IMG/VR virus record: IMGVR_UViG_3300033075_001536
Location: 1 to 64,000 of that record
DNA: 64,000 bases
Direction: 5' to 3' (one strand)
Source of the DNA: a virus
Lineage: Duplodnaviria > Caudoviricetes
In this document: one piece after another, positions 1 through 64,000 of the stretch
Position numbering within the stretch: the first letter of the stretch is position 1
How the letters are laid out: each line of letters begins with the position of its first letter
Position numbers and translations under genes: made by a program
The notes under the pieces: model-generated
Databases searched by the model: none
What the model saw: only the letters and a program-made list of their open reading frames with translations
Told to the model about the DNA's origin: nothing

Positions 1-207
1 GAATTCCCAGAACTAGATTCTAAAATCTCAAATCTTAAAACTTCTAACCTCCATTTCAAGAAGCTCTACGAAGAATATAATACTTTAGATAAAGAAATTT
101 TTAAGATGGAAACATCAGAAGTATTTACAGACAAGACACTTGAAGATTTAAAGAAGAAAAGAGTTTTCTTAAAAGATCAACTTCTAACTATTTTAAAAGA
201 GAATTAA
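1..207 (+). CDS. YdcH/DUF465-family protein, 5'-truncated by window edge
   Basis: Frame 1 reads EFPELDSKISNLKTSNLHFKKLYEEYNTLDKEI...LKKKRVFLKDQLLTILKEN*, the FPE..I..LK....F..L...LD.EI...KK.R..LKD pattern of YdcH. Confidence 0.7.
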   Translation, partial: EFPELDSKISNLKTSNLHFKKLYEEYNTLDKEIFKMETSEVFTDKTLEDLKKKRVFLKDQLLTILKEN

Positions 208-632
208 TATTCTTTGAATATAGGATTATTCTTTATAGTTTTTCCATGTGCCTCTCTAACAATAGCCCCAATACATTCGGTATTATACATAGATTTTAAA
301 TTATATGTTAATAAGAAATATCCAAATTGTTTACAGACTTCACCACACCGATCAATAAATTCAAAATAATGATCTGATTCAACTAAATTTTTATAATCTT
401 CTTCCAATTTACCGGAGTCCCATCTTCTATACTTCGGGTTTAAAATTCCAATAAACATTTTATACTGATCCAATCCATTAGAATAGTTCTCCGATTTCAA
501 ATCAATCTTACATTGATATCCCTCATCTTCTAAAATATAAAAGAGGGATTCGATTTCTTCTTTAAGATTTCTAGCATTCTCCAACTCATCTTTAAATTTT
601 TTCAACTCATTCAAGATTTTAATATATCTCAT
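204..632 (-). CDS. YILEDEG-family phage protein with N-terminal CTS-like motif
   Basis: MRYIKILNE start; EIESLFYILEDEGY and YFEFIDR motifs shared with paralogs in the window. Confidence 0.75.
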   Translation of the reverse strand: MRYIKILNELKKFKDELENARNLKEEIESLFYILEDEGYQCKIDLKSENYSNGLDQYKMFIGILNPKYRRWDSGKLEEDYKNLVESDHYFEFIDRCGEVCKQFGYFLLTYNLKSMYNTECIGAIVREAHGKTIKNNPIFKEY

Positions 633-647
633 TTAATATATATTAAA
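632..647. promoter_or_regulatory. Bidirectional AATATATA putative late promoter
   Basis: Perfect palindrome TTTAATATATATTAAA between divergent starts at 632 and 650. Confidence 0.55.
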
Positions 648-649
648 GA

Positions 650-1255
650 ATGAAACAAGATAAGGATAAAGAACTCTTAAAATCTCTTAAAGATCTAGAA
701 CACAAAATGGGTCAGCTCAAAAGATACTCAGAATTTGTGAACAGGAAATCTATGTTTCCATCTGACGAAGAACTAAAGAAAGATAGATCCAAACTAACTA
801 AACTTTCTTCTTCTGTGGAAGAATTAATTTATTCTATGACGGATAATGGTTGGTTATATTACAAAGATTACGAACTTGTAAATTTTTACTCAGAAATAAC
901 CTTCGAAAAAGAATTTCCTTTCTCAGAAGCTTCTCAAGATTTAGTGGATGAGATTTCTTCAGAAATGGATGAGGTAGTTTCACACTTCTCAGAAAGAAAG
1001 TTTAACTGTCACTACAAACTAAAGTTTAATGGTAAAGACCAATCTGAGAACGATCCCCAAACACACAAGAATGATATCTACACATTCAAAGGACCAGTCC
1101 CAAGATTAGATAAATATAATAAACCATACACAGGTCGTCTCTTCTATCCTCAGGAAAGATTTGAAGAACTTAGATCCGGTGGTTGGACTCTTAGGATGAA
1201 ATCCTACGATTCTTCAGAAAATTTCATTGCACAAATTATTTTACTTTACATATGA
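650..1255 (+). CDS. Hypothetical phage protein
   Basis: 201-aa ORF; internal MGQLKRYSEF resembles the CTS-like motif. Confidence 0.7.
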   Translation: MKQDKDKELLKSLKDLEHKMGQLKRYSEFVNRKSMFPSDEELKKDRSKLTKLSSSVEELIYSMTDNGWLYYKDYELVNFYSEITFEKEFPFSEASQDLVDEISSEMDEVVSHFSERKFNCHYKLKFNGKDQSENDPQTHKNDIYTFKGPVPRLDKYNKPYTGRLFYPQERFEELRSGGWTLRMKSYDSSENFIAQIILLYI

Positions 1256-2523
1256 AGATAGAAAGATATACTGAATTTATTAATGAATCTCTGAATTTAG
1301 ACTGGGAAGAAATAAGACATATTCTAGATGATATGGGATCTGGTGAATTTACTCAAGATATATCTAAGTATTATACTTGGGCCAGAGAAACTCACGGACT
1401 CCCACTTGGGTTCTATGTTTGTGGTTATATTAACCAGATTCAAGATCCCTCAGAAGAAGATATTGAAACAGCTAAGGATAGATTGGAAGATATTGGACTC
1501 ACCCTAGTTTCACTAGACATTCCATCTACCTCATCTGACGGTATTAAATTTCTTTTAGTAGAAACCGATTTACTTAATAATCTAAAATCATCGGGTTATA
1601 AGTTCCTAGATGATTTAGATTGGAAAGATTGGCACATGAATAAAGTATTTCAAGATACAAGAATTTTTAGGCAATATACTGGGGTTAATGATATTCCTGA
1701 AAAAGTTATAGACACAAAACACTCCAGACAAAAAATTGGAGATTCTGAAATATCAATTGTTTGGGGACCAATGGGTCCATTTGAAGATGAGGGTCTTGAT
1801 CAATATGAATTCTATGATGGTGATGATACTTACAAAATATATTCCAAAGTTCAGGCAGAGTGTTTTAATATACATCTCCAACAAAGGGAAAGAGGTTCTC
1901 AAGAAGTATTTAAGAAATTAAGATCTTTTGAATCATTTTCTCAAGAAGAAAAGTCACTAGGTAGAGTTCTCATTCTCCATGGTTACGAAGCAACCGCTTC
2001 TGACTGTTTTTATCCTTGGTTAAAAGAAGAATTAGAAAATATTGGGTATGAAGTAGAACTTCCTGAACTTCCATCTCCATTTAATCCAAAAATCGCTGAC
2101 CAAGTTAAATATATACAAGAAAACTATCCACTCCAGAAAGACATAATAATTGCTCATTCTCTAGGTGGTTGTGTCGCTTTAAAATATTTGGAACAATCAG
2201 AAATGAAAACTAAATCACTTTACCTATTATCTTCTTTCTTAAACTTTAATTTTTATAAAGGAGATGAAGACATTGAAAATCTTAAACATGTTTTTTCTTG
2301 GAAATTTGATTTCCATAATATTAAATCAAAAGTAGAAGATATTTTCGTTCTCTATCCCTCAACTGATACCTCAGTTACGTTTAAACAAGCTTCCGAAATG
2401 GCTGATGCTTTTAACACAGAGGTTATTACTATGGAGTGCTCAGATGATCATTTTTGTGGGGAACAAGAGCCACAGATTTTAAATTTCATAAAAAATAAAG
2501 AAGGCTTGAATGAGGAAGCTTAA
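1252..2523 (+). CDS. Two-part protein: unknown N-terminal region plus C-terminal RBBP9/YdeN-type alpha/beta hydrolase
   Basis: LILHGY, FYPWLK, AHSLGG nucleophile elbow, DHF; N-terminus MKIERYTEFINE. Confidence 0.8.
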   Translation: MKIERYTEFINESLNLDWEEIRHILDDMGSGEFTQDISKYYTWARETHGLPLGFYVCGYINQIQDPSEEDIETAKDRLEDIGLTLVSLDIPSTSSDGIKFLLVETDLLNNLKSSGYKFLDDLDWKDWHMNKVFQDTRIFRQYTGVNDIPEKVIDTKHSRQKIGDSEISIVWGPMGPFEDEGLDQYEFYDGDDTYKIYSKVQAECFNIHLQQRERGSQEVFKKLRSFESFSQEEKSLGRVLILHGYEATASDCFYPWLKEELENIGYEVELPELPSPFNPKIADQVKYIQENYPLQKDIIIAHSLGGCVALKYLEQSEMKTKSLYLLSSFLNFNFYKGDEDIENLKHVFSWKFDFHNIKSKVEDIFVLYPSTDTSVTFKQASEMADAFNTEVITMECSDDHFCGEQEPQILNFIKNKEGLNEEA

Positions 2524-4900
2524 ACAATATAATAATTTTTATAATCTTCTTCTAGAATCACACCTTCTAGTAGATGATGAGTTTAAAAAAATAATTATTT
2601 CCACTAGAACAAAATCTATTGTTTCTAATAATTTATTTAGATTATTCAATAAGGATATTCAAACCAATGTCAATTATCTCTCACTTGGTAAAGCCAACGA
2701 TGAGGTTTTATTCACCAACGACAAACAAGTATCTCGTATAGTTCAATCTGGATCAGATCCATTTGAAAAATCTAGAAACAATTCAAAAGTAGGTCGTCTA
2801 GTTCGTCAGCTTTTGGTAGCCAATAATATAGATGTTACTGACAAACAAATTGAGGATTTTGTTAATCTATATAAGATAGAATGGGATGCTCTAAACTCAC
2901 CTGGTAATTTTGAAATAGTAGAAGGTGATAAAATTAAATTCTGGTATCTAGAATCTAACTACGAGAAAGGAAATGGCTCACTTTCTGGATCTTGCATGAG
3001 ATATCCAAAGTGTCAGGACTTCTTTGGTATTTATACAGATAATCCAAATGTTTGTAAATTAGTTATCCTAAAATCAGAGGATGGTACAAAATTACTTGGT
3101 AGAGCTCTTCTCTGGAAAATATGTGATGGTCAAGCTGATTACTACCTAGATAGAACTTACACACTAAGAGATTATGACGAGGGTAAAATGTTAAATTGGG
3201 TTCTATCTCAATTTCCAGACAAAAAGATTATATCCTACAAGAACAACGATTCTCTCTCAGGAGTAACTGTCCTTCTAGATAATTGTACTTTTGATAAGTA
3301 TCCATACATGGATTCTCTTAATTATCTAAATGTTTCAGAAAAGAAACTAATGGCTTCTCTCTCAAACAAAGAAGACCTATTCTTCCAGTTTGGAGATACA
3401 GGAGGACAATACACACCAATCAATCAAGTGTACTCAAAATTATATAAAAAGTATCTTAAACAAAAAGAATCTGCTTACGTACAATCTCTCTCTGATTATG
3501 TTCCAACTTCAGATTGCTATCTAGAGGTAAGATCTCTTAAAAGAAATCCGGTCTGGGTTTATAAAAAAGATGCTGTCTATTCAGAACTCTACAAAGGATA
3601 TATCTTTAAAAAGGATGCACTCGAAACAGATAAATGGGGAGTAGTTCCTCGCTGGAGTTTAGTGGAAGTTACTATTAATGATTTAGGAGGGAAAGAAAAA
3701 ATACCTCTCGAAGCATTTGGTGATAAATATTGTAGAGCATTTACCTCAGAGTACCACCACAAATTCATTAGGACAAAAGAAGCTTTCAAAGATATCTTAG
3801 GAACTTATTTTACAAATAAATCAAAATCTAAATTACTTTCTTCTCCAGATATTAATATCTGTGTCTTAAAAATGGCTAAGGTAAGTTCTTCTGGTTTGGT
3901 TAAATTAGGTTCTCCCGATATTCGTAAAAATTTCTTTCAAGTTGGAATGTTTAAAGAGGAACTTAACTCACAAACTGTTCAAGTTTGGGGACTTGAAGGA
4001 ACCGATCTTCCACTTGCTGTAGAATATTCTCATGTTCCAGGAATCTACTCTCCTCTATATTTAGCTATTTCTTTTGGTTTAGAGATTATCACTCAAGAAG
4101 AATTATACTTAACTCTAAGGAACTTTGCATTTGATGCTCTTGAAAGATTCCCAATTTATAACCTAGATAGAATAAACGATAAAACATCTAAAGAGACACA
4201 TTTAAATACGGTTCATACTCTTCTTGACTGGGATAAACAAATGACCCGCAGAAGTGGATACTATGTTCAGAATAAAGACTTTTTAAGTATTTCTCATATC
4301 TCAGAAAAAGAAAGGTTTAAAATTTTTAACAAAACAATTCAAGAAGGTTGGTCAGATTCAAGAATCTTTAAAAAATGGATCATGAATTTTAGATCTCAAA
4401 TGCTTGATCCAAAGAATTCGGAAATATTAAATAGAGTTCTTGGATACTTTAACAGAAGAAGACCATTCGGAGTCAATAGAAGATACAATTCACTTGAACT
4501 CACTGACTGGTTTGAATCTAACTTAGATAAGATATTATGTTATTTTTATATCTGGTATCTTACATTCGATAGATACAGCGCATCTAAAATGGCTGCTGAA
4601 TACTTTGGAGACTTTACTGAGAATACCAAATCTTGGTTAAATGAATTTACCTTTACCGAAAATTCACTTTCCTTTGGAGATGATCTTTATATGTTTGTAG
4701 AAGAAGGAAATTATGATTCTAAAGATGGCACTTCTGGTAAAGTATCTAGATGGATTCGTCAACAATTATTGAAAAGTAGTACCGCTAATGATGATTATAA
4801 TGATCAAACAGATGAAGGCTCATATACCTATCCGAATATTCTTCCTGCTCTTGAAAAATTTAAATCAGAAAATATACCACCTCTTTTAAAGAAAGGATAA
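2510..4900 (+). CDS. Large SCM-family phage protein (paralog 1), putative virion-internal
   Basis: KVGRLVR, GSCMRY, GRALLW, YLDRTY, YPYMDS. Confidence 0.75.
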   Translation: MRKLKQYNNFYNLLLESHLLVDDEFKKIIISTRTKSIVSNNLFRLFNKDIQTNVNYLSLGKANDEVLFTNDKQVSRIVQSGSDPFEKSRNNSKVGRLVRQLLVANNIDVTDKQIEDFVNLYKIEWDALNSPGNFEIVEGDKIKFWYLESNYEKGNGSLSGSCMRYPKCQDFFGIYTDNPNVCKLVILKSEDGTKLLGRALLWKICDGQADYYLDRTYTLRDYDEGKMLNWVLSQFPDKKIISYKNNDSLSGVTVLLDNCTFDKYPYMDSLNYLNVSEKKLMASLSNKEDLFFQFGDTGGQYTPINQVYSKLYKKYLKQKESAYVQSLSDYVPTSDCYLEVRSLKRNPVWVYKKDAVYSELYKGYIFKKDALETDKWGVVPRWSLVEVTINDLGGKEKIPLEAFGDKYCRAFTSEYHHKFIRTKEAFKDILGTYFTNKSKSKLLSSPDINICVLKMAKVSSSGLVKLGSPDIRKNFFQVGMFKEELNSQTVQVWGLEGTDLPLAVEYSHVPGIYSPLYLAISFGLEIITQEELYLTLRNFAFDALERFPIYNLDRINDKTSKETHLNTVHTLLDWDKQMTRRSGYYVQNKDFLSISHISEKERFKIFNKTIQEGWSDSRIFKKWIMNFRSQMLDPKNSEILNRVLGYFNRRRPFGVNRRYNSLELTDWFESNLDKILCYFYIWYLTFDRYSASKMAAEYFGDFTENTKSWLNEFTFTENSLSFGDDLYMFVEEGNYDSKDGTSGKVSRWIRQQLLKSSTANDDYNDQTDEGSYTYPNILPALEKFKSENIPPLLKKG

Positions 4901-4934
4901 TTTTTACTAGATGAATTTTAATATATAAAATATT

Positions 4935-7541
4935 ATGTCAAAGATTAAGAAAGTATCAGAAGATTTAGACCTTATCTTAGAATCTATTCTCCAAATGGAT
5001 AGAAAGTTTAGACAAGTTATAGAGATATTAGTGAACAACTACGATCCAATAGCTACCAATTTATATAGATTATTCAATAAGGATATTAAAACAAATATTA
5101 ACTTCTTAAATCTTGGTCCTGCAAATGATGAGATATCCTTTGTAAATGATACACAAGTTGCTAGAATTCTAGATGCTGGTGGTGATCCATTTTCAAAATC
5201 GAGAAATGTTCAAAAAGTCGGAAGAGCGGTTCGTCAAGTTCTAACCTCTAACGGAATAGAAGTAACGGACAAACAAATTGAAGAGTTTGTAAATAGATAT
5301 AAAACAGAGTGGGACAAGCTTAATGCTCCAATTAATATAGATTTTGTCACAGGAAATGAGATTAAAAAGTGGTACTTGGATGTCAATTATGTTTCTGGAT
5401 CTGGTCAACTAAATAATTCTTGTATGAGATATCCAGCCACTCAGAACTATCTTGAAATCTATACCAGAAATCCGGAACAATGTCAACTGGTTATATTAAA
5501 GACTCCAGACAACACAAAACTTCTTGGTCGAGCTCTTCTCTGGAAATGCTCAGAAGATTCAACAACAGTAGCAAGAACTCCTCTTAAAGTAGATTATTAT
5601 TTAGATAGAATATACACTGTTTTTGACCATGATAGAGATAAGATTAAAGAATTTGTTAAAAACAAATTAAAGGATAAAAATGTTATTTGTCATATTGATG
5701 TCGTAAATGACTTTTCAAAACTTAATAGAATTAAAGTATCTCTTGAGAATGTAGAATTTGCGCAATACCCATACATAGATTCTCTTTACAATGTATATCC
5801 AAATGAGAAATTTATATCTGCTGTAGATGATGCTCGTTCACTAGTCTACCAGTGTCGTCAAACAAACGGTAATAAAATAGTTAGAAACTGGGTTCATTCT
5901 GTTAATCTAAACAGATATTTCCCAGCATCTGAAGTTATTATGGTAGATTCATTAAGATCGTACATGCCTTTATCTGAATGTCTTCAGGACTATCAAGGTA
6001 GATGGATTTATCGCGGAGATGCTATCCAATCCGAAATATACGGGGTAATTACCCGTAGAAATGCTCAACAAACTCGTTGGGGTTGGGTTCCGAACAATGA
6101 GTTGGTGACAGTCTATACCAACACTTCATCCACTGTTGCAATGCCTAGAAGACTTCTAAACATCGAATTCTTTGAATGTAGAAATAGAAATGGTTCTTCA
6201 TCTTTCGGAACAGAAGAAGCGTCTTTCTTGGATGTTACTGGTAAAAGATATCTTTTAGCTGACAAGAGACATTTAATTGCAAGTTCTGCTAACTGGGAAG
6301 GTTTAGTTAAGGCTGTTCGTATTATGTCAGAGGATGTTAAACCTCTTGGAAATGTTCATCCATCAAGTTATGCTCCAGGAGTTACTTACCAGTTATATTC
6401 TCTTCCAGACTCAACTCTTCCAATTGCTATTAAATATAACTATCCACCAACAGAAAGGTTAGTAGCAACATATTCATTCTCAACACCTGTTTCACCAACA
6501 GCTTCGGCTCCCTCAACAACTTCAGGAGTTATAGCTCTCGAAACAGATGTAAATGCATTTAGATTGAGAAAAAGGAGAGCAGCTCGTGGAACAAGATCAA
6601 CAGACATGTGGATCCTAAAGAAAGGATATGCTCTAGATTACTTCTTAAACCACCCAATCACAGATAAAGTTATTTCAGATACACTTACTCTAATAAAGGT
6701 TGCTGGTAACCAAGAAACAACTTCTGCTAAAATGCAATTGCTAGCTGATACCAACAACTACTTATATTCCCAATCAGCTCCTTACCAAAGGGCTCTTAAA
6801 GAAGCGGTTTTAAAATCTTCTACTAAAGAATCTCTTTACAAAGAAGTCAATAAGAATCTAGAGAACTTCTGGAGAACAAGGGATTCTAATATAAGAACTT
6901 ATATGTCAAATATGGTTCAACATTTGTCTGCTCAAAGAGGACAAACCGCTCCAACTCTTCTTGACCAAATGTTAGAAGATTTTAATGGTCGTGGTCCATT
7001 TGAAACAGAAAAGCCTTTGGAACTAAACGAGTTCAAGCAGTTTCTTTTAGAAGCTAGAGAAATGTTTATCTGTCAAATTTATATTTGGAGTCTAACTAGA
7101 AATAGAGTTCTAGCCGGAAGAACAGCAGCCAGACATTACGGGTTTTCTGATAGAAGAAGTGCTGCTTACCTATCATCTTGGAGCTACAATAGATACTCCG
7201 GTCAAGTTGGAGAAAGAGTTTTCCAAGTATGTGAATCTTTCTTCCCAAATTCTAGATTTCCAGTTGGAAATCCAATAGCTTCTATGAAGTGTGAAGCTGC
7301 TTATACATCTACTGATCTTTTAACTATCGATAAAAAGACAAATACTTATAAAGAACTTCTCAAAGCTTGGGATATGTTTGTTAAAGAAAACTTTTCAACT
7401 GTATTTCCTCCTCTAACGGTTCCACCAATTCCAGGTGAAAGACTTTCTAAACAAAGAGTTCGTAAATTTGGAGTTAAAAAGGAAGAGCCTCTTTCTCCAG
7501 AAGAAAGAGTTCACAAATACAATGAATTAAGTGATGATTAA
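4935..7541 (+). CDS. Large SCM-family phage protein (paralog 2)
   Basis: N-terminal third clearly similar to 2510..4900 (RLFNKDI, NSCMRYP, GRALLWK, YLDRIY, YPYIDS); AATATATA at 4920-4927. Confidence 0.75.
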   Translation: MSKIKKVSEDLDLILESILQMDRKFRQVIEILVNNYDPIATNLYRLFNKDIKTNINFLNLGPANDEISFVNDTQVARILDAGGDPFSKSRNVQKVGRAVRQVLTSNGIEVTDKQIEEFVNRYKTEWDKLNAPINIDFVTGNEIKKWYLDVNYVSGSGQLNNSCMRYPATQNYLEIYTRNPEQCQLVILKTPDNTKLLGRALLWKCSEDSTTVARTPLKVDYYLDRIYTVFDHDRDKIKEFVKNKLKDKNVICHIDVVNDFSKLNRIKVSLENVEFAQYPYIDSLYNVYPNEKFISAVDDARSLVYQCRQTNGNKIVRNWVHSVNLNRYFPASEVIMVDSLRSYMPLSECLQDYQGRWIYRGDAIQSEIYGVITRRNAQQTRWGWVPNNELVTVYTNTSSTVAMPRRLLNIEFFECRNRNGSSSFGTEEASFLDVTGKRYLLADKRHLIASSANWEGLVKAVRIMSEDVKPLGNVHPSSYAPGVTYQLYSLPDSTLPIAIKYNYPPTERLVATYSFSTPVSPTASAPSTTSGVIALETDVNAFRLRKRRAARGTRSTDMWILKKGYALDYFLNHPITDKVISDTLTLIKVAGNQETTSAKMQLLADTNNYLYSQSAPYQRALKEAVLKSSTKESLYKEVNKNLENFWRTRDSNIRTYMSNMVQHLSAQRGQTAPTLLDQMLEDFNGRGPFETEKPLELNEFKQFLLEAREMFICQIYIWSLTRNRVLAGRTAARHYGFSDRRSAAYLSSWSYNRYSGQVGERVFQVCESFFPNSRFPVGNPIASMKCEAAYTSTDLLTIDKKTNTYKELLKAWDMFVKENFSTVFPPLTVPPIPGERLSKQRVRKFGVKKEEPLSPEERVHKYNELSDD

Positions 7542-7912
7542 ATTTTCTTAATCACCAAATCTCGTCTCACAGATTTTAATTTTTGAAGTTTTTCTTCTAA
7601 ATCAATTCGATAAGGAATATTATAAACATACTTGACCTGTTCTTTTTGGTGTTCATTCTCTATATTCTGAACAATCTTATCAATTTGCTTTATAGTCAAT
7701 TCTTCTCTATGATACTTAAACCAATCATCCTTTATATAAGAAGGCATATTGATAATTTCATTTAACTTATCTTTTTCTTCTTTTAGATAGAAATATAAAC
7801 CACCATCCTCAATGATTAGTTCTTCTATTTTGGTAATTGGATCTACCAGTTTATAGTAATTTGGACCAACTGGATCGCCTACCCACCTTTCAAACCTGAA
7901 AACAATTTCCAT
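7538..7912 (-). CDS. Hypothetical protein with C-terminal RDxKL-like tail
   Basis: Ends VRRDLVIKKI; abuts the topoisomerase gene. Confidence 0.7.
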   Translation of the reverse strand: MEIVFRFERWVGDPVGPNYYKLVDPITKIEELIIEDGGLYFYLKEEKDKLNEIINMPSYIKDDWFKYHREELTIKQIDKIVQNIENEHQKEQVKYVYNIPYRIDLEEKLQKLKSVRRDLVIKKI

Positions 7913-9253
7913 TTATTTGAATTTCTTTTTTAGTTCGTTTAAATCTTCTAGATACATATCCTTTGGATCGACTTTTTTTAATTCTTCTATCTCATTTTTC
8001 TTAATTTGAAAATCTTCTTTTAACTTCTCATACACCTCTTTAGTTAAGGAGTAAATTGCCATTCGAAGTAGATAATCAAAATCACCATCTATTTTTTCTA
8101 ACTTTAACTCTTCAATTTGTTTAATAATATCCACCTTCGGAACATTATTCACTTTAATTTTACCATCTAAGATAGCCTTAATGAATCTACCACGATTAGA
8201 AAGAACTTTTAGCTCATGGTTAAGCTTATCGAGCTTATATTCTTTTCTTTTCGTATAGAACCCAAGTCTAAAAATAACAAAGTATCGAATGATATCAGAC
8301 ACGCTGGAGAATATTTTAAGTTTACCATTCTCATCTAAGGTAGTTAAATTTTCAGTCTCATATTCTTCTAACTTTAAAAGCTTCAAAATTTTCTGTTCAT
8401 CCAATTTTTCTAAATAAGCTCGACTAAATTTGATAATATACTCAATACCATTTTTACAATTATCTTCATACGAATTTATTTTTCCGTCTTCTACTAGTTT
8501 GTCTAGATGAGATTCAAAAGCTTTATAGGTTAGAGAAGGTGGAAGCTCAGTTATTTTGATAGTAGAGGTATTGGTTTTTTGAAACAATCCTCGTATGATC
8601 CACCGGTTTGGTAGCTCAGGATCCTTGGTATAGGTTCCATGAAATACATTACTCTTTGGTTTAAGGTCTTCAATAGTCTTATTGTTCAATAATTTAATAC
8701 ACGAATCAATAAGTTCTTTTGGATCTCGATTAAGGATATTGGAAGCAAATCCAACGGCAATTCCAGATCCTCCGTTTAACAAAACAGTTGGAATAATCGG
8801 TAGAAAAAATCTAGGTTCAATTGATTCACCCTCTTCCTCTTTATATTCAAGAAGCTCGAAGTCTTTATAGAGTTGATGGAAGTTATCGGATAACTTGGTT
8901 TCAATATATCTTGCTGATGCCGCTTCAGGCGATCGGAGAGATCCATACTGACCAAGGTCTTCTAATAGAGAAGCATTATTTTTAAATTTTTGAGCCATAT
9001 TCACAATAGCCGCATTAAGAGAAGCATCCCCGTGATGATAATAACATTCAGAAGCAACACGACCCGATAGTTGAAAAACCTTTAAGGACTTTTCATTACC
9101 AGTCTTCCATATTCTAGAAGCAACATGGATTACTTTTCTTTGGGTTGGTTTAAAAGAATCAATCACGGAAGGAATTGCTCTGCCTTCAAGAACATACATA
9201 GCAAACTCTTTATACTCGGTGGATAGGAAATCACTAATGGTTTTATTATTCAT
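7913..9253 (-). CDS. Type IIA DNA topoisomerase, T4 gp52-like (GyrA/ParC-type) subunit
   Basis: RAIPSVIDSFKPTQRK, YHHGDASL, catalytic AASARYI, NGGSGIAVGF; short T4-like length. Confidence 0.95.
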   Translation of the reverse strand: MNNKTISDFLSTEYKEFAMYVLEGRAIPSVIDSFKPTQRKVIHVASRIWKTGNEKSLKVFQLSGRVASECYYHHGDASLNAAIVNMAQKFKNNASLLEDLGQYGSLRSPEAASARYIETKLSDNFHQLYKDFELLEYKEEEGESIEPRFFLPIIPTVLLNGGSGIAVGFASNILNRDPKELIDSCIKLLNNKTIEDLKPKSNVFHGTYTKDPELPNRWIIRGLFQKTNTSTIKITELPPSLTYKAFESHLDKLVEDGKINSYEDNCKNGIEYIIKFSRAYLEKLDEQKILKLLKLEEYETENLTTLDENGKLKIFSSVSDIIRYFVIFRLGFYTKRKEYKLDKLNHELKVLSNRGRFIKAILDGKIKVNNVPKVDIIKQIEELKLEKIDGDFDYLLRMAIYSLTKEVYEKLKEDFQIKKNEIEELKKVDPKDMYLEDLNELKKKFK

Positions 9254-9280
9254 TATAATTTATATATAGATAAAATAGAA

Positions 9281-10213
9281 TTGTTCATTTTGAAATATTT
9301 ATTACCTTTTAATGAAAAAATGGGAATTAATCAGGATCTTGAAAACCAGGTAGATGATTTCTACAAAGAAATAAATTTACCCGAAAACAAAGATAAGAAT
9401 GAATTTGATTTTTTTTATCACTGTTCTAAAGGTAATATTGGTTTCAAATTAATTATCAATGATAAATTAAATAAAGGAGAATCTGGTAAACAAGGAGAGT
9501 TCTCACATAATCCAATTTTATTTAACGGATTTACTATATCACTTTTAAATAGAAGAGATAAAGATGTCCTTCTACATGAATTAAAACACCTTGATTATGT
9601 TTTTCAAAATAAAAGAGCAAATACTAATAAATTAATTAAAGGTGTTCAGAGATTTGATAAAAAAAGATCAGATGGAATACAACAAGCTTTATTTCTATGT
9701 TATGTTTTTGATACTGATGAATTTCAAGCTAAATACCATGGATACTATTCTTATATAGATTCTTATATTAAAAAGAACCTAACAGAAGAATTAAAAACAT
9801 CTGATGGTATTACTAAGCTGGTGAATGCTGCTTTAAAAGAAAATACCGACAAGACTTATACTTACTATCTAAATAAAGATGATTTCAAATTTTTTAACTA
9901 TGGTATATCTCAAGATGACTTGAATACTCTATTAGTTAAATATATAAGAGATAAAGACATATCTTCTATTTCAAACAATACTGGAAATATACTAAAAGAT
10001 GTTATCAATACCTATAAATGGGGAATTAAATATACTTGGAATGACATTAAACATAAAATAGGACTTATCACTAAATCAGAGCAAAAAGAAATTAATCTCT
10101 TAGTTAAAAAATTAGAAAAAGATATTAATTGGAAAAGAAAGAAATATAATCGAAAATTTAGAAGAATACTAACACTTATGCTGGATAAATATTTACCAAA
10201 TAAAACAAGATGA
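9281..10213 (+). CDS. Putative zincin metallopeptidase
   Basis: LLHELKHLD (HExxH) and downstream DEFQAKY; LKYLLPFNE N-terminal motif. Confidence 0.6.
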   Translation: MFILKYLLPFNEKMGINQDLENQVDDFYKEINLPENKDKNEFDFFYHCSKGNIGFKLIINDKLNKGESGKQGEFSHNPILFNGFTISLLNRRDKDVLLHELKHLDYVFQNKRANTNKLIKGVQRFDKKRSDGIQQALFLCYVFDTDEFQAKYHGYYSYIDSYIKKNLTEELKTSDGITKLVNAALKENTDKTYTYYLNKDDFKFFNYGISQDDLNTLLVKYIRDKDISSISNNTGNILKDVINTYKWGIKYTWNDIKHKIGLITKSEQKEINLLVKKLEKDINWKRKKYNRKFRRILTLMLDKYLPNKTR

Positions 10214-10311
10214 TAGACCAAGAAGAGCTTAGATATGAATATGTTTATGGAGATGTTATAGAAGAACCAAAATCCCTAATCAAAAAGTTCAAAGATTTTT
10301 TTAATAGATAG
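10210..10311 (+). CDS. 33-aa small protein, not in ORF track
   Basis: ATGA overlap with the upstream stop; MIDQEELRYEYVYGDVIEEPKSLIKKFKDFFNR*. Confidence 0.5.
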   Translation: MIDQEELRYEYVYGDVIEEPKSLIKKFKDFFNR

Positions 10312-10315
10312 ATAT

Positions 10316-10531
10316 ATGAAATACATACAAACAAATGAAGAGTTTATTGGAAAGGTAAAGAAGTTTTTTGGTATTAGTCCATCTACACTCAGAGACTACC
10401 AGGAACATTTTGATGGTATTATATTTGATGGAGAAACTAAATCGCTTACCGGAAAATGTAAAAAGTGTGGAGTCCGTGAGGATATTATAAAACACAAGTG
10501 TAAAGATGAAACATCTAAGGAGAATAAATGA
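10316..10531 (+). CDS. Small protein with CTS-like N-terminus and CxxC...HxC Zn motif
   Basis: MKYIQTNEEF; CKKC...HKC. Confidence 0.65.
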   Translation: MKYIQTNEEFIGKVKKFFGISPSTLRDYQEHFDGIIFDGETKSLTGKCKKCGVREDIIKHKCKDETSKENK

Positions 10532-10940
10532 AAATATTTCCTCTTTTGAGGAATTCGATCTAGAGGAAATTAAAAATCTTTTAAATATATTAAAAGATGA
10601 TGGAGTTCCATTTGAATGTAAACTTGCTCATAGAGATAATCATTTCACTTTAGCTAGTGCTAATCATTTTCATAAAGACATCTATAAAAGTATATTTCCA
10701 GAAGAAACTAACTCTTGTAAAATTCCTTTTATCTATGTGATGATATATCCATATAAAGGTATTGATAAAAAAATTCCTTTACCAGAACATATTAATATAA
10801 TAAAGGAAAGATTTGAGTCTATGTCTGAATTTATTAATAGGGTAAATGAAATTTATATATTTCATACACCAACAAAAGAAGGTTTGTTATCACTAGAAGG
10901 GAGACCTGTTTATAAAATTGCAATTGTATCTAAAAAATGA
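10506..10940 (+). CDS. Divergent YILEDEG-family protein
   Basis: MKHLRRINE; EIKNLLNILKDDG; EFINRV. Confidence 0.7.
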   Translation: MKHLRRINENISSFEEFDLEEIKNLLNILKDDGVPFECKLAHRDNHFTLASANHFHKDIYKSIFPEETNSCKIPFIYVMIYPYKGIDKKIPLPEHINIIKERFESMSEFINRVNEIYIFHTPTKEGLLSLEGRPVYKIAIVSKK

Positions 10941-10977
10941 TATTCTTCGAAAAATCTTAGTCTTTTATATCAAAAAG

Positions 10978-11005
10978 AAACAATAACTTAAATCTCTACT
11001 ATAAA
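10978..11005 (+). promoter_or_regulatory. AAAC-N18-TATAA putative middle promoter
   Basis: AAAC 10978-10981 and TATAAA from 11000; same spacing before several replication/metabolism genes. Confidence 0.5.
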
Positions 11006-11011
11006 TAAAGT

Positions 11012-12886
11012 ATGTCTATTGATCCTAAAAAATTCAAAAAACTTTCCGATATCGACCATGTTCTGAAAAGACCTGGTATGTATCTTGGTTCTCTTAAACC
11101 ACACACCTCTCTTAAATGGGTATATTCGGAGGGTAAAATGATTCAAAAAGAAATTACCTATAACCCAGGATTTCTTAAAATCTTTGATGAGATCATCACC
11201 AATTCAGTAGATGAATCTAAGAGAAAAGGTTCAAAACTAAATACGATAAAAATCACCGTAGATAAAGGTTCAATTACTATCTGGGATAATGGTGGTATTC
11301 CTGTTCTTAAAGATGAGGAGCACAATGAGTGGATACCTGAAATGATTTTTTCGAATATGAAGGCTGGGTCCAATTTCGATGATTCAGAGGACCGTTCCTG
11401 GGCAGGAACCAACGGTGTTGGATCTACGATCACCAACATCTATTCAAAAGCTTTCTCTATATCCACTTGTGATGGTAAGAATTCTTTTAAACAGACTTTC
11501 TCAGATAATATGCGGAAAAGAACTAAGGTAAAAATAACACCTTCTACCAAATCACATACTGAAATTTTTTATATTCCAGATCTTGAAAAATTTGGACTAA
11601 CAGATATTGACGAATCTCACTCACTTTTGATAGAAAAAAGAGTTCTGGATATAGCCGCTTGTAATCCTAAACTTAAAATACACTTTAATGGAAAACCAGT
11701 GATCATTAAATCATTTGAAGAGTATATTAAACTATATCTTTCAGAATGTTTTTATGAATCAAAAAAGGATGCGTCTTGGTCAGTGGGAATTGGACTATCT
11801 GAGTCAGGATTTCAACAGGTGTCTTTTGTTAACTCCACAGAAACATATGATTCAGGAACACATGTGGATTATATCTTGGGACAGATCATTGTTTCTCTTC
11901 GTGAGTTCTTTCAAAAGAAATACAAGGTGGATATTAAACCATCCGAAATAAAAAATCATATATTCTTATTTATTAATGCAACTGTAACTAACCCAAGTTT
12001 CTCTTCTCAAACCAAAGAGAAACTAATCACGGAGATAAAGGACTTTGGATATACTTTTGAAGTATCTCAGAAATTTATACAACAGATTCTAAAATCCGAA
12101 ATTGTTGCTTCTATTCTAGACTGGATTGATCAAAAGAAATTAGCAGAAGAGAACAAGCTTCAAAGAGATCTCAATAAGAACTTAGGTAAGATTAAGATTG
12201 AAAAGTTAATCGATGCTAAACATAAAGACCGTTGGAAATGCTCGATTGGTATATTTGAAGGAGAATCGGCTATCTCTGCTTTCAGAGATTATAGAGATAC
12301 TAATTTTCAAGGAGCTTTTGCCCTAAAAGGAAAGTTTGTAAATGTTTCAGAGATACAAACCTCTAAACTTCTTTCAAAGAAAGCTTCGGGTGATTACAAC
12401 TACGAGGAATTGGTTTCTATCATGGGAGCTATCGGACTTAAACTTGGTCAGGAGGTTAATTTGAAGGATCTGAGATACGGTCGAATTCTTTTCTATTGTG
12501 ATGCGGATGTGGATGGTAACTCAATCGTTGGATTACTGGTCAACTTCTTTTATAAATACTGGCCAGAGCTTTTTGACCGTAAGATGATTTATAAAGTAGA
12601 AACTCCAATTGTGGTGGCTATTCCAAAGAGTAAAGGAAAAAATAAGATATTTTTTTATTCACAAACCGAATACATGAATTGGTGTTCTAAAAATGATTTA
12701 AAGAACTTCGAGATTAAATATAAGAAAGGTCTAGGTGCTCTAGTGGGTGATGAATATAAAGACATTATAGAAAATCCAAAGGTTCTACAAATTACAAAGG
12801 ATGAAGCATCTAAACGATCACTGGATGTTTGGTTTGGTGGAGACTCAGAGCTTCGTAAAAGCGCAATGTTAGAGGTTAATATATAA
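11012..12886 (+). CDS. Type IIA DNA topoisomerase large subunit (T4 gp39+gp60 fused; GyrB/ParE-type)
   Basis: HVLKRPGMYLGS, EIITNSVDE, DNGGIP, GTNGVG (GHKL ATPase); EGESA, LKGK, DADVDG, YKKGLG (TOPRIM). Confidence 0.95.
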   Translation: MSIDPKKFKKLSDIDHVLKRPGMYLGSLKPHTSLKWVYSEGKMIQKEITYNPGFLKIFDEIITNSVDESKRKGSKLNTIKITVDKGSITIWDNGGIPVLKDEEHNEWIPEMIFSNMKAGSNFDDSEDRSWAGTNGVGSTITNIYSKAFSISTCDGKNSFKQTFSDNMRKRTKVKITPSTKSHTEIFYIPDLEKFGLTDIDESHSLLIEKRVLDIAACNPKLKIHFNGKPVIIKSFEEYIKLYLSECFYESKKDASWSVGIGLSESGFQQVSFVNSTETYDSGTHVDYILGQIIVSLREFFQKKYKVDIKPSEIKNHIFLFINATVTNPSFSSQTKEKLITEIKDFGYTFEVSQKFIQQILKSEIVASILDWIDQKKLAEENKLQRDLNKNLGKIKIEKLIDAKHKDRWKCSIGIFEGESAISAFRDYRDTNFQGAFALKGKFVNVSEIQTSKLLSKKASGDYNYEELVSIMGAIGLKLGQEVNLKDLRYGRILFYCDADVDGNSIVGLLVNFFYKYWPELFDRKMIYKVETPIVVAIPKSKGKNKIFFYSQTEYMNWCSKNDLKNFEIKYKKGLGALVGDEYKDIIENPKVLQITKDEASKRSLDVWFGGDSELRKSAMLEVNI

Positions 12887-12889
12887 GAG

Positions 12890-13360
12890 GTGGAAAATTT
12901 AAAAACAAACGAAGAATTTCTAGATATCTTCAAAACTCCTAAACGGAAAATTGTTATCTACCCTGCTCAAATTCTTAGAACAAGATGTAAAGATGTTTCT
13001 GAATATCCGAAAGAACTAGTTGAAGATATGTGGAAAGTTTTAGCTCGTGGTGGGGTTGGTCTTGCTGCTCCACAGGTTGGAGAAGACTTAAATGTATTCT
13101 TAATTAGTTATGCCTTTAAAAGAAAAGTAGTTCTTAATCCTAAAATATTAAAATATGGTACAGAGACAAGTTCATATAGAGAAGGATGTCTAAGTATTCC
13201 AGGAAGAATGGTTAAAGTCTGGAGACCTAATTCAATAGATGTGGAATTTAGAGATGAGAAATTTGAATTAAAGAAAGCCACCATCTCAGGATTTATGGCT
13301 CGTATATTTCAACACGAATTTGATCACTTACAAGGAAAATTAATTATTGATTATGCTTAA
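12890..13360 (+). CDS. def: Peptide deformylase
   Basis: GVGLAAPQVG, EGCLSIP, QHEFDHLQG. Confidence 0.95.
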   Translation: MENLKTNEEFLDIFKTPKRKIVIYPAQILRTRCKDVSEYPKELVEDMWKVLARGGVGLAAPQVGEDLNVFLISYAFKRKVVLNPKILKYGTETSSYREGCLSIPGRMVKVWRPNSIDVEFRDEKFELKKATISGFMARIFQHEFDHLQGKLIIDYA

Positions 13361-13604
13361 AGTAGATGATCCAATTAAATATCGATTAGGTGATAGTAAA
13401 GAAGAGATTGAATTTTTTAAAAATAAATTCAAAGTAGATCCTCATCACATAAAGGGTAAAGTACTTAGTATAAGTAAAGATTACTATTTAATAGAATTGG
13501 ATATTGAGATATTTGGTGATAGAATCATTGGATTTTATGAAAGTGAAATAGAACTCGATGTGCAAAGGAAAAGAGAACAGACTTTAGAAGATATTTTTAG
13601 TTAA
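13347..13604 (+). CDS. Small hypothetical protein with RxxxL-type tail
   Basis: Ends QRKREQTLEDIFS. Confidence 0.65.
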   Translation: MIMLKVDDPIKYRLGDSKEEIEFFKNKFKVDPHHIKGKVLSISKDYYLIELDIEIFGDRIIGFYESEIELDVQRKREQTLEDIFS

Positions 13605-14209
13605 TCAATATATCTTCCATTTTTATCTATATTTCTAGTTGGTTTTGCCTTAACGCCATATGGAAGTTCTTTAGAAACACTTCCAAAATATAAATGTATT
13701 TCATATCCGCCACGACACTTGGTAACATAAACATTTTTCCAACCAGGATATTTATGTACAATTATTTTATCATCCTTATTAACTAAGATATGATCACCAC
13801 AAGGACTGGTATCTACTCCAAATAAGTCTTTAATTCTTTCTAACCTGTATTCCAATTCATCTTCACAAAATTCATCTATTTTTTTAAAATCAATTTTTTT
13901 ATTTTGATCTTTCAATTCTGAAATATACCATTGCTCTGGATTGGATCTTCCAGAATGTTCTTTATGAAACTTTTTAAATATAGACTCATTTAAATTTATG
14001 GTAACAATAGTTAAATACCATCTCTCTTCATAGGAAACAGAATACTCACTACCCAAATCAACAATATCATTAAATACATTTTTTATATCTTCTGTGAAAT
14101 GTTCATACTCAGTTTCTTGGTGTTTAGGGATATAAGTATTCCCTTTCATATAATATTTACCATGATCTTCCATCTCATCCAAGTCCATGTCTTTAAACCT
14201 CTTTATCAT
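13601..14209 (-). CDS. Hypothetical protein with CTS-like N-terminus
   Basis: MIKRFKD; IKNVFNDIVDLG related to the expanded domain family. Confidence 0.7.
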   Translation of the reverse strand: MIKRFKDMDLDEMEDHGKYYMKGNTYIPKHQETEYEHFTEDIKNVFNDIVDLGSEYSVSYEERWYLTIVTINLNESIFKKFHKEHSGRSNPEQWYISELKDQNKKIDFKKIDEFCEDELEYRLERIKDLFGVDTSPCGDHILVNKDDKIIVHKYPGWKNVYVTKCRGGYEIHLYFGSVSKELPYGVKAKPTRNIDKNGRYID

Positions 14210-14256
14210 TTATTATATATAAACTTCTATAATCTAAATAACTATAACTTAATTCT

Positions 14257-14754
14257 ATGAAGGGTCGTGCAAATAGGCGTTGGAGAGAAGAGGTGATTGT
14301 TAAGAAAAGACTTAAATCTCTTTCTTACCGTTCATCATGTTATAACTTTCATGATGGTAATGATGATCGTATAAGTTCACCAACTTGGAAAGATTTTATT
14401 GGGAGGATAGAAAGTTTCATGTTTAAAACTTATGTCACTCACAGATGGGATTCAAGACATAAAGTTAAATATTCAGGAAATAGAACAAAGGGATATTACA
14501 GAGACCCTGGTAAAAAGGGAACCAGAATTTATGATAAACAAAATCTTTTAAATATACTAGAAGAATATGGACTTAGAAGTGTTAATTCCGGACAATTCGG
14601 AAAAATGGATTATTCAGAGTGGTTATCTATTTGTGAACAAATATGCGAAGATCCCAATTTCTTTTATCAAGGAGAATGGGAAAGTGGTAATATTTCTGGA
14701 CAACAAGATCAGAAAGGAAGTGATCAAATTGATGAATCATCTCATTCAAAATAA
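14257..14754 (+). CDS. Basic hypothetical protein
   Basis: ORF preceded by AAAC-N18-TATAAC (14221-14248); its 3' part overlaps the next gene. Confidence 0.6.
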   Translation: MKGRANRRWREEVIVKKRLKSLSYRSSCYNFHDGNDDRISSPTWKDFIGRIESFMFKTYVTHRWDSRHKVKYSGNRTKGYYRDPGKKGTRIYDKQNLLNILEEYGLRSVNSGQFGKMDYSEWLSICEQICEDPNFFYQGEWESGNISGQQDQKGSDQIDESSHSK

Positions 14755-15103
14755 TATAGAATTCCTATGTTATTCACCCACCTTTTCAGGACCAAAGAAA
14801 TTTGATTTGGATGAGTTTAATGCAATAAATATTAAAAACTATTTACACGCGTATTCGCTAGATGGCTTCTATGATGGGTTTAATAAAATTGGATTTGATG
14901 TTTCTAAAGGTATTGTGGACTATTGTGTTGAATTTAATTGTTATCATTTGGTCCAACCTATTTTAGAGGATGTAAAAAAACATGTTCTTGGTCATCAAAT
15001 GGATTGGAGAACCAATCAAAAGATAATGAATGTGGAGAGGCAAGATATTCGAGATAGCTTTAACTCTCTTTACAGAGATATACAACTATCTAATATTTTA
15101 TAA
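14567..15103 (+). CDS. Hypothetical protein with RDxxL tail
   Basis: Ends LYRDIQLSNIL. Confidence 0.7.
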   Translation: MDLEVLIPDNSEKWIIQSGYLFVNKYAKIPISFIKENGKVVIFLDNKIRKEVIKLMNHLIQNNIEFLCYSPTFSGPKKFDLDEFNAINIKNYLHAYSLDGFYDGFNKIGFDVSKGIVDYCVEFNCYHLVQPILEDVKKHVLGHQMDWRTNQKIMNVERQDIRDSFNSLYRDIQLSNIL

Positions 15104-15559
15104 TTTAAGAAAATTACTACCCCTTAAATCTTGTATAATCACTTTATATCTAAGAGGTTTACCATCTTTATGGAATTTATTATTTTGTTTCCATTTAGGA
15201 TCGCCTACCACACAAATTCGAAAATCTGGATACCCAGTCATTACACCTAGTGTAATATCTATCACTGGTGGATTTGTTCCGTTAATTAAAGTATCTTCGA
15301 CCAACTCTTGAATTCTACCCATATACTCTTCAATAAGTTCATAAAAATCTTCACCTGGATAATATATTGAAATAATCTTATCACTAGTTTGAGTTTGAAT
15401 ATTGATATCAATAGCTGTTATCATAAGTCGATGTAATTCACCAGGACCATGCACAGTTATTTTATATCCCTCATCTTGTATGATATAAGATAATTCTCTA
15501 ATCTCTTCTACGAGATTTTTAACTTCTTCCGATTCTGAAAAGTCTTTAAATTTTTTCAT
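15098..15559 (-). CDS. YILEDEG-family protein
   Basis: MKKFKDFSE; EIRELSYIIQDEGY; AATATATA at 15565-15572 (minus). Confidence 0.75.
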   Translation of the reverse strand: MKKFKDFSESEEVKNLVEEIRELSYIIQDEGYKITVHGPGELHRLMITAIDINIQTQTSDKIISIYYPGEDFYELIEEYMGRIQELVEDTLINGTNPPVIDITLGVMTGYPDFRICVVGDPKWKQNNKFHKDGKPLRYKVIIQDLRGSNFLKL

Positions 15560-15580
15560 AGGATTATATATTAATCCTTC

Positions 15581-16315
15581 TTAGTGAACTCCTCTATAAA
15601 CACCATCCCACTGCTTAACAACTTCTTGAGCAACTTGAGCTTGTGGTTGCTCAATAACAGTTGGTGTATTCTCAGCTTGTTTAATTAACTCCTCTAATGT
15701 AGATATACTTTGATTAACACGATTTTCCCAAGTAAGAACTTCAAATTCTTTGTTCTTCACTTCTTTAGTTCTATTTTCTAATTCAAAATCTAAGTCTTCT
15801 AATCTTTCTTTTCTTTTCTTGAGTTGTTCTTCACGAAACTCTACATCCTTTTCTCTTTCTTCCAAAGCTCTATTTACATTAGATTCTTTCTTTTTAAGAA
15901 GATTATTCAATTCTTCAATTTCTAAATCTTTTTCCTTAATTGTCTTTTTTAGTGATTCAATGTTTTTTAGATGCTCTGGATTATCCACAATTACTTCTAC
16001 TTTAGATTCAACAGTGGAAATAGAAGTTGAATAAGAAGATGTGGATATCATATCTTGAATAAAAGGTTGAATTTTCTTAGAAAGAACAGCAGGCTGTGGA
16101 ATTTTTTGGGATTTTAGATAAGCTGTTAATTCTGCTTTCCAATCAAAAATTTCAAAGAACTTTTCATTCTTTTCAACCGCTTCTTTACCCACTAAGAGTT
16201 CCCCCATAGTCCCCTTTCTAAAAATATAATCTTCTAGAATAGTTCCTGCTTTTATAGTAATGATATTTTTATCAGGTCCCATCAAATGAAAGTCCTCAAT
16301 TGTTTTGTGTTTCAT
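15581..16315 (-). CDS. Coiled-coil protein
   Basis: E/K-rich heptad region; AATATATA upstream. Confidence 0.7.
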   Translation of the reverse strand: MKHKTIEDFHLMGPDKNIITIKAGTILEDYIFRKGTMGELLVGKEAVEKNEKFFEIFDWKAELTAYLKSQKIPQPAVLSKKIQPFIQDMISTSSYSTSISTVESKVEVIVDNPEHLKNIESLKKTIKEKDLEIEELNNLLKKKESNVNRALEEREKDVEFREEQLKKRKERLEDLDFELENRTKEVKNKEFEVLTWENRVNQSISTLEELIKQAENTPTVIEQPQAQVAQEVVKQWDGVYRGVH

Positions 16316-16374
16316 ACTATTATTATATATTAAATTTCTTGGTTTGTTACTAATTATTTATTATTTTTGTAAAA

Positions 16375-16704
16375 GTGATCCTATATCCAAAGCATAACAT
16401 TTATCTATCAGATGACTCAATTCCTATTTTTAGGGATGGTGAAAAGTGTGTTATGTCCATGATGGAAATTACACATACACTACATTCTAATAAAGGATAT
16501 ATCTCTAAGGGGGTGAAGTATATGATATATAACTATCACTACATAGATAACAGAATAGAATTTTTTATTGGAGACGATGATGAGAATGGAATTGACATGA
16601 ATTCGGTCAGGGGATTTTTAAAAAATTTTATGAGGGAAGATGAGTTTAGAATGTCTCAGATAATAAATAAACAAAATTCTAAAAAATTAGAACTTTCTAA
16701 ATAA
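16375..16704 (+). CDS. Hypothetical protein
   Basis: 109-aa ORF after Bacteroidota-type TATTTTTG (16362-16369). Confidence 0.55.
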   Translation: MILYPKHNIYLSDDSIPIFRDGEKCVMSMMEITHTLHSNKGYISKGVKYMIYNYHYIDNRIEFFIGDDDENGIDMNSVRGFLKNFMREDEFRMSQIINKQNSKKLELSK

Positions 16705-16710
16705 ATTGAT

Positions 16711-16718
16711 TATATTTG
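16711..16718 (+). promoter_or_regulatory. Bacteroidota housekeeping-sigma -7 element upstream of the RNase P RNA
   Basis: TATATTTG matches TAnnTTTG, just 5' of the structured RNA. Confidence 0.55.
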
Positions 16719-16731
16719 TATTCTGATTTAA

Positions 16732-16956
16732 TAATTAAAAGATGATATATCGCACTACGGTTTAAAGACCATGTGAGGAAATTCAACACATCTTTGCTTA
16801 AGATGGGAGGCCTAGTAGAAATTCGAACAGTCGCTATCACCATCGAGGATGCAACTCAAAACAGACTAGCGGGTGAGCAACGCAATAATGTCGAGGTAGA
16901 GGCCAGTAGATAAATGATATGTTTAAAAACAGAAAGTTGATTACGATCATTAATTA
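16732..16956 (+). ncRNA. rnpB: Miniaturised RNase P RNA
   Basis: CR-I GAGGAAATTCAAC (16775-16787); CR-IV TAGATAAATGAT; CR-V ACAGAAAGTTGATTAC; P4 AAT(T)CAAC/GTTGATT with the bulged U; P2 ATATATC/GATATGT; P3 CAC..GGTT/GACC..GTG; P1 TAATTAA/TTAATTA; GC-richer than flanks; no ORF. Confidence 0.85.
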
Positions 16957-17012
16957 AAAAAACAGACATGTCGGTTTAATAACAAAGTTTTAAATAAAAA
17001 TTAAAAACAACT

Positions 17013-17159
17013 ATGATTTTAGGTGTTTGTGAACATCTTGAAAAAATGTTAGGAATTCCAGCTCTTCTTGCTAGAATTCTATTTGTTGTGTGGTTATTCA
17101 ATAGTATATCTGCTTTCTGGATATACATACTTATTGCTCTCTTAATATCACTTTCTTAA
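17013..17159 (+). CDS. Minimal PspC-domain membrane protein, not in ORF track
   Basis: MILGVCEHLEKMLGIPALLARILFVVWLF...IYILIALL matches the PspC I.GVC..L....GI....R..F pattern. Confidence 0.75.
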   Translation: MILGVCEHLEKMLGIPALLARILFVVWLFNSISAFWIYILIALLISLS

Positions 17160-17178
17160 ATAAAAAATAAATAAACTT

Positions 17179-17349
17179 ATGGCAAGTCAATCAGCACGAA
17201 TTAGTAAAAGAGAATCATTTCTCGAAGTAGAATCTATCGAAATTCCAAAAACTGGAAACAAAAACGAACAGTATCTACAAATTTTAAAAGAAACCGGAAA
17301 ATCTGCTAGATATAGTGGTAAAACAAATTGTTTTTACATCACTAAATAA
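17179..17349 (+). CDS. 56-aa hypothetical protein, not in ORF track
   Basis: MASQSARISKRESFLEVESIEIPKTGNK...YSGKTNCFYITK*; A-rich leader; fills the gap to the next gene. Confidence 0.6.
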   Translation: MASQSARISKRESFLEVESIEIPKTGNKNEQYLQILKETGKSARYSGKTNCFYITK

Positions 17350-17352
17350 TAA

Positions 17353-17949
17353 ATGGTTAGCAAGGTTCTAAACTTAGTTGCTTATGTACATATTCTGGTT
17401 CCACATCTTGAAAGAAGATTGAACCGGGTATGCTCTGGGTATTCTTGGCCAGCGTACTTTTCAACTGTTCAATTAGAAATAGATGATGAATTTAGCAAAT
17501 CTTATCTTTTAGAAAAGTCAAATAAGTACCTTGGATTTGACTTACTTGATATAGATTATGATCGTATCTATGAAATAGATATGACGGATACTTCTATGTT
17601 TTCAGAAAAGTCAGTTAATCCAAATCCAATTAAAGTAAAAGGTCTAAAAGAAATTACTGATTATTTTATAGAACTTGGTGTGTATGGTAAAATACATGAT
17701 ATTAGTTTTGTTGAACCAGAAACATTTTTTACCTTTAATGATAAAGAATCTGATTTACTTGAAATGCCATTTAGAACACATGGAGCAGATCCTTGGGTCA
17801 ATACCTCTATTAAAGAGTATTATGAAAAATACATTTGTAAAAGAACTTGGAAAAGGAACGACCATACTGCTGGTAATGGCACTTGGGAAAAGGAAGATAA
17901 ACTTCCACAAATTGAAAGAGATTTGAAATTGAGATCTATTTTAGGTTAG
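17353..17949 (+). CDS. Hypothetical protein with RDxKL tail
   Basis: Ends IERDLKLRSILG. Confidence 0.7.
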   Translation: MVSKVLNLVAYVHILVPHLERRLNRVCSGYSWPAYFSTVQLEIDDEFSKSYLLEKSNKYLGFDLLDIDYDRIYEIDMTDTSMFSEKSVNPNPIKVKGLKEITDYFIELGVYGKIHDISFVEPETFFTFNDKESDLLEMPFRTHGADPWVNTSIKEYYEKYICKRTWKRNDHTAGNGTWEKEDKLPQIERDLKLRSILG

Positions 17950-18919
17950 GTTTATTAATTTGCATTTTCTGATACTTTGCCTTTCCGACCTTTTTAAGAA
18001 GATAGTTTTTCTTTCGATTAACTACTGAGTATCCCCATTCTAAAAAATCATCAATCGTTTCAATACTGGAAAAATCAGCTTCATTTTTATTAGCATCTCG
18101 GTATAGAATTTTAATAAATTCTTCATCTGAAATACCTTCAGATTCTAATTCTTGTTTAATGTTTTTAAGTATCCGAGACTTTGATTTACTTCTAAACCAA
18201 TCAATATACTCTACCCAAAAATCACCGGTATTTGATTTTGATCCAACTTGTGCTAAATAAGCATCTGTCTCAGATTTAGTTAGACATATATACATCAGGG
18301 AAGTAAACACATTAAATAGATTTCCACCTCCAGTATATCTTTGCACAATATCACTTGAAAACTCCAATATAGTCGAAGTAACTTCATAATCTTCATAAGT
18401 TAATCCTTTTTGATCAATCTTATAGGATTGGAAAAGGTGTGTCAATTCGTGAGATCCAATTTCATACATTTTTTCAATAACATCTTGCGTAAAATCTTCC
18501 TTGCTTTTTCTAGGGACAAATATTCTAATTTCCATGCCAATTTCTATTCCCTTAGGTGTGTATCTAGGTGATAGTTTATTTTTCTTTGGGTTATCTTTTT
18601 CCCCAAAAGTAAAGCAATATCCAGATGAATTTATTTCATCATCAGCTGATAGAACAAATACTAATTTGATATTCATTCGATGGATATCAAATTTTCTATC
18701 TTTTGTCTTTGGTTTAAAATTAAATATATCTACAAAATTTCCTGGTTTTAATCCTTTTGAATGTTTTCTTTTTCTACCCTCATGGTACCACCATTCAAAT
18801 TTAGGCAAACAAATATCCACAATCTCTTGGCTAAGCTCATCAATGGTATTATTAATCGAGTACTTTTCATTAAGGAAAGTAATCATCTGGCGCTGGTTCA
18901 GGAATGTAATCTTCTTCAT
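17936..18919 (-). CDS. Putative zincin metallopeptidase
   Basis: GSHELTHLFQ (HExxH) and SETDAY; N-terminal MITFLNE. Confidence 0.6.
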   Translation of the reverse strand: MKKITFLNQRQMITFLNEKYSINNTIDELSQEIVDICLPKFEWWYHEGRKRKHSKGLKPGNFVDIFNFKPKTKDRKFDIHRMNIKLVFVLSADDEINSSGYCFTFGEKDNPKKNKLSPRYTPKGIEIGMEIRIFVPRKSKEDFTQDVIEKMYEIGSHELTHLFQSYKIDQKGLTYEDYEVTSTILEFSSDIVQRYTGGGNLFNVFTSLMYICLTKSETDAYLAQVGSKSNTGDFWVEYIDWFRSKSKSRILKNIKQELESEGISDEEFIKILYRDANKNEADFSSIETIDDFLEWGYSVVNRKKNYLLKKVGKAKYQKMQINKPNLK

Positions 18920-20630
18920 CTTGTTTTATTTTATCTCTTACTACTATATATAAAGTTGGATTTTTCGATAAGCTTCCTTCACTAAAATTAAATGACATGA
19001 TTAAATCATCATCCTTTAATCTATCTCTAGCCACCGATAATTCTTCAAAAACTTCAGATATTAAATTATCATAGACATGTCCCATTCTATGTGCACTGGT
19101 ATCTTTTTTAGCTTTTAACGGTATACTTAGTAAATAGTATCCACCAATACTTCCTTGATTTGAACTTGGTCTAACTTCTCCAGTCTTTACCTGTTTTATT
19201 TCACCTGGACAAAGGGATAAAACATCTGCAAATATATCTTTGATATATTGTTCATCAAATTTTTCAAAAAATGACTTTCGGTGCTTTTCTTTTTGATCTT
19301 TTTCTTTTATTTCTTTTAGGTGGTTTTCATAAGATCCACAAACTTGATTAGAAATTGCCTGACAAATTTGATTTCTTGAAATTAAATATCCGCGTTCTGC
19401 CACATCATCAAAATCAAATATCCAATCTATTTCTTTTGGGATATACTTCATAATATAAATATTATACATCTCCTCACCATTTTCTATTGGTGTTTTCCTG
19501 GACTGTCTAATAAAAACATAGAAATACTTACTCTTTTTTGACATTCCAAAATCATCATAAGGATCTTTAATTTCTTCTGGAAGTGTTGCTTTAAAACTAA
19601 TCATATTTTTTATAGCTGCTTGATCAGTGTATTTAAATAAAAATTTACCAGTTGGCTTTAAATCTAACTTTTCAATGGTAATATTATTCTTTTTAAATCT
19701 TTCTGAATTATTTAAATCCAAAATCTCTTTAGATATTTCTGGATCTACCGGATTCTTTTTAAATACATCTTTTATACCTTCATTGGTTGTCTCTGGTAAA
19801 ATTTCTGTTAGTCGAATTAGTATAACTCTATTAACACTTACTTCCATGTTTAAACCTTCTTCCTCCAATCTATCCTTAGTTGCTGCCAATTCGTCAAATA
19901 TATCACCTATTTTTGAATTCATTTTCATATAGGATGGACCATCTGAACTAGAAATATACTCTTTCTTATCTGGATATAGAGTAATGTATATCGGATCACT
20001 TGGAAGTATTCTACCTATTTCATACTCACCACACAAATCAAATACATTGGAAAATTCATCTAAGATAAATTGTTTAGTAAATTTATTTTCAAATTTTTTA
20101 GCTCTTTCTTCCTTTTCTTCCTTTTCTTTTTTCTTTTTACCTGCTTCTATATTTTGTCTCTCTAGTTCTTCATCATATAAAGGTAATATGGTTTTAAATT
20201 TTTCTATGATGTCATCAATTGTTTTAACTTCTATAAAGTTTGAATTGTAATTCATTCTTGTTCTAAGACTACCCACATGAAAATTCACCCAATCATTTGT
20301 AAATAACTGAACTTTATAGGTCTTATCATCATTTTTTAAAACTCCTATAAATATAGGCATGTCAGTTCTTCTAGTTTTGATATTAGAATATTTTACTTCA
20401 AATAGACAAAATACTCGTTTTGTTCCAAGATCTTTTAAATAATCATTTATACGAATTGGTATTTTAAAATTATTATATGGTTCGGAGTATTCGGTATCAA
20501 TTTTGATCATCCATATACCTCTATTCTTAAATTCTATATCATCATTTAATGCAAGAATTCTCCTAGATACTTCCGGATCAATTTTAGATTTTAAAAAATC
20601 ACTATATTTTTCAACTATTCTTTTTTGCAT
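18870..20630 (-). CDS. Tandem-duplicated two-module protein (likely start MQKRIVEKYSDF)
   Basis: IDPEVSRRILALN / VDPEISKEILDLN and FDELAATKDRL / FEELSVARDRL repeats. Confidence 0.7.
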   Translation of the reverse strand: MQKRIVEKYSDFLKSKIDPEVSRRILALNDDIEFKNRGIWMIKIDTEYSEPYNNFKIPIRINDYLKDLGTKRVFCLFEVKYSNIKTRRTDMPIFIGVLKNDDKTYKVQLFTNDWVNFHVGSLRTRMNYNSNFIEVKTIDDIIEKFKTILPLYDEELERQNIEAGKKKKEKEEKEERAKKFENKFTKQFILDEFSNVFDLCGEYEIGRILPSDPIYITLYPDKKEYISSSDGPSYMKMNSKIGDIFDELAATKDRLEEEGLNMEVSVNRVILIRLTEILPETTNEGIKDVFKKNPVDPEISKEILDLNNSERFKKNNITIEKLDLKPTGKFLFKYTDQAAIKNMISFKATLPEEIKDPYDDFGMSKKSKYFYVFIRQSRKTPIENGEEMYNIYIMKYIPKEIDWIFDFDDVAERGYLISRNQICQAISNQVCGSYENHLKEIKEKDQKEKHRKSFFEKFDEQYIKDIFADVLSLCPGEIKQVKTGEVRPSSNQGSIGGYYLLSIPLKAKKDTSAHRMGHVYDNLISEVFEELSVARDRLKDDDLIMSFNFSEGSLSKNPTLYIVVRDKIKQDEEDYIPEPAPDDYFP

Positions 20631-21033
20631 TGACCAAATCAACAATTTTTTTATAATAAATACCAACAGACATTCCTTCTAAATTATTTTGAATAAAAAC
20701 ATAATATCCTAATTCATCTAATCGATTTCTAACTTCAATTAGTTCATCAAATATTTTAATATATTCATCTGTTAATTTTTGTGTGTTTCCATTATATCCA
20801 CCATTTTTAAATTTTAAAATAAGTCCATATCCTTGTCTATCTTTACTAGCATGATATACCCTCATAATAGTATAATTATCCACTGATCTCTTCACAAAAT
20901 TCTTCTCATCACACAAATCCATAACACCATTACATATTCCACGAATTTCTTCTTCGTCTTTAACAACTTGACTAGTCCAAGATTTAAATTCATCCACACT
21001 AACATCTTCAAAAATTGGTTTTAAGTGTTTCAT
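20611..21033 (-). CDS. Single-domain relative of the modules in 18870..20630
   Basis: MKHLKPIFE; IFDELIEVRNRLDELG; AATATATA 21039-21046. Confidence 0.7.
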   Translation of the reverse strand: MKHLKPIFEDVSVDEFKSWTSQVVKDEEEIRGICNGVMDLCDEKNFVKRSVDNYTIMRVYHASKDRQGYGLILKFKNGGYNGNTQKLTDEYIKIFDELIEVRNRLDELGYYVFIQNNLEGMSVGIYYKKIVDLVNAKKNS

Positions 21034-21078
21034 TTTAGTATATATTAAATAGTGATCTTAAAAATCAATATATAGAAT

Positions 21079-21891
21079 ATGTCAAATACACACTATAATC
21101 CAAATGCATCGGAAGTTCCATTTCAACCAAACCAATATGGATATACCATTGAAGAGCTAATTGATTTTGTTCAAAATGATTTAACAGTTGGTTGTGCTCT
21201 TCCAAGACAACTTCAGGACACAGAAATAAGAAGAATTATTGAGACTAGGGCACTTCCTTGGTTTTATAGAAATTACCAATACTCAGTTCAAAAAATGTAT
21301 TTTTTAATTTATAAAGAGGCGTTCTATACTGAAGAATATACAAAGTATAAATATGTGAATATGCCTTGTGAAATACAATCGGTTATTTATTTGTATGAGA
21401 TGAGGGGAATTTCATTGTTTCAGCTTGGTATAAACACACCAAATATGTCAGTTAATCTTGGAGTTACTAACCAACCATACCTATCTTCTTATGTCACCAC
21501 CATTGGTGAATTGGGTGTATATAAGACACTTTTGGATAATATGAGTGATATGATGAATCAACTTAGTAAATTTACTTTAAAACATCATTATAATCAACTA
21601 GCTCACAGACTTCATATACTTACCGATGTTCAATATGATGTGGTGGTAGAAGCTTATGCAAATATACCAAGAGAATATCTTTTTACAGATGATTTGTTTA
21701 TTAAATATGTTACTGGTTTGGCAAAGGTTCAGTATGGTAATATGCTTGGAAGATATGACTTCAATTTACCTGGAGGAACAAAGATTAACTCAGCTGACTT
21801 AATCAGTCAGGGAAAAGAAGAAACTAAAGAAGTGGAAGAAGTGATTAAAGGAATGTCGGACTCAAGTTTCTTTTTTATGGTTAAAAAATAG
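21079..21891 (+). CDS. T4 gp13-like neck protein
   Basis: C-terminal KVQYGNMLGRYDFNLPGGTKINSADLISQGKEE resembles gp13 (LPGG.T.N); AATATATA 21067-21074. Confidence 0.75.
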   Translation: MSNTHYNPNASEVPFQPNQYGYTIEELIDFVQNDLTVGCALPRQLQDTEIRRIIETRALPWFYRNYQYSVQKMYFLIYKEAFYTEEYTKYKYVNMPCEIQSVIYLYEMRGISLFQLGINTPNMSVNLGVTNQPYLSSYVTTIGELGVYKTLLDNMSDMMNQLSKFTLKHHYNQLAHRLHILTDVQYDVVVEAYANIPREYLFTDDLFIKYVTGLAKVQYGNMLGRYDFNLPGGTKINSADLISQGKEETKEVEEVIKGMSDSSFFFMVKK

Positions 21892-21931
21892 GGAATGGTT
21901 ACCATTTAATATATACATTAAAAAAGTATGT

Positions 21932-22801
21932 ATGGAAAAGACTTATATTTATAGCTTATCTGATCCAGTAACAATGGAAACTAGATATATTGGAAAAACA
22001 TCCTATATAAAACAGAGGCTCTATGCTCACATAAAGGAATGTAAATCAAATGGTAAATCACACAAAATATCATGGATAAAGTCCCTCTTAAACAAAGACC
22101 TAAGGCCAATTATAGAAATTATTGATGAAGTTCCAATTTCTGAGTGGGAATATTGGGAATGTTATTGGATAGAACAATTTAAGTCATGGGGATTTAATTT
22201 GGTAAATTTAACAAAAGGTGGCGGGGGCGGAAACGGATATCGACACACCAATGACTCCAAAGAGGTAATGAAACACAAAAAAATTGGAATTCCATTATCC
22301 GAACCCCATAAGGATAAAATATCCGAAGGAGTTAAAGAAAAAATAAAACTTGATCCTAATTATAATAAATGTTATGATAAGACACATTTAATAGATAAAG
22401 ACCTTTTATATCAAAAATATATTACTGAGAATTTATCAATGCCAAAAACAGCTAAATTTTTTAATGTTTCAGAAAAAACAATATTCACAAATTTAAAAAA
22501 TTATAATATTATAAAAGATAAATCGGTTTGGAAACAGCAATGTTCTTCCCACCCAAAAAAAGTTATATTACAATATGACCTATATGGCAATTTAATTAAA
22601 GAACATCTTGGATTAGATAGTATAGAATTTGGTCCAAGTGGTATATCAAAATGTTGCCGAGGAGAAATGAAATCATCACATGGATTTATTTGGAGATATA
22701 GAGATAGTTGGTTTGATCTTGGAATAGATAAATTAAATCATAAATATATGAATAATAAAAATAGAACTAAATATATAGACCATGAACCTACTTCTATTTG
22801 A
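21932..22801 (+). mobile_element. Free-standing GIY-YIG homing endonuclease with NUMOD3/NUMOD1-type DNA-binding modules
   Basis: YIYSL...RYIGKT, ECYWI, LVNLTKGG, HKDKIS, ILQYDLYGNLIKE, ISKCCRG...HGFIWRY. Confidence 0.85.
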
Positions 22802-23228
22802 ATCTTTTACTAGAAAAATGTTAGATGAAAAGGATAAACTATTTAAAGAGATTCAAGATAAATATAAAGAGTCTCTAAAAGAATTTCTACATGAGATTAC
22901 AGATAAATTTACACCCACAAAATTTGAAATTGGACCATCATCAATCTTTAATATATGGTTCAAGGTTGATATAAAAGATGCAGATGAATTTTTTGAAGTC
23001 TTCCATGAAGATATATTTGATAGGATAAAAAGTGAGTATCCTGGATCAGTAACAAAGTTCAAAATTGGACTTAAAAGAAAATTTATGGAAGCTTATCCCT
23101 GGACATATTTTAGACACATTGGTGAACTAGTTGATTGTAATGATGAAGATATTCAAATGGTTTGTGATTATATTAAGGAAGATGGTGTTGATCGCTCACA
23201 CTTCATTATCTGTTTATTTATTTCCTAA
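22782..23228 (+). CDS. Hypothetical protein, paralog of 38678..39166
   Basis: MNLLLFES; [10 protein letters not shown] versus FHEGIFDRIK. Confidence 0.7.
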
Positions 23229-24264
23229 AACTCTTAGACTCTTTCAAGTCTTCAAAAATTTGTCTCTCTTCTTTAGTTAGGTTATTAGGTATCTGTACAT
23301 TTAATTTTATGTATAAATCACCCGTTCCATAATTCATATCTGGAACTCCTTTTCCACCCACACGAAGAATTTTACCATGGTTGGTTCCTGGTTCAATCTT
23401 ATAATTTATTCTACCAGTTGGTGCATCTAACTCAACATCAGTTCCTAGAATAGCATCCAAAACATTGATAGTCTTTTCGGTTACTAGATGGTTACCATCT
23501 CTTCTAAATACTGGGTCTGGAATTTCATCCACTACGATTAATAAATTTCCTGGATTTCCACCACGAATATAATTACCAGCACCTTCCATACTTAAAATAG
23601 TCCCATCATGAACACCTTGTGGAACATCAATATCAATGGTGTTTTCACTTACAAATATGCCTTCCCCATGACAAGACTTACATCTATTCATGATGTTTTT
23701 ACCAGTTCCGTTACAATTATGACACTGAGTAGCTTGTCTTATCTGTCCAAATGGTGTCTGTTGTGTCATAATTCTTTGACCAGTCCCCGCACAAGCGATA
23801 CAATCTCTTATATCCGTTCCGCCCTTTCCATCACAAGGTTTGCATTTATCGTGTCTTTTATATTTTAATTTTTTATTAACTCCGTTTAAAACATCTTGCA
23901 GATTAAGAGATATTCTTATTCTTACATCACTTCCCTTTGGAATAGAATTTCTTCTTGAACGAGACGATCCCATTCCACCAAATAGATCTCCGAAATGTGA
24001 AAATATATCTTCTGGATTAAATCCACTAGAATTAAACCCACCGAATTGTTGACCTGGGCCGGCCGATCCGTAATTATCATATTGCTGCTTTTTTTGAGGG
24101 TCTGAAAGTGTTTCATACGCCTCAGAAGCTTCTTTAAATTTAGCTTCATCACCACCTTTGTCTGGGTGATGTTTAAGTGCCATCTTTCGATATGCTTTTT
24201 TTATTTCTTCTGGAGTTGCTTCTTTCTTTACTCCTAAAACCTCATAATAATCTTTTTGTGTCAT
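23218..24264 (-). CDS. dnaJ: Chaperone DnaJ
   Basis: J-domain HPD, G/F region, four CxxCxGxG repeats. Confidence 0.97.
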
Positions 24265-24277
24265 AACTTATCTATAT

Positions 24278-24293
24278 ATCAAAAATTGTGCCA
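24278..24293 (-). promoter_or_regulatory. Sigma54-like -24/-12 promoter of dnaJ
   Basis: Minus strand TGGCACAATTTTTGAT. Confidence 0.6.
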
Positions 24294-24299
24294 TTTTGT

Positions 24300-24815
24300 T
24301 TAATAACGAAAAACTGTCTTACTTAATTCATATCTTAACATATCCGAAGGGTCAATTAAATCAGCTGGTTTTGTTTCTCCACGATGCCAGATGATTGGTT
24401 CTTGTGTCCCATTCTGATATAACTCAATGTGTAAAGTTGGTACTGAAACACCGTTCATTATTTGTTTAACTCCACCAATCAATTGTCCTTCTTTTATTGG
24501 TTTTCCGAATTTAATATTCTGATCAATTATAATTCCAGAATAATTAATAACACCAGAATTTCCTTCCAATAGAAGTGTATAAGTATTGTTGAACCATGAT
24601 GATCCAGCATTTTCACCAGTGGATATAAACATATCCACCACATCACTTTCCTCAATAGCAAAAATTTCCTGATTCTCTGCGCAATATAAATCTACTCCTG
24701 ATTGATGCTTTCCATCTTTTTGTGAAAACCCAAAACCAGCAGACGATTCAAATGAATATGGTAATCTATGTCTATATCTTTTTATTGGGAACATTATTTC
24801 CAAAATTGCCACCAA
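24300..24815 (-). CDS. M23-family peptidase-like protein, possibly degenerate
   Basis: HQSGVDL (HxxxD), GQLIG, TLHIEL (first His of HxH replaced), IDP. Confidence 0.65.
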   Translation of the reverse strand: MVAILEIMFPIKRYRHRLPYSFESSAGFGFSQKDGKHQSGVDLYCAENQEIFAIEESDVVDMFISTGENAGSSWFNNTYTLLLEGNSGVINYSGIIIDQNIKFGKPIKEGQLIGGVKQIMNGVSVPTLHIELYQNGTQEPIIWHRGETKPADLIDPSDMLRYELSKTVFRY

Positions 24816-25003
24816 GGCTTTAAAATTTTTTCCAATTTTTTATTTCTAATTGCCTTTGCACTATAAAGTTTTTCTATACAACTTTCACAAGTTTGTGGAT
24901 AATCATCACCAATAGTATCATTTATAGTATCCGCATCAAATGTGGTCAATCTACCACATTCCAAGCAACCACAAGTAATTGAGACATCATAGTAGTAACT
25001 CAT
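24794..25003 (-). CDS. Small Zn-ribbon protein with RNKKL tail
   Basis: CLEC...CESC; IRNKKLEKILKPWWQFWK. Confidence 0.65.
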   Translation of the reverse strand: MSYYYDVSITCGCLECGRLTTFDADTINDTIGDDYPQTCESCIEKLYSAKAIRNKKLEKILKPWWQFWK

Positions 25004-25254
25004 TTTAAAATTTCTTCCAATTTTTTATCACGAATGTAATCTTTGTGTTCATTCTTAATTTCAAGTTCTTGAAGTCCGAATGGTCCCATATAATTATACC
25101 TTGAATGACATCTGGTGCAGGTTATATTGACTGATCCACCACCTTCTGGACCTTCCCACCAATCAGTATCCTCACAATTCGGACACTTTAGACCATTGGA
25201 AGGTTCTTCTTTTTCTCTAAAGATTAAATTTTTTACTTTTTCAAATATACTCAT
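25000..25254 (-). CDS. Small Zn-ribbon protein with RDKKL tail
   Basis: CPNC...CTRC; IRDKKLEEILK. Confidence 0.7.
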   Translation of the reverse strand: MSIFEKVKNLIFREKEEPSNGLKCPNCEDTDWWEGPEGGGSVNITCTRCHSRYNYMGPFGLQELEIKNEHKDYIRDKKLEEILK

Positions 25255-25263
25255 TTTGCTAAC

Positions 25264-25704
25264 TTATTGACCTAAAATAACCTTTGGATATCGAATTGGT
25301 TTTCCGTTTAATTTGTACCCTTTACTAACCATCTGAACTTTATCCTTGCCAATTGGTGCAACGGATATTACCTCATGTAAATCAGAATCATATACATCTG
25401 TTTGTATAGATTCGATGTTTTGTGATTTTAGGAAATTATCTACCTTTGATATAATTAGTCTAACTCCTTTTTTAGATTCTTCATCTTTTAAAGCAGATTC
25501 TGCAATATGTAAATCCGAATCAATATCCAAAATAGAGGATATCATTTTAGATTTTATAGAGTGTTCCAATTCTTGTTTTTCACGAACCATTCTTTTTTTA
25601 TAATTATCAAACTCAGCATAGAGTCTCAAATATTTCTCATTCCACTCTTGTTCAACTTGCTCAATTGTTTTTTCAACAACAACTTCTTGTTTTGTTTCTT
25701 CCAT
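25264..25704 (-). CDS. grpE: Nucleotide exchange factor GrpE
   Basis: YLRLYAEFDNYKKR, LHEVI, KGYKLNGKPIRYPKV. Confidence 0.92.
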   Translation of the reverse strand: MEETKQEVVVEKTIEQVEQEWNEKYLRLYAEFDNYKKRMVREKQELEHSIKSKMISSILDIDSDLHIAESALKDEESKKGVRLIISKVDNFLKSQNIESIQTDVYDSDLHEVISVAPIGKDKVQMVSKGYKLNGKPIRYPKVILGQ

Positions 25705-25908
25705 TTATTTAATTTTAATTATTGTATAAGCCATTCTCCAACCAACCAATATACACATCAATACTCCCCAAATTGTATATCCCCAAATAAAATTAGAAAT
25801 TTGAACAATCAATAAAGGAAGTCCAACTAGCATAATCATTAGTAAAAATCTATATGGTTCTGGAACATTATTGTACCATTCATTGGATTTTATTATAAAT
25901 TCTTTCAT
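25705..25908 (-). CDS. Small two-TM membrane protein
   Basis: Two hydrophobic segments; abuts grpE. Confidence 0.65.
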   Translation of the reverse strand: MKEFIIKSNEWYNNVPEPYRFLLMIMLVGLPLLIVQISNFIWGYTIWGVLMCILVGWRMAYTIIKIK

Positions 25909-26120
25909 TTTAAAATTTGTTTTAATTTTCTATCCCTCATTGTATTTAAATCTTCGAAGTGCTTTTTAAATATATCAATTTCTATTGGTGTATCACCTCC
26001 TTTAACTGTTTCTAACCAATAACAATTGGTCTCTTTTTCAAAATTTCCTTCATATAGTTTGTTTTCTTCAAAAAAAACCACATCAGCTAGAGATAATTTG
26101 GACTTACAAAAATATATCAT
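25905..26120 (-). CDS. Small protein with RDRKL tail (likely start MIYFCKSK)
   Basis: Ends MRDRKLKQILK; TAACTTTG element at 26130-26137 (minus). Confidence 0.65.
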   Translation of the reverse strand: MIYFCKSKLSLADVVFFEENKLYEGNFEKETNCYWLETVKGGDTPIEIDIFKKHFEDLNTMRDRKLKQILK

Positions 26121-26141
26121 ACTTAAACACAAAGTTAATAA

Positions 26142-26627
26142 TTAATAATTGAAGCTCAAAATTTTCTTAACAGAATTTGAATTATAAAATTCATAAGTTC
26201 CCATTTGATCTTTAATTTCTATAATGTCCAGCTTTTCAATTTCTTGCTTCACTTCTTCTATATATTCAACCAAATCAATGAGTGCCTTTTTGTAGGAAGC
26301 ATCCGGAATCCAATAATCCGGAAATTTATCCGGAAACTTTTCAATGGCGGATTCTAATGTTTTCTTTCGAATTAAAAGAGAATCTTTTTCACGAATGGAC
26401 TTATTGGTTAAAAAATCAACCATATGTGTATTAAATCGATGAATTAGATTATCTGTCTCAATTACCTTTAGAAGTCCTATAACTAGTGCATCTCTCTCAG
26501 AAATTACAAATTCTTCATTCTTTTTTAGTATTTTTTCAGCTTCTTTGTCTGATCCGACAATATAATAGACAAAATTGTCCCATAGACATCTCTTGATTAA
26601 ATCTTCTCCTGTGATTTTAATTTCCAT
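26142..26627 (-). CDS. Hypothetical protein
   Basis: 161-aa ORF; AAAC-N17-TATAAT upstream (26652-26678, minus). Confidence 0.75.
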   Translation of the reverse strand: MEIKITGEDLIKRCLWDNFVYYIVGSDKEAEKILKKNEEFVISERDALVIGLLKVIETDNLIHRFNTHMVDFLTNKSIREKDSLLIRKKTLESAIEKFPDKFPDYWIPDASYKKALIDLVEYIEEVKQEIEKLDIIEIKDQMGTYEFYNSNSVKKILSFNY

Positions 26628-26695
26628 AAATATATTACTCCTTATTTTAATATTATATCTTTTATTTCAAATTTGTTTTTTTAATATATAATTAT

Positions 26696-27898
26696 GTGAA
26701 AAGTCCAATTATAAAACTTAATGATATTGTAGAAGACTCTTTAAAAAAGTATAAAAATGGTAAAGAATTTTTCTATCATATAGATTCAGAAATTAGAAAA
26801 TCTGAAAATGAGGACATTGTTTTAAATCTGTTTCAAAGAATTTATAATAAGTATGGATATTCTTATAATCTTGTTATATCTGGATCTTTTTCAGAATACA
26901 TTTTGTATTTACTAAAAAAGAATAAAATAACTTGCAACGGAACTATACTACAGCTTTCAGGGTCTATTACTTCTCATCATGGAGAAATTGGTAAAATCAC
27001 ACCAGATAAAGAAATTGTTGTTCAATATAAAAATGAGGAATATTCCAATCGTGATTTTATTTTTGTGGATGATTCCTATTTTTCGGGAACAACAGAATTT
27101 AAGATAAATGAATTTTTGGGAAAGGTAAATTCTAAAATAATTAAGACATATATTGTTTATGATGGAGGATTGAAAAATAAAGATAAAGTATCTTTATACA
27201 GATATTTTGATCATCATAAAGGATCTTTGGACACGGTTAAAATTTTATTAGACTATCTGCATAAGAAAAAAGATATTCCTTACAGAGAACTTGAAAACAG
27301 AATAGTTAAAGGTGAGATCAGAACAATTTTTGATCTTAAAAACAAAATTAATGATTTCTATGCTAAAATTGGTAAAGAAAAAATGAATGTTTTTAGTAGA
27401 AATGAGAGTAGGATTATGGAAAATAATGAAACTGATTATATGTTACAAGTTTTTTCGGAAATGATGGACGACTGGAATTTTGAAATTATACAAAAGTTAT
27501 TTTTTAAAAAGGGTGAGTTAATAAAGGGAGGCAGTGAAGAGGAGCTTAAATTTGGACAAAATTTAAGAAAGGCAAATTTCTGTGATCAAGGAAAAAAGCG
27601 ACCATTCACAGAAGATGAGTTTGATTTGATCCCTAAAGAAAATACCTACTTATTTAGATTTATGTGGTACAAACACAAATTGAATAGAACTCCAACTGAT
27701 GACGAGGTTTATGAAATAAATGAGTATTTGGAAGGTAGAAAAGAATACTTGGAAATAGATGGATACAAATTAAATTATAGAGTAACAACAACTGGTGGTG
27801 GATGTATGGTAACAATAGTTATTCAGAAAAGTAAAATAAATGAATTAAAGTCCTATAAAATGTTTATAGAATCAAAAGAAGAATTGGATTTTTTATAA
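26696..27898 (+). CDS. Phosphoribosyltransferase-fold domain fused to an unknown C-terminal domain
   Basis: FIFVDDSYFSGTT PRPP-binding loop. Confidence 0.65.
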   Translation: MKSPIIKLNDIVEDSLKKYKNGKEFFYHIDSEIRKSENEDIVLNLFQRIYNKYGYSYNLVISGSFSEYILYLLKKNKITCNGTILQLSGSITSHHGEIGKITPDKEIVVQYKNEEYSNRDFIFVDDSYFSGTTEFKINEFLGKVNSKIIKTYIVYDGGLKNKDKVSLYRYFDHHKGSLDTVKILLDYLHKKKDIPYRELENRIVKGEIRTIFDLKNKINDFYAKIGKEKMNVFSRNESRIMENNETDYMLQVFSEMMDDWNFEIIQKLFFKKGELIKGGSEEELKFGQNLRKANFCDQGKKRPFTEDEFDLIPKENTYLFRFMWYKHKLNRTPTDDEVYEINEYLEGRKEYLEIDGYKLNYRVTTTGGGCMVTIVIQKSKINELKSYKMFIESKEELDFL

Positions 27899-27969
27899 AC
27901 ATTCTGTACATATTTTTAAATTTTAATGAAAAAACAACAAAACAACTTTCGATCATAAATATATATTTT

Positions 27970-27977
27970 TATCTTTG
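27970..27977 (+). promoter_or_regulatory. Bacteroidota -7 promoter element
   Basis: TATCTTTG(CA), 40 nt before ORF 28017. Confidence 0.6.
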
Positions 27978-28016
27978 CAAGTATATTGTAAACTAAAAAA
28001 TAACTAACTAAAGAAA

Positions 28017-28256
28017 TTGGAATATCCCACTCAACTCGAACTCACCACACCTAGTGGAACAGCAAAATTAGAAAAGATCTATTTCACCGAACTTGGTCAT
28101 ATCATGGCTAAGGTATATTATCCAAAACGAAAAGAATGGATAAGATATAACATCGGAAATTTATCAGAAATGACCAACTCAAATCTTGATTTTTCTAATC
28201 TAAACTTCACTAACTATAAAGAAAGGATTTTTAAAAAGGTCTTGGATAAGTGCTGA
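28017..28256 (+). CDS. Hypothetical protein
   Basis: 79-aa ORF with TTG start after an A-rich leader. Confidence 0.6.
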   Translation: MEYPTQLELTTPSGTAKLEKIYFTELGHIMAKVYYPKRKEWIRYNIGNLSEMTNSNLDFSNLNFTNYKERIFKKVLDKC

Positions 28257-28295
28257 GTTATCCGTCATTTTGACGGTTAATATATACACTTAATC

Positions 28296-29891
28296 ATGAA
28301 ACACCTAAAATACTTTAAAGAACATGTTGAATTTGGAGAAACATTACAATCTATGTTTCGTCAGATTGATCATCCTTTAACACAAGCTATTCTTGCTAAA
28401 TATAGAGATCAATTTAGAACCGACTCAACACACAAGTCTGAGTACTCATGGATTGAAGCTTATCCAAATAGCGATGGTTTAATTTCCTTTAAAAGAAATG
28501 GGGAGGATAGAGAATATTCTACTAGAGTTGGTAGAATGGTTCGTTCACTTTTAAATGAATTTCAAATTCCTTATACCGACAAAGATTTGGAAGATATTAA
28601 TAATATCTATCGTTCTTTTCTTGGAGAAAAAACCATTGAAATTTGGGAAGGTGAAAAAGTGGTTGATGCTTATCAATCTAAGAATCATACCAAAGAATTT
28701 AAACACCTTTGCTCACTTGGATCTTCTTGTATGAATGGTGCCTCAAAAGAAGAATTAAAATTCTATACCGATCAGCCAAATATCAAAGTAGCTGTAATGC
28801 TAGATGAATCTGGTAAAATTTATGGAAGATGTGTTCTTTGGAACGCGGATATTGGGGGTGTTCCTGGAAAAACTTTACTGGCAGATAGAAATTATGTAGC
28901 TTCTGAAATTTTAGTTTTCCAGTTTATTCGTTGGTTCAATGAAAATGGTATTGCCTACATAAAGGATGTTTATGATCCAACTCAGAGAAACTATGATGAT
29001 CAGTACCGTCAGGATATTATTTTAAATGGGCAAAGATTTAATCATGCTCATGTTGAAATTGATGGAATAAAAAACTATACTGATTTTCCTTATTTGGATC
29101 ATTTCAGATTTTCTGATGGAAAAGATATTTTTAACTATTTTGAATCTGGTGTAGATAAACCAATTTGTTTTCATCTAGGAAGAGATGGTTTATATAATAA
29201 TTATTTTTTAATTAAAAAATCTCCAAAAACCGGAGAGACCATTAAATATGTTGGAAATACTTTTGATAGAAACCGATTAGGTGATATTGTCTATTCTAGT
29301 TTCTATAATGAGTGGTATTTAAAGGAAGATACCTTTGAAGTTGAATATAAGGTAGGTGGTAAATCATTTAGATATACCTGCCATAAAGATTTTATTCGAG
29401 AAGATGGAAAATATATTGATCGGTATGGAAAAGAACTTACCAGATTTGTAGATATTAATGTAAGTCCGGTTCCAGATTTTACAGATGCTTTTGATCGTAA
29501 AGTTTGGCAGCACTTTTTTATTGAAGCTCTTAGAGAATCTATTGGACTATATACCTTTGATAGAGTTGAATTTAATAAATACGATAATTATTACAATGAT
29601 GGTCCTCTCTCACATTCAAAGGCTAAATTTGAATATAGAAAGAATGAAGTCTTATTCACCTTATATAAATATGTTTCTAAAAATAATTTTTGGAAAAGAG
29701 GCAAAGGTGGTGTTGAAAAAGAAGGATATTCAAAACCATATCAATGTAGATTAAAAATTTATCCAACTAGAGTTATTTTTGAAATGACCAATCGTGTTGG
29801 AAAAACAATGGAATGGAGATATAAAAATTGGGAAGATTTTAATAATCGATCATTTGCCGATATAAGATATTTTACAAATTTACCAAATTAA
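28296..29891 (+). CDS. SCM-family phage protein (paralog 3)
   Basis: MKHLKYFKE; RVGRMVR, LGSSCMN, GRCVLW, LADRNY, FPYLDH. Confidence 0.75.
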   Translation: MKHLKYFKEHVEFGETLQSMFRQIDHPLTQAILAKYRDQFRTDSTHKSEYSWIEAYPNSDGLISFKRNGEDREYSTRVGRMVRSLLNEFQIPYTDKDLEDINNIYRSFLGEKTIEIWEGEKVVDAYQSKNHTKEFKHLCSLGSSCMNGASKEELKFYTDQPNIKVAVMLDESGKIYGRCVLWNADIGGVPGKTLLADRNYVASEILVFQFIRWFNENGIAYIKDVYDPTQRNYDDQYRQDIILNGQRFNHAHVEIDGIKNYTDFPYLDHFRFSDGKDIFNYFESGVDKPICFHLGRDGLYNNYFLIKKSPKTGETIKYVGNTFDRNRLGDIVYSSFYNEWYLKEDTFEVEYKVGGKSFRYTCHKDFIREDGKYIDRYGKELTRFVDINVSPVPDFTDAFDRKVWQHFFIEALRESIGLYTFDRVEFNKYDNYYNDGPLSHSKAKFEYRKNEVLFTLYKYVSKNNFWKRGKGGVEKEGYSKPYQCRLKIYPTRVIFEMTNRVGKTMEWRYKNWEDFNNRSFADIRYFTNLPN

Positions 29892-29895
29892 AATT

Positions 29896-30537
29896 ATGAG
29901 CAAGTATAACAGAACATATCATTTACCATGGAGTCCAGGATCAACCAATGATGATCGTATATCCAAAAGTGTGGAATCACTTTTAGGAATAGACATTGTT
30001 ATTACTGAAAAACTGGATGGAGAAAATTGTGGAATCACTAGAGGTGGTGTTTTTGCAAGGTCTCATGCTGCTTATACAAGCAGTCCTTGGAGTGTGGAGG
30101 TTAGAAAATTACATCAAAGAATTGGAAAAGATATTGATGAGGATGTATTTTTGTTTGGTGAGAATATGGAGGGGATTCATTCCATCGAATATTCTAAATT
30201 AACTTCTTATTTTTATTTATTTGGAGTTCGAGATGGATCTATCTGGATACCTTGGGTTAATGTGGAGGAATATGCCTATCTATTAGATATTCCAACAGTT
30301 CCGGTCTTGTTCAAAGGACAAGTTCAAACCGAAAAAGAATTAAGAGATTTGGTTGAGAGCTTTGTGTCTAAGTCATCTAAACTTGGTGGAAAAATTGAGG
30401 GTGTGGTGGTCCGTAATGCTGGTATGTTCCATAACGACCATTTTTCGGAAAATGTGATGAAGTGGGTTAGGGGAAGCCATGTACAAACAGATATTCATTG
30501 GACCAGAAATTGGAGAAGAGCTAAAGTTGCATTTTAA
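29896..30537 (+). CDS. ATP-dependent RNA ligase family protein
   Basis: KYNRTYHLPWSPG, TEKLDGEN (motif I), GEN, EGVVVR, KWVR. Confidence 0.85.
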   Translation: MSKYNRTYHLPWSPGSTNDDRISKSVESLLGIDIVITEKLDGENCGITRGGVFARSHAAYTSSPWSVEVRKLHQRIGKDIDEDVFLFGENMEGIHSIEYSKLTSYFYLFGVRDGSIWIPWVNVEEYAYLLDIPTVPVLFKGQVQTEKELRDLVESFVSKSSKLGGKIEGVVVRNAGMFHNDHFSENVMKWVRGSHVQTDIHWTRNWRRAKVAF

Positions 30538-30558
30538 ATATAATATATAATTTTAAGC

Positions 30559-30957
30559 ATGAAAAAAATTAAATCATTTGAAGAATTGAACTGGTTTAGA
30601 AAAAAATCCGAGGAGCCAAATATCGATGTTGAATCGGATAAAAATGTTCGATCAGCTTTTGAATCCATCAAATCCACATTTAAACCAGAAAAACTTACCC
30701 TTAAATCAAATGCTGATACAGATGATGAGGAGTGGTTTAAAGAATTTACCTATAAAATAACAGAGTCTTACAATTTTGTATTGTCTAAAATGAGTAATTT
30801 TGATTTATTTAGCTTTAGAAATGCAAATAAGATAAAATATACTATTAAAATAGGCTCTAAAATCGTTGAATGTTCTGACAAATTGTGTGAGGAAATGTTT
30901 GAGTTCTTTAAAGATGAGTACAATAAGAAGAACAAAAAATCTAAGGGTGGAATTTAA
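30559..30957 (+). CDS. Hypothetical protein with CTS-like N-terminus
   Basis: MKKIKSFEE; AATATATA 30542-30549. Confidence 0.7.
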   Translation: MKKIKSFEELNWFRKKSEEPNIDVESDKNVRSAFESIKSTFKPEKLTLKSNADTDDEEWFKEFTYKITESYNFVLSKMSNFDLFSFRNANKIKYTIKIGSKIVECSDKLCEEMFEFFKDEYNKKNKKSKGGI

Positions 30958-33479
30958 ATCTTAAATATTACCCATTCCGTAATAATATATTTACTTAACT
31001 TACTTTTAACTCCTGAAGATTTTGTAAAATTATAGTATTTTTTGGCAAATATACTTGCGATATAGTCTACCGAACTCCACATATCTAATGTTGCTTTTAG
31101 CTCTGGAATTTTCATATCCCACGAAGCAATTTTGGAAGCTAGTTTAATACATTCTTCTTTTTGATTTGTTTTGTATAGAAAGATAAGAGTTGGTTGTAGT
31201 TCCTTTATTCTAAGTGTGATAAATTTTTCGTTTTTAAAACCACCATCTGAATAATTATAGTTTTCACAATTATTTTTCATATGAGAAACCTCTTCCACAT
31301 AATCATTAAAAGAATCTCTATCAAAAATAAACATACTATCTTGATAGTAGTATTCCTTTCTCCTATATCTTCTTTGTCCTCCTCCGTGGTAATCAATTCG
31401 ATTAATATCCTCCAAATTCATACTAGTTATGAAAAAGTATATCTTTTTTCTTTGTTCTATACTTAGAAAATATTCAAATGGCTCTTTTTTATTTGTTGGA
31501 TAAGAAATACATTCACTTAATTTTCCAATAAAGTTGGTATTTCCCCACAAAGGAAATTCCAATTTTTTTAGCTCATCCAATTTATCGAGTTTAGAGTATA
31601 GTAAAATGGTGTTTATATTTATGGTAATTTTATTATACGATTTATTAAATCTATCCAACTTATCCCATCTTTGCACATGTGTTTTCCATTTGTTATAAAA
31701 TTCTTTACACTCACTTTCATATGGATATTTATTTCTAAATAATCTTTCAATTTCTTGGTTATAATCATAGACATCATTTACCTCTTTGACAGCAGATAAT
31801 TGATCACTAGTTAAAAATCCTTTTAGTTTATCAAAATTATAATCTCTGAAGTAATGTTTATTATCTTCCCAATTTTTAAAAAATATATCTCTATATTTTT
31901 CATATCCTAATTTTTTTAATGATTTATATGCATCACAATCATAAGAACGAATATCTGTTAAAAATTTTAATATAGTTTTTTCATCATCAAGATCAAATCC
32001 CATATATCGAATAGTTTGGAATATTGGTTTAATTTCATACTCACTAAATCCATCACGATCACTTTCTACTATTTCAGAAACCTCATATAATGTGCAATCC
32101 TTTGAAGTAACATTATTCCATATAAGATTAAATAAAGTTAGCTCTAGTGAATATTTATTTTGATCATCTCTATCAGAAAATATTCTCTTTTCTCCGACTT
32201 TGAAATTGTCTAATTTATTTTTCCACTTGGTATCTGATATAATTTCTGGTTTACCACCACTTACTATTTTATTAAATCTTTTCTCATAATACAATTTAGA
32301 TATATTTTCACGAACAAACTTTTCAAATTTTGGGTTGGTAATATAGTTGATGATGTCATTTAAGTAAAATTGGTTACATCTTAATAATAAGTTTTTATTC
32401 AAAATTTCTTCATCACTATACTCTTTTAACTTTTCTCTAGTGATTTCAGATTTATCCAATAGATTCCATTTTTCTATTTCTTCTTTTGAGAATTGATTTA
32501 AATCATTCGGTTTATAGGAATTTTTATTTTTAATAATTTCTTGTTTTGTCCAACCATATTTTAATAAGATAAAAACAGATGCCTTTTGCATGTCAATGGT
32601 GTTTTTATTAATGAAGATACTAAGATTTAATCCATACTCAGATAGTAATTTTGATAGATTTTCTTGAGAAACACTACCATCGTTTATATTGTGTGCTGTC
32701 TGAAATGGGTCACTATCCGTTCTACTTAGAGCATAGGTTATTCCTATCTTTCTATTCAGATCTTCTCTGTTCAATAAAAACAAAATAAATTGATAGCAAG
32801 TTTTATCATAGACATAACTTTTAAAAGTAGCATCATTTTTAATGCACCACGCTGAATCACCAGCTAAGATTCTAATTTCCGAAGCACTATATACTCTAAC
32901 TACTAAAACATCCTTTTCTTCTGAGTAATAAATAACATCTGATCCAATTTCTTTACACTTTTTTATAATATCATTTGCTTTTGCATTTGGATCAACCTTT
33001 AGAAAGTTTTTTAATCCTTCTATTAAATCTTTTCTATTTTTATAAGAGGCAATTTTTCTAAAAAATGTAGAACTATCCTTTCGTTTGGATAGTTGACTAA
33101 GTAAATCACTATCCTGTTTAGTTTTTATGAAGCTTTTTTGTAGCTTTGGAAATTCACTGTAAATATGGTGGATACTAGAGTCCAATTTTAACTTCTCTAT
33201 CTCATCAATCACCTCTTCAATAGTATCATATTTAATAAGTGGCTTAGGAAATTTATTTATTTGTGACTGGCTTTTTTGAATAACATCAAAAAATTCTATT
33301 AAGTCTTCAACACTATTATTCTTTTCATATCTAAGATGTGTGAAAAATCCAATATATCCTGGATTCTTTTTTAAAAGCTCTCTTATTTTTATGAAATCTG
33401 GATCAGTTTCAAAAATCGATTTATTTTTTAAAATAGATCTTGCCTTATTAATATCCTCAAATAATTTTATAAATTGCAT
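30954..33479 (-). CDS. Large hypothetical protein with CTS-like N-terminus
   Basis: 841 aa; MQFIKLFED; SAWCI motif; AATATATA 33485-33492. Confidence 0.75.
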   Translation of the reverse strand: MQFIKLFEDINKARSILKNKSIFETDPDFIKIRELLKKNPGYIGFFTHLRYEKNNSVEDLIEFFDVIQKSQSQINKFPKPLIKYDTIEEVIDEIEKLKLDSSIHHIYSEFPKLQKSFIKTKQDSDLLSQLSKRKDSSTFFRKIASYKNRKDLIEGLKNFLKVDPNAKANDIIKKCKEIGSDVIYYSEEKDVLVVRVYSASEIRILAGDSAWCIKNDATFKSYVYDKTCYQFILFLLNREDLNRKIGITYALSRTDSDPFQTAHNINDGSVSQENLSKLLSEYGLNLSIFINKNTIDMQKASVFILLKYGWTKQEIIKNKNSYKPNDLNQFSKEEIEKWNLLDKSEITREKLKEYSDEEILNKNLLLRCNQFYLNDIINYITNPKFEKFVRENISKLYYEKRFNKIVSGGKPEIISDTKWKNKLDNFKVGEKRIFSDRDDQNKYSLELTLFNLIWNNVTSKDCTLYEVSEIVESDRDGFSEYEIKPIFQTIRYMGFDLDDEKTILKFLTDIRSYDCDAYKSLKKLGYEKYRDIFFKNWEDNKHYFRDYNFDKLKGFLTSDQLSAVKEVNDVYDYNQEIERLFRNKYPYESECKEFYNKWKTHVQRWDKLDRFNKSYNKITININTILLYSKLDKLDELKKLEFPLWGNTNFIGKLSECISYPTNKKEPFEYFLSIEQRKKIYFFITSMNLEDINRIDYHGGGQRRYRRKEYYYQDSMFIFDRDSFNDYVEEVSHMKNNCENYNYSDGGFKNEKFITLRIKELQPTLIFLYKTNQKEECIKLASKIASWDMKIPELKATLDMWSSVDYIASIFAKKYYNFTKSSGVKSKLSKYIITEWVIFKI

Positions 33480-33500
33480 TTGAGTATATATTAAACAAAT

Positions 33501-34163
33501 TTAATCGTTAATATAAGTGAATTTTGGATTGGCTCTAAAACTAATCCCAATACAATCTGTTTTTCTACCTGGGTTGGAATAATACTGTGCTCGACCAACC
33601 ACTAATTTTTCTCCCTCAATTTCTAAGTTATTTATCACATCAGTAATTCTTTGAACTTCGGTAGAATTCCCCCTATATCTTATATCTGAGTCAATTTGTC
33701 CAGATGGGTATTCACCCTCAAATGTTGAATAGGTTCGACTCATGTGAAGATTATAATTTCCACCAACTACTTTCTTAAATCTACTAGAAACAATTCTAAC
33801 ATCATTTCCACGAATCTGATAAAATGATCCCTCTTTGAATCCAATTCTTATTTTTAGATGTAAGTTACTACTATATTCATGAAAATAAGCTGGTAAATTT
33901 GGATATTCTTCTTTAAGTCTATCATAAGCAACTTTAAATTCGTCTATTACCTTTATATTTTCTTCAAATGCTTTAAAATATTGATCTATATTTCCTTCTT
34001 CAGATGGATGTAAACTAACTTCAATAGTAATGACCCCATCTTTTTCATGGAAATATCCCAATTTTTCATCCACCATATCCTGGAATATATTTCTTATCAT
34101 GGACACCATATCCTCAGTAGATGAAGATTCCAAAAATTTTTTTATTTTATTTCTGTTTTCCAA
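33501..34163 (-). CDS. Hypothetical protein of the expanded domain family
   Basis: KIKKFLES; IRNIFQDMVDE; YDRLKEEYP. Confidence 0.7.
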   Translation of the reverse strand: MENRNKIKKFLESSSTEDMVSMIRNIFQDMVDEKLGYFHEKDGVITIEVSLHPSEEGNIDQYFKAFEENIKVIDEFKVAYDRLKEEYPNLPAYFHEYSSNLHLKIRIGFKEGSFYQIRGNDVRIVSSRFKKVVGGNYNLHMSRTYSTFEGEYPSGQIDSDIRYRGNSTEVQRITDVINNLEIEGEKLVVGRAQYYSNPGRKTDCIGISFRANPKFTYIND

Positions 34164-34536
34164 AGTAAAGTGTTAAATATTTTTGTGTGAAGTAATCATC
34201 TCCATCATCTGTTGAGAATCCTCCAAATGTCCATCCATCACCAACAATTCTATCTTTTGATTCAATAGAGGTGGTCATTAATTCTGCTAGATTTTCAAAA
34301 TCTTTTTCCAACTCATCATTATCTGAATTACCATAGATAATTTTAATGGATAGAGAGAGGTATGGGGGATGTCCTTTAACATCCGATAAAGTACACTCAA
34401 CTATAATCTCTGTATATCCTAAATCTAAAATGTCTTGTAAATATTCTTCTAGATTTGGAATTTCCTTTAAAGATCTATTTGTTTTATAGTCTTTAAATGT
34501 TAATCGATTAAAATTTTCAAATAGTTTAATTTCCAT
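34147..34536 (-). CDS. Hypothetical protein of the expanded domain family
   Basis: MEIKLFEN; YLQDILDLGY; SKDRI. Confidence 0.7.
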   Translation of the reverse strand: MEIKLFENFNRLTFKDYKTNRSLKEIPNLEEYLQDILDLGYTEIIVECTLSDVKGHPPYLSLSIKIIYGNSDNDELEKDFENLAELMTTSIESKDRIVGDGWTFGGFSTDDGDDYFTQKYLTLYFGKQK

Positions 34537-34571
34537 TAAATCTATATATTAAGTATTTTAATATATAAATT

Positions 34572-35018
34572 ATGTCTAAAAAAGTAGATAGGTTATCCCA
34601 AATTGTTCCAGAAGTTTTTCCCAATATGGTTCGTACCTATAATGGGTTGTTATACGATGGAAATGGAAATTTAATAACAGTCTTATCCCAATTATCATAT
34701 AAAGTTTACACCTGTCTATTAACACAAAATGCTACATCAGACCCAACAGTTGTTGTCTTAGAAAATACAATCGGTGATATAAAATGGATAAGACATTCGA
34801 GTGGTGTATATCATGCATATTTAATAGATGCTTTCCCAGAAAATAAGACTTTCTATTTTTCACAAGCTACACAAAACAACACACCTGATAACGTTTGTGT
34901 CTATATGTCTAGAGGAAATAATGATATAATATCTATATCTACTTTATGGCAAGGATCTGGTGAAATTGATGGTTGGTTATTGAACACTCCTGTTGAAATA
35001 AGGGTTTATAATACCTGA
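34572..35018 (+). CDS. Putative virion structural (beta-rich) protein
   Basis: YKVYTCLLTQ..VLENTIG..PVEIRVY composition; AATATATA 34560-34567. Confidence 0.5.
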   Translation: MSKKVDRLSQIVPEVFPNMVRTYNGLLYDGNGNLITVLSQLSYKVYTCLLTQNATSDPTVVVLENTIGDIKWIRHSSGVYHAYLIDAFPENKTFYFSQATQNNTPDNVCVYMSRGNNDIISISTLWQGSGEIDGWLLNTPVEIRVYNT

Positions 35019-35197
35019 GATCCCTCTTGATTTTGCTCTAATCCATTCAAATATTCTTGAACTTTGTCTTTGTGAATAATTTCATCGGACCATTTGTAAG
35101 AGGTTCCTTTTTTTCTAGCTACAATTACCTTGACCCAATCTTTGGATCCTTCTTGTGTCTTTCTACCGGTATTTGCGTTTTTTGATACTTTTGCCAT
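35006..35197 (-). CDS. DUF4295-family protein (bL38-like ribosomal protein)
   Basis: MAK start, EGSKDWVKVI, SYKWSDEIIHKDKVQEYL match the Bacteroidota DUF4295 pattern as recalled; size fits. Confidence 0.65.
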   Translation of the reverse strand: MAKVSKNANTGRKTQEGSKDWVKVIVARKKGTSYKWSDEIIHKDKVQEYLNGLEQNQEGSQVL

Positions 35198-35210
35198 AAT
35201 TTCTTATATA

Positions 35211-35801
35211 TTAATTTTTTTCAAACTCTTTAAAACTTTCCACATGTTGAAGTTGATATCTTTCCTTCATTCTATCAAGAACCCCATTAATTTGTGAGAG
35301 TATATTGAGTTGTTTTTTATTTAGTTGACGAAGTTCAATAAGTTTTGAAACAATAAATTTTGTCTCATTAAAATATTTTGTTCTAAATTTATCCGAAGCA
35401 GTTGGGTGATCAGATATATTTTGAAGTCTATCACACAATTTAATTAAAAGTGCACCATCCGACATATTAATCATTTTATGTAGAAGATAATTTGCTTTTC
35501 CAACTGATTTAATTTTTTTGTCCGAGGATGAAAGTTCTTGTACAATATCAGCAATTTCTTTTCCAAACTCTTTTAACAAAACTTCATAGGTCACATCATC
35601 AACATCCTCTATTGAATCATGGAGTAAAGATGCGGCTCCTAAAATTGGATTGGTATCTACTCCCTTTAAAATTTGAAAAACTTTACGAACATGTCCATCA
35701 AAATAGGACATTTTTGTGAATTTTCTATTTACACCATGATGGGCTTTAATTGCAAAGTCCCAAGCTTTCTTTTCTAAGTCTGTAATTGGTTTGACTGCCA
35801 T
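35211..35801 (-). CDS. HD-domain small alarmone hydrolase (SpoT-HD/Mesh1-like)
   Basis: FAIKAHHG..RK...Y...H, LLHDSIED, FGKEIADIV.ELS, IKLCDRLQN. Confidence 0.85.
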   Translation of the reverse strand: MAVKPITDLEKKAWDFAIKAHHGVNRKFTKMSYFDGHVRKVFQILKGVDTNPILGAASLLHDSIEDVDDVTYEVLLKEFGKEIADIVQELSSSDKKIKSVGKANYLLHKMINMSDGALLIKLCDRLQNISDHPTASDKFRTKYFNETKFIVSKLIELRQLNKKQLNILSQINGVLDRMKERYQLQHVESFKEFEKN

Positions 35802-35852
35802 TAACTATATATTTATTTAAAGATACGGAAAATTTTCTTTAATATATAAGAG

Positions 35853-36146
35853 ATGATGTCAAAAACCGAAATGGATGAACTTTTTAAATCAGGTAAGAAA
35901 TTATACTCACCTTTGATTAAATTAGTTTATTTACCAGCTGCTGAAAAAGAGATAATTATATCTGCACCAATACGGACATTTAAAAGAGCTGTAGATAGAA
36001 ATAGAATTAAAAGACTCATTAGAGAATCTATCAGAAAGATGGAAATTGGTAAATATCATCTAGCTATTATCTATATTGGAACTAAAGTGGAATCATTTGA
36101 AAATATAAAAGCTGAATTAGAAAAAATTATTCCTAGAATAAAATGA
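35853..36146 (+). CDS. rnpA: RNase P protein component
   Basis: LFKSGKK and RNR motif FKRAVDRNRIKRLIRESIR; 97 aa, basic. Confidence 0.9.
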   Translation: MMSKTEMDELFKSGKKLYSPLIKLVYLPAAEKEIIISAPIRTFKRAVDRNRIKRLIRESIRKMEIGKYHLAIIYIGTKVESFENIKAELEKIIPRIK

Positions 36147-36715
36147 AATATTTGAGGAAATTTAATGAAGCAATTATGACTTCTCTTGACAAAATAAAAT
36201 CGGAAATTGATGATGTTTCTTATATTTTAGAAGATGAAAATCTCAATGTGCGCTCTTTTAGAAGGGGCTCAGAATATGTTGTTATTAATATAATAAACCC
36301 CGAATTAAACACCAATGGATTTGTAAATGCTCCAGGATATGTTCCCACCCCAACTAGATGGGATAAACGTGGATACCTCAAAAGAAGTTGGTTAAAATCA
36401 TTAGCCTTTAACGATGCTTTCGTTGAATTTATCGATCGTGTTGATGAAATTTGCAAAAAGAATGAATATGTTATTTTTGTTAATGGGTGTTCAAGTAGAT
36501 TTAAAGGGGATGATGAGATTGTAAAGTATTATAATTTTGATGAAATGTATATTGGTTCAAAAAATAGACCATTTACTCACATTGAAACTTTTATTGATGT
36601 TAAGAAAGCTATTAGAAATGAGCATAGATGGGCATATCCTGGAAAAATCGATAAAGGTATTAAATGGATAAATAAAAATATAGTTTATCCAGCAGCGGAT
36701 CTTATTGGAATTTAG
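36143..36715 (+). CDS. YILEDEG-family protein
   Basis: MKYLRKFNE; EIDDVSYILEDEN; FVEFIDRVDE. Confidence 0.75.
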   Translation: MKYLRKFNEAIMTSLDKIKSEIDDVSYILEDENLNVRSFRRGSEYVVINIINPELNTNGFVNAPGYVPTPTRWDKRGYLKRSWLKSLAFNDAFVEFIDRVDEICKKNEYVIFVNGCSSRFKGDDEIVKYYNFDEMYIGSKNRPFTHIETFIDVKKAIRNEHRWAYPGKIDKGIKWINKNIVYPAADLIGI

Positions 36716-36724
36716 TTTAATGAT

Positions 36725-37040
36725 ATGATTGAAAAATATTTAAAATTTTTTGAAAAGTTAGGAGATGGTGAGTTTTATAAATTCTCTAAAACTATTAATG
36801 AGTATAGATATATTTTAGAGGATGAAGGATTTGAGGTTGAAATTATAGACTCATCGAGCTACTAACTTCAATTCGGATGAACTTTTTGAATTTATGGATA
36901 GAATCCAAGGAGATCTTCCTGATTATGAAATTGTTGCTGATCCACCACTGCCAGCTTTTGAAAACGAAATATTTGGATCTCTCTATGTAGATAGTATGAC
37001 TAATAAAAAGTATATTAATGTTTTCTTTAGAAAAAAATAG
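36725..37040 (+). pseudogene. Frameshifted YILEDEG-family gene
   Basis: MIEKYLKFFE...RYILEDEGFEVEIIDSSSY* continues in another frame as NFNSDELFEFMDRIQ...FFRKK*. Confidence 0.65.
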
Positions 37041-37051
37041 ATATATAGATT

Positions 37052-37474
37052 ATGATTAAAAAATATTTTCAATTCTTAAAAGAGCAAGATGAATTTGTGG
37101 ATGACTCTATTAATTTAGATATTCCTAAAGAAGAGGAAAAAGAACCCAAAGAAGAAAAGTCATCTTCCAATTTTGAAGAAGTAATTTCTGGAATAAAAGA
37201 ACTTATTGAAGGAACGGTTGAGAAATCTGGTGGAGAATTTGAAACACTTAAAGATTCATTTTTAAAAGATCCAAAAGAAATTAAAATAGAAGGACTCATC
37301 AATGATTCGGATGTCTATGATTTTTATTTAAAATACAGAAATGATATTGATGAGGTTCTAGGTGATATTAATTTTTATGATGAAGTTCCTTCAGAAATGA
37401 ATACATTTGGTCTATATGAATATACCATCAAAGGCACTATGAAAGCTGTTGAGGAATTTGTTAAAAAAATGTAA
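37052..37474 (+). CDS. Acidic protein with CTS-like N-terminus
   Basis: MIKKYFQFLKE; E/D-rich. Confidence 0.75.
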   Translation: MIKKYFQFLKEQDEFVDDSINLDIPKEEEKEPKEEKSSSNFEEVISGIKELIEGTVEKSGGEFETLKDSFLKDPKEIKIEGLINDSDVYDFYLKYRNDIDEVLGDINFYDEVPSEMNTFGLYEYTIKGTMKAVEEFVKKM

Positions 37475-37477
37475 TTT

Positions 37478-37915
37478 ATGAAATATTTAACCAAATTTAA
37501 TGAATCTGATTATTTAAAGATAGGAGATGTAAAATCAACTCCAGTGGATGTTTCAAGTGATTGTAAAAAATTTTTAGATAAATATTCTAATAAGTTACGA
37601 GGGTGGAAAAATGCTCTCGAATCTATAAATAATTTATCCACCAAATACCCAACACCAACACTCGATTATAGTTTTTATATTATCAAATCATATGACTGTG
37701 AAGGAAGATATGTTACTGGAAATATTGGTTATGAAAGAGGTGTTAATAAGTCACATGCCAGACTTAGATGTGCTCTTGATCATGGATTTGAGGTATTTGC
37801 AACTGGATTTTATGATGCTGATAAAATAGATATTGATAAAGAAATATCCGGAGCTTTAAAAAATCTAAAAAATGCTCAAAGTAGAGTAGAGAATCTATAT
37901 CGACTAAAAGAATAA
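37478..37915 (+). CDS. Hypothetical protein with CTS-like N-terminus
   Basis: MKYLTKFNES. Confidence 0.7.
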   Translation: MKYLTKFNESDYLKIGDVKSTPVDVSSDCKKFLDKYSNKLRGWKNALESINNLSTKYPTPTLDYSFYIIKSYDCEGRYVTGNIGYERGVNKSHARLRCALDHGFEVFATGFYDADKIDIDKEISGALKNLKNAQSRVENLYRLKE

Positions 37916-37916
37916 A

Positions 37917-38639
37917 CTATTTATTCAACACTTCTTTATTATAATACTCTTCAAATCCCTCCAACATATTTGAAACAGATGGTGATTTATCCAATCCGAT
38001 AATTTCATCCACTAATCCAAATTTCAAAGATTCATCAGAATTATACCAACGGTCTCTTCTTGAAAATTCAAGAACTTCATCAAATGTCTTTCCGCAATTT
38101 TTAGCTAAAATTTTAAATAAAATATAATTATACTTTTCTGCTTCCATTTGATTAATTCTGGTATCTTGGACATTTCCTTGAGTTCCATGACTTACCTGAT
38201 GTGTCATTACCTTTGAATAAACCAAGGAAGATCTTTTGCCTTTAGTTCCAGAGGATAACAATACAGATCCCATAGAAGCACACATACCGATATTGACGGT
38301 GGCTACATCCGAACTAATATAGTTCATAAGATCAACAATTCCTAGACCACACAAAACAGAACCACCTGGAGAGTTAATATAGAGAGTTATATCTTTCTTT
38401 TCCACATTATCTAAAAATAAAAGCTGCGCCTGAACAACATCTGACATATATTGATCAACAACTCCAGATACCCAAAGAATTCTATCTCTCATGAGTCGAG
38501 AAAAAATATCCATTTGTGTAACTCTCATTTCTCTTTCTTCGAGAATATAAGGTGTTAATGAGGTTTCAAATTGGTCTAATACGATTGAAGAAATTCCTTC
38601 ACTTTTTCCGAATTTTTTAAAATCTTGTCCTAAAGTCAT
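37917..38639 (-). CDS. clpP: Clp protease proteolytic subunit
   Basis: TPYILEER..QMDIFSRLMRDRI, YINSPGG, CASMG (Ser), THQ (His), RDRW. Confidence 0.95.
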   Translation of the reverse strand: MTLGQDFKKFGKSEGISSIVLDQFETSLTPYILEEREMRVTQMDIFSRLMRDRILWVSGVVDQYMSDVVQAQLLFLDNVEKKDITLYINSPGGSVLCGLGIVDLMNYISSDVATVNIGMCASMGSVLLSSGTKGKRSSLVYSKVMTHQVSHGTQGNVQDTRINQMEAEKYNYILFKILAKNCGKTFDEVLEFSRRDRWYNSDESLKFGLVDEIIGLDKSPSVSNMLEGFEEYYNKEVLNK

Positions 38640-38677
38640 TTAATTTATTTTAAGGTGTGAATAATAATATATAATAG

Positions 38678-39166
38678 ATGCGATATATCAAAATGTTTGA
38701 ATCTTTCTCGAAAAAATTTACCGAAAGAATAAGTAATCTTGAAAAAGAGGCTATGGACGATCTAATGGATTATCTCTATGATATAAAAGACGAATTTCCA
38801 GATGTGGATATATCCAAGGACACTTGGGCGAACAATAAGTGCTTTCAAATTGAAATTAAATTTAAAGTATCTGATTTGGAAAAATTTAAAAATCTTTTTC
38901 ACGAAGGCATATTTGATAGAATAAAAGACGATCACATAGGAACCGAAATAATATATAGCGTCAGTTTAGAATGGTATAGCAATGAGTCAAATAGTTGGGG
39001 AAATTCTTTTATGTCTAGTAAGTCTATAAAATTATCAAATCCACTTGATGATTATCCAAACTATTCTATGGATATAAATTCACTATTAAATGCAATGGAT
39101 AAAAATAAAGTGATAGAGACAAAATCATCAACCCCACTTTTCAATATTCAAATACATATTATCTAA
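38678..39166 (+). CDS. Hypothetical protein, paralog of 22782..23228
   Basis: MRYIKMFES; FHEGIFDRIK; AATATATA 38666-38673. Confidence 0.7.
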   Translation: MRYIKMFESFSKKFTERISNLEKEAMDDLMDYLYDIKDEFPDVDISKDTWANNKCFQIEIKFKVSDLEKFKNLFHEGIFDRIKDDHIGTEIIYSVSLEWYSNESNSWGNSFMSSKSIKLSNPLDDYPNYSMDINSLLNAMDKNKVIETKSSTPLFNIQIHII

Positions 39167-39602
39167 ACCACCCAATAATTATTTGCCAAGTATCATAGTG
39201 TAGATGAAAATGGTTAATCACCAAATAAGATGAGGCAATAATTTTTACCCAAACTAGTTGTAGAGATATTAATTTTGAAATAGGTTCTGTATTAATTTTT
39301 AATTTTAGTAGATTGGATAGAATAGTATATAAAATAAGTCCCAAAAACACATACCAAGATCCAGTTAAAACACCACAGACCAACCATATAAAATCAATTA
39401 TATCAAATAGTGAATAAATACTAAAATCAGAATATTCTTGTTCACTTCTGAAATCTTCTCTAACTGGTCTTTTACCAGTAACCCTTTGGTATTTCTCAAC
39501 CCATTCTTTTACATTATAAAAGGATCCAAATTTAGAAGCAATACTAAATAAAACCAAAACGATAAGAAGTCCGATAGCATAGTAGATGTGTCCTAAAAAC
39601 AT
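39159..39602 (-). CDS. Multi-pass membrane protein
   Basis: 3-4 hydrophobic segments; AAAC-N17-TATAA upstream. Confidence 0.7.
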   Translation of the reverse strand: MFLGHIYYAIGLLIVLVLFSIASKFGSFYNVKEWVEKYQRVTGKRPVREDFRSEQEYSDFSIYSLFDIIDFIWLVCGVLTGSWYVFLGLILYTILSNLLKLKINTEPISKLISLQLVWVKIIASSYLVINHFHLHYDTWQIIIGWFR

Positions 39603-39692
39603 AGATGTAATTTATAGAGATAAAACCAAATTTGTTTTAATAGAAAGAGAATTGCATTTTAATATATAATTAAAAGTTTTTAACTCTAAAAC

Positions 39693-42371
39693 ATGGTAAC
39701 TCCATTATATTCATATTTAAAAGAAAACGGCACTTCATTTTATGCTTTTCCTGGTGCATCGGAAGACATTTCAGCTTCCTATCAGAATCAAAATTATAAA
39801 ATGTATTTTTCTAAATACATTCTTTTAAATTTTCCAAAACAGCAATTAGTTCCTGGATCCACTGGATCTTGCAATCCAGTTCATTGGGATTTTGATAATA
39901 CTTCTGGGCTTGGATATGGATTCATTGAATCAAGCTCTTACACCGCACCAGCGACTTTTCAAGATGCTGTGATTGAATCGCTTAGAAATTATGTGGCTAA
40001 TCAAGAGGTTACGATTAGAGATTCTAGAATTAATAATACCGAATTTTATTATAACCCAAATGAACTTGGAACTACTGCCGAAAAAATATTTTTCAAATGG
40101 TGTAAAAAATTAGGACTTATTGACTTTGAACCGGCTATTGGTGGTGCTGTTCAATATTTTGATACACTGGATGAATTTAAAAGAAATAATGAAAATGATG
40201 ATTCTTATTTTCCAGAGTATTTATGGCAAGAAAGAAGAACAACTTCATATGATATTTCTAGTTGGTCTAATCCATCTGGTAATATTCAAGCTAATTTTAT
40301 AACCACTACCAATTTTAGAGAAGGTGATGTTATTACTATTACCGATGTTGTTAATACGGACATCACTACTGATTTGGGAACACATTCAAATGTTAGAGTG
40401 ATTTCGGTCACCACACTTCCGAGTGGAGATCAACATGTTGTTTTAGATGTTCCAGCTTCTATTTTATCTGGAACAGCTTCTGAAGGAACCGCTAAGGCAT
40501 CTTTAAATTACAATCGACTTGTTCAATATGTCGGTGAAGTAAATGGGGTGAGTAATGTAAATGAGTCTAATAAATCATATACTGAAGTTTACGCACATGT
40601 TCCAGATCATTCAGGATTAACTCCAGATATTTTATTTAGAACCATGGTGGATAGTAATTACAAACCAAACATGGTCTTCCCAATTGTCCCATCACAATAT
40701 CAACCAGAAATTATTGGGGCTGAATTATTTAATTCACCAATTGTATTAGCTCCACAAAATTATCCTGGATCTTATTTCGCACAATTCGATGTGAATGATT
40801 TTACCTATGATATTAATAATGGAGACTCAATTAGAAGAAGTGGTGACTACTTTGGAATAAATGGTGATATCAATTCTCCAATTGTAGATGGAAGAACATT
40901 AGACGGAATTTCCATAGATTTTAATACTTCTCACTATGCAAAGATGAATATTCCAAATAGGAATTTAACTAACTTTGATCAATTCAATGCTCTTGAGGTA
41001 GACAATAACCCGCCAAAAGATTTCGAATTTAATGCTATTCTTTGGTACTACACAACTATGGATCCAACAGGAACCATGTCAGAAAATCTATATGGTATAT
41101 CATTTTTGGATAATCCAAATAATAATCCAAAAGAATCTGAAGTTGGGATTGCTTTTCCAAAATTTAATAAATTGGTAGCTAATGGGTCTCAAGATGGAAC
41201 ATCTTATGCATTTGGATTAAATATCAATTTTAATATTGTTTCTGATAACCCGGTAGAAGCGTATAATCCAGAAGCTATTAACTCTTTATTTGGTATGAAC
41301 TTATTTAATGATGCGATGGAGAAACTTTCCAGTATTAATGATACATTTATACAAATGTTGGCAGATAACGCTACACTTGCTCAACAAGTTTCCGGACTAC
41401 AAAGTTTGTTGTATAGTCAAACCGATTTAAACACCATCAACCAAAGAATAAATAATCTAACCTCTTTAATTAATTTATATCAAACAAATCAAATTGTGGA
41501 TTCCGAGTCGGTTGTTGTTAATTATAACGGACAAACATCCCCACCAACTATTCAACTTAGTACGCAAGATCCAAGCTATGTTCAATTAAATTCCATAGCA
41601 ACCTCTAATATGTTTAATATAAATGGAATTATACCATACACTGTAAATGTTCCGGTAAATAAAAATTTCTTAACTTATATAACAAATGATGACCAAGTAT
41701 CATTCGATCTTCCAAATAATGATAAACTAACAATTGTGTTGGATAAGGATTTGTATTATAAGCAAAAGGCAGACTTTACCATCACTTCCTCTGACTTAGC
41801 TACGGAAAATAAAAAGTTAGATATTTATATGATGAGTATTTCGGAAGGAACATCTGTTCCAGTTGAAACGCTATTAATTGGTGATATTGATCTTCCGATA
41901 TTTTTTAATAAAAATACTCAGCAACCAAATTCAGCTAAGACTTGGAATAGTTTTGATTTTAAAATTGATTTTTCTCAAGATATAACATTAAAGTCAAATG
42001 CTATTTTACAATTAAACATTGATGCTCGATTTGATATCTTAACAAACTCAATAAAAGCAGGAGATGCTTTGGTTCTAAATAATTTATTTATTGGGACAAC
42101 TTCTGTATTTAATTTTTCTGGGCAATATGTGGTAGATTCTGTCTCAACTACTCAATCACAAATTAATTTAGATATTTCATCTAATCAAACATTCGTGAAT
42201 TATGGTGCTTCACAATCTTTGCCAATGACTCTACATGGATCATCAACTACTCTACTATCTAATCTTCCGTATATTTCTTTAAATAAAGGATATAAAATTT
42301 CTATCACTAGAATAGATTCTGATTTAGTTGCACTTTCTGATAGATATAATATTCAGATTAGTCACCTATGA
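39693..42371 (+). CDS. Large putative virion structural protein
   Basis: 892 aa, N/S/T-rich, low lysine, short coiled coil; AATATATA 39661-39668. Confidence 0.6.
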   Translation: MVTPLYSYLKENGTSFYAFPGASEDISASYQNQNYKMYFSKYILLNFPKQQLVPGSTGSCNPVHWDFDNTSGLGYGFIESSSYTAPATFQDAVIESLRNYVANQEVTIRDSRINNTEFYYNPNELGTTAEKIFFKWCKKLGLIDFEPAIGGAVQYFDTLDEFKRNNENDDSYFPEYLWQERRTTSYDISSWSNPSGNIQANFITTTNFREGDVITITDVVNTDITTDLGTHSNVRVISVTTLPSGDQHVVLDVPASILSGTASEGTAKASLNYNRLVQYVGEVNGVSNVNESNKSYTEVYAHVPDHSGLTPDILFRTMVDSNYKPNMVFPIVPSQYQPEIIGAELFNSPIVLAPQNYPGSYFAQFDVNDFTYDINNGDSIRRSGDYFGINGDINSPIVDGRTLDGISIDFNTSHYAKMNIPNRNLTNFDQFNALEVDNNPPKDFEFNAILWYYTTMDPTGTMSENLYGISFLDNPNNNPKESEVGIAFPKFNKLVANGSQDGTSYAFGLNINFNIVSDNPVEAYNPEAINSLFGMNLFNDAMEKLSSINDTFIQMLADNATLAQQVSGLQSLLYSQTDLNTINQRINNLTSLINLYQTNQIVDSESVVVNYNGQTSPPTIQLSTQDPSYVQLNSIATSNMFNINGIIPYTVNVPVNKNFLTYITNDDQVSFDLPNNDKLTIVLDKDLYYKQKADFTITSSDLATENKKLDIYMMSISEGTSVPVETLLIGDIDLPIFFNKNTQQPNSAKTWNSFDFKIDFSQDITLKSNAILQLNIDARFDILTNSIKAGDALVLNNLFIGTTSVFNFSGQYVVDSVSTTQSQINLDISSNQTFVNYGASQSLPMTLHGSSTTLLSNLPYISLNKGYKISITRIDSDLVALSDRYNIQISHL

Positions 42372-42742
42372 TCAGTAAATTTGATGAATATGTTTCTCCA
42401 GAAAAAATAATTTCAGAAATAAAAGAAATTTCTTATATTTTGGAAGATGAAGGATTCAATATAAATTATACAGTATCAAAAAATATTTATATAGGATATC
42501 TTTTTATAGTGATATCTAGATATCATAGAATAAATTACAAATTCCAAAAAAATCTCATGGAGTCTGAGTATTGGTTGGAATATATAGACAGATTAAAAGA
42601 AATTTTGGATAGATTTGGATTTTATCCAAGATTACCATGTTTATCGAGATTACACTTCGAAAACCGTCCCATAAATATAACTATTGTGATAGAAAAGTTT
42701 ACTCCAAGACAAAAAAGAAAAATGTTAAATAAAAACAAATGA
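42368..42742 (+). CDS. YILEDEG-family protein
   Basis: MISKFDE; EIKEISYILEDEGF; LEYIDRLKEI. Confidence 0.75.
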   Translation: MISKFDEYVSPEKIISEIKEISYILEDEGFNINYTVSKNIYIGYLFIVISRYHRINYKFQKNLMESEYWLEYIDRLKEILDRFGFYPRLPCLSRLHFENRPINITIVIEKFTPRQKRKMLNKNK

Positions 42743-43092
42743 TTTGTAAATTTAACGAATTAAATCTTGAGAACGAAATAAAAGAAATATCTTATATCAT
42801 AGATGATGATTTTGGATATTTAAAAATTTCAAAAGCATATGGTAAGATATACATAACCATTTTGAACAACAGCTCTCCACCATCTAACAGCGCTTGGAAC
42901 CGGAAACCAAAAGTATCTAAATCACTAATTGATAGTGATCAGTATATTGAATTTTATGATAGGTTGAAGGAAATATTCTTTAAATTTAATTACAATTTAT
43001 ATCATCTAAAAGATCATAAGAATATTATCGTCCTTTCACCAATGACTGATATGCAAGTAAAGAGAAAATTAAAAAAGAATTCCAAATTATAG
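42739..43092 (+). CDS. YILEDEG-family protein, tandem paralog
   Basis: MICKFNE; EIKEISYIIDDD; IEFYDRLKEI. Confidence 0.75.
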   Translation: MICKFNELNLENEIKEISYIIDDDFGYLKISKAYGKIYITILNNSSPPSNSAWNRKPKVSKSLIDSDQYIEFYDRLKEIFFKFNYNLYHLKDHKNIIVLSPMTDMQVKRKLKKNSKL

Positions 43093-43134
43093 AATTTAGA
43101 TTTTAATATATACTAAAAATATTAAACTTAATTC

Positions 43135-44313
43135 ATGGGATGTGGAAACGATAGTCTTTTTGGTGGAACTAGCCAATTTATAAAAACAAATGCTGGTGAT
43201 TTAATTGCGGTTCTTGGATCTAATACAATTGAAAGACAAATGCTTGCTGATCTAAGAATTCCTTATAAGCAAATTTTACATTCTAGGGTTATTTTAAAAG
43301 CTGGTCAAATTAATTATCTACTTAATTTTTTAGGCATGGGTGATAATGCAACTTTTCTTTCTATGAAAGCAACCTATGATCCAAAGTCTGTAAATGAAGA
43401 GTCTAATTATATTAATTGGAGCTTTTTTGATAGCTTATCAACGGTTAATCATATGGATCAATTGATGATCTTAACTGGTAACTCTACAAACAGAATTAAG
43501 CAATTGTACCTAACAAATCCAAATTCAACCTATCCGGTCATTATAGATGTTTTGGTGGCAAGTATTGATGATACTTATTCTTATTTTCAAGATACGGTTA
43601 ATCAAACTGGAACCATGTTTACTGGATTGTCTTATACAAATATTGAAACTTATGTGGTGGATGAGTCGATTGTTATTTTTGATTCAAATTCTCCTAGAAA
43701 TGCATTAATGTATATCGTTTTGACAAATATAAATTCAATTACAAGAACATCAACTATGTTAGTCATTGAAGATGTTTCTGCTGGTATGATATATTTAACA
43801 TTTTTAACAGAATGGGATGCGATGCAGGCTCAATCTGCTTTGAATTATGTTTTGCAAAATTCTGGAGCAATACTCCCAATGACATCTGATTTGGTTCCAC
43901 CAGTAGTTTATTTATTAAATCAAGTTGGAGCATCGTCATCAGGAGCGACCTTATCTATTATTGGAACAGGAGCAACTGGTCCATATAACACATCATGGTT
44001 TGGATATACCTATTCAAGCACTATATCAACTAGCATTTTAGCCACATTTGGGGCAACCATTTCGTTAGCTGACTTTGGTGATAGTGGAACGATTACCTTA
44101 CCAAGATTGAATTCACTATTAGTTGGATCAGCATCTGATAATAGAGACGGTGATTTAACACTTTCAGACAGCAATTTTGTTTTAACAAACTATGCTGGAA
44201 ATTCGGTTGTTTCTATAATAGCTACTGGAACATACTCATTAAAGTTTGTCCTCAAAGATATTGCCGGAAATGAAATAAATTCCTTGACAAAAATTGAATT
44301 ATATATAATCTAA
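43135..44313 (+). CDS. Putative virion structural protein
   Basis: S/T/G-rich; C-terminal ASDNRDGDLT...GTYSL...DIAGN Ig-like pattern; AATATATA 43105-43112. Confidence 0.55.
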   Translation: MGCGNDSLFGGTSQFIKTNAGDLIAVLGSNTIERQMLADLRIPYKQILHSRVILKAGQINYLLNFLGMGDNATFLSMKATYDPKSVNEESNYINWSFFDSLSTVNHMDQLMILTGNSTNRIKQLYLTNPNSTYPVIIDVLVASIDDTYSYFQDTVNQTGTMFTGLSYTNIETYVVDESIVIFDSNSPRNALMYIVLTNINSITRTSTMLVIEDVSAGMIYLTFLTEWDAMQAQSALNYVLQNSGAILPMTSDLVPPVVYLLNQVGASSSGATLSIIGTGATGPYNTSWFGYTYSSTISTSILATFGATISLADFGDSGTITLPRLNSLLVGSASDNRDGDLTLSDSNFVLTNYAGNSVVSIIATGTYSLKFVLKDIAGNEINSLTKIELYII

Positions 44314-44708
44314 TGGCATATAATGTAAGTAATTTTTTATTATCTAAATCATCTTCTGATTATAATATTGTTATTCAAAACTCACTTGGTGAGTTAATGA
44401 CAATTAAGACATTTAATATTATTAATATTTTTAGTATTAATAACTTAGTTAAAATTAAACTAAAGGGTAATGAGGTAACAACACTTGATTTTAATACTCA
44501 AGTGGAGGCATTTACTGCTTTGCAAATTTTAAAAGAGCAATGGACAACAGCAAGAGAATTAAAACCTTATTTAATTGATAAAGAGGTTGTTAATTATGTT
44601 TCTGGTAAAACATTTTCAAATATCTCCATGACTATGTCTGTTCTATTAGCCGAGGGAGGATATTCTACACTCTATATTGAAAATGGTATTGTTATAAATA
44701 TAATATAA
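44313..44708 (+). CDS. Hypothetical, possibly structural, protein
   Basis: Translationally coupled to 43135..44313. Confidence 0.6.
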   Translation: MAYNVSNFLLSKSSSDYNIVIQNSLGELMTIKTFNIINIFSINNLVKIKLKGNEVTTLDFNTQVEAFTALQILKEQWTTARELKPYLIDKEVVNYVSGKTFSNISMTMSVLLAEGGYSTLYIENGIVINII

Positions 44709-44738
44709 ACAATTATTATATTTTTTATAAAATATTTA

Positions 44739-46571
44739 ATGCACATCTTAAATATAATCACTCGATGCTCAAGAACAAAAAATATTTTAAAAGTTAAAGA
44801 ATCTATTTTTAAAAATATACCAGAAAATTTTGAAATATTCTGGCACATCACATTTGATACAACCGTTCTAAAAGACATATCAGCAGAAATTCTATCTGAA
44901 TTGGAACATGATTTTATTTCTCTAAAATTTAGAAAGTCAATACCAGGTGATTATGGTCATAATTTTATAAACATATCATTGGGACAAATTTCTTCTGGAT
45001 GGATTTATATTTTAGATGATGATAATATTTTACATCCAGATTTATTAAAAACAATTTCGGAAAAAATAGAAGAATTTCCAGAAAAAAGAGGATTTATTTT
45101 TAATCAAAAAATTGGTGGGAAAGATTTTTCTGGGTTGGACATAAGAGAAGCTAAATCGGAAAATATAAAAGTTGGATCCATTGATATGGCACAATTTTTA
45201 CTACGAAGGGATTTAATAGGATTTAAACGACTAACATCAAATGAATATAAAGCAGATGGGTATTTCATAGAAGACCTTTTTCAATTCAATCAAGATGATT
45301 TTTTATTTATTGAGAAAGAATTGTGTTACTATAATTATCTACAATCTGAAAAAATGCCAATTTCATTACCAAGGGTTTTATTACTAGGTGAAGATTTTGA
45401 TTTAAAATCCAAAAAATTCTATGATTATGAAGAAGATAGAATAAATAAAAAATTTATAGAAGATAAAGATATAAATAAAGAAGTGATAAAATTTAACCCA
45501 GATGCAATTATTTCTATTGGTGATAATTATAATCAATTTACAATACTTAGTCACTCACCAACCGATATTCGAAAGAGATGGATGCATATAGGAGGTGATG
45601 TTCCAAATAAAGGAGAAATTGCCTACCAATGTGCTATGTCATATATTTTAAAAGGACAAGATCAAGAAACCCCATTAGTTTCATTCTTTACTCCGTTTTT
45701 TAACACTGGTGATAAATTATATAGAACTTATGAGTCTCTAAAAAATCAAGCCTACTCAAATTGGGAATGGGTCTTAGTAAACGACTCAACGGATGAAGGA
45801 AAGACTTTAAAAATAGCTGAACACATTGCTTCAGAAGACCCAAGAGTTAAAGTGTATGATTTTAGAGAAAAATCTGGTGGAATTGTAGGAGAAGCTAAGT
45901 ATAGAGCCGCTTCTTTATCGAGAGGTAAATATATTATGGAGTTGGATCATGATGATGTTTTAACTAATTATGCAACAGAATTAATGGTACAAGCTTTCAA
46001 AGAACATCCAGATGCTAAATTTGTTTATTCTGATTGTTCAGAAATTGATGAAAATCATAATTCACTTACTTATGGAGACGGATTTGCTTTTGGATATGGT
46101 AAATACAGAACAGAAAACTATAACGGTAGAGACTATCAAGTAGCAGCCACACAAAATATAAATCCAAAAACAATAAGACACATTGTTGGGGTTCCGAACC
46201 ATTTTAGAGCATGGGATAGGGAATTTTATCACTCTATTGGAGGACATAATAGAAGGCTAACCATTGCGGATGATTATGAGTTAATAATAAGAACATTTTT
46301 AAAAACTCGAATGGTTGGAATTAGAAAACTTTGTTACTTGCAATTTTATCACAATTCATCTACTCTAAATAACACACAAGACTCATCAAGAGCAGATATT
46401 CAAAGAAGAGTTAGGTCTATTGCACAATATTATAATATAGATATTAAAAACAGATTTGAAGAACTTGGTGTAAAAGATTGGGCATATGAATTTAGTCCAC
46501 ATTTCCCACTTTTAACCGAATCAAAATTCGGTGAAGAGGAAGGTTATGTTAATTATATTTTTAATATATAG
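44739..46571 (+). CDS. Double-domain family-2 glycosyltransferase
   Basis: YILDDDN in the first GT-A domain; VSFFTPFFN, WVLVNDST, ELDHDD, ADDYEL in the second. Confidence 0.85.
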   Translation: MHILNIITRCSRTKNILKVKESIFKNIPENFEIFWHITFDTTVLKDISAEILSELEHDFISLKFRKSIPGDYGHNFINISLGQISSGWIYILDDDNILHPDLLKTISEKIEEFPEKRGFIFNQKIGGKDFSGLDIREAKSENIKVGSIDMAQFLLRRDLIGFKRLTSNEYKADGYFIEDLFQFNQDDFLFIEKELCYYNYLQSEKMPISLPRVLLLGEDFDLKSKKFYDYEEDRINKKFIEDKDINKEVIKFNPDAIISIGDNYNQFTILSHSPTDIRKRWMHIGGDVPNKGEIAYQCAMSYILKGQDQETPLVSFFTPFFNTGDKLYRTYESLKNQAYSNWEWVLVNDSTDEGKTLKIAEHIASEDPRVKVYDFREKSGGIVGEAKYRAASLSRGKYIMELDHDDVLTNYATELMVQAFKEHPDAKFVYSDCSEIDENHNSLTYGDGFAFGYGKYRTENYNGRDYQVAATQNINPKTIRHIVGVPNHFRAWDREFYHSIGGHNRRLTIADDYELIIRTFLKTRMVGIRKLCYLQFYHNSSTLNNTQDSSRADIQRRVRSIAQYYNIDIKNRFEELGVKDWAYEFSPHFPLLTESKFGEEEGYVNYIFNI

Positions 46572-46574
46572 TGG

Positions 46575-48212
46575 ATGGATATTTTAAGATTCAAACAGTT
46601 TGAGAAAAAACTTTCTATTTCCGAATTATCTGAACCAGCACCTTCTAATTTTAACGGAAACGGAAATAAAAGAGGTGATGTTTTGATAAAGAAAGTAGAA
46701 GATGGCGATCCTTTAATTATTGGGCCTGTTGGTAATCGAAAATCTGTTATTGTGGATGAGATTAGAGACCCAGAAGGTGTTGTATTGGATAATTTGGATG
46801 GCATGGATGGTGTAAAAGATAATGAGGATAGATACGATCCTAGCCTAGCAACTAACTTTTTTAAAAATGGAAGAGGACACTATATAAATACATTTATTGG
46901 GCAACAGGCCGATGGGACAGATTGTGAATTCACATTAAATAATATTGAAAAAACAACCGATTTCGGATCCTCTGGTCCTGGAAGAAATATAGATAAATGT
47001 GAAGTAATACAAGCTATTTTTATACATCTAAACAGAGTTAATCCACAGATAGCTTTATCTGTTAAAAACGCTGTTCAAATATTTCAACAATTTGTTTTGG
47101 ATACACCAAATTTAACCGACTTCATAAAAACTAATATGGAAATAACTCCAGATATGATTAATGATCTGGATAGTGATTGGTTATATACTTTTTCAGAAAT
47201 TCCTGGTGAGATTGAACATTTATTAAGAGATCATAAAAAGAGCCAATATGTTATTATACATAACAAGTATAATCGACCATCTCCATATAGATCAATAAAA
47301 AATAAAGTTAAGCAGTTTTTACCAGGTACAGAAATTTCAAAATTTTACCCAGGTGATTTAATTGTTGTTTCTGATCATAGACTAGTTATAGATGTTGTGA
47401 ATGGAAATAGAAATGGTGGATTTGGATATTTAATGGGTAAAATAGAAGCAACCCAAAATATAAACGAATTGATTTCTCTTTTAAATAACCTATTTAATGA
47501 AAAGGTAATGTGCTCATTGTCATTAAAGAAATTAAAAGCTGGGCTAGATTATAGTGTTATTATTAATAATGATAGTATTATTGGTAATAATATTCCAGAT
47601 CCAGTTAATTTTGAATTTAATGGGTTTGAAATAAGTAGAGTTCCGGAAAGAGGAAGGTCTTCAAAAGTTTCAACAATATCTAGATATCGTGGTGTTCCAA
47701 GGTATAGAATAATGATATTTAGAGGTGATAAGGGAGGAGATCTAAATGGTGAAGTAGAAGGATCAACTTCTAGACATGGTAAAATATCTTTACAGATTAT
47801 AAATAAGATAATTAGAAGACACTTTCAAGACTTTGGATTACAAACGCAAGATTTTGAATTTGTTAGAAGGAGAGTTGTTTTAAATGATTTAAATAATAAT
47901 CAATTATTAAATCAAATAAACTCTCTTATTGGTGATGTTGCAGAGCTTGTAAATCATGGATTTAATATAGATAGAAATTTATCTGGAAGAGATGATATAT
48001 CTAATAACAGAGATGGACTAATTTCTAAATTACAGTCTTTGGAAATGATTAAATTATTAGCAGATATATCAATGGAAAACAATGAGTGTTTTGATTTAAT
48101 TATTAATGATATTTTTAAATATGCGATGTCAATACAAGTTTGGCATGATCAGAACACCCCACCAAATCGCCAAGGAAATTTATTAACTCCTAAATATTTT
48201 AGGACAGTTTAA
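46575..48212 (+). CDS. Hypothetical protein, possible PD-(D/E)XK nuclease fold
   Basis: MDILRFKQFE; FYPGDLIV and SLSLKK spaced like P.D...SLK nuclease motifs. Confidence 0.45.
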   Translation: MDILRFKQFEKKLSISELSEPAPSNFNGNGNKRGDVLIKKVEDGDPLIIGPVGNRKSVIVDEIRDPEGVVLDNLDGMDGVKDNEDRYDPSLATNFFKNGRGHYINTFIGQQADGTDCEFTLNNIEKTTDFGSSGPGRNIDKCEVIQAIFIHLNRVNPQIALSVKNAVQIFQQFVLDTPNLTDFIKTNMEITPDMINDLDSDWLYTFSEIPGEIEHLLRDHKKSQYVIIHNKYNRPSPYRSIKNKVKQFLPGTEISKFYPGDLIVVSDHRLVIDVVNGNRNGGFGYLMGKIEATQNINELISLLNNLFNEKVMCSLSLKKLKAGLDYSVIINNDSIIGNNIPDPVNFEFNGFEISRVPERGRSSKVSTISRYRGVPRYRIMIFRGDKGGDLNGEVEGSTSRHGKISLQIINKIIRRHFQDFGLQTQDFEFVRRRVVLNDLNNNQLLNQINSLIGDVAELVNHGFNIDRNLSGRDDISNNRDGLISKLQSLEMIKLLADISMENNECFDLIINDIFKYAMSIQVWHDQNTPPNRQGNLLTPKYFRTV

Positions 48213-48664
48213 AGATTTCTATCTCTATTTATCTGTTCAGACCTCACAATAGCAGTGTGTCCATAATATCCATTATGACAGTTATAAGCAGTAAATTGCA
48301 ATAATCCTTCAGATGTTTCTATGTTTACAAACATAGTTTCTCTTTCTTCAGGACCATCAGTTATCTCATCTAATCTACTAACATTTAAACACTCATCTAC
48401 AATTTTAACACCTATTAATTTTGACCCTATAAAAGATTTATATTCATCATTGGTGAAAAAATATCCAAATTTTTCACAACAGTTTTGATCATTTTCAATC
48501 AAAAGATATATGGTTTGTTTATTGGTGTGAATAGCAAATCCATCATAAGAAGACATACTACCTCTCAAATCTATCTCATCTCTTCCAAACAGCTCCTCTA
48601 TTTCTTCAATAATTTCATCAGAAGAGTTCTCAAATAGTTTAAATTTCTTGATAATTTTAGACAT
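48209..48664 (-). CDS. Conserved-type phage protein (QxCCE / HNGYY)
   Basis: QNCCE and HNGYYG motifs; KFKLFEN N-terminus. Confidence 0.7.
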   Translation of the reverse strand: MSKIIKKFKLFENSSDEIIEEIEELFGRDEIDLRGSMSSYDGFAIHTNKQTIYLLIENDQNCCEKFGYFFTNDEYKSFIGSKLIGVKIVDECLNVSRLDEITDGPEERETMFVNIETSEGLLQFTAYNCHNGYYGHTAIVRSEQINRDRNL

Positions 48665-48696
48665 AAACTATATATAAAAATATTTATATAATATTA

Positions 48697-49665
48697 ATGC
48701 TAACTGATTTAATCATTGATGGAAATTATATCTTATCTAAATCCGTTTTTGTTTTACATAAAAACAATTTGCTTTATGGTGCTCTACACAAAGCTTTAGA
48801 AAACACAGTGATGAATTATAGGAAATGGTATCCATTTCAAAATGTCTATTTGGTTTCTGATTCCAAGGAAAGATCATGGAGAAAAGATATTAATGAATTT
48901 TATAAAGCAAATAGAAAAAAGGATTCAGATATTGATTGGAACTTTGCCTATACAGCTTATGGTGAATTTAAACAAGGATTAAAGGGAATTAAAGTGTTGG
49001 AGCAGTCTTCTATTGAAGGAGATGATTGGATATCTTTCCTCATCAATAAATCGAATTCTAGTGGTCGTGGCACCATCACCGTATCCAATGATGGAGATAT
49101 TAAACAATTGGTTTCTTATTCACTGGATCCACTCTATATCAATATAATGACCAATGAAATGTATAATAAAGAGAAAGTATTTTTACCAACAAATTATCAG
49201 CTATTTTTAGATAAATTAAATAAGCTTCCAAATGATGACATTTTCTCTTTGAACAATCACTCTGAGTTCAATCAACTTTTTAACAATTTTTTAAATAAAT
49301 ACGAATCAGTTGAGGTAAATCCAGTGAAGTCTTTGGTGATTAAATTAATCTCTGGGGATATTTCTGATAATATAAAATCGGCATGGGTGGTTGAGAAAGA
49401 AGGCAAAACTAGAGGAATTGGACAAGCTGGTGCTGAATCAATTTATGAAAATTATTTAACCGAATTTGGAGAGATTAATTTATCAGATCCAGATGTTTTT
49501 GAAAATATAGCAGATCTAATTTGTGAAAAAAAGAAGTTATCAAAAACATTTATTTCAGAAATTGTAGAAAATATAAAATTTAATATGCGATTAATTGATT
49601 TAAGAATTGATCAGCTACCAAAAGAAATTGTAGAAAAAATGGAAGAAAAATATAAAATTAGTTAA
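48697..49665 (+). CDS. T4 RNase H-like 5'-3' exonuclease (FEN family)
   Basis: LIIDGN, SWRK, YKANR, EGDD, SNDGD, GDISDNI; AAAC-N18-TATAAT upstream. Confidence 0.88.
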   Translation: MLTDLIIDGNYILSKSVFVLHKNNLLYGALHKALENTVMNYRKWYPFQNVYLVSDSKERSWRKDINEFYKANRKKDSDIDWNFAYTAYGEFKQGLKGIKVLEQSSIEGDDWISFLINKSNSSGRGTITVSNDGDIKQLVSYSLDPLYINIMTNEMYNKEKVFLPTNYQLFLDKLNKLPNDDIFSLNNHSEFNQLFNNFLNKYESVEVNPVKSLVIKLISGDISDNIKSAWVVEKEGKTRGIGQAGAESIYENYLTEFGEINLSDPDVFENIADLICEKKKLSKTFISEIVENIKFNMRLIDLRIDQLPKEIVEKMEEKYKIS

Positions 49666-49670
49666 TAAAT

Positions 49671-49901
49671 ATGGAACATTATATCGCTTTTTATATAACA
49701 TTTATATTTTTTACATTTATTATTTTATTTGATTTATCACCAATTAATATTGTAAAATTTATTTGTAGAGATAAAAATACCACTTTTGGCATTTTGACTT
49801 TTGGTATCCATCAGTATAGAAAATATAAAGAGAAGAAACTTTCTGAAAGAAACACTTTACAATATATTAGGAATAAAAAATTAGAAAAAATTTTAAAATG
49901 A
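49671..49901 (+). CDS. Small membrane protein with RNKKL tail
   Basis: N-terminal TM; ends YIRNKKLEKILK. Confidence 0.65.
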   Translation: MEHYIAFYITFIFFTFIILFDLSPINIVKFICRDKNTTFGILTFGIHQYRKYKEKKLSERNTLQYIRNKKLEKILK

Positions 49902-50137
49902 AAGAAAATAATACAATTATTGCTATAAAAAATAGTATAGATTTTTATATGGATAGTGGAAAAAAGATTTTATATTATTATAAATATGATAATTTTAAAG
50001 TTATAAGGACATTTTTTGGAACAGATGAAATATCGATTTTTAACCCGATTTTAAATGAAAAAATATTTGTAGATAGTAAAGATTTTATAACCTTATTCGA
50101 ATATAGAGATCAAAAATTAGAAAATATTCTAAAATGA
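49898..50137 (+). CDS. Small protein with RDQKL tail
   Basis: Ends EYRDQKLENILK. Confidence 0.65.
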   Translation: MKENNTIIAIKNSIDFYMDSGKKILYYYKYDNFKVIRTFFGTDEISIFNPILNEKIFVDSKDFITLFEYRDQKLENILK

Positions 50138-50556
50138 AAAAAATAGATAATAATTTATTAGCAATTTCTAAAGCAATGTTGGTTGATAGAGATGACTGGC
50201 AATATGTTTCTGATGAACAAAAATCTACATTTTTCTTTATTACTTCTCGTTATTTAAGTAAGATATATCCAAAAGAATCTAAACTTTTGAATTCAAAATT
50301 AATAGATAAGGCTACAGGTATGGACATTTGGTTCCATTTTTTAAAAGATAAGCCTTATCCTAAATTGATGTGGTCTAAATCTGAAAAAGAAAAATCGGAA
50401 GATATTCCAGAAAAAGATTTCGAATTACTCTACGAAAAGCTTGGTCTAAATAAAAAAGAAGATCTAAATTTCCTAATAAATAGGTTTCCTGAATATATTG
50501 AAGAGGAATTGGATTATTATAAAAAACAATTAAAATCAAAAAAGAAAAATGGTTAA
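50134..50556 (+). CDS. Possible T4 gp62-like clamp-loader small subunit
   Basis: FFITSRYLS..YP...LLN...D...W.K loosely matches the gp62 F.INR.LS pattern; size fits. Confidence 0.35.
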   Translation: MKKIDNNLLAISKAMLVDRDDWQYVSDEQKSTFFFITSRYLSKIYPKESKLLNSKLIDKATGMDIWFHFLKDKPYPKLMWSKSEKEKSEDIPEKDFELLYEKLGLNKKEDLNFLINRFPEYIEEELDYYKKQLKSKKKNG

Positions 50557-51097
50557 AGAACAAAAAATGAGTTGGTATGTCATAAAGACACAATCAAACA
50601 AAGAAAGAAGTGTTGTAGAAAAATTAAACCTAGAAATGTCTAGAAGTAGTATTCAAGATAAGGTGGGTCGAATTGTCATTCCAACCGAAAAAGAGGTTCA
50701 GATTAAAGATGGTAAAAGAGTATTTAGAGAGAAAATTACCATGCCTGGATATGTTTTTATACAAACCGGTGCTATTGGTGAATTAACACATATCTTAAAA
50801 AATATAAACGGGACCTCTGGATTTTTAAGAACAAAGGATGGTAACCCACAAACGATGAAAGATATAGATGTTGCTAAAATGTTAAACGAGCAAGAATTAG
50901 TTGATTCTAAAGAGCTTAATTCTTCCTTCATTCTTAATGAAGAGGTTAAAATTATTGACGGGCCTTTTGCATCATTTAAAGGAAATGTTGAATTTGTGGA
51001 TAAAGATAGAAATAAAATAAGGGTCTCGGTTTCTATTTTTGGTAAAAAGACGATGCTTGATTTACACTTACTTCAAGTTGAGAAGGTAGAAAACTAA
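50549..51097 (+). CDS. nusG: Transcription elongation factor NusG
   Basis: WYVIKTQSNKE, MPGYVFI, KOW motif VKIIDGPFASFKG, VSIFGK. Confidence 0.93.
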   Translation: MVKEQKMSWYVIKTQSNKERSVVEKLNLEMSRSSIQDKVGRIVIPTEKEVQIKDGKRVFREKITMPGYVFIQTGAIGELTHILKNINGTSGFLRTKDGNPQTMKDIDVAKMLNEQELVDSKELNSSFILNEEVKIIDGPFASFKGNVEFVDKDRNKIRVSVSIFGKKTMLDLHLLQVEKVEN

Positions 51098-51098
51098 G

Positions 51099-51866
51099 AT
51101 GGCTAGATTTGGATCACTTATTGAAAAGGATAGGAAAATCTACGGAAATTGTCAAGTTTTATCACCTGATGGAATTCTTATGTTCAGATGTGATGATAAG
51201 AAATTAAATTGGTATCTAAAGAGAGATTTGGCCGAATTAGTGGAAGAGGATCCAAAAACAATTAAATTAAAATTTACTCCAAATGGTCTTGGTAATCATA
51301 ATAAGCAATATGGTCTCACCGTTATGGAAAACAAATGTGTTTGTTGTGGTGGTATAGAGTTTTTAACCCGTCACCATGTAGTGCCTTATTGTTATAGAAG
51401 ATATTTTCCAACCGAGATAAAATCACATAATTTTCACGATGTTTTATCACTTTGTGTGGATTGTCATGAGAAATATGAAGTATTCTCCTTTGAGAAAAAG
51501 AGAGAGCTAGCTAATATACACTCAGCCCCAATTAATGGGGATATTATTGATAATAAAGACATTATAAGGATGCGGAGAATTGCTTCTGGAATTTTATTTA
51601 ATTCTAATATCCCTGATAATAGAATTAGAGAAATGAAAAAAGAAATTAAAAATTTCCTTGGTTTGAAGAGATTATCTTTCAAAAAGATTAAACAATTATC
51701 TGATTTAGATATACCAATTTATAGTAAAACACATGGTGAAATGGTAGTTGCTAAGATTGAGAATCTACAAGAATTTATCCAAATGTGGAGAGAACATTTT
51801 ATAGAAAATTCAAATTGCAAATATTTACCAGATAACTGGAGCACAAAAAATGAATTTGGTAAATAA
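51099..51866 (+). CDS. HNH-type nuclease resembling the EXD2 C-terminal domain
   Basis: YGNCQVLSPDG...WYL, CVCCG, RHHVVPYCYR, HDVLSLCVDCHEKY, WREHF. Confidence 0.7.
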   Translation: MARFGSLIEKDRKIYGNCQVLSPDGILMFRCDDKKLNWYLKRDLAELVEEDPKTIKLKFTPNGLGNHNKQYGLTVMENKCVCCGGIEFLTRHHVVPYCYRRYFPTEIKSHNFHDVLSLCVDCHEKYEVFSFEKKRELANIHSAPINGDIIDNKDIIRMRRIASGILFNSNIPDNRIREMKKEIKNFLGLKRLSFKKIKQLSDLDIPIYSKTHGEMVVAKIENLQEFIQMWREHFIENSNCKYLPDNWSTKNEFGK

Positions 51867-52276
51867 TGGATGTTGATAAAGTTATAGAAATTTATAAAAA
51901 TTATAAACTAAGATGTTCCACTATCTTGGAAATGTCCAAATTGTACTATAAATATGAACAAAAATATATTCAAGACTCTCATCAAGAAATAAGAAAGGAG
52001 TTGGAGCTAAAATTTAAAGATGTTGATTTTAGAGAATTTACTAAAGAAACTTTAATAAAAGAATTTAATTTTGGACCATGGGATGACGATTTAGTGTTGT
52101 GTCCAATCTGGACAGATGGTTTAATAAAAGAGGGAACTGAGTTATATACCATTAGTGAAAATATGGTAATATATAAAAAGGGAGAGTTGAGTAATGACTC
52201 TAGATTTGGCTGCTTCTGTTACGGATTTAGAACATCTGATTTGAGGGACTACAAGTTAAAAAATTTAACAGAATAA
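51866..52276 (+). CDS. Hypothetical protein with RDYKL tail
   Basis: Ends DLRDYKLKNLTE. Confidence 0.7.
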   Translation: MDVDKVIEIYKNYKLRCSTILEMSKLYYKYEQKYIQDSHQEIRKELELKFKDVDFREFTKETLIKEFNFGPWDDDLVLCPIWTDGLIKEGTELYTISENMVIYKKGELSNDSRFGCFCYGFRTSDLRDYKLKNLTE

Positions 52277-52277
52277 T

Positions 52278-52745
52278 ATGCAATTAATAACAACAAAAAC
52301 AGTTTTGGCAATGGATATGGGAGTATCTAACAATTTATTCGGTGGAATAATGCTTTCATGGCTAGATCTTTCTGGAGCAGCCTATGCTGCCCAAGTTTGT
52401 GATTCACCTAGATTAGTTACTAAGAAATTTGAAGAAGTTGTATTCGAAAAACCTTGCAAAATCGGAAATCTAATTAAGATATATGGAACAGTTGTAAAAT
52501 TTGGAAACACCTCTATTACTATAAAATTAGAAGCTAGAAAACATAATGTAGAAACTGGATCGCAACAAATTGTTTGTACTACCAAAGTGGTTTTTGTAAA
52601 AATAAATGATGAGGGAGAGCCTGTTCCTATTTCAGATCGTGTAAAAGACCGATATAAAGAAAGAGTCAAAAAGTTCGGAAAAGGACTTCTTACACCAGAA
52701 GAGCTGGAATCTGAAATAAAATCAAAACTAGAAAAATCTTCATAA
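52278..52745 (+). CDS. Acyl-CoA thioesterase (hotdog fold, YciA-like)
   Basis: NLFGGIMLSWLD, F.KP..IG, GNTSI, VFVKI...G.P.P. Confidence 0.88.
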   Translation: MQLITTKTVLAMDMGVSNNLFGGIMLSWLDLSGAAYAAQVCDSPRLVTKKFEEVVFEKPCKIGNLIKIYGTVVKFGNTSITIKLEARKHNVETGSQQIVCTTKVVFVKINDEGEPVPISDRVKDRYKERVKKFGKGLLTPEELESEIKSKLEKSS

Positions 52746-52814
52746 GTAAAATAGTAAAAAATCGATTTTGGAATATAATATATATTATAATTAAAAAAAT
52801 AATTAGAAGCCAAA

Positions 52815-53219
52815 ATGAGCAATATTTACATTAAAATCGATTCAGCACAGTATTTAACATCTTCAGCAGGTCCATCATTGAGACACATTGCTGGGACAAT
52901 TTCCCTAACCTATTCTTACGCTAGAGTAAGAGGATCTGCGGACACTATCCTTTTAAAAGGAACTCAATCAACAGGCTCTGCAATGGTTTTTGAAGGAGCT
53001 AGCTCAACTGGGGCAACTGCTGATACATCATCTGCTGCGACATCAAGTTTATTTAGAAGTTTCTTTGTTGGAACTTGTTCGGCTACTTATAGTGGAAGTA
53101 CTGGTATTGGAGGTGGAACTAATTCACACGGACCACTCATCGCTGGTAATTATCCATTGACACTCTCATTTGCATCACATGGTAATGTGTCACCTGGTTA
53201 TATTTTAACAGTATCTTAA
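52815..53219 (+). CDS. Small S/G/T/A-rich putative virion protein
   Basis: Composition; stand-alone unit with AATATATA upstream and a strong terminator. Confidence 0.55.
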   Translation: MSNIYIKIDSAQYLTSSAGPSLRHIAGTISLTYSYARVRGSADTILLKGTQSTGSAMVFEGASSTGATADTSSAATSSLFRSFFVGTCSATYSGSTGIGGGTNSHGPLIAGNYPLTLSFASHGNVSPGYILTVS

Positions 53220-53247
53220 TTTTTATAAATTAAATTATTTTATATTT

Positions 53248-53287
53248 TTCACCAATTCCTGTAAAAAGAATTGGTGAATTTTTTTTT
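53248..53287 (+). terminator. Intrinsic terminator
   Basis: TTCACCAATTC / GAATTGGTGAA 11-bp stem followed by a T run. Confidence 0.8.
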
Positions 53288-53391
53288 ATTCTAATACATT
53301 CTCCAATTTTAAGTCTCTTAAAACTGATTTATTACTAATAACATCATTTATTTTCAAACTTACAATATGGACAAGTAAAATATCCCGGCAT
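53286..53391 (-). pseudogene. Remnant of a small Zn-ribbon gene with RDLKL tail
   Basis: MPGYFTCPYCKFENK* then, in a shifted frame, KINDVISNKSVLRDLKLENVLE*. Confidence 0.5.
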
Positions 53392-53393
53392 AT

Positions 53394-53741
53394 TTAAAAT
53401 ATTTTTTCAGACTTTATCTCTATATCAACTAAATGGTTTTTTAAAAATTTTTCACGATTATGCCCTCCAATTGGCATTCCAGTTTTTGGACTAATAAATT
53501 GCCAACCATACTTACCATCTAAGTCTAAAAATTCTCTAACTCTATAATTCCCAGAGTGGATTGGATTAAATTTTAAAGCTTTATCATTTGATAAAATCAT
53601 TACCCTGTGTATTGGTCTGCGAACATATACCTCTAGTATACGAGTGGTTACTTTAGGATTTTTTTGACCAGACTTTCTTAATTCTCTTAGATGAGCTTTA
53701 TTTCCCTCACTACCATACCTAAAAATATCAATATGTTTCAT
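53394..53741 (-). CDS. Hypothetical basic protein (likely start MKHIDIF)
   Basis: TAACTTTG element at 53748-53755 (minus) supports the ATG at 53741. Confidence 0.65.
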   Translation of the reverse strand: MKHIDIFRYGSEGNKAHLRELRKSGQKNPKVTTRILEVYVRRPIHRVMILSNDKALKFNPIHSGNYRVREFLDLDGKYGWQFISPKTGMPIGGHNREKFLKNHLVDIEIKSEKIF

Positions 53742-53892
53742 TTTGAACAAAGTTAATTATTAATTTCAACTTTTCAAAAATTATATATACATTTGTATAT
53801 AAGTTTGCCTCATTGTGTGTTTGAAGAGTGTGTTTGAGAGGTAAATTCAAAAAATAATCCATTTATGGACGACCCTAGTTATTTAAAAACCA

Positions 53893-54156
53893 ATGAAGAA
53901 AAATCTCAAAGAAATGTTAAGTCACAGAGAGAAGATAGCAGCAATATGCCTTCTAATGGGCTCGTTTTTCCTTCCATTTGGATACGATGCCCTTTTTGCT
54001 ATTATCATGAAATTAACCAATTCATATTGGATTACGGATTTTATTTTCTATTGTATTTCGGCAGCTTTCTTTGGGTTCTATTTTTACTTATCTGGATATA
54101 ATCCATTTAGTCGAGTTTATTTAAAGATCAGGGGAATCTTTTTTTCTAAGTTTTAG
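53893..54156 (+). CDS. Small two-TM membrane protein
   Basis: Two hydrophobic segments, FFLPFGYD; TACATTTG at 53788-53795. Confidence 0.65.
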   Translation: MKKNLKEMLSHREKIAAICLLMGSFFLPFGYDALFAIIMKLTNSYWITDFIFYCISAAFFGFYFYLSGYNPFSRVYLKIRGIFFSKF

Positions 54157-54918
54157 AATTTCTTTATATGTTGGATTTCCACTATCAAATTTGTTCGATT
54201 TTATAATATTTTCACTAGACCACATTGGTATAATATTTTTATAATGGCTTAAAATTTTTAACTCTTCCTCTGTTTTAGCAATAGATATTGGTATGGTGTG
54301 ATCTAGGTGCCAAAGGCTTCTATTTTCCCAATTCATTCCTTCTACAAAATTATCTTCGATATGTTTTTTAAACTCTTGCATTGAACATCCTAATATATCT
54401 TTCGATTTAAAATCTTTTTCCATACCTATTAGTTTTAAATATTTTCTTATTCGACTACTATATCTCAATTTCAAGTTCCAAATAGGGTCTTTTTCGAGGA
54501 CTTCTCTTTTGTATATCTTTCTTGTTGCATTTATTTTCCTTCTATTATTCTTTGAATATTCTTTGCTGTATCTTTTCTTTTCATCTGGAGAAAGTAGATA
54601 TTTCATTTTTTGATTATTGGATATTTTTTCCTTGTTTTTTATATTATATTTTTTTAGATATTCTTTTTTACATAATTTACAAATTCTTTTTTGATGTATA
54701 AACTCCTCTATTTTCTTTTCTTTATCACACGAACTACAAATTTTTTTATCTGGTTTAATACCCTTTTTAATAGTAAATTCTTTGTTTTTGTTCCCTCTTC
54801 GATATTCCCTTAAATATTTTATACGACACATTTTACACTCATTTCTTATCTTTCCTGATCCTCTTTTACCAAACTCGGTAGTGTCCTTTTCAATTTTACA
54901 AACTTGACAAATTTTCAT
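54121..54918 (-). mobile_element. Free-standing HNH-type homing endonuclease with Zn-finger repeats
   Basis: Repeated C..C..EK...EF...C..C; LGCS, GMNWEN, WHLDHTIP, HYKN..PMW..EN..KSNK. Confidence 0.75.
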
Positions 54919-55079
54919 CTAATATATATTAATGACACCATAACCCCTTTGGGTTTGTTTTATTTGATTTATTATTCCAAATCTTGAATTATAATTCCTA
55001 TTTTAGCCTAAATCATTTTTATATATAATAGAAAGGATAAATTAACAAAATTAATTTAAACTTTTTATATATAGTTAAT

Positions 55080-56348
55080 ATGAAATTGACAGGATACAAT
55101 GAATTTATTTTAGAGAACCAAATCGCAGAACTACTAGTGGAATCACAAATTGTTTATTCGCAGAAATTTCTTAACCTATTAAACACTATGGGTAGAACTC
55201 CAATAGTTCCTAAACTATTGACACTACAATCACAAGATAAAGAAATTCAACAAAATTATATTGATGTTGGTGGTGCTAAAGACACCGTCACTTTCACACC
55301 AGAAAGAAAGGTTAGAGAGCTAACTGGCAATAGAAATATTGTCTATGTTAGACAAGGAACTGGTGGGTGTTTAAGTCACATGAGTCGAAATCGATTTATT
55401 TTTGGAAGACTTGGATATACACCAGAGGGTGGATACATTACTGATGAGACACAATCACCACACTACAAACCACAAGAAGGAGAAGTTGGTAAAATTGTTG
55501 CTACTACACAAGGTATTAAAGCTCCCATTCAGACCTATGTCTTATTTGAGTGTACCGAAGGTGCTAATAAAGGTAAACAGTGTGTTATTAATAGAAGAAA
55601 GTTGAATGAAAGAGATGATACCTTTTCACAGATTTGGACAACTCAAAGAAATTCAATTAAAGTTGGAAGACTTGCAAGAGCTTTGATAACTCTACTCGGA
55701 GAAACTGTTACTGATGCTCAAGTAGAAGACTTTGTAAACAAATACAAATCTGCCTATGATGTAATGAATGATGCTTTCTCAAGATTTGATATTGTCGAAG
55801 GAAATAAAATTGCTTACTGGTATAACTATGAAAGATATGAGGATGAAAATGAAGGTGTTTTAGGATCTTCTTGTATGAAAAATGCTAGTTCTAGTTGGCT
55901 TAAAATTTATACAAAAAATCCAGAACAATGTAAATTAGTAATTTTGTATTCTGATGCTGGATCTATTGTGGATGGTAAATTTAAATCTGAAAAGATTAGA
56001 GGAAGAGCAATTCTATGGAAAACAGATCAAGGTGATATGTTTATGGAAAGAATCTATACCAAAGATGATTCTGATGTTGATTTATATAAACAATTTTGCT
56101 TCCACAATGGTTGGTGGTGTAGAACTCGTCAACAATATGGAACCGAATTCCAAGTTGAGAATGGTCACCAAACCAAAACAGCTCAATATGTAGTTACATT
56201 AGCAGAGTGTGATTTTAATCACTATCCATTTGTTGATTCTCTATGTTATTTGAATACATCAACTAAGAAAATATCCAATGTTCGGAGCTTAGTCTCTCCA
56301 GATAGAGTTATACAAAATACGGGTGGTGGATATAGTCCGTGTAGATAA
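55080..56348 (+). CDS. SCM-family phage protein (paralog 4)
   Basis: MKLTGYNEFILE; KVGRLAR, LGSSCMK, GRAILW, FMERIY, YPFVDS. Confidence 0.75.
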   Translation: MKLTGYNEFILENQIAELLVESQIVYSQKFLNLLNTMGRTPIVPKLLTLQSQDKEIQQNYIDVGGAKDTVTFTPERKVRELTGNRNIVYVRQGTGGCLSHMSRNRFIFGRLGYTPEGGYITDETQSPHYKPQEGEVGKIVATTQGIKAPIQTYVLFECTEGANKGKQCVINRRKLNERDDTFSQIWTTQRNSIKVGRLARALITLLGETVTDAQVEDFVNKYKSAYDVMNDAFSRFDIVEGNKIAYWYNYERYEDENEGVLGSSCMKNASSSWLKIYTKNPEQCKLVILYSDAGSIVDGKFKSEKIRGRAILWKTDQGDMFMERIYTKDDSDVDLYKQFCFHNGWWCRTRQQYGTEFQVENGHQTKTAQYVVTLAECDFNHYPFVDSLCYLNTSTKKISNVRSLVSPDRVIQNTGGGYSPCR

Positions 56349-56415
56349 TACTTGAATTTATTTAAATTTAAACACTTTTAATTTTTTACTTATTTTTAAT
56401 TAAATATATAATTTA

Positions 56416-56664
56416 ATGACTAGTTCAACCAAAGAAGAATTGTCGAATACTATTAAAATAATGGGTATAGATACCAATGAAATAGAGGTAGATATAACTC
56501 TCGGTGGACTTTTTTTTAACACCGTAGAACTTGTTCCAGAAGAAGATAAGATTATTCTTCATTATTTTGAAGATAACTATGATTATGAGTTTGACTTTGA
56601 TGACTTTGATGAAGAGAATCAAAAACAAATCTATAATTTGATTTCAATAACTTTACTAAATTAA
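56416..56664 (+). CDS. Small acidic protein
   Basis: 82 aa; AATATATA upstream. Confidence 0.6.
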   Translation: MTSSTKEELSNTIKIMGIDTNEIEVDITLGGLFFNTVELVPEEDKIILHYFEDNYDYEFDFDDFDEENQKQIYNLISITLLN

Positions 56665-56781
56665 TTTATAAAAAATCCACTAATCTATAAACTTTATTAA
56701 TTTAATATCATATATACAAAGATAATTTATCGGAAACTATTTTTTGACTAAGACTACTTAGTTCAAAAAAAAAATTTCAAA

Positions 56782-57666
56782 ATGGTAAAAGAAAAGAAGA
56801 TTTCAGCTCGACCTTACGAGCAAACAATGATTAAGCCTCTAGATTTTGACAAAATGACTCAAAAATTAAGAGGTTTTTTTATGCCACTTGGCTTTAAAGA
56901 AACATTTCCACAACCTAGAGTATCTATTCTAGCAGCCTGTGAGGATCCAAAAACAATTAGAAAGTACACATTTTCTGGAACAGAATGGCCTCTCATTCAA
57001 ACCAATCAAATGTGGTTAGAACATGACATTTTAAAAGAACCAGAATTGGAAGGTGTTTTTTGTTTATCTACCTCATATAGAGACGAGCCAAATCCAATAG
57101 AAGGAAGACACAATAAAATATTCCCAATGTTTGAAGCGGAGCACCTTGGAGATTACGAACATTTATTAAAAACATTATCAGACTTATGTGTTCACCTAGG
57201 ATTTGTCAAATCAACAAAAGATATTCCATTTTTTACTTATGATGAGCTTTGTGAAAAATATGGAACTTTAATACTTGAATCTGAACACGAAACAAAAATG
57301 TGGGAGGAGTATGGTGATGTGGTTGCAATCACACATTTCCCTCAACGAACAAGTCCATTTTGGAACATGAAATCAATTGGCAAAAATAAACACGGTGAAA
57401 AAATATATGCAAAATGTGATTTCATTATTTGTGGACAAGAAACCATTGGATCTGCTGAAAGAGATACAGACATTGAAACGATGAGGAAAAATTTCCATAC
57501 TATTTCTGGTGGGGAATATGCTAAAATTTTGTTTGATCAATTCTCAGAGGAAAGAGTAGAGTCAGAACTAGAAGACTTCTTTAGTTTACCAATGGTTGAG
57601 AGATGGGGATTTGGGATGGGACTTACAAGACTTCATAGAGCTTTAAAAATTAAAAATCTGATTTAA
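56782..57666 (+). CDS. Class IIb (Asp/Asn/Lys) aaRS-like catalytic domain with no anticodon-binding domain
   Basis: Motif 1 LRGFF..GF.E; motif 2 SYRDEP...RH..IFPMFEAE; ETIGSAER; motif 3 GFGMGLTRL; 294 aa. Confidence 0.85.
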   Translation: MVKEKKISARPYEQTMIKPLDFDKMTQKLRGFFMPLGFKETFPQPRVSILAACEDPKTIRKYTFSGTEWPLIQTNQMWLEHDILKEPELEGVFCLSTSYRDEPNPIEGRHNKIFPMFEAEHLGDYEHLLKTLSDLCVHLGFVKSTKDIPFFTYDELCEKYGTLILESEHETKMWEEYGDVVAITHFPQRTSPFWNMKSIGKNKHGEKIYAKCDFIICGQETIGSAERDTDIETMRKNFHTISGGEYAKILFDQFSEERVESELEDFFSLPMVERWGFGMGLTRLHRALKIKNLI

Positions 57667-57680
57667 TCAGGTTTTTTTTT
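57652..57680 (+). terminator. Probable intrinsic terminator overlapping the stop codon
   Basis: AAAAATCTGAT-TTA-ATCAGGTTTTT plus T run. Confidence 0.5.
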
Positions 57681-57693
57681 GTGAATATTTTAA

Positions 57694-57792
57694 TGTTGGG
57701 TGGTGAAATTGGCAAACACACCGTACTGTCTATACGGCATGGATAAAGGAATAAAAACCTCCATATACATCGTTCGAATCGTGTCCCAACAG
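57694..57792 (+). tRNA. Atypical long-variable-arm tRNA, anticodon GUC (nominally Asp), no encoded CCA
   Basis: Acceptor TGTTGGG/CCCAACA + G; D-arm GTG-AAATTGGCAAA-CAC; anticodon stem CCGTA/TACGG with loop CTGTCTA; ATGGA/TCCAT variable arm; TTCGAAT T-loop. Confidence 0.8.
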
Positions 57793-57830
57793 CTGTAGAA
57801 AAAGGTTTTGAAAATTTAATATATAAAATT

Positions 57831-58487
57831 ATGAAACCATTGTTTGATATCAATGATTATAAGAATATAAAATGTTTAGAATTTGAATGTGAATTTTGTG
57901 GAAAGTCATTTGCTCCTTTAAGGAGAAATGCAATACAATCTATTCGTAAAGTTCAAAATGTTCAATTCTGTTCTACTATTTGTAGAATAAATGCTCGTGT
58001 AGAAAAAATAGAAATACCTTGTTCTAATTGTAATAAATTGGTGTATAGAACAAGCTCACACTTTAAAAAAAGCAAAAATAAACGGGCTTTTTGCTCAAAA
58101 TCTTGTTCAGCAATTTATAATAATACCCATAAAGCCTATGGAACAAGACGAAGTAAATTAGAAGCATGGATAGAAAAGAATTTAAAAGATAGATATAATT
58201 TTGAAATAATATTTAACGGAAAAGAAGAAATTAATAGCGAGTTAGATATTTTTATACCGAGTTTAAAATTGGCATTTGAATTAAGCGGAATTTTTCATTA
58301 CGAGCCAATTTATGGAATTGAAAAATTAAATATGGTAAAAAATAATGATAATAGAAAATTTCAAGCTTGTTTAGAAAAAGGAATAAAATTGTGTATAATT
58401 GATACTTCAAATAGTAAAAAATTTAAACCAGAAAGAGATAAAAAATATTTAAATATTATAGAAAAAATAATAGACTCAAAAAATTAA
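57831..58487 (+). mobile_element. Free-standing endonuclease: treble-clef Zn repeats plus PD-(D/E)XK (Vsr/DUF559-like) domain
   Basis: CEFC..FCS..C and CSNC..FCSKSC; SKLE, ELDIFIPSLKLAFELSG.FHY. Confidence 0.7.
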
Positions 58488-58517
58488 ACCATAAAAACAT
58501 AAAATTAAATTGAGTGA

Positions 58518-58724
58518 TTATAAATTTGACCAAGTTTGATGACTAACAATACCATCTACTTCTATTCCAGCAGATTTTTGGAATTTAGTTACCGATATTA
58601 ATAAATTTTGTGAAAAATTTTCATCTATTTTACCGGTGAAAAGTCCCTTCTCTTTTAATTTAGTTTGGAGATATCTAACATCTTCTCCAGAATCACCTAG
58701 TTTAAGAGTCCTTTTTAGCTTCAT
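58518..58724 (-). CDS. Stand-alone peptidoglycan-binding domain (PG_binding_1)
   Basis: LKLGDSGEDVRYLQTKL...FQ...GIEVDGIV...TW. Confidence 0.85.
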   Translation of the reverse strand: MKLKRTLKLGDSGEDVRYLQTKLKEKGLFTGKIDENFSQNLLISVTKFQKSAGIEVDGIVSHQTWSNL

Positions 58725-59217
58725 ATCTTTCTTTATTTTTTTGATCCATAAATGCTTTTAAATCTTCATATGAAACAGCTCCTGGGTTTTTAAACAACGC
58801 CTCAGCATTGGCTTTTTTCTTCTCATCCTCTTTTCTTTTTTGACCGTTTAGAGATCTTTCCTCTATTTTCTCATCTAGCTCTTTTAATAGACATCCTAGA
58901 TAGGCATCAATTCCCTTTTCATTTAGTATTATTTTACTAAACTCTAAAATATATTCTTCATTTTTCTCAGTATAGATTGCTAATTTTGAATCGGTAATAT
59001 AATAATCCACATAGAAATGTAAATCTCCAATAATACCTTGTCCATAAATAGTCGTCTTGTATAAATTGTTATAGAAAAAAGCAAATCCATCTTTATCAAA
59101 ATTTTTACGATTTCCAGAATTATCCGGCATCGTTGCAGTATATCCTAGGGACATTTTAAAATATTTTGATTTCTTTACTTCTTGAATAATTTGTAGGTTG
59201 GTAACAATGCTATACAT
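58702..59217 (-). CDS. Hypothetical protein
   Basis: 171-aa ORF; AATATATA upstream. Confidence 0.7.
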   Translation of the reverse strand: MYSIVTNLQIIQEVKKSKYFKMSLGYTATMPDNSGNRKNFDKDGFAFFYNNLYKTTIYGQGIIGDLHFYVDYYITDSKLAIYTEKNEEYILEFSKIILNEKGIDAYLGCLLKELDEKIEERSLNGQKRKEDEKKKANAEALFKNPGAVSYEDLKAFMDQKNKERYEAKKDS

Positions 59218-59232
59218 GAATGTATATATTCT

Positions 59233-59793
59233 TTACTCTGTTGTTTCGATGGAAAATTCCTCATCTTCTTCACCAAAATCCTTATCCAATTCTAATTTTA
59301 GTTCAATTAATTTATCTTCGTTTAGGTCTTTAATTTTAATTGTTTTAGAAACTTGTCCAATTAATTCGTTGTTTTTGTCTTGATCATATTTCTTAAATTT
59401 AACATAACAATTTTCTATATCCTTCCAAGAAAAATCTTTTTCTTTATCTTCTGGTATAGCATCTTTTAGTTGAATCATGACAAATAGATTATAGAAATAT
59501 TTAGCATCAGTAAATTTAAAAGTTACAGAATCATATTGTTTAGAATATTTAGAAATTTCTGAGGATTCTAGTCTTAGATTTAAATCCTTAAAATTCATCT
59601 TATCACCTTTTTCTTTTTTTTCACCTTTAGCCTGAGCATCTGCCAATGTTTCAACTTTCTCAGGTTCTCCTTCGGATTCACCAAAGTAAGAATCTATTTT
59701 TGTTTTTATTTGTTGCAAGGCAGTGGATACATAGGTCTCTGGAGTATCTTGGAAATTCTCTAAAACAAATTGTTTATATTTTACGATCTTCAT
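59233..59793 (-). CDS. Acidic protein with CTS-like N-terminus
   Basis: MKIVKYKQFVLE. Confidence 0.75.
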   Translation of the reverse strand: MKIVKYKQFVLENFQDTPETYVSTALQQIKTKIDSYFGESEGEPEKVETLADAQAKGEKKEKGDKMNFKDLNLRLESSEISKYSKQYDSVTFKFTDAKYFYNLFVMIQLKDAIPEDKEKDFSWKDIENCYVKFKKYDQDKNNELIGQVSKTIKIKDLNEDKLIELKLELDKDFGEEDEEFSIETTE

Positions 59794-59833
59794 ATTTTTT
59801 ATATATTAAAATTCATAAATCAATATATAAGTA

Positions 59834-60268
59834 ATGTTAAAATATGATAAATTTATAATTGAGAAGTTATGGAAGGACATTGAAGAGCTTGGATACATTC
59901 TATCAGATGAAAATATCCACCACACTATTGTTCAATATCATGCTGAATTTGATTGGAGAATTAAAAGTGGTATAGGAGAAGTTTTAAAAATGGGTCGTAT
60001 TATTAGGCGTTTACTTGGATCAGAATTATTTACAAATTTGGAAATTTCTAATGTAATAAGGAAAATAAATAAAAACCAAAATTATTTAGGAACAATAATT
60101 ATACACCCACAAAATACAGGATTTTCATACATCACATCTAAATGGTTCAGAAATATTGACGATGATCCAAACTATCTAGAATACTTGGATAGAGTGGAGG
60201 AGACCATCCAAGGGTATGGATTCAAACTAGAAATAGATAATAAGGTATTTCTCAATATTTTTAAATAA
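59834..60268 (+). CDS. YILEDEG-family protein
   Basis: MLKYDKFIIE; DIEELGYILSDEN; YLEYLDRVEE. Confidence 0.75.
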   Translation: MLKYDKFIIEKLWKDIEELGYILSDENIHHTIVQYHAEFDWRIKSGIGEVLKMGRIIRRLLGSELFTNLEISNVIRKINKNQNYLGTIIIHPQNTGFSYITSKWFRNIDDDPNYLEYLDRVEETIQGYGFKLEIDNKVFLNIFK

Positions 60269-60279
60269 TATATAAGATC

Positions 60280-61041
60280 ATGAAATATTTAAAACTATTT
60301 GAGGGATTTTCCAAAGGTCCAGAATTTAAAGTTACAAAATTAGAACTGTCTCCAGATAAAGAAGGATTTGTGGAAGCTACCATTGAATGGAGTACAGAAA
60401 AAAGAATTCTAGAAATGGAAGATTATTATTTCCTTGCTTATATTCAAAAAGAAAATGAGAATTTAAAAGCATATATAAGTGGTCTAAAAGGAGAATCTCC
60501 AGAAATGATATTGGGTGACTTACAAGAAATTGGGGTTTCTTTAAAACCAATTATGCAAAAATATGTGGATGAAAAAATGACTATGGAAGAATTCGAAAAA
60601 TTAAATTGGGATCCTTCTCAAGTTTCGGATGCTGATGTTAAAGGTATTTTTGATGATGAAGATGGTGATGTTGGATTATTAGAAGAAGGTTGGAAAAGTT
60701 GGGTCGCTGGTGCTTTATTATTTTTAACATCTTGTGATAGTGTTACTATTAAGGACAAAACAGGAAAAGAACTTCCTGTACATTATGTTGATGAAAAATA
60801 TACCACCACCGGAACAATTATTGAACTAACAAAAATGCCAATGAAAAATGCCACTCAATATGAAATTACTGTAAAAGACGATAGTACTGGTAATAACATA
60901 TATATAGAAAAACACGCAATGAATCCATTTCCGGATGATGAAACTCCAGCAAATTGGTGGATGTCTAATCTAAAGGAAGGATCTAGAGTAAAAATAGTTT
61001 GTAGAGATGATTGTAAAGTTTATCTACTTGATAAAAAATAA
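60280..61041 (+). CDS. Two-part protein with an internal lipobox-like segment
   Basis: MKYLKLFE; internal LLEEGWKSWVAGALLFLTSC. Confidence 0.7.
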   Translation: MKYLKLFEGFSKGPEFKVTKLELSPDKEGFVEATIEWSTEKRILEMEDYYFLAYIQKENENLKAYISGLKGESPEMILGDLQEIGVSLKPIMQKYVDEKMTMEEFEKLNWDPSQVSDADVKGIFDDEDGDVGLLEEGWKSWVAGALLFLTSCDSVTIKDKTGKELPVHYVDEKYTTTGTIIELTKMPMKNATQYEITVKDDSTGNNIYIEKHAMNPFPDDETPANWWMSNLKEGSRVKIVCRDDCKVYLLDKK

Positions 61042-61074
61042 AAAACCCTCACAAATTTCTCTGTAAGGGTCTTT
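61041..61074. terminator. Probable bidirectional terminator between convergent genes
   Basis: ACCCTCACA / TGTAAGGGT stem flanked by an A run and CTTT. Confidence 0.6.
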
Positions 61075-61093
61075 CATCCAAGCTGTTGAAAAA

Positions 61094-62992
61094 TTATTCT
61101 TTTACTTCTTCAAAAGTAGCATCTTGAACATTTTCAAATCCACCATTTGGATTCTCTGTGGTTTGAGGATCTTGTTGAGTGGTTTGTGTATTCTGATACA
61201 TTTTTGTGGAAATAGAATTCCAAGTTTCGGTTAACTTTTGTGTTGAAGAGTCGATAGAAGATAAATCTTTTGACTCATAAGCTTTCTTTAAATCCGCTAA
61301 AGCATCCTTTAGACTTGATTTATCTGATTCACTTAATTTTTCATCAAATTCCTTGATCTGCTTTTCAGTTGAAAAGATAAGATTGTCAGCTTGATTTAGC
61401 TTTTCAATTTTTTCTTTTTCTTGACGATCAGATTCAGCATTATCTTCAGCCTCCTTTTTCATACGAGCAACCTCTTCTTTTGAAAGTTGAGATCCACCTT
61501 CAATGCGAATTCTATTTTCTTTAGAAGTTGCCTTATCCTTTGCGGTAACCGATAGAATACCATTAGCATCAATGTCTAATGAAATTTCAATTTGTGGAAT
61601 ACCTCTTGGAGCTGGCATAATTCCTTCTAAGTGGAAACGACCCAAAGAACGATTGTCTTTAGCCATTGGTCTTTCACCTTGAAGAACATGAACCTCAACC
61701 GATGGTTGATTGTCAGAAGCAGTTGAGAATGTTTCTGATTTTTTGGTTGGAATAGTTGTGTTTGCTTCAATTAATTTGGTAAATACCCCACCCATCGTTT
61801 CGATACCAAGTGATAGTGGTGTTACATCAAGTAGCAAAACATCAGTAATATTTCCAGTTAAAACCGCCCCTTGAATAGCTGCTCCGATAGCAACTACCTC
61901 ATCTGGGTTAACAGATTTATTTGGTTTTTTACCAAAGAACTTTTCAACAGCTTCTTGAACAGCTGGAATTCTTGTAGAGCCACCTACTAAAATTACTTCT
62001 TCGATTTCAGATAATTTAATATCTGCGCTCTTGATAGCTGATTTGCAACATTTGATCGTTCTATCTACTAAAGCAGATGTCATTTGATCAAATTTAGCTC
62101 TTGTTAGAGTCTTTACATAGTGTAGTGGAACACCATCTAAAGCAGTGATATAAGGAAGATTGATCTCAGATTGTGTTGTTGAGGACAATTCAATCTTAGC
62201 TTTTTCAGCAGCCTCCTTTAATCTTTGAAGAGCCATTGGATCTTTTGAAAGGTCCATGTTGTGCTCTGATTTGAACTCAGAAACCATCCAATTAATAATT
62301 TCGTTGTCAAAGTCATCCCCACCAAGGTGTGTATCACCATCAGTTGATTTAACTTCAAATACTCCATCACCAATCTCTAGAACAGATATATCGAATGTTC
62401 CTCCTCCAAGATCATAAACGATAATTTTCTGATCTTTTTCTTTCTTATCAAGTCCATAAGCAAGTGCCGCAGCTGTTGGCTCATTGATAATTCTTTCCAC
62501 TTTAAGTCCAGCAATTTGACCAGCTTCAATAGTTGCTGTTCTCTCAGCATCACCGAAATAGGCTGGAACAGTGATAACTGCACGAGTTACTTCATGTCCT
62601 AAATAATCTTCAGCAGTTTTCTTCATTTTTTGAAGAATCATAGCTGAAATTTCTTGTGGGGTGAAGGTTCTATCACCAATTTCAACAGCTGGAACATTTT
62701 TTCCAACCTTAACTACTTTATACGGAACTCTTTTAATCTCATCCGAACAATGAGAAAAATCTTTTCCAATAAATCGCTTGATCGAATAAACTGTTTGTGT
62801 CGGGTTGGTAACAGCTTGTCTCTTTGCTGGATCACCAATTTTACGATCCTTATCAGTGAATCCAACTACTGACGGAGTTGTTCTTTTTCCTTCCGAATTT
62901 GTGATGATGATTGGTTCTCCATTCTCAACAACCGCAACAGCGCTGTTAGTGGTCCCCAAATCAATTCCCAGAATTACATTTTCTTTTGCCAT
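61094..62992 (-). CDS. dnaK: Chaperone DnaK (Hsp70)
   Basis: [38 protein letters not shown]. Confidence 0.98.
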
Positions 62993-63019
62993 AATTTAAT
63001 TTGTTTTTAATATATATCT

Positions 63020-63035
63020 ATCAAATATCGTGCCA
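63020..63035 (-). promoter_or_regulatory. Sigma54-like -24/-12 promoter of dnaK
   Basis: Minus strand TGGCACGATATTTGAT. Confidence 0.65.
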
Positions 63036-63105
63036 ATTTAAAATCAGACATTTTGACAGTGTTAGATGAATTAACTGTTTATATATGGTGTATAATTAGA
63101 AAAGT

Positions 63106-63999
63106 TTAATTAAATCCTAACCAATTTTTTACTTTTCTACCGAAGCTTGGATGTGTTCGATCATATTCCTCTTGTTCAAGTCTTTGTCTTTCGATTTCAG
63201 CAAGTCTTTGCCTTTCTTGTTCTTGTCTTTGCCTTTCTACCTGGTCAGCTATTGATTTATCATGTGTCTCTTTTGCCTTTCTTTTTTCCTCTTCGACTCT
63301 TTTCTTTTCAGACTCTTCTTCTAACTCGTTCTTATAAAACTTAATAAGAGCATTTCTTAAATTTTCAAGACCAAAAATAGTATCTATGACATCAGATGAT
63401 TTTTTGCTTATTGGAATGCTTAGATCCGAAAACCCTTTCATATTTGGACCACATATATTATTTAAATCATTAAATAGAGTAGTTGGTCTCCTATTCTTAT
63501 AGATAAAAAATACATTGGTGGTTGTTTCACCATCATAGTTTTCTGGCTTAGTATCTGTTAGATTAACTACTAAGTTATCACGATTGTTAATAAATGGGAC
63601 ACATAACCATTCCCGACCTTTACTATTTTTGAAGATAGAACATTCTGGATTTTTGGTTAAAAATTCCTCTTGTTTCCAAATACCTGTTTTAAAAGCAATG
63701 GATAATAATGGTGTTGGTAGGTATTTTTTTAGTTCCATTCTATGCTTAGTTATTTCGTAATATACTTTTTGATTAATAATTGGGTATAAATTATTTGTTT
63801 TACCATCAAATTCATAGACATAATACCCTTCGAGTCCAATAATTTTATTGAATTGTCCATTCACAGTAAGTAAATAGGAAGGTCCTTCGGTACTTTTAAT
63901 ATCAACTTCAAATATGACATATTCTTCTATTTTTTCAATATCTCCTTTACCCAACAAATACAATTTTTTATTTTTGTCAAATGTTATAATTGCTTCTTT
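63106..63999 (-). CDS. Hypothetical protein with charged coiled-coil C-terminus, 5'-truncated by window edge
   Basis: Frame is open to the window end; E/R/Q-rich tail; ends GRKVKNWLGFN. Confidence 0.7.
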   Translation of the reverse strand, partial: KEAIITFDKNKKLYLLGKGDIEKIEEYVIFEVDIKSTEGPSYLLTVNGQFNKIIGLEGYYVYEFDGKTNNLYPIINQKVYYEITKHRMELKKYLPTPLLSIAFKTGIWKQEEFLTKNPECSIFKNSKGREWLCVPFINNRDNLVVNLTDTKPENYDGETTTNVFFIYKNRRPTTLFNDLNNICGPNMKGFSDLSIPISKKSSDVIDTIFGLENLRNALIKFYKNELEEESEKKRVEEEKRKAKETHDKSIADQVERQRQEQERQRLAEIERQRLEQEEYDRTHPSFGRKVKNWLGFN

Positions 64000-64000
64000 T

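Follow-up and report, generated by a model that had tools for sequence, protein, structure and literature searches.

A portable N-terminal peptide in a huge T4-type phage, a candidate capsid-targeting signal

In phage T4 the capsid-targeting sequence (CTS) of the internal proteins IPI, IPII and IPIII, together with the short propeptides of gp24 and Alt, places a peptide of about 10 aa at the N-terminus of otherwise unrelated proteins. Residues 4 and 7 of IPIII act in targeting and residues 8 and 10 in processing, and an Asp at position 10 blocks processing (PMC9026906). Among the roughly 50 head proteins of phiKZ-like phages many (19 in phiKZ, 8 in SPN3US) undergo processing after Glu; a targeting function has been proposed for their propeptides, and inner-head paralog families exist (PMC5694885). 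A large protein cargo capacity is plausible: SPN3US packs about 50 head proteins, and its ejection proteins add up to over 40 MDa (PMC7411985). The head and ejection propeptides of phiKZ, 201phi2-1 and SPN3US are cut by a gp21-related protease in a different phage lineage, have S, A or G at P3, mostly exceed 100 residues and share no common 9-residue tag, whereas the tag of the phage described here measures 9-12 aa and has a hydrophobic or basic residue at P3. Prefixed to unrelated enzymes, short amphipathic peptides with a flexible linker also dock them into a protein shell as it assembles, in microcompartment encapsulation and encapsulin cargo loading. These peptides have no sequence or evolutionary relation to the tag, no maturation protease cuts them off, and their shell has no counterpart here except the capsid.

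The DNA analysed, termed the window, is a stretch of 64,000 nt of a 170-kb contig. A nine-residue peptide opens about a quarter of the genes in this huge uncultured phage fragment. It has the form M-K-[YH]-[LI]-K-x-[FY]-[NE]-E, or a longer form Y-x-x-F-[IV]-x-E, and is found in 25-29 of the 87 window ORFs and in 61-91 of the 234 ORFs of the contig. The claim of the earlier note that some 30 proteins share an N-terminal motif was thus borne out, and all 16 of the N-termini quoted there are found at the first ATG of their ORFs. With a score of at least 6, or the long form, as the criterion, 29 of 87 ORFs pass; about four of these (the topoisomerase at 7913, and 25705, 37917 and 58518) are probably chance matches, and three or four degenerate tags (42368, 42739, 13601, 33501) are missed, so that the count of about 30 is fair. 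About 12 of the tagged window ORFs have in common a new domain family of ~80 aa, here called domain X. The tagged ORFs of the window are as follows, with matrix scores in bits.

204..632, (-) strand, tagged ORF, 142 aa, MRYIKILNE, then domain X; 7.9 bits, ATATATA just upstream
1252..2523, (+) strand, tagged ORF, 423 aa, long form MKIERYTEFINE, followed by domain X and an alpha/beta hydrolase (residues 239-394, Pfam); scaffold-repeat profile 22.2
2510..4900, (+) strand, tagged ORF, 796 aa, MRKLKQYNNF; 11.5 bits; paralog of 4935-7541; no match in Pfam or PHROG
4935..7541, (+) strand, weakly tagged ORF, 868 aa, MSKIKKVSE; 7.7 bits
10316..10531, (+) strand, possible tag, 71 aa, MKYIQTNEEF; 8.3 bits
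10506..10940, (+) strand, tagged ORF, 144 aa, MKHLRRINE, then domain X; 11.0 bits
13601..14209, (-) strand, degenerate tag MIKRFKDMD, then domain X (residues 34-67)
15098..15559, (-) strand, tagged ORF, 153 aa, MKKFKDFSE, then domain X; query of the local iterated search
20611..21033, (-) strand, tagged ORF, 140 aa, MKHLKPIFE, then domain X; 8.8 bits
22782..23228, (+) strand, tagged ORF, 148 aa, MNLLLFESF; 9.0 bits; paralog of 38678-39166
28296..29891, (+) strand, tagged ORF, 531 aa, MKHLKYFKE; 11.2 bits; no match in Pfam or PHROG searches
30559..30957, (+) strand, tagged ORF, 132 aa, MKKIKSFEE; 11.8 bits
30954..33479, (-) strand, tagged ORF, 841 aa, MQFIKLFED; paralogs at 63106-64710 and at contig 103077-105161; only viral hypothetical and repeat-like clusters in the ESM Atlas
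33501..34163, (-) strand, possible tag after a TTG start, (M)ENRNKIKKFLES
34147..34536, (-) strand, tagged ORF, 129 aa, MEIKLFENF, then domain X; 8.7 bits
36143..36715, (+) strand, tagged ORF, 190 aa, MKYLRKFNE, then domain X; 13.0 bits
36725..36865, (+) strand, tagged mini-ORF, 46 aa, MIEKYLKFFE, then the start of domain X
37052..37474, (+) strand, tagged ORF, 140 aa, long form MIKKYFQFLKE; LR756502 ortholog keeps the tag
37478..37915, (+) strand, tagged ORF, 145 aa, MKYLTKFNE; 12.0 bits
38678..39166, (+) strand, tagged ORF, 162 aa, MRYIKMFES, then domain X; 11.4 bits
42368..43092, (+) strand, two tandem domain-X ORFs, 124 and 117 aa, degenerate tags MISKFDEY and MICKFNEL
46575..48212, (+) strand, tagged ORF, 545 aa, MDILRFKQFE; 10.5 bits; phrog_1462, function unknown
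48209..48664, (-) strand, tagged ORF, 151 aa, MSKIIKKFKLFEN, then DUF7448 (residues 25-138); 11.4 bits
55080..56348, (+) strand, tagged ORF, 422 aa, long form MKLTGYNEFILEN; best scaffold-repeat profile match, 24.7
59233..59793, (-) strand, tagged ORF, 186 aa, long form MKIVKYKQFVLEN; ortholog MKIRKFTEFINEE
59834..60268, (+) strand, tagged ORF, 144 aa, long form MLKYDKFIIE, then domain X
60280..61041, (+) strand, tagged ORF, 253 aa, MKYLKLFEG; 11.7 bits
63106..64000, (-) strand, 3′ part of a tagged ORF (534 aa; start MVTKFHLFEN at 64710, past the window)

A 7-column matrix was trained on ORFs outside the window and tested inside it, and the reverse test was also run. At a threshold of at least 8 bits, 12 of 80 window N-termini (15%) are matched, versus none of 263 positions after an internal Met, 0.25% of random internal positions and 1.1% of shuffled N-termini. 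The matrix trained on the window matches 22 of 138 N-termini, with a control value of 0.5%. The tag is found in 0 of 78 ORFs of T4, 1 of 58 of Lak-B5 and 4 of 282 of PTm1, with no canonical case among these; PTm1, a Tenacibaculum phage of 29.7% GC with a Bacteroidota host, is an equally AT-rich control. A composition artefact is rejected by the matrix controls and by this near-absence.

The consensus from 165 strong cases is M1 K2 [HYK]3 [LI]4 K5 [KLR]6 [FY]7 [NE]8 [ESN]9 [FS]10, where conservation ends. Position 4 is L, I, Y or F in 96% and position 7 is F or Y in 94%, with Phe alone at residue 7 in 60%. The long form, written as [KR][YFW]xx[FY][ILVFT]xE, is found at 9 contig N-termini versus 0.16 expected. 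In tags defined by the columns up to Phe, Glu and Asp at +1/+2 after the Phe stand at 100:13 (~8:1), versus 79:80 at internal matches and a background in which Asp exceeds Glu. The F/I/L-x-E pattern is seen in about 57% of tags; in about a third to 38% the Glu follows Phe directly, so that Lys is at P3, and it is for this reason that 38% of tags do not fit L/I-x-E. The tag is confined to the very N-terminus, being absent after internal Met and from internal domain-X repeats, and the segment behind it is polar, rich in S, D, E and N, and without a hydrophobic run. A Sec, Tat or lipoprotein signal peptide is rejected, as no hydrophobic core of at least 10 residues follows the basic N-region.

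The T4 sequences IPIII MKTYQEFIAE and IPI MKTFKEF (NC_000866) have the register M1 K2 x [LIY]4 x x [FY]7 of the tag. Both the T4 CTS and the tag open with M-K and are hydrophobic or aromatic at 4 and 7; a Glu closes them, two or three positions after a hydrophobic residue. However, the dominant tag here is rich in lysine, has its Glu at 8 or 9, and does not align with MKTYQEFIAE letter for letter; the T4 sequence scores -2.9 bits on the matrix of the common short tag. The likeness to the T4 CTS proposed in the earlier note thus holds for the position pattern and for the long-form subset, but not for the letters of the short tag. The number of carriers also differs: T4 has 3-5, whereas here the tag is on 60-90 ORFs in 170 kb and on over 100 in a genome. 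The carriers are mostly acidic (median pI 5.3), unlike the T4 internal proteins, and their cleavage and packaging are putative.

The proteins behind the tag are diverse. Pfam profiles that are full or nearly full begin at residue 15 for AAA_28, 29 for YoeB and 25 for NFACT-R, and carriers beyond domain X include these together with alpha/beta hydrolase, methyltransferase and DUF7448 proteins. BLAST families made after trimming of the tag include only 47 of the 234 contig ORFs. Judged from these sequences, the tag is separable from the fold behind it, and a single paralogous family as the whole explanation is rejected by the BLAST families and the varied Pfam domains. A link of the large tagged proteins to DnaJ through a J-domain, suggested by one BLAST cluster, had no Pfam support and was rejected. 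The earlier note had called the carriers unrelated and of different folds; several distinct domains do stand behind the tag, but as about 12 window carriers share domain X not all are unrelated, and only a few have an identifiable fold. The cargo listed there is overstated: the alpha/beta hydrolase (1252-2523) and DUF7448 (48209-48664) are the only window carriers given a fold by Pfam; the peptidases, nuclease-like and SCM proteins found no support in Pfam or PHROGs, and the tag of the deformylase is doubtful, its start VENLKTNEEFLD not being a canonical one.

Domain X itself accounts for about 30-36 tag carriers on the contig, and 108 of 150 metagenome representatives of the family have the tag at 8 bits or more, while internal tandem copies are without it. 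A word-indexed homolog search with 15098-15559 gave a single match, 90% identical, and tblastn with one family member against 50,697 phage records gave none. In the AlphaFold model residues 1-15 form a low-confidence coil before a core at about pLDDT 80 (a first run with paralogs only as input gave pLDDT 62). The best Foldseek match of the model in the PDB has an E value of 0.35, and no fold is therefore assigned.

As the earlier note had observed, AATATATA precedes many of the tagged genes. Its ATATATA ends 4-7 nt upstream of the ATG in 71 contig ORFs, and it is 4.4-fold enriched at tagged versus other ORFs (p 5e-15); it is adjacent, at 4-7 nt, in 42% of tagged ORFs and not in the remaining 58%. 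A host-type TAnnTTTG element is 3 times rarer at tagged ORFs than at others, and the promoter analysis led to rejection of the tag as an early-gene marker. AATATATA also lies 19-29 nt upstream of the portal, protease, capsid and large tail-like ORFs. It is likewise found upstream of DnaJ, a topoisomerase subunit and RnpA, and may thus be a general phage promoter and not strictly a late one. Most tagged ORFs are inside operons, two of them precede the sheath gene, and no Shine-Dalgarno sequences were seen.

The closest relative, LR756502 (642 kb), has the tag in 106 of 920 ORFs. Its portal, S77-like protease (phrog_207) and gp23-like capsid genes are in T4 order, with two tagged ORFs directly upstream of the portal. 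The present contig ends within a gp23-family capsid gene. LR756502, LR745206 and LR756504 have portal, protease-scaffold and capsid genes, and T4 and this clade are alike in having a T4-type head module of the gp20, gp21 and gp23 families. Terminase_6C had no match in LR756502, nor did the relative's capsid protein in a PDB sequence search; no cultured relative of the clade was found, and its hosts are predicted to be Bacteroidota. A literature search, including one with tag strings, found no published description of such an N-terminal tag.

The protease-scaffold proteins of the three relatives contain 10-11 tandem YSEY[IL]AE[NSH] repeats of 14 residues each, whose motif Y-x-x-[YF]-[IL]-x-E is that of the long tag and of the T4 sequence; the repeat region spans residues 289-442. 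The motif thus recurs in the scaffold in both systems, as QLIAEA at the N-terminus of T4 gp22 and as YSEYIAEN repeats here. In the 642-kb proteome 11 of 74 internal motif matches fall in the protease-scaffold protein, versus 0.29 expected, and in its content of hydrophobic-x-Glu sites this protein far exceeds 99% of the proteome. A profile made solely from the scaffold repeats matches N-termini 6-11 times more than internal blocks in the contig and in LR756502, with no match at 18 or above in PTm1. The protease N-terminus, MKPVLIVEN, parallels LLIE of T4 gp21. It should be noted that the protease-scaffold gene of this phage is off the contig, and the argument therefore rests on relatives with core proteins 70-76% identical. 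Letter for letter, the common short tag (MKYLKKFNE) agrees with neither the scaffold repeat nor the T4 sequence, and the two tag forms are bridged only by hybrids such as MKYLKSYKIFEN.

Synonymous codon use in the tag is that of the genome; the hydrophobic column is spelled TTA, ATT, ATA, TAT or CTA, and the tag codons are slightly A/T-richer than elsewhere. In LR756502 orthologs the letters vary, with the tag pattern kept at 35-58% identity. Going by these comparisons, selection on the tag is at the protein level and not at the DNA level, and a DNA-level signal is rejected since codons vary freely while residue classes are kept. Most tagged ORFs have no ortholog in LR756502, and so turn over fast.

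We lean towards the tag being a portable N-terminal sorting signal of a huge T4-type phage clade, most probably like the T4 CTS. This short amphipathic peptide, hydrophobic at 4 and 7, flanked by lysines and closed by a Glu, would dock its carrier onto the prohead core built by the protease-scaffold protein, whose own 14-residue repeats have the motif in common with it. The gp21-family prohead protease would then cut after the Glu of the tag, and the mature carrier would remain in the head until it could enter the cell together with the DNA. This reading is partly supported, on circumstantial grounds: the register, the Glu preference, the T4-type head, the promoter link to head genes and the relatives' scaffold match are consistent with it, as are all the sequence-level tests that were run for a T4-like targeting or propeptide role. 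Against it, where T4 gp23 is cut in maturation the aligned residues of the relative's capsid protein are LPG, with no Glu, and 11-26% of all ORFs are tagged, including a kinase-like ATPase and methyltransferases, for which there is no obvious need of injection. Carrier number and enzyme types fit better with a cytoplasmic role, in which the tag would serve another machine, as an AAA+ degradation tag of host or phage for timed removal, as a handle for Hsp70/DnaJ/GrpE, all three of which the phage encodes, or as the address of an intracellular phage compartment. Hsp70-binding sites have a hydrophobic core with basic flanks and N-terminal ClpX motifs start Met-basic-hydrophobic, and the tag is likewise a short M-basic-hydrophobic peptide before a polar linker. 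We regard such a role as unlikely, for it leaves unexplained the preference for Glu over Asp, the scaffold-repeat match, the promoter common to head genes and the tagged ORFs beside the portal and sheath genes, and no receptor candidate was identified.

The large share of domain-X proteins among the carriers on the contig and the tag on most metagenome representatives of that family, together with the adjacent promoter in 42% of tagged ORFs and the missing orthologs, would fit a tag that is inherited and not functional, belonging to the domain-X family and spread to other genes by recombination behind a shared promoter-plus-start cassette, as in plastic T4-type regions. Descent would account for the spread of the tag but not for its maintenance: residue classes are kept over freely varying codons and in distant orthologs, internal domain-X repeats have no tag, and 58% of tagged ORFs have no adjacent promoter. 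This explanation is thus quite improbable. A conserved start could also aid translation of leaderless or nearly leaderless mRNA, through the RNA or the nascent peptide, in a host group without Shine-Dalgarno use; the lack of Shine-Dalgarno sequences, the promoter ending just before many of the ATGs and the A/T-richer tag codons agree with this. It is very improbable given that residue classes are conserved to residues 7-9, including the specific Glu, that most tagged ORFs are internal to operons, that the motif is missing from PTm1, whose composition and host phylum match, and that structural genes with AATATATA are untagged and have a leader of about 20-28 nt.

From the resemblance of the tag to the T4 loading signal and to the relatives' scaffold repeat, an unusually large packaged protein set may follow. 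In its strongest form, which is put forward tentatively and is rather doubtful, this 630-kb-class clade would load and inject more than 100 proteins (10-25% of the proteome), among them an antitoxin-less YoeB RNase, methyltransferases, hydrolases and many small domain-X proteins, by a nine-residue tag acting as a mimic or a charge complement of the 14-residue scaffold repeat, with about eleven docking and cleavage sites per scaffold molecule. If the tag does direct capsid loading, the protein cargo of these phages would be by far the largest known, and the view of how huge phages take over the cell would change, since the DNA would arrive together with a ready-made proteome. The virion cargo of uncultured phages could then be predicted from metagenomes by a simple sequence rule, and there would be a second, independent example of T4 targeting, in which the visible partner motif in the scaffold could show how the tag binds. 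Should the tag be another sorting or stability signal, it would still be a proteome-scale N-terminal address in a virus.

The N-termini quoted in the earlier note are all present in ORFs, and its observation of an N-terminal motif on about 30 proteins is confirmed. With a matrix built from the ORFs beyond the window, 12/80 N-termini inside it score 8 bits or more. Among the controls, this score is reached at 0/263 positions that follow an internal Met and at 0.25% of randomly chosen internal positions, and by 1.1% of N-termini after shuffling; the motif is thus commoner than at composition-matched N-termini. The reverse test, trained inside and applied outside the window, finds 22/138 N-termini vs 0.5%. 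With weaker and long-form cases included, the tag is carried by 25–29 of 87 window ORFs and by 61–91 of the 234 ORFs of the source (G000), a single viral contig of 170,678 bp and 29.6% GC that starts with the 64-kb window.

The tag consensus is M1 K2 [HYK]3 [LI]4 K5 x6 [FY]7 [NE]8 [ESN]9 [FS]10, directly followed by an S/D/E/N-rich segment without conservation. A long form, [KR][YFW]xx[FY][ILVFT]xE, has 9 N-terminal occurrences vs 0.16 expected, and hybrids such as MKYLKSYKIFEN bridge the two forms. The tag is a signal in the protein and not in the DNA: synonymous codon use in it is the same as in the rest of the genome, the hydrophobic column is encoded by five different codons, and the pattern is retained, with other letters, between orthologs at 35–58% identity.

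The split type II topoisomerase shows 69–70% identity to its counterparts in LR756502.1 (642 kb) and LR745206.1 (635 kb). Both are uncultured huge phages of the "Mahaphage" clade, whose hosts are predicted to be Bacteroidetes (PMC7162821). The tag is found in 106/920 ORFs of LR756502 at 8 bits or more vs 9/3197 internal controls, in 9/95 of LR745206 (one 50-kb sample) and in 2/54 of a more distant relative, LR756504. T4 has 0/78 and Lak-B5 1/58. Tenacibaculum phage PTm1 (29.7% GC, Bacteroidota host), which by its capsid protein is the nearest relative in culture, gives 4/282 matches, 0 of them canonical. The tag is clade-specific.

The carriers had been described as unrelated proteins. This stands in that BLAST after a 16-residue trim groups only 47 ORFs, in 14 small families, and several distinct folds occur, but 30–36 carriers share a domain of ~80 aa directly behind the tag (domain X). 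Loci of domain X and of a tagged YoeB domain are:

window 42368-43092, 15098-15559 and 36143-36865: domain X examples
G000 67222-68658: three copies of domain X
G000 123338-123691 (sequence piece L003:19338-19691): YoeB toxin domain (residues 29–115, full profile) behind the tag MRIKLFKDFNE

Domain X, previously undescribed, is built from two helices, EIxxIxxxLxDEG[FY] at the start and xxDRLxE at the end, with two strands between them. It occurs singly or in tandem, internal tandem copies being without tag. Searched with its profile, a set of 1.84 billion proteins yields only 152 cluster representatives, most of which start with the tag. AlphaFold predicts a low-confidence coil for residues 1–15, then an alpha-beta-beta-alpha core, and the model has no fold match in the PDB. 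Elsewhere the tag is an add-on ahead of ordinary folds: alpha/beta hydrolase, DUF7448, SAM methyltransferase, AAA_28 (from residue 15), YoeB (from residue 29) and NFACT-R (from residue 25). For most tagged proteins, neither Pfam nor PHROG gives a match.

Window genes without tag include both topoisomerase subunits, HD hydrolase, RNase P protein, RNA ligase, GIY-YIG endonuclease and the following:

window 61094-62992, 23218-24264 and 25264-25704, all minus strand: complete Hsp70 system (DnaK, 852 bits; full-length DnaJ; GrpE)
window 12890-13360, plus strand: peptide deformylase, GTG start 4 nt past the topoisomerase stop

The deformylase had been counted as tagged cargo; its N-terminus, VENLKTNEEFLD, is not a canonical tag. 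Several small ORFs (e.g., window 24794-25003, 25705-25908, 49671-50137) share a C-terminal tail, ...KKLE(K/N)ILK*, which abuts or overlaps the following start.

Shine-Dalgarno sequences are absent ahead of ORF starts. The dominant upstream word is AATATATA (256/1204 ORFs, 28-fold enrichment), found 19–29 nt upstream of portal, protease, capsid, peptidase and large tail-like ORFs; some non-structural genes also lie behind it. A second promoter-like class, TATATTTGTA, which we take to fit the Bacteroidetes TAnnTTTG element, precedes ~78 ORFs (G000/LR756502).

upstream of window 25905-26120 and 53394-53741: examples of the promoter-like classes (AATATATA/TATATTTGTA)

AATATATA is phage-specific, and the two classes point to an early set transcribed by the host polymerase and a set directed by the phage. 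The element noted earlier upstream of many tagged genes holds up: AATATATA is 4.4-fold commoner at tagged than at other ORFs (p 5e-15), and TATATTTGTA is 3-fold rarer there (p 0.012), from which the tagged proteins are predicted to be made alongside head proteins, not from host-type promoters. Since AATATATA ends only 4–7 nt before the ATG of tagged genes (e.g., window 204-632, 15098-15559, 28296-29891, 60280-61041), their mRNAs would be leaderless or nearly so; predicted leaders of structural genes with AATATATA are ~20–28 nt. Small paralog families of GIY-YIG and zinc-finger endonuclease-like ORFs also lie behind AATATATA (window 21932-22801, 54121-54918, 57831-58487; G000 169468-170328), one such ORF separating the capsid gene from its neighbours. 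A capsid gene of the T4 gp23 family is cut by the contig end. The gene order in LR756502 is two tagged ORFs, portal, S77-like protease (699 aa) and gp23-like capsid gene; a sheath gene lies downstream of two tagged ORFs.

T4 proteins begin MKTYQEFIAE (IPIII), MKTFKEF (IPI) and MLKEQLIAEA (gp22) in NC_000866. In IPIII, residues 4 and 7 serve targeting and residues 8 and 10 processing, which Asp at 10 prevents (PMC9026906). The two best-conserved hydrophobic positions of the tag are likewise 4 and 7. If the tag definition leaves out the acidic columns, Glu:Asp at the two positions after the core is 100:13, vs 79:80 in internal matches. The long form aligns with the T4 sequence at Y, F, I/V and E, but the short tag has no letter-for-letter alignment and is only pattern-like. 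Phe-Glu occurs in a third of tags, which puts Lys at P3, and a relative's capsid protein has no Glu where the T4 maturation cut aligns, with VLE-N and INE-N upstream. The proposed T4-like capsid-targeting role is supported in part and we lean modestly towards it, with cleavage and packaging as its predictions.

The prohead protease of the relatives is fused to a scaffold-like repeat region:

LR756502.1 225272-227371 (sequence piece L024:5272-7371): protease-scaffold, repeats at residues 289–442
pieces L064:5547-7670 and L065:2343-4637 (minus strand): counterpart ORFs

In LR756502 there are eleven tandem 14-residue repeats, ten of them YSEY[IL]AE[NSH]LDxNIx and the first diverged; LR745206 and LR756504 keep them, so that 10–11 copies with an exact 14-residue period extend across three huge phages. 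This protein holds 11 of the 74 internal matches to [YFW]xx[FY][ILVFT]xE in the LR756502 proteome (0.29 expected), including a copy at residue 261; every other protein has at most 2. Its hydrophobic-x-Glu sites are more frequent than in 99% of the proteome. A profile built only from 33 such repeats matches N-termini 6–11 times more than internal blocks (contig, LR756502), with 0 matches in PTm1 at the top threshold; the PTm1 protease-scaffold is likewise fused, but its repeats differ. The scaffold link is read from relatives, the scaffold gene of the source phage lying off the contig, and the short tag resembles the repeat in pattern only. The repeats may act as both a self-associating core and cutting sites of the protease, and the tags would imitate these scaffold repeats.

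Follow-up and report, generated by a model that had tools for sequence, protein, structure and literature searches.

A lineage-specific C-terminal tag on small non-late proteins of huge phages behaves like an address label

Why should about ten small proteins with different bodies, encoded within one stretch of phage DNA, end in nearly the same peptide? The question is raised by the window, by which we mean the whole stretch of 64,000 nucleotides that was analysed, and which is part of a 170.7-kb record. The tag follows the pattern [I/L/Y]-R-[D/N/E]-x-K-[L/I]-x-x-[I/L]-[L/I], after which come 0-8 further residues. There are nine intact tagged genes and one broken one in the window, and about 20 carriers in the record as a whole. 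The tag is found on about one in 12 proteins of the record as against one in eight in complete relatives (8-13%); LR756502 and LR745206, both complete at 630-640 kb, have about 100-130 carriers each. A scoring matrix, for which LR756502 alone was the training set, gave 15 matches within eight amino acids of the C-terminus and three internal matches in the record, compared with 0.0 and 0.6 in shuffled proteins, so that the genome-wide enrichment proposed as a check in the preliminary description is borne out. An unbiased search for over-represented gapped triplets in the last 14 residues likewise ranked R...L..I at the top (11 observed, 0.38 expected), and a gapped-triplet search of protein ends in Lak-B1 revealed no comparable C-terminal tag. 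The distance from tag to stop codon is 0-8 residues, most commonly one, and eight of the ten tails in the window stop 0-2 residues past the motif. Acidic or amide residues are conserved at positions 1 and 5 (position 1 being the D/N/E of the pattern), and the information content of aligned tails has fallen to background five residues before the R. About one-fifth of strong matches are internal rather than terminal, copies for which a degron confined to the very end of a protein would have no use. One conserved internal copy lies in an XPD-like helicase of three genomes; the orthologues in LR756504 and LR756501 have no tag at that site. No description of such C-terminal tags was found in the literature searched, and by its behaviour this one resembles an undescribed address label.

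The preliminary description had already placed such a motif on about ten small proteins. The motif is indeed in the sequence, but the positions given for it are gene starts or boundaries of neighbouring genes rather than tails, and its list of members requires some revision. On the forward strand, a 178-aa ORF (14567-15103) ends in YRDIQLSNIL-stop (R codon at 15074, matrix score 16.7) and a 198-aa ORF (17353-17949) in ERDLKLRSILG-stop (R codon 17917, score 19.5); neither product has a match in Pfam or PHROG. Three carriers lie on the reverse strand: a Zn-ribbon-like 69-aa ORF (24794-25003), in which the tag IRNKKLEKILK (R codon 24847, score 22.3) is followed by PWWQFWK, the LR745206 orthologue having the same WWQFWK ending; a Zn-ribbon 84-aa ORF (25000-25254) ending in IRDKKLEEILK-stop (R codon 25032, CGT, score 23.5); and a 71-75-aa ORF (25905-26132) ending in MRDRKLKQILK-stop (R codon 25937, score 20.7). 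The genomic context here is provided by DnaJ (23218-24264, reverse) and GrpE (25264-25704, reverse); tagged small genes are inserted between the two (whole interval 23218-25704, reverse), and the inserted set varies among relatives. Further along, on the forward strand, are a 76-aa ORF with a hydrophobic N-terminal segment (49671-49901, ending in IRNKKLEKILK-stop, R codon 49869, score 22.3), a 79-aa ORF (49898-50137, YRDQKLENILK-stop, R codon 50105, score 20.0) and a 136-aa ORF of the RFGxxAYGF family (51866-52276, LRDYKLKNLTE-stop, R codon 52244). Zn ribbons are among the carriers, as originally stated, and the 76-aa product with its hydrophobic segment agrees with the membrane protein named there. 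Also correctly recognised was the remnant of a tagged small gene at 53286-53393 on the reverse strand (LRDLKLENVLE-stop, R codon 53318, score 19.7), which lies behind the in-frame TAA of ORF 53394-53750 and is preceded by a short out-of-frame start (MPGYFTCPYCKFENK). An 85-aa ORF at 13347-13604 (forward) has a weak variant, KREQTLEDIFS (R codon 13572, score 13.4), with E at position 1, T at 3 and F at 8; as the next gene is convergent, there is no translational coupling at this locus. The 124-aa ORF at 7538-7912 (reverse), which ends in RRDLVIKKI, is not a member: it falls below the listing threshold of the matrix, and its LR756502 orthologue ends in KRNLIIKKII, unlike the tag.

Apart from the tail, these proteins differ. 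All-against-all BLAST of the trimmed carriers of the 170.7-kb record found no significant similarity beyond the tail, and the 96 carriers in LR756502 fall into 92 clusters (BLAST singletons 92/96); hidden paralogues with a common C-terminal domain are thereby rejected. Pfam matches were obtained for only four of 95 LR756502 carriers, and among the carriers are Zn ribbons, one body with a hydrophobic stretch at its N-terminus, a riboflavin kinase and the RFGxxAYGF family. The 51866-52276 product belongs to this last, widespread family, in which the domain ends at RFGxxAYGF and the tag directly follows in 28 of 132 clusters, about 100 clusters being untagged; here the tag is an add-on. Among neighbours of untagged members on 34 viral contigs, one of 1121 ORFs scored as tagged; among neighbours of tagged members the figure was four of 75, or two of 50 without a duplicate locus. 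The AlphaFold2 model of the same product has a pLDDT of 95.8, with residues 127-135 of the tail helical (pLDDT >90), and no fold match was found in the PDB. Judging from this one good model, the tail helix may pack on its own domain rather than being free.

We found that conservation of the tail is at the level of the peptide. R and D codons in tails follow genome-wide usage (p 0.25-0.93), which indicates selection on the peptide, and the identical 11-residue tails at 24847 (reverse) and 49869 (forward) differ at three synonymous sites. In 27 orthologue pairs, tail identity is 64% compared with 43% for whole proteins, and the tail is retained in orthologues of only 24-31% identity. The comparison of DNA and amino-acid conservation suggested in the preliminary description therefore speaks against its proposal of a DNA module that promotes gene shuffling, and we reject any DNA-level module given the codon usage at invariant residues and the synonymous differences between identical tails.

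The tag marks a gene class apart from the late, N-terminally tagged class. Of the tagged genes, 1% have the late-promoter-like motif AATATATA upstream, compared with 52% of N-tagged genes and 18% of all others; in front of the genes for capsid, protease and sheath stands a near variant with an ATATATA core. The near absence of AATATATA upstream of tagged genes agrees with what was first noticed, and suggests that their products and the head are probably made at different times. The C-terminal tag and the N-terminal tag resembling a capsid-targeting sequence occur together once, compared with 13.2 expected (p 8e-6), and no carrier in the 170.7-kb record has the N-terminal motif, as had been claimed. 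The tail is also uniform inside each genome but changes from one lineage to another. In the 170.7-kb record, LR756502 and LR745206, 78-89% of tails have D/N/E at position 1; K takes that place in 56% of the LR756504 tails (n = 164), which end in the more basic RKx[K/R]IxxLL; and LR756501 has an acidic ending, DPYGEExW, on 40 proteins. A different motif, K-[Y/W]-R-S-I-D-[D/E], does not occur in these genomes. The D-to-K switch is seen genome-wide rather than protein by protein, as there are almost no tagged orthologues between the two lineages. Mini-genes derived from pieces of the capsid protein, prohead protease and sheath bear C-terminal tags, and one segment of the capsid protein forms a mini-gene that has the R-containing tag in LR756502 and DPYGEExW in LR756501.

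On balance we think it probable that the tail serves non-late accessory proteins as an address or docking helix, which one common partner in each lineage reads in trans. A clade of huge phages would append it to the C-terminus of small, fast-evolving, non-late accessory proteins; it would form a short helix of about three turns followed by a helix-capping residue, with the conserved R, K, L/I, I/L and L on one face, and a single partner per phage lineage would presumably read it. The idea of a second address system, put forward in the preliminary description, fits the unrelated bodies, the peptide-level selection, the lineage variation and the exclusion of the N-terminal tag; docking on a shared partner is what we infer from these. 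The genes of huge phages are for the most part small orphans with no known role, and the tag groups 8-13% of proteins into one functional class that is non-late and would have a common reader. It also offers an experimental handle, since the tag peptide could serve as bait for that reader, and the D-type, K-type and DPYGEExW variants provide a natural test of tag-reader co-evolution. Should the reader be a protease or chaperone system of the phage, it would reveal by what means a very large phage times or steers a hundred accessory proteins.

Other explanations account for parts of these results. That the tail acts in cis, giving small fast-evolving proteins a generic end helix for stability, solubility or oligomerisation with no common reader, we consider rather unlikely: the carriers are small orphans, and the model of the single carrier examined shows the tail as a confidently predicted helix that continues the fold, but unrelated folds retain the same R, D and K, one variant is common to more than 100 proteins per genome with another in the sister genome, and the untagged RFGxxAYGF clusters fold without it. 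A nucleic-acid or translational feature (a recombination module, the context of a downstream start site or the coupling of termination to reinitiation) would explain why seven of the approximately 20 carriers in the record share ATGA or 8 nt with the next gene, and why the last codon positions show a mild surplus of A/T-rich codons. Beyond the codon evidence above, however, at least six carriers precede a convergent gene or a long gap, which rejects translational coupling, and internal copies exist; this reading is hardly credible. A membrane-targeting amphipathic helix of the MinD/FtsA C-terminal type would likewise be short, C-terminal, basic and hydrophobic, and the LR756504 variant is the more basic. 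Its probability is nevertheless very low in our judgement, as R and K would lie inside the hydrophobic arc rather than flank it (on a helical wheel derived from the consensus), the acidic or amide positions are conserved, and the equivalent in the sister lineage is acidic. The SHOCT domain (Pfam PF09851) is likewise a short helical module at the C-terminus of various proteins, but it has about 28 residues and the tag about ten, and a Pfam scan found no PF09851 in 18 proteins of the record (17 carriers and the internal-copy helicase) or in 95 LR756502 carriers.

Comparison with characterised signals brings the docking helix closer to some systems than to others. The PIP box, Q-x-x-[L/I/M]-x-x-[F/Y]-[F/Y], shares its hydrophobic spacing and C-terminal position with [D/N]-x-K-[L/I]-x-x-[I/L]-[L/I], the T4/RB69 clamp-binding tails (gp43, gp33, gp55) are also docking peptides at the ends of unrelated proteins, and the internal copy in the XPD-like helicase would suit a motif that binds a clamp or replisome hub. 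In the tag, however, position 1 is D/N/E or K and never Q-dominated, positions 7-8 are I/L/V then L/I with aromatics almost absent, and the invariant R and K have no PIP-box counterpart. The ends of DNA polymerase B (137865-139361) and topoisomerase II are untagged, no gp45-type clamp (PF09116) was found in the 170.7-kb record (78% complete), and some 100 orphan carriers far exceed a list of replisome clients, which makes a PIP-type motif highly improbable. The capsid-targeting sequence of T4 is a short peptide that addresses unrelated proteins too, but it is N-terminal, found on late internal proteins and cleaved in the head by the prohead protease, a description that does not apply to the present tag, which is C-terminal, on non-late genes and exclusive of the N-terminal one. 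Genomes with the C-terminal tag also carry an N-terminal look-alike of the T4 sequence. A second capsid-targeting signal that brings small proteins into the head, as is supposed for the N-terminal tag, would agree with the tagged mini-genes of head and tail pieces and, redundant signals being expected to exclude each other, with the mutual exclusion; it is very unlikely, because almost no tagged gene has the promoter-like motif that stands before half of the N-tagged genes and before those for capsid, protease and sheath. Of the signals compared, those of Clp proteases are likewise short peptides at or near the C-terminus of unrelated proteins (ssrA, the MuA C-terminus, the ClpX-binding tail of SspB) and are read by one machine; the phages in question have genes for ClpP and for a ClpC-like unfoldase. 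If the tail were purely a degron, early proteins would be destroyed on schedule by the phage ClpC-like/ClpP or a host protease and early functions turned off, and the non-late gene class and the position of the tag would be accounted for. Degrons for ClpX, such as LAA-COOH (ssrA type) or RRKKAI-COOH (MuA type), lie at the extreme C-terminus with a free carboxylate; the tag differs in sequence, tolerates 0-8 extra residues and internal sites (about 20% of copies), and is present on more than 10% of a proteome. We regard pure degradation as unlikely, and a Clp-type degron, one of the options raised at the outset, as possible but weakly supported because Lak-B1 has ClpP without the tag and LR756501 has the tag without ClpP.

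The docking helix nevertheless needs a reader, and the phage's own Clp machinery is the leading, if weakly supported, candidate. Genomes with the R-containing tag have 1-3 copies of ClpP together with a ClpC-like unfoldase, which has a VGF loop for ClpP docking but lacks a Clp_N domain. In the window, ClpP is encoded at 37917-38639 (reverse), with its catalytic triad Ser-His-Asp aligned to solved ClpPs; it is listed as context, as candidate reader machinery, and no Clp unfoldase was found in the available 78% of the record's genome. The link between Clp and the tag amounts to one phylogenetic split, and Lak-B1 has two ClpP genes. If Clp is involved, the tag may be either a degron that clears early proteins or a tether by which small proteins carry bound targets to the protease. 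Extending the latter, the tagged proteins would make up a library of about 100 adaptors encoded by the phage, each body suited to another host or phage target and the tail tethering this target to a single machine of the phage, for instance ClpC-like/ClpP, for destruction or relocation; this is quite unlikely, but if true it would amount to targeted proteolysis run by a virus, with a code specific to the lineage. The bodies of such a library would include copies of capsid-protein, protease, sheath and unfoldase pieces, and a tagged mini-copy of the UVR segment of the unfoldase does exist. By phylogenetic profile, seven proteins of the 170.7-kb record are present in all four genomes with the R-containing tag and missing from LR756501: ClpP, GrpE, a 162-aa protein, a NUDIX protein, a methyltransferase-like protein and two without matches (71 and 218 aa). 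As a reader identified by profile, ClpP is set aside because tag-less Lak-B1 has it too, and GrpE because it lies amid variable tagged insertions with no specific link. The 162-aa protein (91491-91979), also set aside, is very conserved, carries the N-terminal tag and, from its motifs, looks like a HAD-type enzyme.

Proteins encoded in the window repeatedly end in a ten-residue tail, here called the C-tag, with the consensus [I/L/Y]-R-[D/N/E]-x-K-[L/I]-x-x-[I/L]-[L/I]. A six-frame scan of the window for R-[D/N/E]-x-[K/Q/T]-L-x-x-[I/L/V] found ten sites, at 0-2 residues from a stop or, in one case, at 9, and the whole IMG/VR source record (G000; 170,678 bp, of which the window is the first 64 kb; linear, about 78% complete by CheckV, 30% G+C) encodes about 20 carriers of the tag. 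Topoisomerase II and DnaK of G000 are 69-81% identical to those of two uncultured huge phages, LR756502 (642 kb) and LR745206 (635 kb), and are more distant from those of LR756504, LR756501 and the Lak phages. A position matrix trained on LR756502 only, and then applied to G000, gave 15 matches within eight residues of the C-end and three internal ones, compared with 0.0 and 0.6 in shuffled proteins; with the same matrix, C-terminal and internal matches numbered 99 and 23 in LR745206 and 114 and 29 in LR756502. As an unbiased measure of enrichment, we counted gapped residue triplets over the last 14 residues, genome by genome. Pieces of the tag rank first in each of the three genomes: R...L..I in G000 (11 observed, 0.38 expected), R..KL in LR756502 (67 and 2.2) and R..K...I in LR745206 (56 and 2.3). 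The same count over 400 kb of the Lak phage Lak-B1, with TAG read as Q, yielded no comparable triplet signal. Enrichment at the C-end, by matrix and by triplets, thus confirms and extends the preliminary description, which had noticed the tag on about ten window proteins. The tails that it listed are present, but its positions are those of gene starts rather than of tails; matrix scoring places its item at 7538 outside the tag family and makes that at 13347 a weak member. The small gene at 53286, which it called a remnant, is broken: the ORF at 53394-53750 (-) stops at TAA, the 35 codons that follow in frame close with a perfect tag, and a short out-of-frame start (MPGYFTCPYCKFENK) sits between the two. 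The whole, 53286-53750 (-), is a decayed tagged Zn-ribbon gene.

When carriers are aligned on the R (position 0), information content is at background level up to about five residues before it. The R is preceded by a hydrophobic residue (position -1) and followed by D/E/N at position 1, K at 3, I/L at 4, N/D/E at 5, I/L/V at 7, L/I at 8 and a G/D/N/K cap at 9; a sub-variant ends in ...K-L-x-x-L-G-I. The distance from tag to stop is most commonly one residue, with a maximum of eight. For the 136-aa protein encoded at 51866-52276 (+), a model based on 85 sequences (pLDDT 95.8) predicts residues 127-135 to be helical. When LR756502 is compared with LR745206, the ten tag residues of 27 orthologue pairs are 64% identical, compared with 43% over the proteins, and the tail is retained in orthologues at only 24-31% identity; the 13 'discordant' pairs mostly have the LGI sub-variant. 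Codons for the invariant R (AGA, AGG, CGT and CGA) occur at their genome-wide frequencies, D codons behave likewise (P = 0.25-0.93), and two identical IRNKKLEKILK tails differ at three synonymous sites. Selection thus acts at the level of the tag peptide. Carriers themselves turn over fast: a reciprocal best hit exists for only 29% of them, and the figure for all genes is 43%.

Trimmed of the tail, carriers show no significant mutual similarity; 96 carriers of LR756502 form 92 BLAST clusters, and Pfam matches were obtained for only four of 95 (riboflavin kinase, DUF6011, DUF2158 and a Zn ribbon). The protein at 51866-52276 belongs to a widespread phage family, PHROG 6726, with the motif D-x-D-x-R-F-G-C-x-A-Y-G, and no similar solved structure was found for it despite the very confident model. 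About 100 of 132 representative clusters of this family end 2-10 residues past the conserved RFGCxAYG[F/I], and in 28 of the 132 x-x-S-[Q/E]-L-R-D-x-K-[L/I]-x-x-[I/L]-[L/I] follows directly after it. Of 1121 ORFs neighbouring untagged members on 34 viral contigs, one scores as tagged; beside tagged members the count is four of 75, or two of 50 without a duplicate locus. Tag status therefore belongs to the genome, not to the protein family. The XPD/DinG-like helicase of G000 (133288-134955, -) contains a tag-like RRENKLGRLL at residue 245; this internal stretch is kept in LR756502 and LR745206 and absent from LR756504 and LR756501.

Another set of proteins carries an N-terminal, capsid-targeting-like tag (N-tag; MKYLKKFNE-like), and the two tags exclude each other. 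LR756502 encodes 100 N-tag and 130 C-tag proteins; one bears both tags, where 13.2 would be expected (P = 8e-6), and for LR745206 the numbers are one and 11.1. The motif AATATATA, scored at no more than 50 nt 5' of the gene, precedes 52% of N-tag genes, 18% of others and 1% of C-tagged genes in LR756502; the corresponding values are 46%, 17% and 1% in LR745206 and 41%, 30% and 6% in G000. Tagged genes of LR756504 are equally depleted (2% vs 12%, P = 6e-6). C-tagged genes are a separate gene class. Because a closely similar sequence that shares its ATATATA core is found 5' of the genes for capsid protein, prohead protease and sheath in LR756502, the motif is probably the late-promoter analogue of the clade. 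Window-wide, (T)TAATATATA(A) is the commonest upstream 8-mer, lying 12-35 nt 5' of many start codons; half of the genes for proteins with the MKYLKKFNE-like N-tag have it upstream.

The code differs between lineages. More than 130 small proteins of LR756504 end in R-K-x-[K/R/I]-I-x-x-L-[L/I/N] (triplet R...I..L, 109 observed, 1.9 expected); position 1 is K in 56% of its tails and D/N/E in 78-89% of those of G000, LR756502 and LR745206. The R-type tag is absent from LR756501 (735 kb), in which 40 proteins end in DPYGEExW-[D/N/S]-x (e.g. 500330-503452 and 552409-555773), several of which duplicate parts of the major capsid protein, of the prohead protease and of the tail sheath. One capsid segment, ...FVPY...FAPRMLLRSRY..., forms a mini-gene in both LR756502, where it bears the R-tag, and LR756501, where it bears DPYGEExW. 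LR756502 320919-321134 encodes a tagged 71-aa mini-copy of the UVR/M-domain segment of the phage's own ClpC-like unfoldase (53 residues aligned, 34% identical).

That the tag is uniform within each genome but shifts in concert between genomes is the chief argument for a single reader in each lineage, a putative common partner recognising the tag in trans. The address system proposed in the preliminary description has indirect support. No account of the tag was found in the literature searched. That the tail is instead a helix stabilising its own protein in cis is conceivable for single proteins; however, it leaves the genome-wide uniform code unexplained. Clamp binding is unlikely, as neither polymerase nor topoisomerase carries the tag, which itself lacks Q and aromatics, and the promoter class of tagged genes argues against a capsid-loading signal, likewise improbable. 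Nor does the tag seem to reflect translational coupling or the gene-shuffling DNA module also proposed earlier; for the latter, R and D codons follow genome usage and identical tails differ synonymously.

Clp machinery is a candidate reader, since R-tag genomes encode ClpP and a two-ring AAA+ unfoldase with a UVR motif and a G-V-G-F type loop (and without a Clp_N domain). The VGF loop of the ClpC and ClpX families docks on ClpP. The unfoldase of LR756501 has Clp_N and lacks the G-V-G-F type loop. In alignment with solved ClpPs, the phage ClpP at 37917-38639 (-) in the window has the catalytic Ser, His and Asp in register (E = 8e-45 for 1y7o). Counted as PF00574 matches over the cut-off, ClpP copies number one in G000, three in LR756502, two in LR745206, three in LR756504 (one match with an in-frame stop), none in LR756501, two in Lak-B1 (one with an in-frame stop) and one in LR756508. 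The candidacy is weakened because Lak-B1 has ClpP without the tag and LR756501 a tag without ClpP. Of the proteins of G000, 54 are conserved across the four R-tag genomes; seven of these, GrpE and ClpP among them, have no BLAST match in LR756501. Other candidates led nowhere. DnaJ (23218-24264, -), GrpE (25264-25704, -) and DnaK (61094-62992, -) are encoded by the phage itself, in the window. The gene order DnaJ-GrpE-161-aa protein is retained in LR756502 and LR745206, with different small tagged genes inserted between. At 91491-91979 (+), G000 encodes a 162-aa protein that carries the N-tag as well as HAD-like motifs (LDxHGV, ILTG, HIDDT). It lacks a Pfam family, and its identity over more than 400 clusters from metagenomes is 57-86%.

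Follow-up and report, generated by a model that had tools for sequence, protein, structure and literature searches.

A half-sized RNase P RNA with intact structure and an RnpA protein predicted to be encoded together by a huge uncultured phage

The DNA analysed here (the window) comprises 64,000 nucleotides, positions 1 to 64,000 of the IMG/VR virus record IMGVR_UViG_3300033075_001536 (Duplodnaviria; Caudoviricetes). It contains a predicted miniature RNase P RNA gene and an rnpA gene for the RNase P protein subunit (Table 1). The RNase P ribozyme is an RNA enzyme that trims new tRNAs, and both of its subunits normally come from the cell. A first-pass annotation, made from the sequence alone, had proposed a phage-encoded pair of a reduced RnpB-like RNA and an RnpA. 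This proposal is now supported on four counts, namely the conserved and covarying catalytic domain of the RNA, the family signature and fold of the RnpA, the T4-type capsid gene of the virus record, and the presence of both genes together in six phage records.

Table 1 Features of the RNase P RNA and rnpA loci, in window positions
Feature	Position	Strand	Evidence or remark
TATATTTG, candidate Bacteroidota-type -7 promoter element	16711..16718	+	16 nt upstream of the RNA
Putative miniature RNase P RNA gene, 223 nt	16734..16956	+	RF00373, own covariance model R1, covariation
P1 5' strand, pairs with 16946-16952	16737..16743	+	Double changes in 7/7 pairs, 79% of cells paired
P2 5' strand, pairs with 16916-16921	16746..16751	+	98.7% paired, double changes in 4/6
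P3 hairpin	16753..16775	+	97.7% paired; apical stem GGU/ACC here, CCA/UGG in LR756502
CR-I (GAGGAAA) and P4 5' strand with bulged U16783	16775..16788	+	Aligns to E. coli M1 61-GAGGAAAGUCC
P5 5' strand, pairs with 16848-16851	16789..16792	+	98% paired, double changes in 4/4
P6 pseudoknot 5' strand (J5/7, UUGCU), pairs with P17 loop 16876-16880 (AGCAA)	16794..16798	+	
Specificity-domain remnant: P7 (16802-16806 with 16840-16844), hairpin 16809-16832, conserved CGCUUGCAC-type joiner	16802..16844	+	
P15 (16855-16857 with 16899-16901), P16 (16864-16866 with 16890-16892), P17 hairpin (16869-16883), L15	16855..16901	+	
CR-IV (TAGATAAATGA, J15/2)	16907..16917	+	Aligns to M1 UAGAUGAAUGA
CR-V: ACAGAA, P4 3' strand (16935-16942), then AC	16929..16944	+	Alignment to M1, covariation
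TAATATATAA box, phage-specific upstream motif	35840..35849	+	3 nt before the rnpA start codon
rnpA, RNase P protein subunit, 97 aa, short phage-type form	35853..36146	+	PF00825, RNR motif, fold

Covariance model R1 scored 202.7 bits at the RNA gene, its sole match in the 170,678-bp contig, and no ORF of at least 60 aa overlaps the gene, in line with the ORF-free RNA that the annotation had placed at 16732-16956. The Rfam scan at gathering thresholds returned no match to this RNA, whose score is far under the threshold of every RNase P family of clan CL00002. When scanned by E-value, it was aligned over the full RF00373 model with 32.4 bits (E 1.2e-7; threshold 84); the comparison with the Rfam RNase P models that the annotation had suggested thus gave a full-length, sub-threshold alignment. 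The RNA copy of the LR756502 genome was likewise aligned end to end with the Rfam RNase P model (E 1.5e-6). The landmarks GAGGAAA (16775-16781), TAGATAAATGA and ACAGAA (16929-16934) followed by GTTGATTA were all located where the annotation had put them. They correspond to the conserved regions CR-I, CR-IV (AGAnnAAUGA) and CR-V (ACAGAA...UUA, 16929-16943), which are near-invariant in the alignment and can be matched to the E. coli M1 RNA, as can the GGU of L15 and the J5/15 adenosines. G-U combinations occupied 26 cells and A-C combinations five, which fixes the + strand as the strand of the gene.

Covariation across related phages, a check that the annotation had also suggested, was assessed with 14 sequences, i.e. 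the window copy and 13 homologs from huge-phage records that are 55-78% identical to it. Over 55 pairs, 95.6% of the cells were paired, compared to 34-42% in slid controls. Double changes occurred in 44 of the 55 pairs, and the observed values were reached by none of 500 shuffles. The search model that built the alignment left out P4 and P6, and both still covary. In P4, AAU(U)CAAC (16780-16787) pairs with GUUGAUU (16936-16942) around the bulged U16783 exactly as the annotation had described, and the compensatory change it proposed for this helix was recovered as double changes in six of eight pairs, with 96% of the cells paired in the 14 sequences. P6, the hallmark pseudoknot of type A, was 100% paired in 12 sequences and had double changes in all five pairs. 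The helices P15, P16 and P17 were 98-100% paired, and in P17 a relative from a sediment metagenome shows the compensatory changes C16870T and G16882A (low depth). The P1 helix of the AT-rich members contains an internal loop. The GGU of L15 (16895-16897) is invariant in the nine-sequence alignment A3 and aligns to M1 GGGUAG. The homology of the RNA and its conserved structure were observed directly. As judged from its sequence and covariation, its architecture is that of the bacterial type A, with P1-P6, P15-P17, CR-I/IV/V, the bulged U of P4 and the GGU of L15.

With type A RNA (E. coli M1/rnpB; RF00010) the phage RNA shares the order and pairing of P1-P5, the P6 pseudoknot, P15-P17 and the P4 bulged U. 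It is, however, 223 nt in length compared to the 377 nt of M1, scores below the Rfam threshold and is encoded by a virus. It also lacks the P18 hairpin: the 3' strand of P15 is followed after 5 nt by CR-IV, and M1 positions ~304-327 have no counterpart. Where M1 has P8-P14 with CR-II/CR-III (~155 nt), the phage RNA has P7, one hairpin and the conserved joiner (~50 nt), and no CR-II/CR-III-like sequence was recognised by eye between the P5 strands. The Rfam alignment of the phage RNA correspondingly deletes the specificity part of the model (P10-P12 module, CR-II/CR-III, T-loop reading). P7 and the base of the remaining hairpin covary, and the hairpin is enlarged by ~90 nt in three homologs (L005, L008 and L012). 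This RNA is best explained as a type-A catalytic domain that has lost P18 and some two thirds of the specificity domain.

A catalytic-domain-only RNA of B. subtilis is reportedly active when its protein is present, and the type T RNase P of Pyrobaculum is said to be active despite having no specificity domain. Like the archaeal type T RNAs (Pyrobaculum and relatives; RF02357), the phage RNA is a natural RNA of ~200 nt in which the catalytic domain is kept and the specificity domain nearly all lost. Type T is, however, archaeal and chromosomal and works with archaeal proteins, whereas P6 and the GGU of L15 mark the phage RNA as a derivative of the bacterial type A, and it is accompanied by an RnpA of bacterial type. 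The best clan match retained in the Rfam scan was RF00373, not RF02357.

With the tRNA-elbow-reading domain gone, the enzyme might have changed its substrate, and cut polycistronic phage transcripts, host mRNAs or tRNA-like structures instead of ordinary pre-tRNAs. The lack of a recognisable CR-II/CR-III-like sequence would fit such a change, as would the replacement of the specificity domain by a conserved phage-specific module, its expansion in the three homologs above, and the RNA ligase gene in the window as another RNA-directed function. We nevertheless consider this very unlikely: the L15 GGU, the J5/15 adenosines and the P4 core, by which the acceptor stem and the 3' end are held, are conserved, and the RNA goes along with phages that have 50-63 tRNA matches, in some of which it lies inside tRNA arrays.

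The ORF at 35853-36146 is a true RnpA. It matched PF00825 with 50.7 bits (cut-off 22.3), residues 3-96 covering profile positions 9-108 of 109. The annotation had reported an RnpA with an intact RNR motif about 19 kb from the RNA; the motif (A-x2-R-N-x2-K-R-x2-R) was found on the RNA-binding helix as KRAVDRNRIKRLIRE, at a distance of 18.9 kb, and A46, V47, D48, R49, N50, K53 and R54 are invariant in 16 phage and Bacteroidota RnpA sequences. The AlphaFold2 model of the protein had a pLDDT of 92.6, and in the Foldseek search against the PDB the top 16 matches were RNase P proteins without exception (TM 0.69-0.85), among them the holoenzyme chains 3q1q_A and 7uo0_A; TM values to 6d1r, 1a6f and 3q1q_A were 0.79-0.85. 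The phage protein thus shares the family, the RNR motif and the alpha-beta sandwich fold with bacterial RnpA/C5 (PF00825; 1a6f, 6d1r, 3q1q_A, 7uo0_A), but differs from it in lacking ~15 N-terminal residues and two internal segments, the phage clade being 92-102 aa and the bacterial proteins about 115-135 aa in length. Unlike bacterial rnpA, the phage gene does not adjoin rpmH or yidC. The phage contigs that carry the short form measure up to 634 kb, and this form occupies one side of a single branch in a quick tree (SH-aLRT 92). Within this clade the sequences diverge deeply (37-74% identity), and no PHROG family matches the phage RnpA. The nearest named relatives are RnpA proteins of Bacteroidota (34-40% identity), and the protein is best explained as a shortened RnpA of Bacteroidota ancestry.

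All nine motif matches from an initial IMG/VR pattern scan were real copies of the RNA, as were all four from a second scan, whereas the 11 signature matches in 185,579 prokaryote species genomes were all chance occurrences inside coding sequence. The window does contain cell-like genes (DnaK, DnaJ, ClpP, peptide deformylase and a type II topoisomerase), as would be expected of a mis-binned piece from a bacterium with a reduced genome and a small but otherwise ordinary RNase P. We give this origin almost no credence, since the sequence comes from a virus record of IMG/VR that has a T4-type major capsid gene (PF07068), most window ORFs have no Pfam family, neither rRNA nor any other Rfam family was found at threshold in the window, and the RNA signature had no true match among the prokaryote genomes. 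Homologs of both the RNA and RnpA are moreover found in the curated 595-642 kb phage genomes of Al-Shayeb et al. (2020).

The two genes were found together in six records: this contig, LR756502, LR745206, the 476-kb and 483-kb IMG/VR genomes and a 58-kb fragment. Their spacing is 90 kb in LR756502. Each of the five huge-phage records searched as a whole (259-642 kb) has one RNA copy and 50-63 tRNA matches, and two of them have an RnpA. The other three, LR756511, a complete 527-kb genome and a 259-kb record, carry the RNA without rnpA, so the pairing of RNA and protein is optional, and the annotation's suggestion that the RNA might use host RnpA fits these data.

These three records also bear on whether there is a dedicated pair at all. 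The miniature RNA could normally use host RnpA, while the phage RnpA acts mainly on the full-size host RNA and boosts or redirects the host enzyme. The two genes are not linked, their upstream motifs differ, and the phage RnpA should bind the host RNA too, since its RNR motif barely differs from the one in Bacteroidota RnpA. On the other hand, the RNA is present in every complete or near-complete RnpA-bearing record searched, and the distinct, shortened RnpA clade has been maintained across deep divergence, which suggests adaptation to a specific partner. We therefore regard the absence of a dedicated pair as unlikely.

The records without rnpA would also be compatible with a decoy, i.e. a non-catalytic RNA that soaks up host RnpA and stops host tRNA maturation, and the protein-binding surface (CR-IV, CR-V, P3) is kept. 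However, the conserved features go beyond protein binding and include those for catalysis and docking (the bulged U and helix geometry of P4, P6, L15 GGU), blocking RNase P would harm a phage with dozens of tRNA genes of its own, and the phage studied here adds RnpA instead of removing it. A decoy function is thus highly improbable.

The connection to tRNA-rich phages is a direct observation, as is the co-occurrence of the two genes. In L012 the RNA sits between two tRNA genes, and in L010 a 410-nt variant of the RNA lies downstream of a tRNA array. In the 170-kb contig, which is a fragment, one tRNA gene was seen (tRNA-Cys at 94325). The odd tRNA that the annotation had noted at 57694 was not recovered: ARAGORN found none in the window, and a search of 57600-57900 with Rfam gave no tRNA match although E values of up to 10 were admitted. 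L15 keeps its CCA-binding GGU, yet in most of the tRNA genes of these phages the CCA is not encoded; it may simply be attached ahead of RNase P cleavage.

The RNA gene and rnpA appear to use different types of promoter. The annotation had pointed out a host-type TAnnTTTG element by the RNA. TATATTTG is indeed present there, but in this AT-rich window the TAnnTTTG motif occurs at chance frequency (119 found compared to 100 +/- 9 expected). TATCTTTG lies equally far upstream of the homologous RNAs in L004, L006 and L009, and L007 has TATAAT instead; it is this positional conservation in three homologs, rather than the presence of the motif, that would carry the weight for a promoter. The AATATATA box which the annotation had assigned to rnpA held up well, as TAATATATAA has 15 copies in the window compared to 1.7 expected, nearly always just 5' of ORF starts.

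We infer that the RNA is transcribed, assembles with RnpA and is catalytic, and that tRNA precursors are its substrate. The miniature RNA would be transcribed from the host-type promoter, fold into the P1-P6/P15-P17 core and bind RnpA via the conserved CR-IV/CR-V/P3 surface. Its partner would be the phage RnpA once this has been made from the phage-specific promoter, and host RnpA earlier or in those relatives that have no rnpA gene. The enzyme would then remove the 5' leaders of the many, tightly packed tRNA precursors of the phage. We consider it likely that the phage has an RNase P of its own, consisting of the type-A catalytic-domain RNA and the shortened RnpA and acting by this mechanism, tRNA processing included. 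Such a mechanism would keep the tRNA supply free of the host enzyme during infection.

It is possible, though we would put the chances somewhat below even, that the RNA and the RnpA of the phage make up a virus-specific, orthogonal holoenzyme, in which the short protein and the module replacing the specificity domain jointly recognise the substrate. If so, the phage could do without the host enzyme in maturing its CCA-less, tightly packed tRNA precursors and possibly further RNAs of its own, e.g. if host RNase P runs short or is switched off. Our literature search found no publication on a phage carrying RNase P RNA plus RnpA. The present data support the prediction that a huge uncultured phage encodes both RNase P subunits, a half-sized RNA with intact structure and an RnpA. 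An orthogonal enzyme of this kind would represent a natural, minimal RNase P of two parts and, among the ribonucleoprotein ribozymes of the translation apparatus, the first from a virus.

The proposal of the first-pass annotation that this phage carries a reduced RNase P RNA together with its own RnpA was upheld: a covarying type-A core RNA and a PF00825 protein with the RnpA fold are encoded on a phage contig. As had been claimed, the RNA is free of ORFs (none of at least 60 aa) and contains the RNase P landmarks that had been named. Rfam at gathering thresholds gave no match anywhere in the 64-kb window. In a permissive Rfam scan of 16600-17100, the archaeal RNase P model RF00373 aligned end to end at a sub-threshold score (32.4 bits, E 1.2e-7), with the specificity-domain part of the model mostly deleted. 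Single-sequence MFE folding (z-score -0.17) was uninformative because the RNA is pseudoknotted. A covariance model of the phage RNA (R1) found exactly one copy in the 170,678-bp contig from which the window derives.

All 12 loci obtained from IMG/VR with two short motif scans contained a copy of the RNA, and R1 detected one copy each in LR745206, LR756502, LR756511, a complete 527-kb IMG/VR genome and a 259-kb record. The structure was drawn by hand on a 9-sequence alignment, and R1 was built from its nested helices only. Pairing was scored at 55 pairs, including the two pseudoknots left out of R1, in a model alignment of 14 sequences that share 55-78% identity with the window copy. The covariation check that had been suggested across related phages was clear: 95.6% of the cells held standard pairs, compared to 34-42% when the 3' partners were slid by 1-3 columns, and 44 of the 55 pairs had changed on both sides, a number reached by none of 500 shuffles. 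P4, which had been described as retaining its pairing and bulged U, was 96% paired with 6 of 8 pairs covarying, and the P6 pseudoknot was 100% paired with covariation in 5 of 5. The excess of G-U over A-C cells (26 to 5) fixes the strand as +. A compensatory pair in P17 (C16870T with G16882A) was also seen in a related strain from a sediment metagenome, on a low-depth contig that lends it weak support. Two alternative internal pairings, a CAUC/GAUG local hairpin and GGCCU/AGGCC, were rejected as they are mismatched in most homologs.

Across 185,579 prokaryote species genomes the 5' signature of the RNA gave 11 matches; all are fortuitous, lying in coding sequence, and they lack RNase P features and match neither R1 nor the Rfam RNase P models. 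As far as tested in these genomes, the RNA family is specific to viruses. The DNA runs that contain the sequence are labelled as sediment, wastewater, river and lake metagenomes. In related strains from three such runs (X3, X4 and X5) the flanking ORFs are approximately 93% identical to those of the window and the RNA copy between them is less than 80% alike (window 16720-16997); one such contig has 230 other letters at the RNA site, starting with the AUCGC motif. These comparisons suggest that the RNA gene either evolves more rapidly than the genes beside it or is exchanged.

Compared to the E. coli RNase P RNA (M1, from NC_000913.3), the phage RNA has kept P1, P2, P3, CR-I, P4 with the bulged U, P5, the type-A P6 pseudoknot (J5/7 with the P17 loop), the J5/15 adenosines, P15, P16, P17, the conserved L15 GGU, CR-IV and CR-V. 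It lacks P18, and the specificity domain of about 155 nt is reduced to about 50 nt, comprising a 5-bp P7, one hairpin and a conserved joiner of the CGCUUGCAC type. No CR-II- or CR-III-like sequence was recognised by eye in this remnant. It is possible to read such an RNA as one with promiscuous partners or a changed substrate, as a decoy, or as cellular contamination, but each of these explains the conservation of both the catalytic and the substrate-docking elements less well than does a phage-encoded RNase P. Activity of an RNA so reduced is plausible in view of two precedents: Loria and Pan reportedly found in 2001 that a B. subtilis RNA reduced to the catalytic domain is active when its protein is present, and Lai and colleagues are said to have described in 2010 a type T RNase P without a specificity domain in Pyrobaculum.

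The remnant domain varies between phages. Its hairpin is about 90 nt longer in three homologous loci (L005, L008 and L012), and a relative of about 410 nt in L010 (IMGVR_UViG_3300049845_000214) has the same 5' and 3' core and an insert of about 240 nt, the size of a specificity domain. R1 run with filters off gave no useful alignment to either E. coli rnpB or the L010 variant, R1 being a global model and their specificity domains being different. The L010 RNA lies downstream of a tRNA array in which every gene encodes CCA, unlike the tRNA genes of phages with the mini RNA. In one rnpA-bearing sublineage (L021, L047 and L048) the RNA has diverged further: CR-I is GGAGAAAC in place of GAGGAAA, little of P3 is left, and CR-V is GCAAAA.

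The RnpA with an intact RNR motif that had been noted is likewise real, the motif being KRAVDRNRIKRLIRE and the ORF scoring 50.7 bits on PF00825 (Ribonuclease_P), for which the cut-off is 22.3. The protein has 97 aa, and members of its group, on contigs of up to 634 kb, have 92-102 aa. Its closest named relatives are Bacteroidota RnpA proteins (34-40% identity), compared to which it lacks about 15 N-terminal residues and two internal segments, while the RNR helix is almost letter-for-letter the same. The short forms make up one side of a branch (SH-aLRT 92) in a quick tree. A sequence search of the PDB at E <=0.01 gave no match. With the AlphaFold2 model (pLDDT 92.6) as query, the 16 best PDB matches were all RNase P proteins, including holoenzyme chains, with TM up to 0.85. 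PHROGs has no family for this RnpA, nor for the neighbours of the RNA.

A search for related loci with the single RnpA sequence gave none, and a profile search of IMG/VR with an alignment as query gave nine further rnpA-bearing contigs. Five of the nine were searched whole and three contained the RNA, namely two near-complete ones of 476 and 483 kb and a 58-kb fragment; both contigs that lack it are incomplete. Among five huge-phage records searched whole, all had the RNA and two had rnpA. As the contigs with rnpA and no RNA are incomplete and the near-complete ones have the RNA, it seems that rnpA occurs only where the RNA does, whereas the RNA often occurs alone.

Phage tRNA precursors, including those of T4, are classical substrates of host RNase P. 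Each of the five whole records had 50-63 tRNA matches; the window's own contig, a fragment, had only one, a tRNA-Cys at contig position 94325-94396. The tRNA genes of the five records often stand in arrays, separated by just a few bases, and most lack an encoded CCA. In L012 (IMGVR_UViG_3300045016_000151, 215 kb) the RNA starts 4 nt after one tRNA-Glu gene and ends 3 nt before another, in an array of 16 tRNAs, and would come out of the very precursor that is its expected substrate. The "odd tRNA" at 57694 in the first-pass annotation did not survive: ARAGORN found no tRNA in the window, and on 57600-57900 Rfam gave only noise, even with E values of up to 10 allowed. What the site contains is a terminator-like element, a perfect hairpin with a T run behind it, just after an ORF.

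The source of the window is a single IMG/VR virus record with a T4-type major capsid gene (PF07068) at the contig end. Most ORFs have no Pfam family, and the recognisable ones (type II topoisomerase subunits, DnaK, DnaJ, ClpP, peptide deformylase and RNA ligase) form a set typical of huge phages. Homologs of the RNA and of RnpA occur among three genomes labelled "uncultured phage", LR756502 (642 kb), LR756511 (595 kb) and LR745206 (635 kb). The replicon is a phage. The RNA ligase ORF (PF09414, 101 bits) lies 5 kb upstream of rnpA, and its presence alongside the RNase P genes hints at a theme of tRNA repair and maturation. Divergent from rnpA is an HD_4 (RelA/SpoT-type HD) phosphohydrolase gene, which matches phrog_990, metal-dependent phosphohydrolase. 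A 190-aa ORF, without a family in either Pfam or PHROGs, shares 4 nt (ATGA) with the stop-codon end of rnpA and is probably translationally coupled to it; LR756502 and LR745206 do not conserve this neighbour. In LR756502 an ORF of 219 aa that lies upstream of rnpA resembled a CCA-adding nucleotidyltransferase by eye, an identification dropped for want of a Pfam match.

A scan for a sigma-70 promoter and a terminator near the RNA gave nothing above shuffles. The host-type TAnnTTTG element reported before the RNA is found 13-16 nt upstream in the window and in three homologous loci (L004, L006 and L009), with TATAAT in L007, but the motif is not enriched in the window. Several RNA copies end in P1 and a U run or are followed by a strong terminator. 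The distinct box reported before rnpA, TAATATATAA, proved to be recurrent: the window has 15 copies where 1.7 would be expected, and almost every copy precedes an ORF start on its own strand by 3-15 nt. Reminiscent of the T4 late promoter TATAAATA, the box probably serves as a promoter or start-site motif specific to the phage. As TAnnTTTG precedes the RNA and TAATATATAA precedes rnpA, the RNA looks host-transcribed and rnpA phage-programmed.

Coordinates of the features in the window and in related phage records
Feature	Record	Position	Strand
Mini RNase P RNA (223 nt)	window	16734-16956	+
RNA ligase ORF	window	29896-30537	+
HD_4 phosphohydrolase ORF	window	35211-35801	-
rnpA	window	35853-36146	+
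190-aa ORF	window	36143-36715	+
ORF before terminator-like hairpin	window	56782-57666	
Terminator-like hairpin	window	57652-57689	
TAATATATAA, example	window	4919-4928	
TAATATATAA, example	window	12877-12886	
TAATATATAA, example	window	26682-26691	
TAATATATAA, before rnpA	window	35840-35849	
TAATATATAA, example	window	57817-57826	
410-nt RNA relative	L010	4367-4775	
RNA within tRNA array	L012	1759-2026	
Further-diverged RNA	L021 (LR745206)	502060-502279	

The best reading, which we hold with good though not full confidence, is a phage-encoded RNase P in which a type-A-derived minimal ribozyme works in tRNA maturation with an RnpA supplied by the phage. The ribozyme would be able to take a bacterial-type RnpA, in the lineage of the window the phage would provide that protein, and the enzyme would mature the very large phage tRNA set.

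To our knowledge RNase P has been treated as a universal cellular enzyme. The pairing of the RNA with rnpA in one phage is new here, and it is recurrent. In the published LR756502, LR756511 and LR745206 the genes are unannotated because the RNA falls below Rfam thresholds and RnpA has no PHROG family. Neither the full-text literature searched nor Al-Shayeb et al. 2020 (PMC7162821), the source publication of related huge-phage genomes, covered in its main text and the first 200 of its 257 supplement files, was found to describe an RNase P RNA or RnpA from a phage.

The RNA of about 220 nt, a type-A core without P18 or a reader of the tRNA elbow, together with the 97-aa protein would represent a natural minimal design. 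Such a compact system may be used for asking how much of RNase P specific cleavage needs, and how the protein offsets a missing specificity domain. With both subunits encoded by a virus, the viral take-over of translation would extend from tRNAs, synthetases and ribosomal proteins to the processing of tRNA by a ribozyme.

Follow-up and report, generated by a model that had tools for sequence, protein, structure and literature searches.

A phage RNase P RNA of catalytic-domain type, probably reduced from bacterial type A and encoded together with RnpA

The RNA gene and its surroundings

Here we analyzed a 64,000-nt stretch of DNA (the window) from an IMG/VR phage record of 170,678 bp (~171 kb), which has a G+C content of ~30% and an estimated CheckV completeness of 78%. 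The window carries a small RNA gene whose ends are marked by the two strands of helix P1 (Table 1). Its best clan match is RNaseP_arch, which aligns over the full model length at 16734-16955 (+) with 32.4 bits (E 2.6e-7), a match obtained with permissive thresholds and lying under the gathering score of 84. A covariance model that we built for this family (see below) scores 16733-16955 at 177.5 bits and finds exactly one copy in the 171-kb record. At gathering thresholds, Rfam 15 returned no families in the window, the RNase P class included, and searches of the whole record with RF00373 and RF00005 gave no match. In the cmscan alignments, RNaseP_arch covers GAGGAAA (CR-I) and ACAGAA with the P4 3′ strand (CR-V), and the positions of the specificity domain (S-domain) are deleted. 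CR-I, CR-IV, CR-V, and P4 with its bulged U are all intact. The original prediction of a miniature RNase P RNA at this site, made from the letters of the DNA, is thus borne out.

The gene stands alone, with a 109-aa ORF on one side and a small PspC-domain ORF on the other. The latter lies just 3′ of the RNA gene at 17013-17159 (+) and encodes 48 aa resembling a PspC-domain membrane protein (PF04024, 30.7 bits). The motif TAnnTTTG, which we take to be the Bacteroidota -7 promoter element, is found 13-18 nt upstream of P1 in the window sequence and in three relatives (L010, L034, and L040). Counted over both strands of the window, the motif has a background frequency of 0.93 per kb. A sigma-70 scan at the locus returned sites no more frequently than in shuffles, and a terminator scan there found none.

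Table 1 Features of the RNA locus and the accompanying protein gene, in window coordinates. Percentages of paired bases and counts of covarying pairs refer to the phage alignments.
Feature	Position	Strand	Evidence or remark
TAnnTTTG box TATATTTG, candidate Bacteroidota-type -7 element	16711-16718	+	~15 nt upstream of P1
Probable mini RNase P RNA gene, P1 5′ strand to P1 3′ strand, ~223 nt	16733-16955	+	RNaseP_arch and own covariance model
P1 5′ strand (16733-38 and 16741-43), pairs with 16946-48 and 16950-55	16733-16743	+	Compensatory changes in 8/9 pairs; inner 3 bp 92% paired (n = 41)
P2 5′ strand, pairs with 16916-16923, 8 bp	16744-16751	+	89% paired; 5-6 pairs covary
P3, CAC/GUG 16753-55/16773-75 and apical GGU/ACC 16759-61/16768-70	16753-16775	+	95-100% paired, covarying
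CR-I and P4 5′ strand (GAGGAAAUUCAAC), bulged U is U16783	16775-16787	+	96-97% paired; 6/7 pairs covary
P5, CAUC 16789-92 with GAUG 16848-51	16789-16792	+	99% paired, 4/4 covary (n = 41); among top MI pairs
P6 pseudoknot 5′ strand UUGCU, with AGCAA 16876-80 of the P17 loop	16794-16798	+	5/5 covary
Helix X (P7-like, 5 bp), GAUGG with CCAUC 16840-44	16802-16806	+	94-97% paired; 4/5 covary
Stub hairpin Y, GGC 16809-11/GUC 16830-32, 18-nt loop	16809-16832	+	88-97% paired; 2/3 covary
X/Y internal loop, 3′ side GCUAUCA (7 nt), facing GA 16807-08	16833-16839	+	Conservation
P5 3′ strand 16848-51, J5/15 CAA 16852-54, P15 5′ strand CUC 16855-57	16848-16857	+	
P16 16864-66/16890-92; P17 16867-71/16881-85, 9-nt loop	16864-16892	+	Covariation
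J16/15 GAGGUA including GGU 16895-97, then P15 3′ strand GAG 16899-901	16893-16901	+	Alignments
J15/2 linker GCCAGU and CR-IV AGAUAAAU (16909-16)	16902-16916	+	Direct reading
CR-V, J2/4 ACAGAA and P4 3′ strand GUUGAUU	16929-16942	+	cmscan match, alignments
rnpA, 97-aa RNase P protein with RNR motif	35853-36146	+	PF00825, 50.7 bits, cut-off 22.3

Homologues in other phages

Among GenBank phages, blastn recovered a copy with 76% identity from LR756502, an uncultured phage of 642 kb, and matched LR756511 in part. Scanning IMG/VR with two patterns, one for P3 with CR-I and the other for the GGU loop, CR-IV, and CR-V with no space for P18, gave ~45 further loci. The covariance model was seeded from 11 compact members, and an alignment in which P16 is misplaced in the L008 group was not used. 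The model has matches at 51 places (33-201 bits), of which 41 are distinct. It also finds one copy each in LR756502, LR756511, and LR745206, which are published huge phage genomes.

The stub between the two strands of helix X ranges from 15 to ~109 nt across the family and is 33 nt long here. Relatives with longer stubs match RF00010 (bacterial class A) best, at 47-64 bits and in all cases under threshold. The long stub of L019 looked CR-II/III-like by eye, and we considered it as an S-domain remnant; this candidate was dropped because the RF00010 alignment does not assign the strings to the S-domain. In L088:757-998, the 77-nt stub holds an element resembling a tRNA T-arm (GTGGG TTCAAGT CCCAC), on which ARAGORN called no tRNA. 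The member at L057:669-889 is without P16/P17, its P15 (CCC/GGG) being closed by a loop that bears the GGU. It has a 71-nt stub and the highest RF00010 score among those tested (63.5 bits), and it lies 5 nt from a tRNA-Gln gene. Five members (L008, L010, L034, L068, and L069) have an extra small hairpin, such as UACC-GAAA-GGUA, between the 5′ strands of P16 and P17.

Several RNA genes of the family are interrupted. In L044:1966-2798, and also in L032, L045, and L013, an insertion of ~450-650 nt divides the gene within the P16/P17 region and in L044 holds a 211-aa homing-endonuclease ORF of the GIY-YIG plus NUMOD3 kind (2094-2729). Group I intron models gave no match to the insertions of the split genes at E <= 0.01.

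We also scanned cellular contigs with the 3′ pattern. Among the 80 matches listed, most of which are estimated to be chance, two loci match the model. The strong match on a cellular contig, L171:1926-2125 (-), is a clear family member at 159.8 bits, on a contig binned as "uncultured Planctomycetia". It is surrounded by seven same-strand tRNA genes and short ORFs, and the contig looks like phage DNA binned with a MAG. For this reason, we do not claim that the RNA occurs in cellular genomes.

Helices and conserved motifs

Using a structure-blind MAFFT alignment of 16 compact phage members, we scored both a conventional RNase P model and the architecture of the original prediction. In the conventional model, 90.7% of positions are paired and compensatory changes are found in 44 of 59 pairs. 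Its covariation score is 0.68, against at most 0.15 with the partners slid by 1-3 columns, and this score was reached by none of 500 shuffles. Across the 41 distinct sequences, the corresponding values are 92.8% paired, compensatory changes in 44 of 52 pairs, and a score of 0.60, which falls to 0.09 or less on sliding. An MI/APC scan of all column pairs agrees, with the top Watson-Crick-compatible pairs all belonging to the conventional model. The support for P4 and P6 was not built in, since both had been omitted from the covariance model; still, 6/7 and 5/5 of their pairs covary.

In P4, AAU[U]CAAC (16780-87) pairs with GUUGAUU (16936-42) and leaves U16783 bulged, as is typical of this helix; G68 of P4 is replaced, with compensation. 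P5 is formed by CAUC/GAUG here, by CACC/GGUG in L001, and by AUUC/GAAU in L008. The 3′ strand of P6, AGCAA, lies within the 9-nt P17 loop. The UUGCU/AGCAA pairing of this phage is replaced in relatives by CCGCU/AGCGG, CCGUU/AACGG, CUUCU/AGAAG, or CCACC/GGUGG, and all five pairs covary both in the MAFFT alignment (100% paired) and across the 41 sequences (80% paired). P17 contains an A.A mismatch (16868/16884), and its pair 16870/16882 covaries as AU/GC/CG/UA, while P16 is 96-100% paired with covariation in 3/3 pairs. P15 comprises only 3 bp (16855-57/16899-901), which are 97-100% paired, and UA, GC, AU, and CG all occur at its covarying middle pair. The A preceding P15 is presumably the equivalent of A248, going by the alignment with E. 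coli M1 RNA as we know it.

The original prediction also named an L15-type GGU, which is indeed present. All 16 aligned sequences share GGU 16895-97, which lies, as in type A, within the J16/15 strand of the P15/P16 internal loop. The GGU loop of type-A RNase P binds the tRNA 3′-CCA, and by analogy the same role is presumed for GGU 16895-97. The CR-IV element of the universal core (AGNNNNAU), which precedes the P2 3′ strand, is present as AGAUAAAU at 16909-16; AGA and AAUG are invariant in the CR-IV region of the 16-sequence alignment. Across the alignments of phage homologues, the GGU, CR-I, CR-IV, and CR-V are invariant. P18 is absent, as originally stated. There is no room for it, since only 7 nt separate the P15 3′ strand (16901) from CR-IV (16909).

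The interval between the two strands of P5 contains only helix X and hairpin Y (43 nt, 16802-16844), and the specificity domain P7-P14, with CR-II/CR-III, is absent. Helix X and hairpin Y together stand in place of this whole domain. Helix X reads GAUGG/CCAUC here and GGUGG/CCACC, GGAAG/CUUCC, or GGCAG/CUGCC in relatives. We call it P7-like, since it corresponds to P7 by position alone: P5 is followed by the P6 strand, 3 nt, and then this 5-bp helix, whose 3′ strand abuts that of P5. In the alignments, the loop of hairpin Y holds a ~13-nt insertion peculiar to this phage. Within the X/Y internal loop, G16833 and A16839 are invariant or nearly so, and the MI scan of column pairs gave no pairing partner for 16833-39. 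We considered a kink-turn in this loop and rejected it, as the 3′ strand is without contiguous GA. Elsewhere, position 16852 (the first base of J5/15) covaries with 16903 (the third base after the P15 3′ strand), with an MI of 0.71 and 0% pairing; a tertiary contact could explain this, as could common descent alone.

RnpA and tRNA genes

The window also encodes a 97-aa RNase P protein, RnpA (Table 1). With the RNA and RnpA in one record, the phage has both subunits of a bacterial-type RNase P. Homologues of this RnpA with 35-38% identity are found in the huge phages LR756502 and LR745206, both of which also carry the mini RNase P RNA. A phmmer search of the PDB with the phage RnpA gave no match at E <= 0.001. 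RnpA is absent from three near-complete RNA-bearing records of 425-527 kb and from LR756511, so the RNAs of these relatives must use the host protein or act alone.

Beside rnpA, at 35006-35801 (-), are a 63-aa DUF4295/bL38-like ORF (35006-35197; 25.8 bits, slightly short of the cut-off of 27) and an HD_4 ORF resembling SpoT-type hydrolases (47.3 bits). The DUF4295/bL38-like gene and the TAnnTTTG box suggest that the host may belong to the Bacteroidota.

In many relatives, the RNA gene lies inside a same-strand phage tRNA array, often 3-10 nt from a tRNA, which supports a tRNA role for the mini RNase P RNA. The sole tRNA called by ARAGORN in the 171-kb record is a tRNA-Cys (GCA) at 94325-94396, with CCA not encoded, and the Rfam tRNA model had no match in that record. 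Phage substrates are therefore not evident in the record. However, tRNA arrays may lie off it, as the record is estimated to be 78% complete and the closest relatives are phages of at least 600 kb.

Single-sequence folding and alternative explanations

In the original prediction, the region after P4 was given an unusual internal architecture that would represent a new structural type. It consisted of a closed hairpin directly after P4 (CATCTT 16789-94 with AAGATG 16800-05), a helix between GGCCT (16809-13) and AGGCC (16900-04, preceded by GGTAG 16895-99), and TTCGA (16822-26) with TCGAG (16843-47), enclosing a pseudoknot in A-B-A′-B′ order of CGCTA (16832-36), TCACC (16837-41), TAGCG (16867-71), and GGTGA (16872-76). 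All of these strings are where they were placed, every complementarity exists in the sequence, and three of the five helices (H1, H2, and B) are in both the MFE and the centroid fold computed with ViennaRNA. Even so, we regard this architecture as extremely improbable. In the 16-sequence MAFFT alignment, its five helices reach 64% pairing and shuffles 62%; for the 41 distinct sequences, the values are 56% and 54%, respectively. The hairpin at 16789-16805 is 44% paired across homologues, where CAUC instead belongs to P5, UUGCU to the P6 strand, and GAUGG to helix X. GGCCU/AGGCC has zero compensatory changes, and its AGGCC arm overlaps the covarying 3′ strand of P15. The UUCGA arm lies within the insertion found in this phage only and is absent from all relatives. 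The pseudoknot that does occur here is the canonical P6 and not the one proposed: UAGCG pairs locally in P17, CC 16840-41 in helix X, and AGCAA in P6, each with covariation. The A-C/G-U core of helix B has nearly invariant bases, which overlap the covarying helix X and might conceivably mark a tertiary contact.

The MFE itself (-40.8 kcal/mol) is no better than that of dinucleotide shuffles (mean -40.0, z -0.21), so the complementarity on which the proposed architecture was built is at chance level for an A+T-rich sequence, and covariation contradicts it. For the catalytic-domain part, the outcome that the original prediction named as refuting it, a homologue alignment with ordinary type A or B helices, is largely what we see, with 16788-16906 folding into ordinary type-A P5, P6, P7-like, P15, P16, and P17. 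The specificity domain had been described as deleted or relocated; deletion holds, and relocation does not. The strings read as CR-II/III are J5/15-P15-J15/16 and the P6 strand in L17, and E. coli GGAGCAAGGCCAAAUAG is presumably the counterpart of the former, from the P5 3′ strand through J15/16. The nested part of the comparative structure, a different fold from the MFE, is computed at -18.3 kcal/mol, so far above it that correct folding must lean on pseudoknots, tertiary contacts, or protein. With H1/H2/B computed to be ~22 kcal/mol more stable, this fold could be a real alternative conformer in this phage, a trap or a switch that competes with the active fold. We find this very unlikely, as its conservation fails already in the closest relative, L001 (76% identity), the energy model ignores P4, P6, and the protein, and the MFE equals that of shuffled sequence. 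The locus could also be a functionless fragment of a captured host rnpB in decay, given a score under all Rfam gathering thresholds. To this we attach next to no probability: compensatory changes in 44 pairs and an invariant core indicate purifying selection on the structure and exclude a pseudogene, and three published genomes of huge phages contain the gene. Another alternative is a non-catalytic mimic, which would serve as a regulator or as a decoy titrating pre-tRNAs or the RnpA of the host, as was once proposed for the camelpox RNA. Loss of the S-domain, the few tRNA genes in the 171-kb record, and the precedent of an inactive viral RNase P-like RNA (PMC3001073) would all fit such a mimic. 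A decoy would need no full core, yet P4 with its bulged U, ACAGAA, the J5/15 A, the GGU, and P6 are kept across ~40 divergent phages. In addition, the phage supplies its own RnpA, the genes of relatives lie inside tRNA arrays, and engineered C-domains are active (PMC5839562), which together make a decoy an unlikely explanation.

Discussion

Taking structure and identity together, we consider it likely that 16733-16955 encodes a phage RNase P RNA that descends from bacterial type A, is cut down to the catalytic domain, and works as a subunit with the phage RnpA. It shares with bacterial type A (RF00010; E. coli M1 RNA/rnpB) helices P1-P5, the bulged U of P4, CR-I, CR-IV, and CR-V, and the A of J5/15, as well as P15 with a GGU-bearing internal loop, P16/P17, the P6 pseudoknot, and a bacterial-type RnpA partner. 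Unlike type A, it is without P8-P14, CR-II/CR-III, and P18, has a P15 of 3 bp, and is ~223 nt long rather than about 350-400 nt. It also scores under the Rfam threshold and is encoded by a phage. The helices that had seemed unusual were pairings of a single sequence that were lost on comparison.

To our knowledge, bacterial-type RNase P RNAs are taken to need the specificity domain in nature, forms with the C-domain only being laboratory constructs and the archaeal type T being the one minimal form that occurs naturally. Type T is found in the Thermoproteaceae and was reportedly described by Lai et al. in 2010. In this RNA (RF02357), the catalytic domain is present and most of the specificity domain is gone, with P10 terminated or missing (PMC3579882, PMC7191817). 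Type T works with archaeal proteins, its P2 has 3 bp, its P5/P15 linker has 2 nt, and P7-P9 are still present (PMC3579882). None of the first three applies to the phage RNA, which instead has a P2 of 8 bp (16744-51/16916-23), a 3-nt linker (CAA), and a bacterial RnpA partner, along with one stub hairpin. The phage reduction arose independently of archaeal type T.

Laboratory work on the E. coli enzyme offers a second comparison. The isolated E. coli C-domain cleaves substrates, efficient cleavage needs a "P6-mimic", and P18 adds nothing once the S-domain has been removed (PMC5839562). Like the engineered Eco CP RPR C-domain of that study (PMC5839562), the phage RNA consists of the catalytic domain only, with a P6-like interaction and with P18 dispensed with. 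The engineered C-domains are laboratory deletions of lower efficiency, whereas the phage RNA comes from a natural gene under selection and carries a P7-like stub. The phage lineage made the same reduction, keeping P6, the GGU loop, and P4 and dropping P18 and the S-domain, which matches the engineering work. Among viruses, an RNase P-like RNA of camelpox and other orthopoxviruses has been reported as inactive (PMC3001073). That RNA is only loosely RNase P-like; the phage RNA keeps every core motif together with covarying helices and comes with RnpA. In the literature covered, which largely excluded subscription journals, we came across no account of an RNase P RNA encoded by a phage, camelpox being the sole viral case.

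The most likely function is that of a working RNase P confined to the catalytic domain. We read the RNA as a catalytic subunit because the parts for catalysis and for the acceptor end are retained and those that read the T-loop are lost, and because of the parallels with the C-domain (PMC5839562) and type T. Retained are P4 and its bulged U, J2/4, the A that precedes P15, the GGU-bearing loop, and P6. In the mechanism that we envisage, the RNA would be transcribed from its own promoter and would bind the phage RnpA (35853-36146), or the host RnpA in relatives without one. P6 would lock P16/17 to the core. The RNA-RnpA complex would then cleave 5′ leaders off pre-tRNAs, recognizing the acceptor stem, the 3′ end (through the GGU loop), and the leader (through RnpA), with the T-loop and elbow left unmeasured.

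In this phage and in two published phages of 630-640 kb, the RNA is accompanied by its own RnpA. One could speculate, though we hold the idea as doubtful, that some large phages, this one included, have a self-sufficient RNase P made of a catalytic-domain ribozyme and their own RnpA, which does not measure the elbow and would have a changed substrate range, as the original prediction also suggested. If true, such an enzyme may act on phage transcripts or aberrant phage tRNAs that are poorly served by the host enzyme, or may sustain tRNA maturation once host RNase P has been lost in the course of infection. This locus contributes an RnpA encoded alongside the RNA, as in two published huge phages, and a covariation-tested helix map of the sub-lineage. 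It also offers a natural, compact system for studying how RNase P recognizes substrates when it has no T-loop ruler and how a virus benefits from bringing its own tRNA-processing enzyme.
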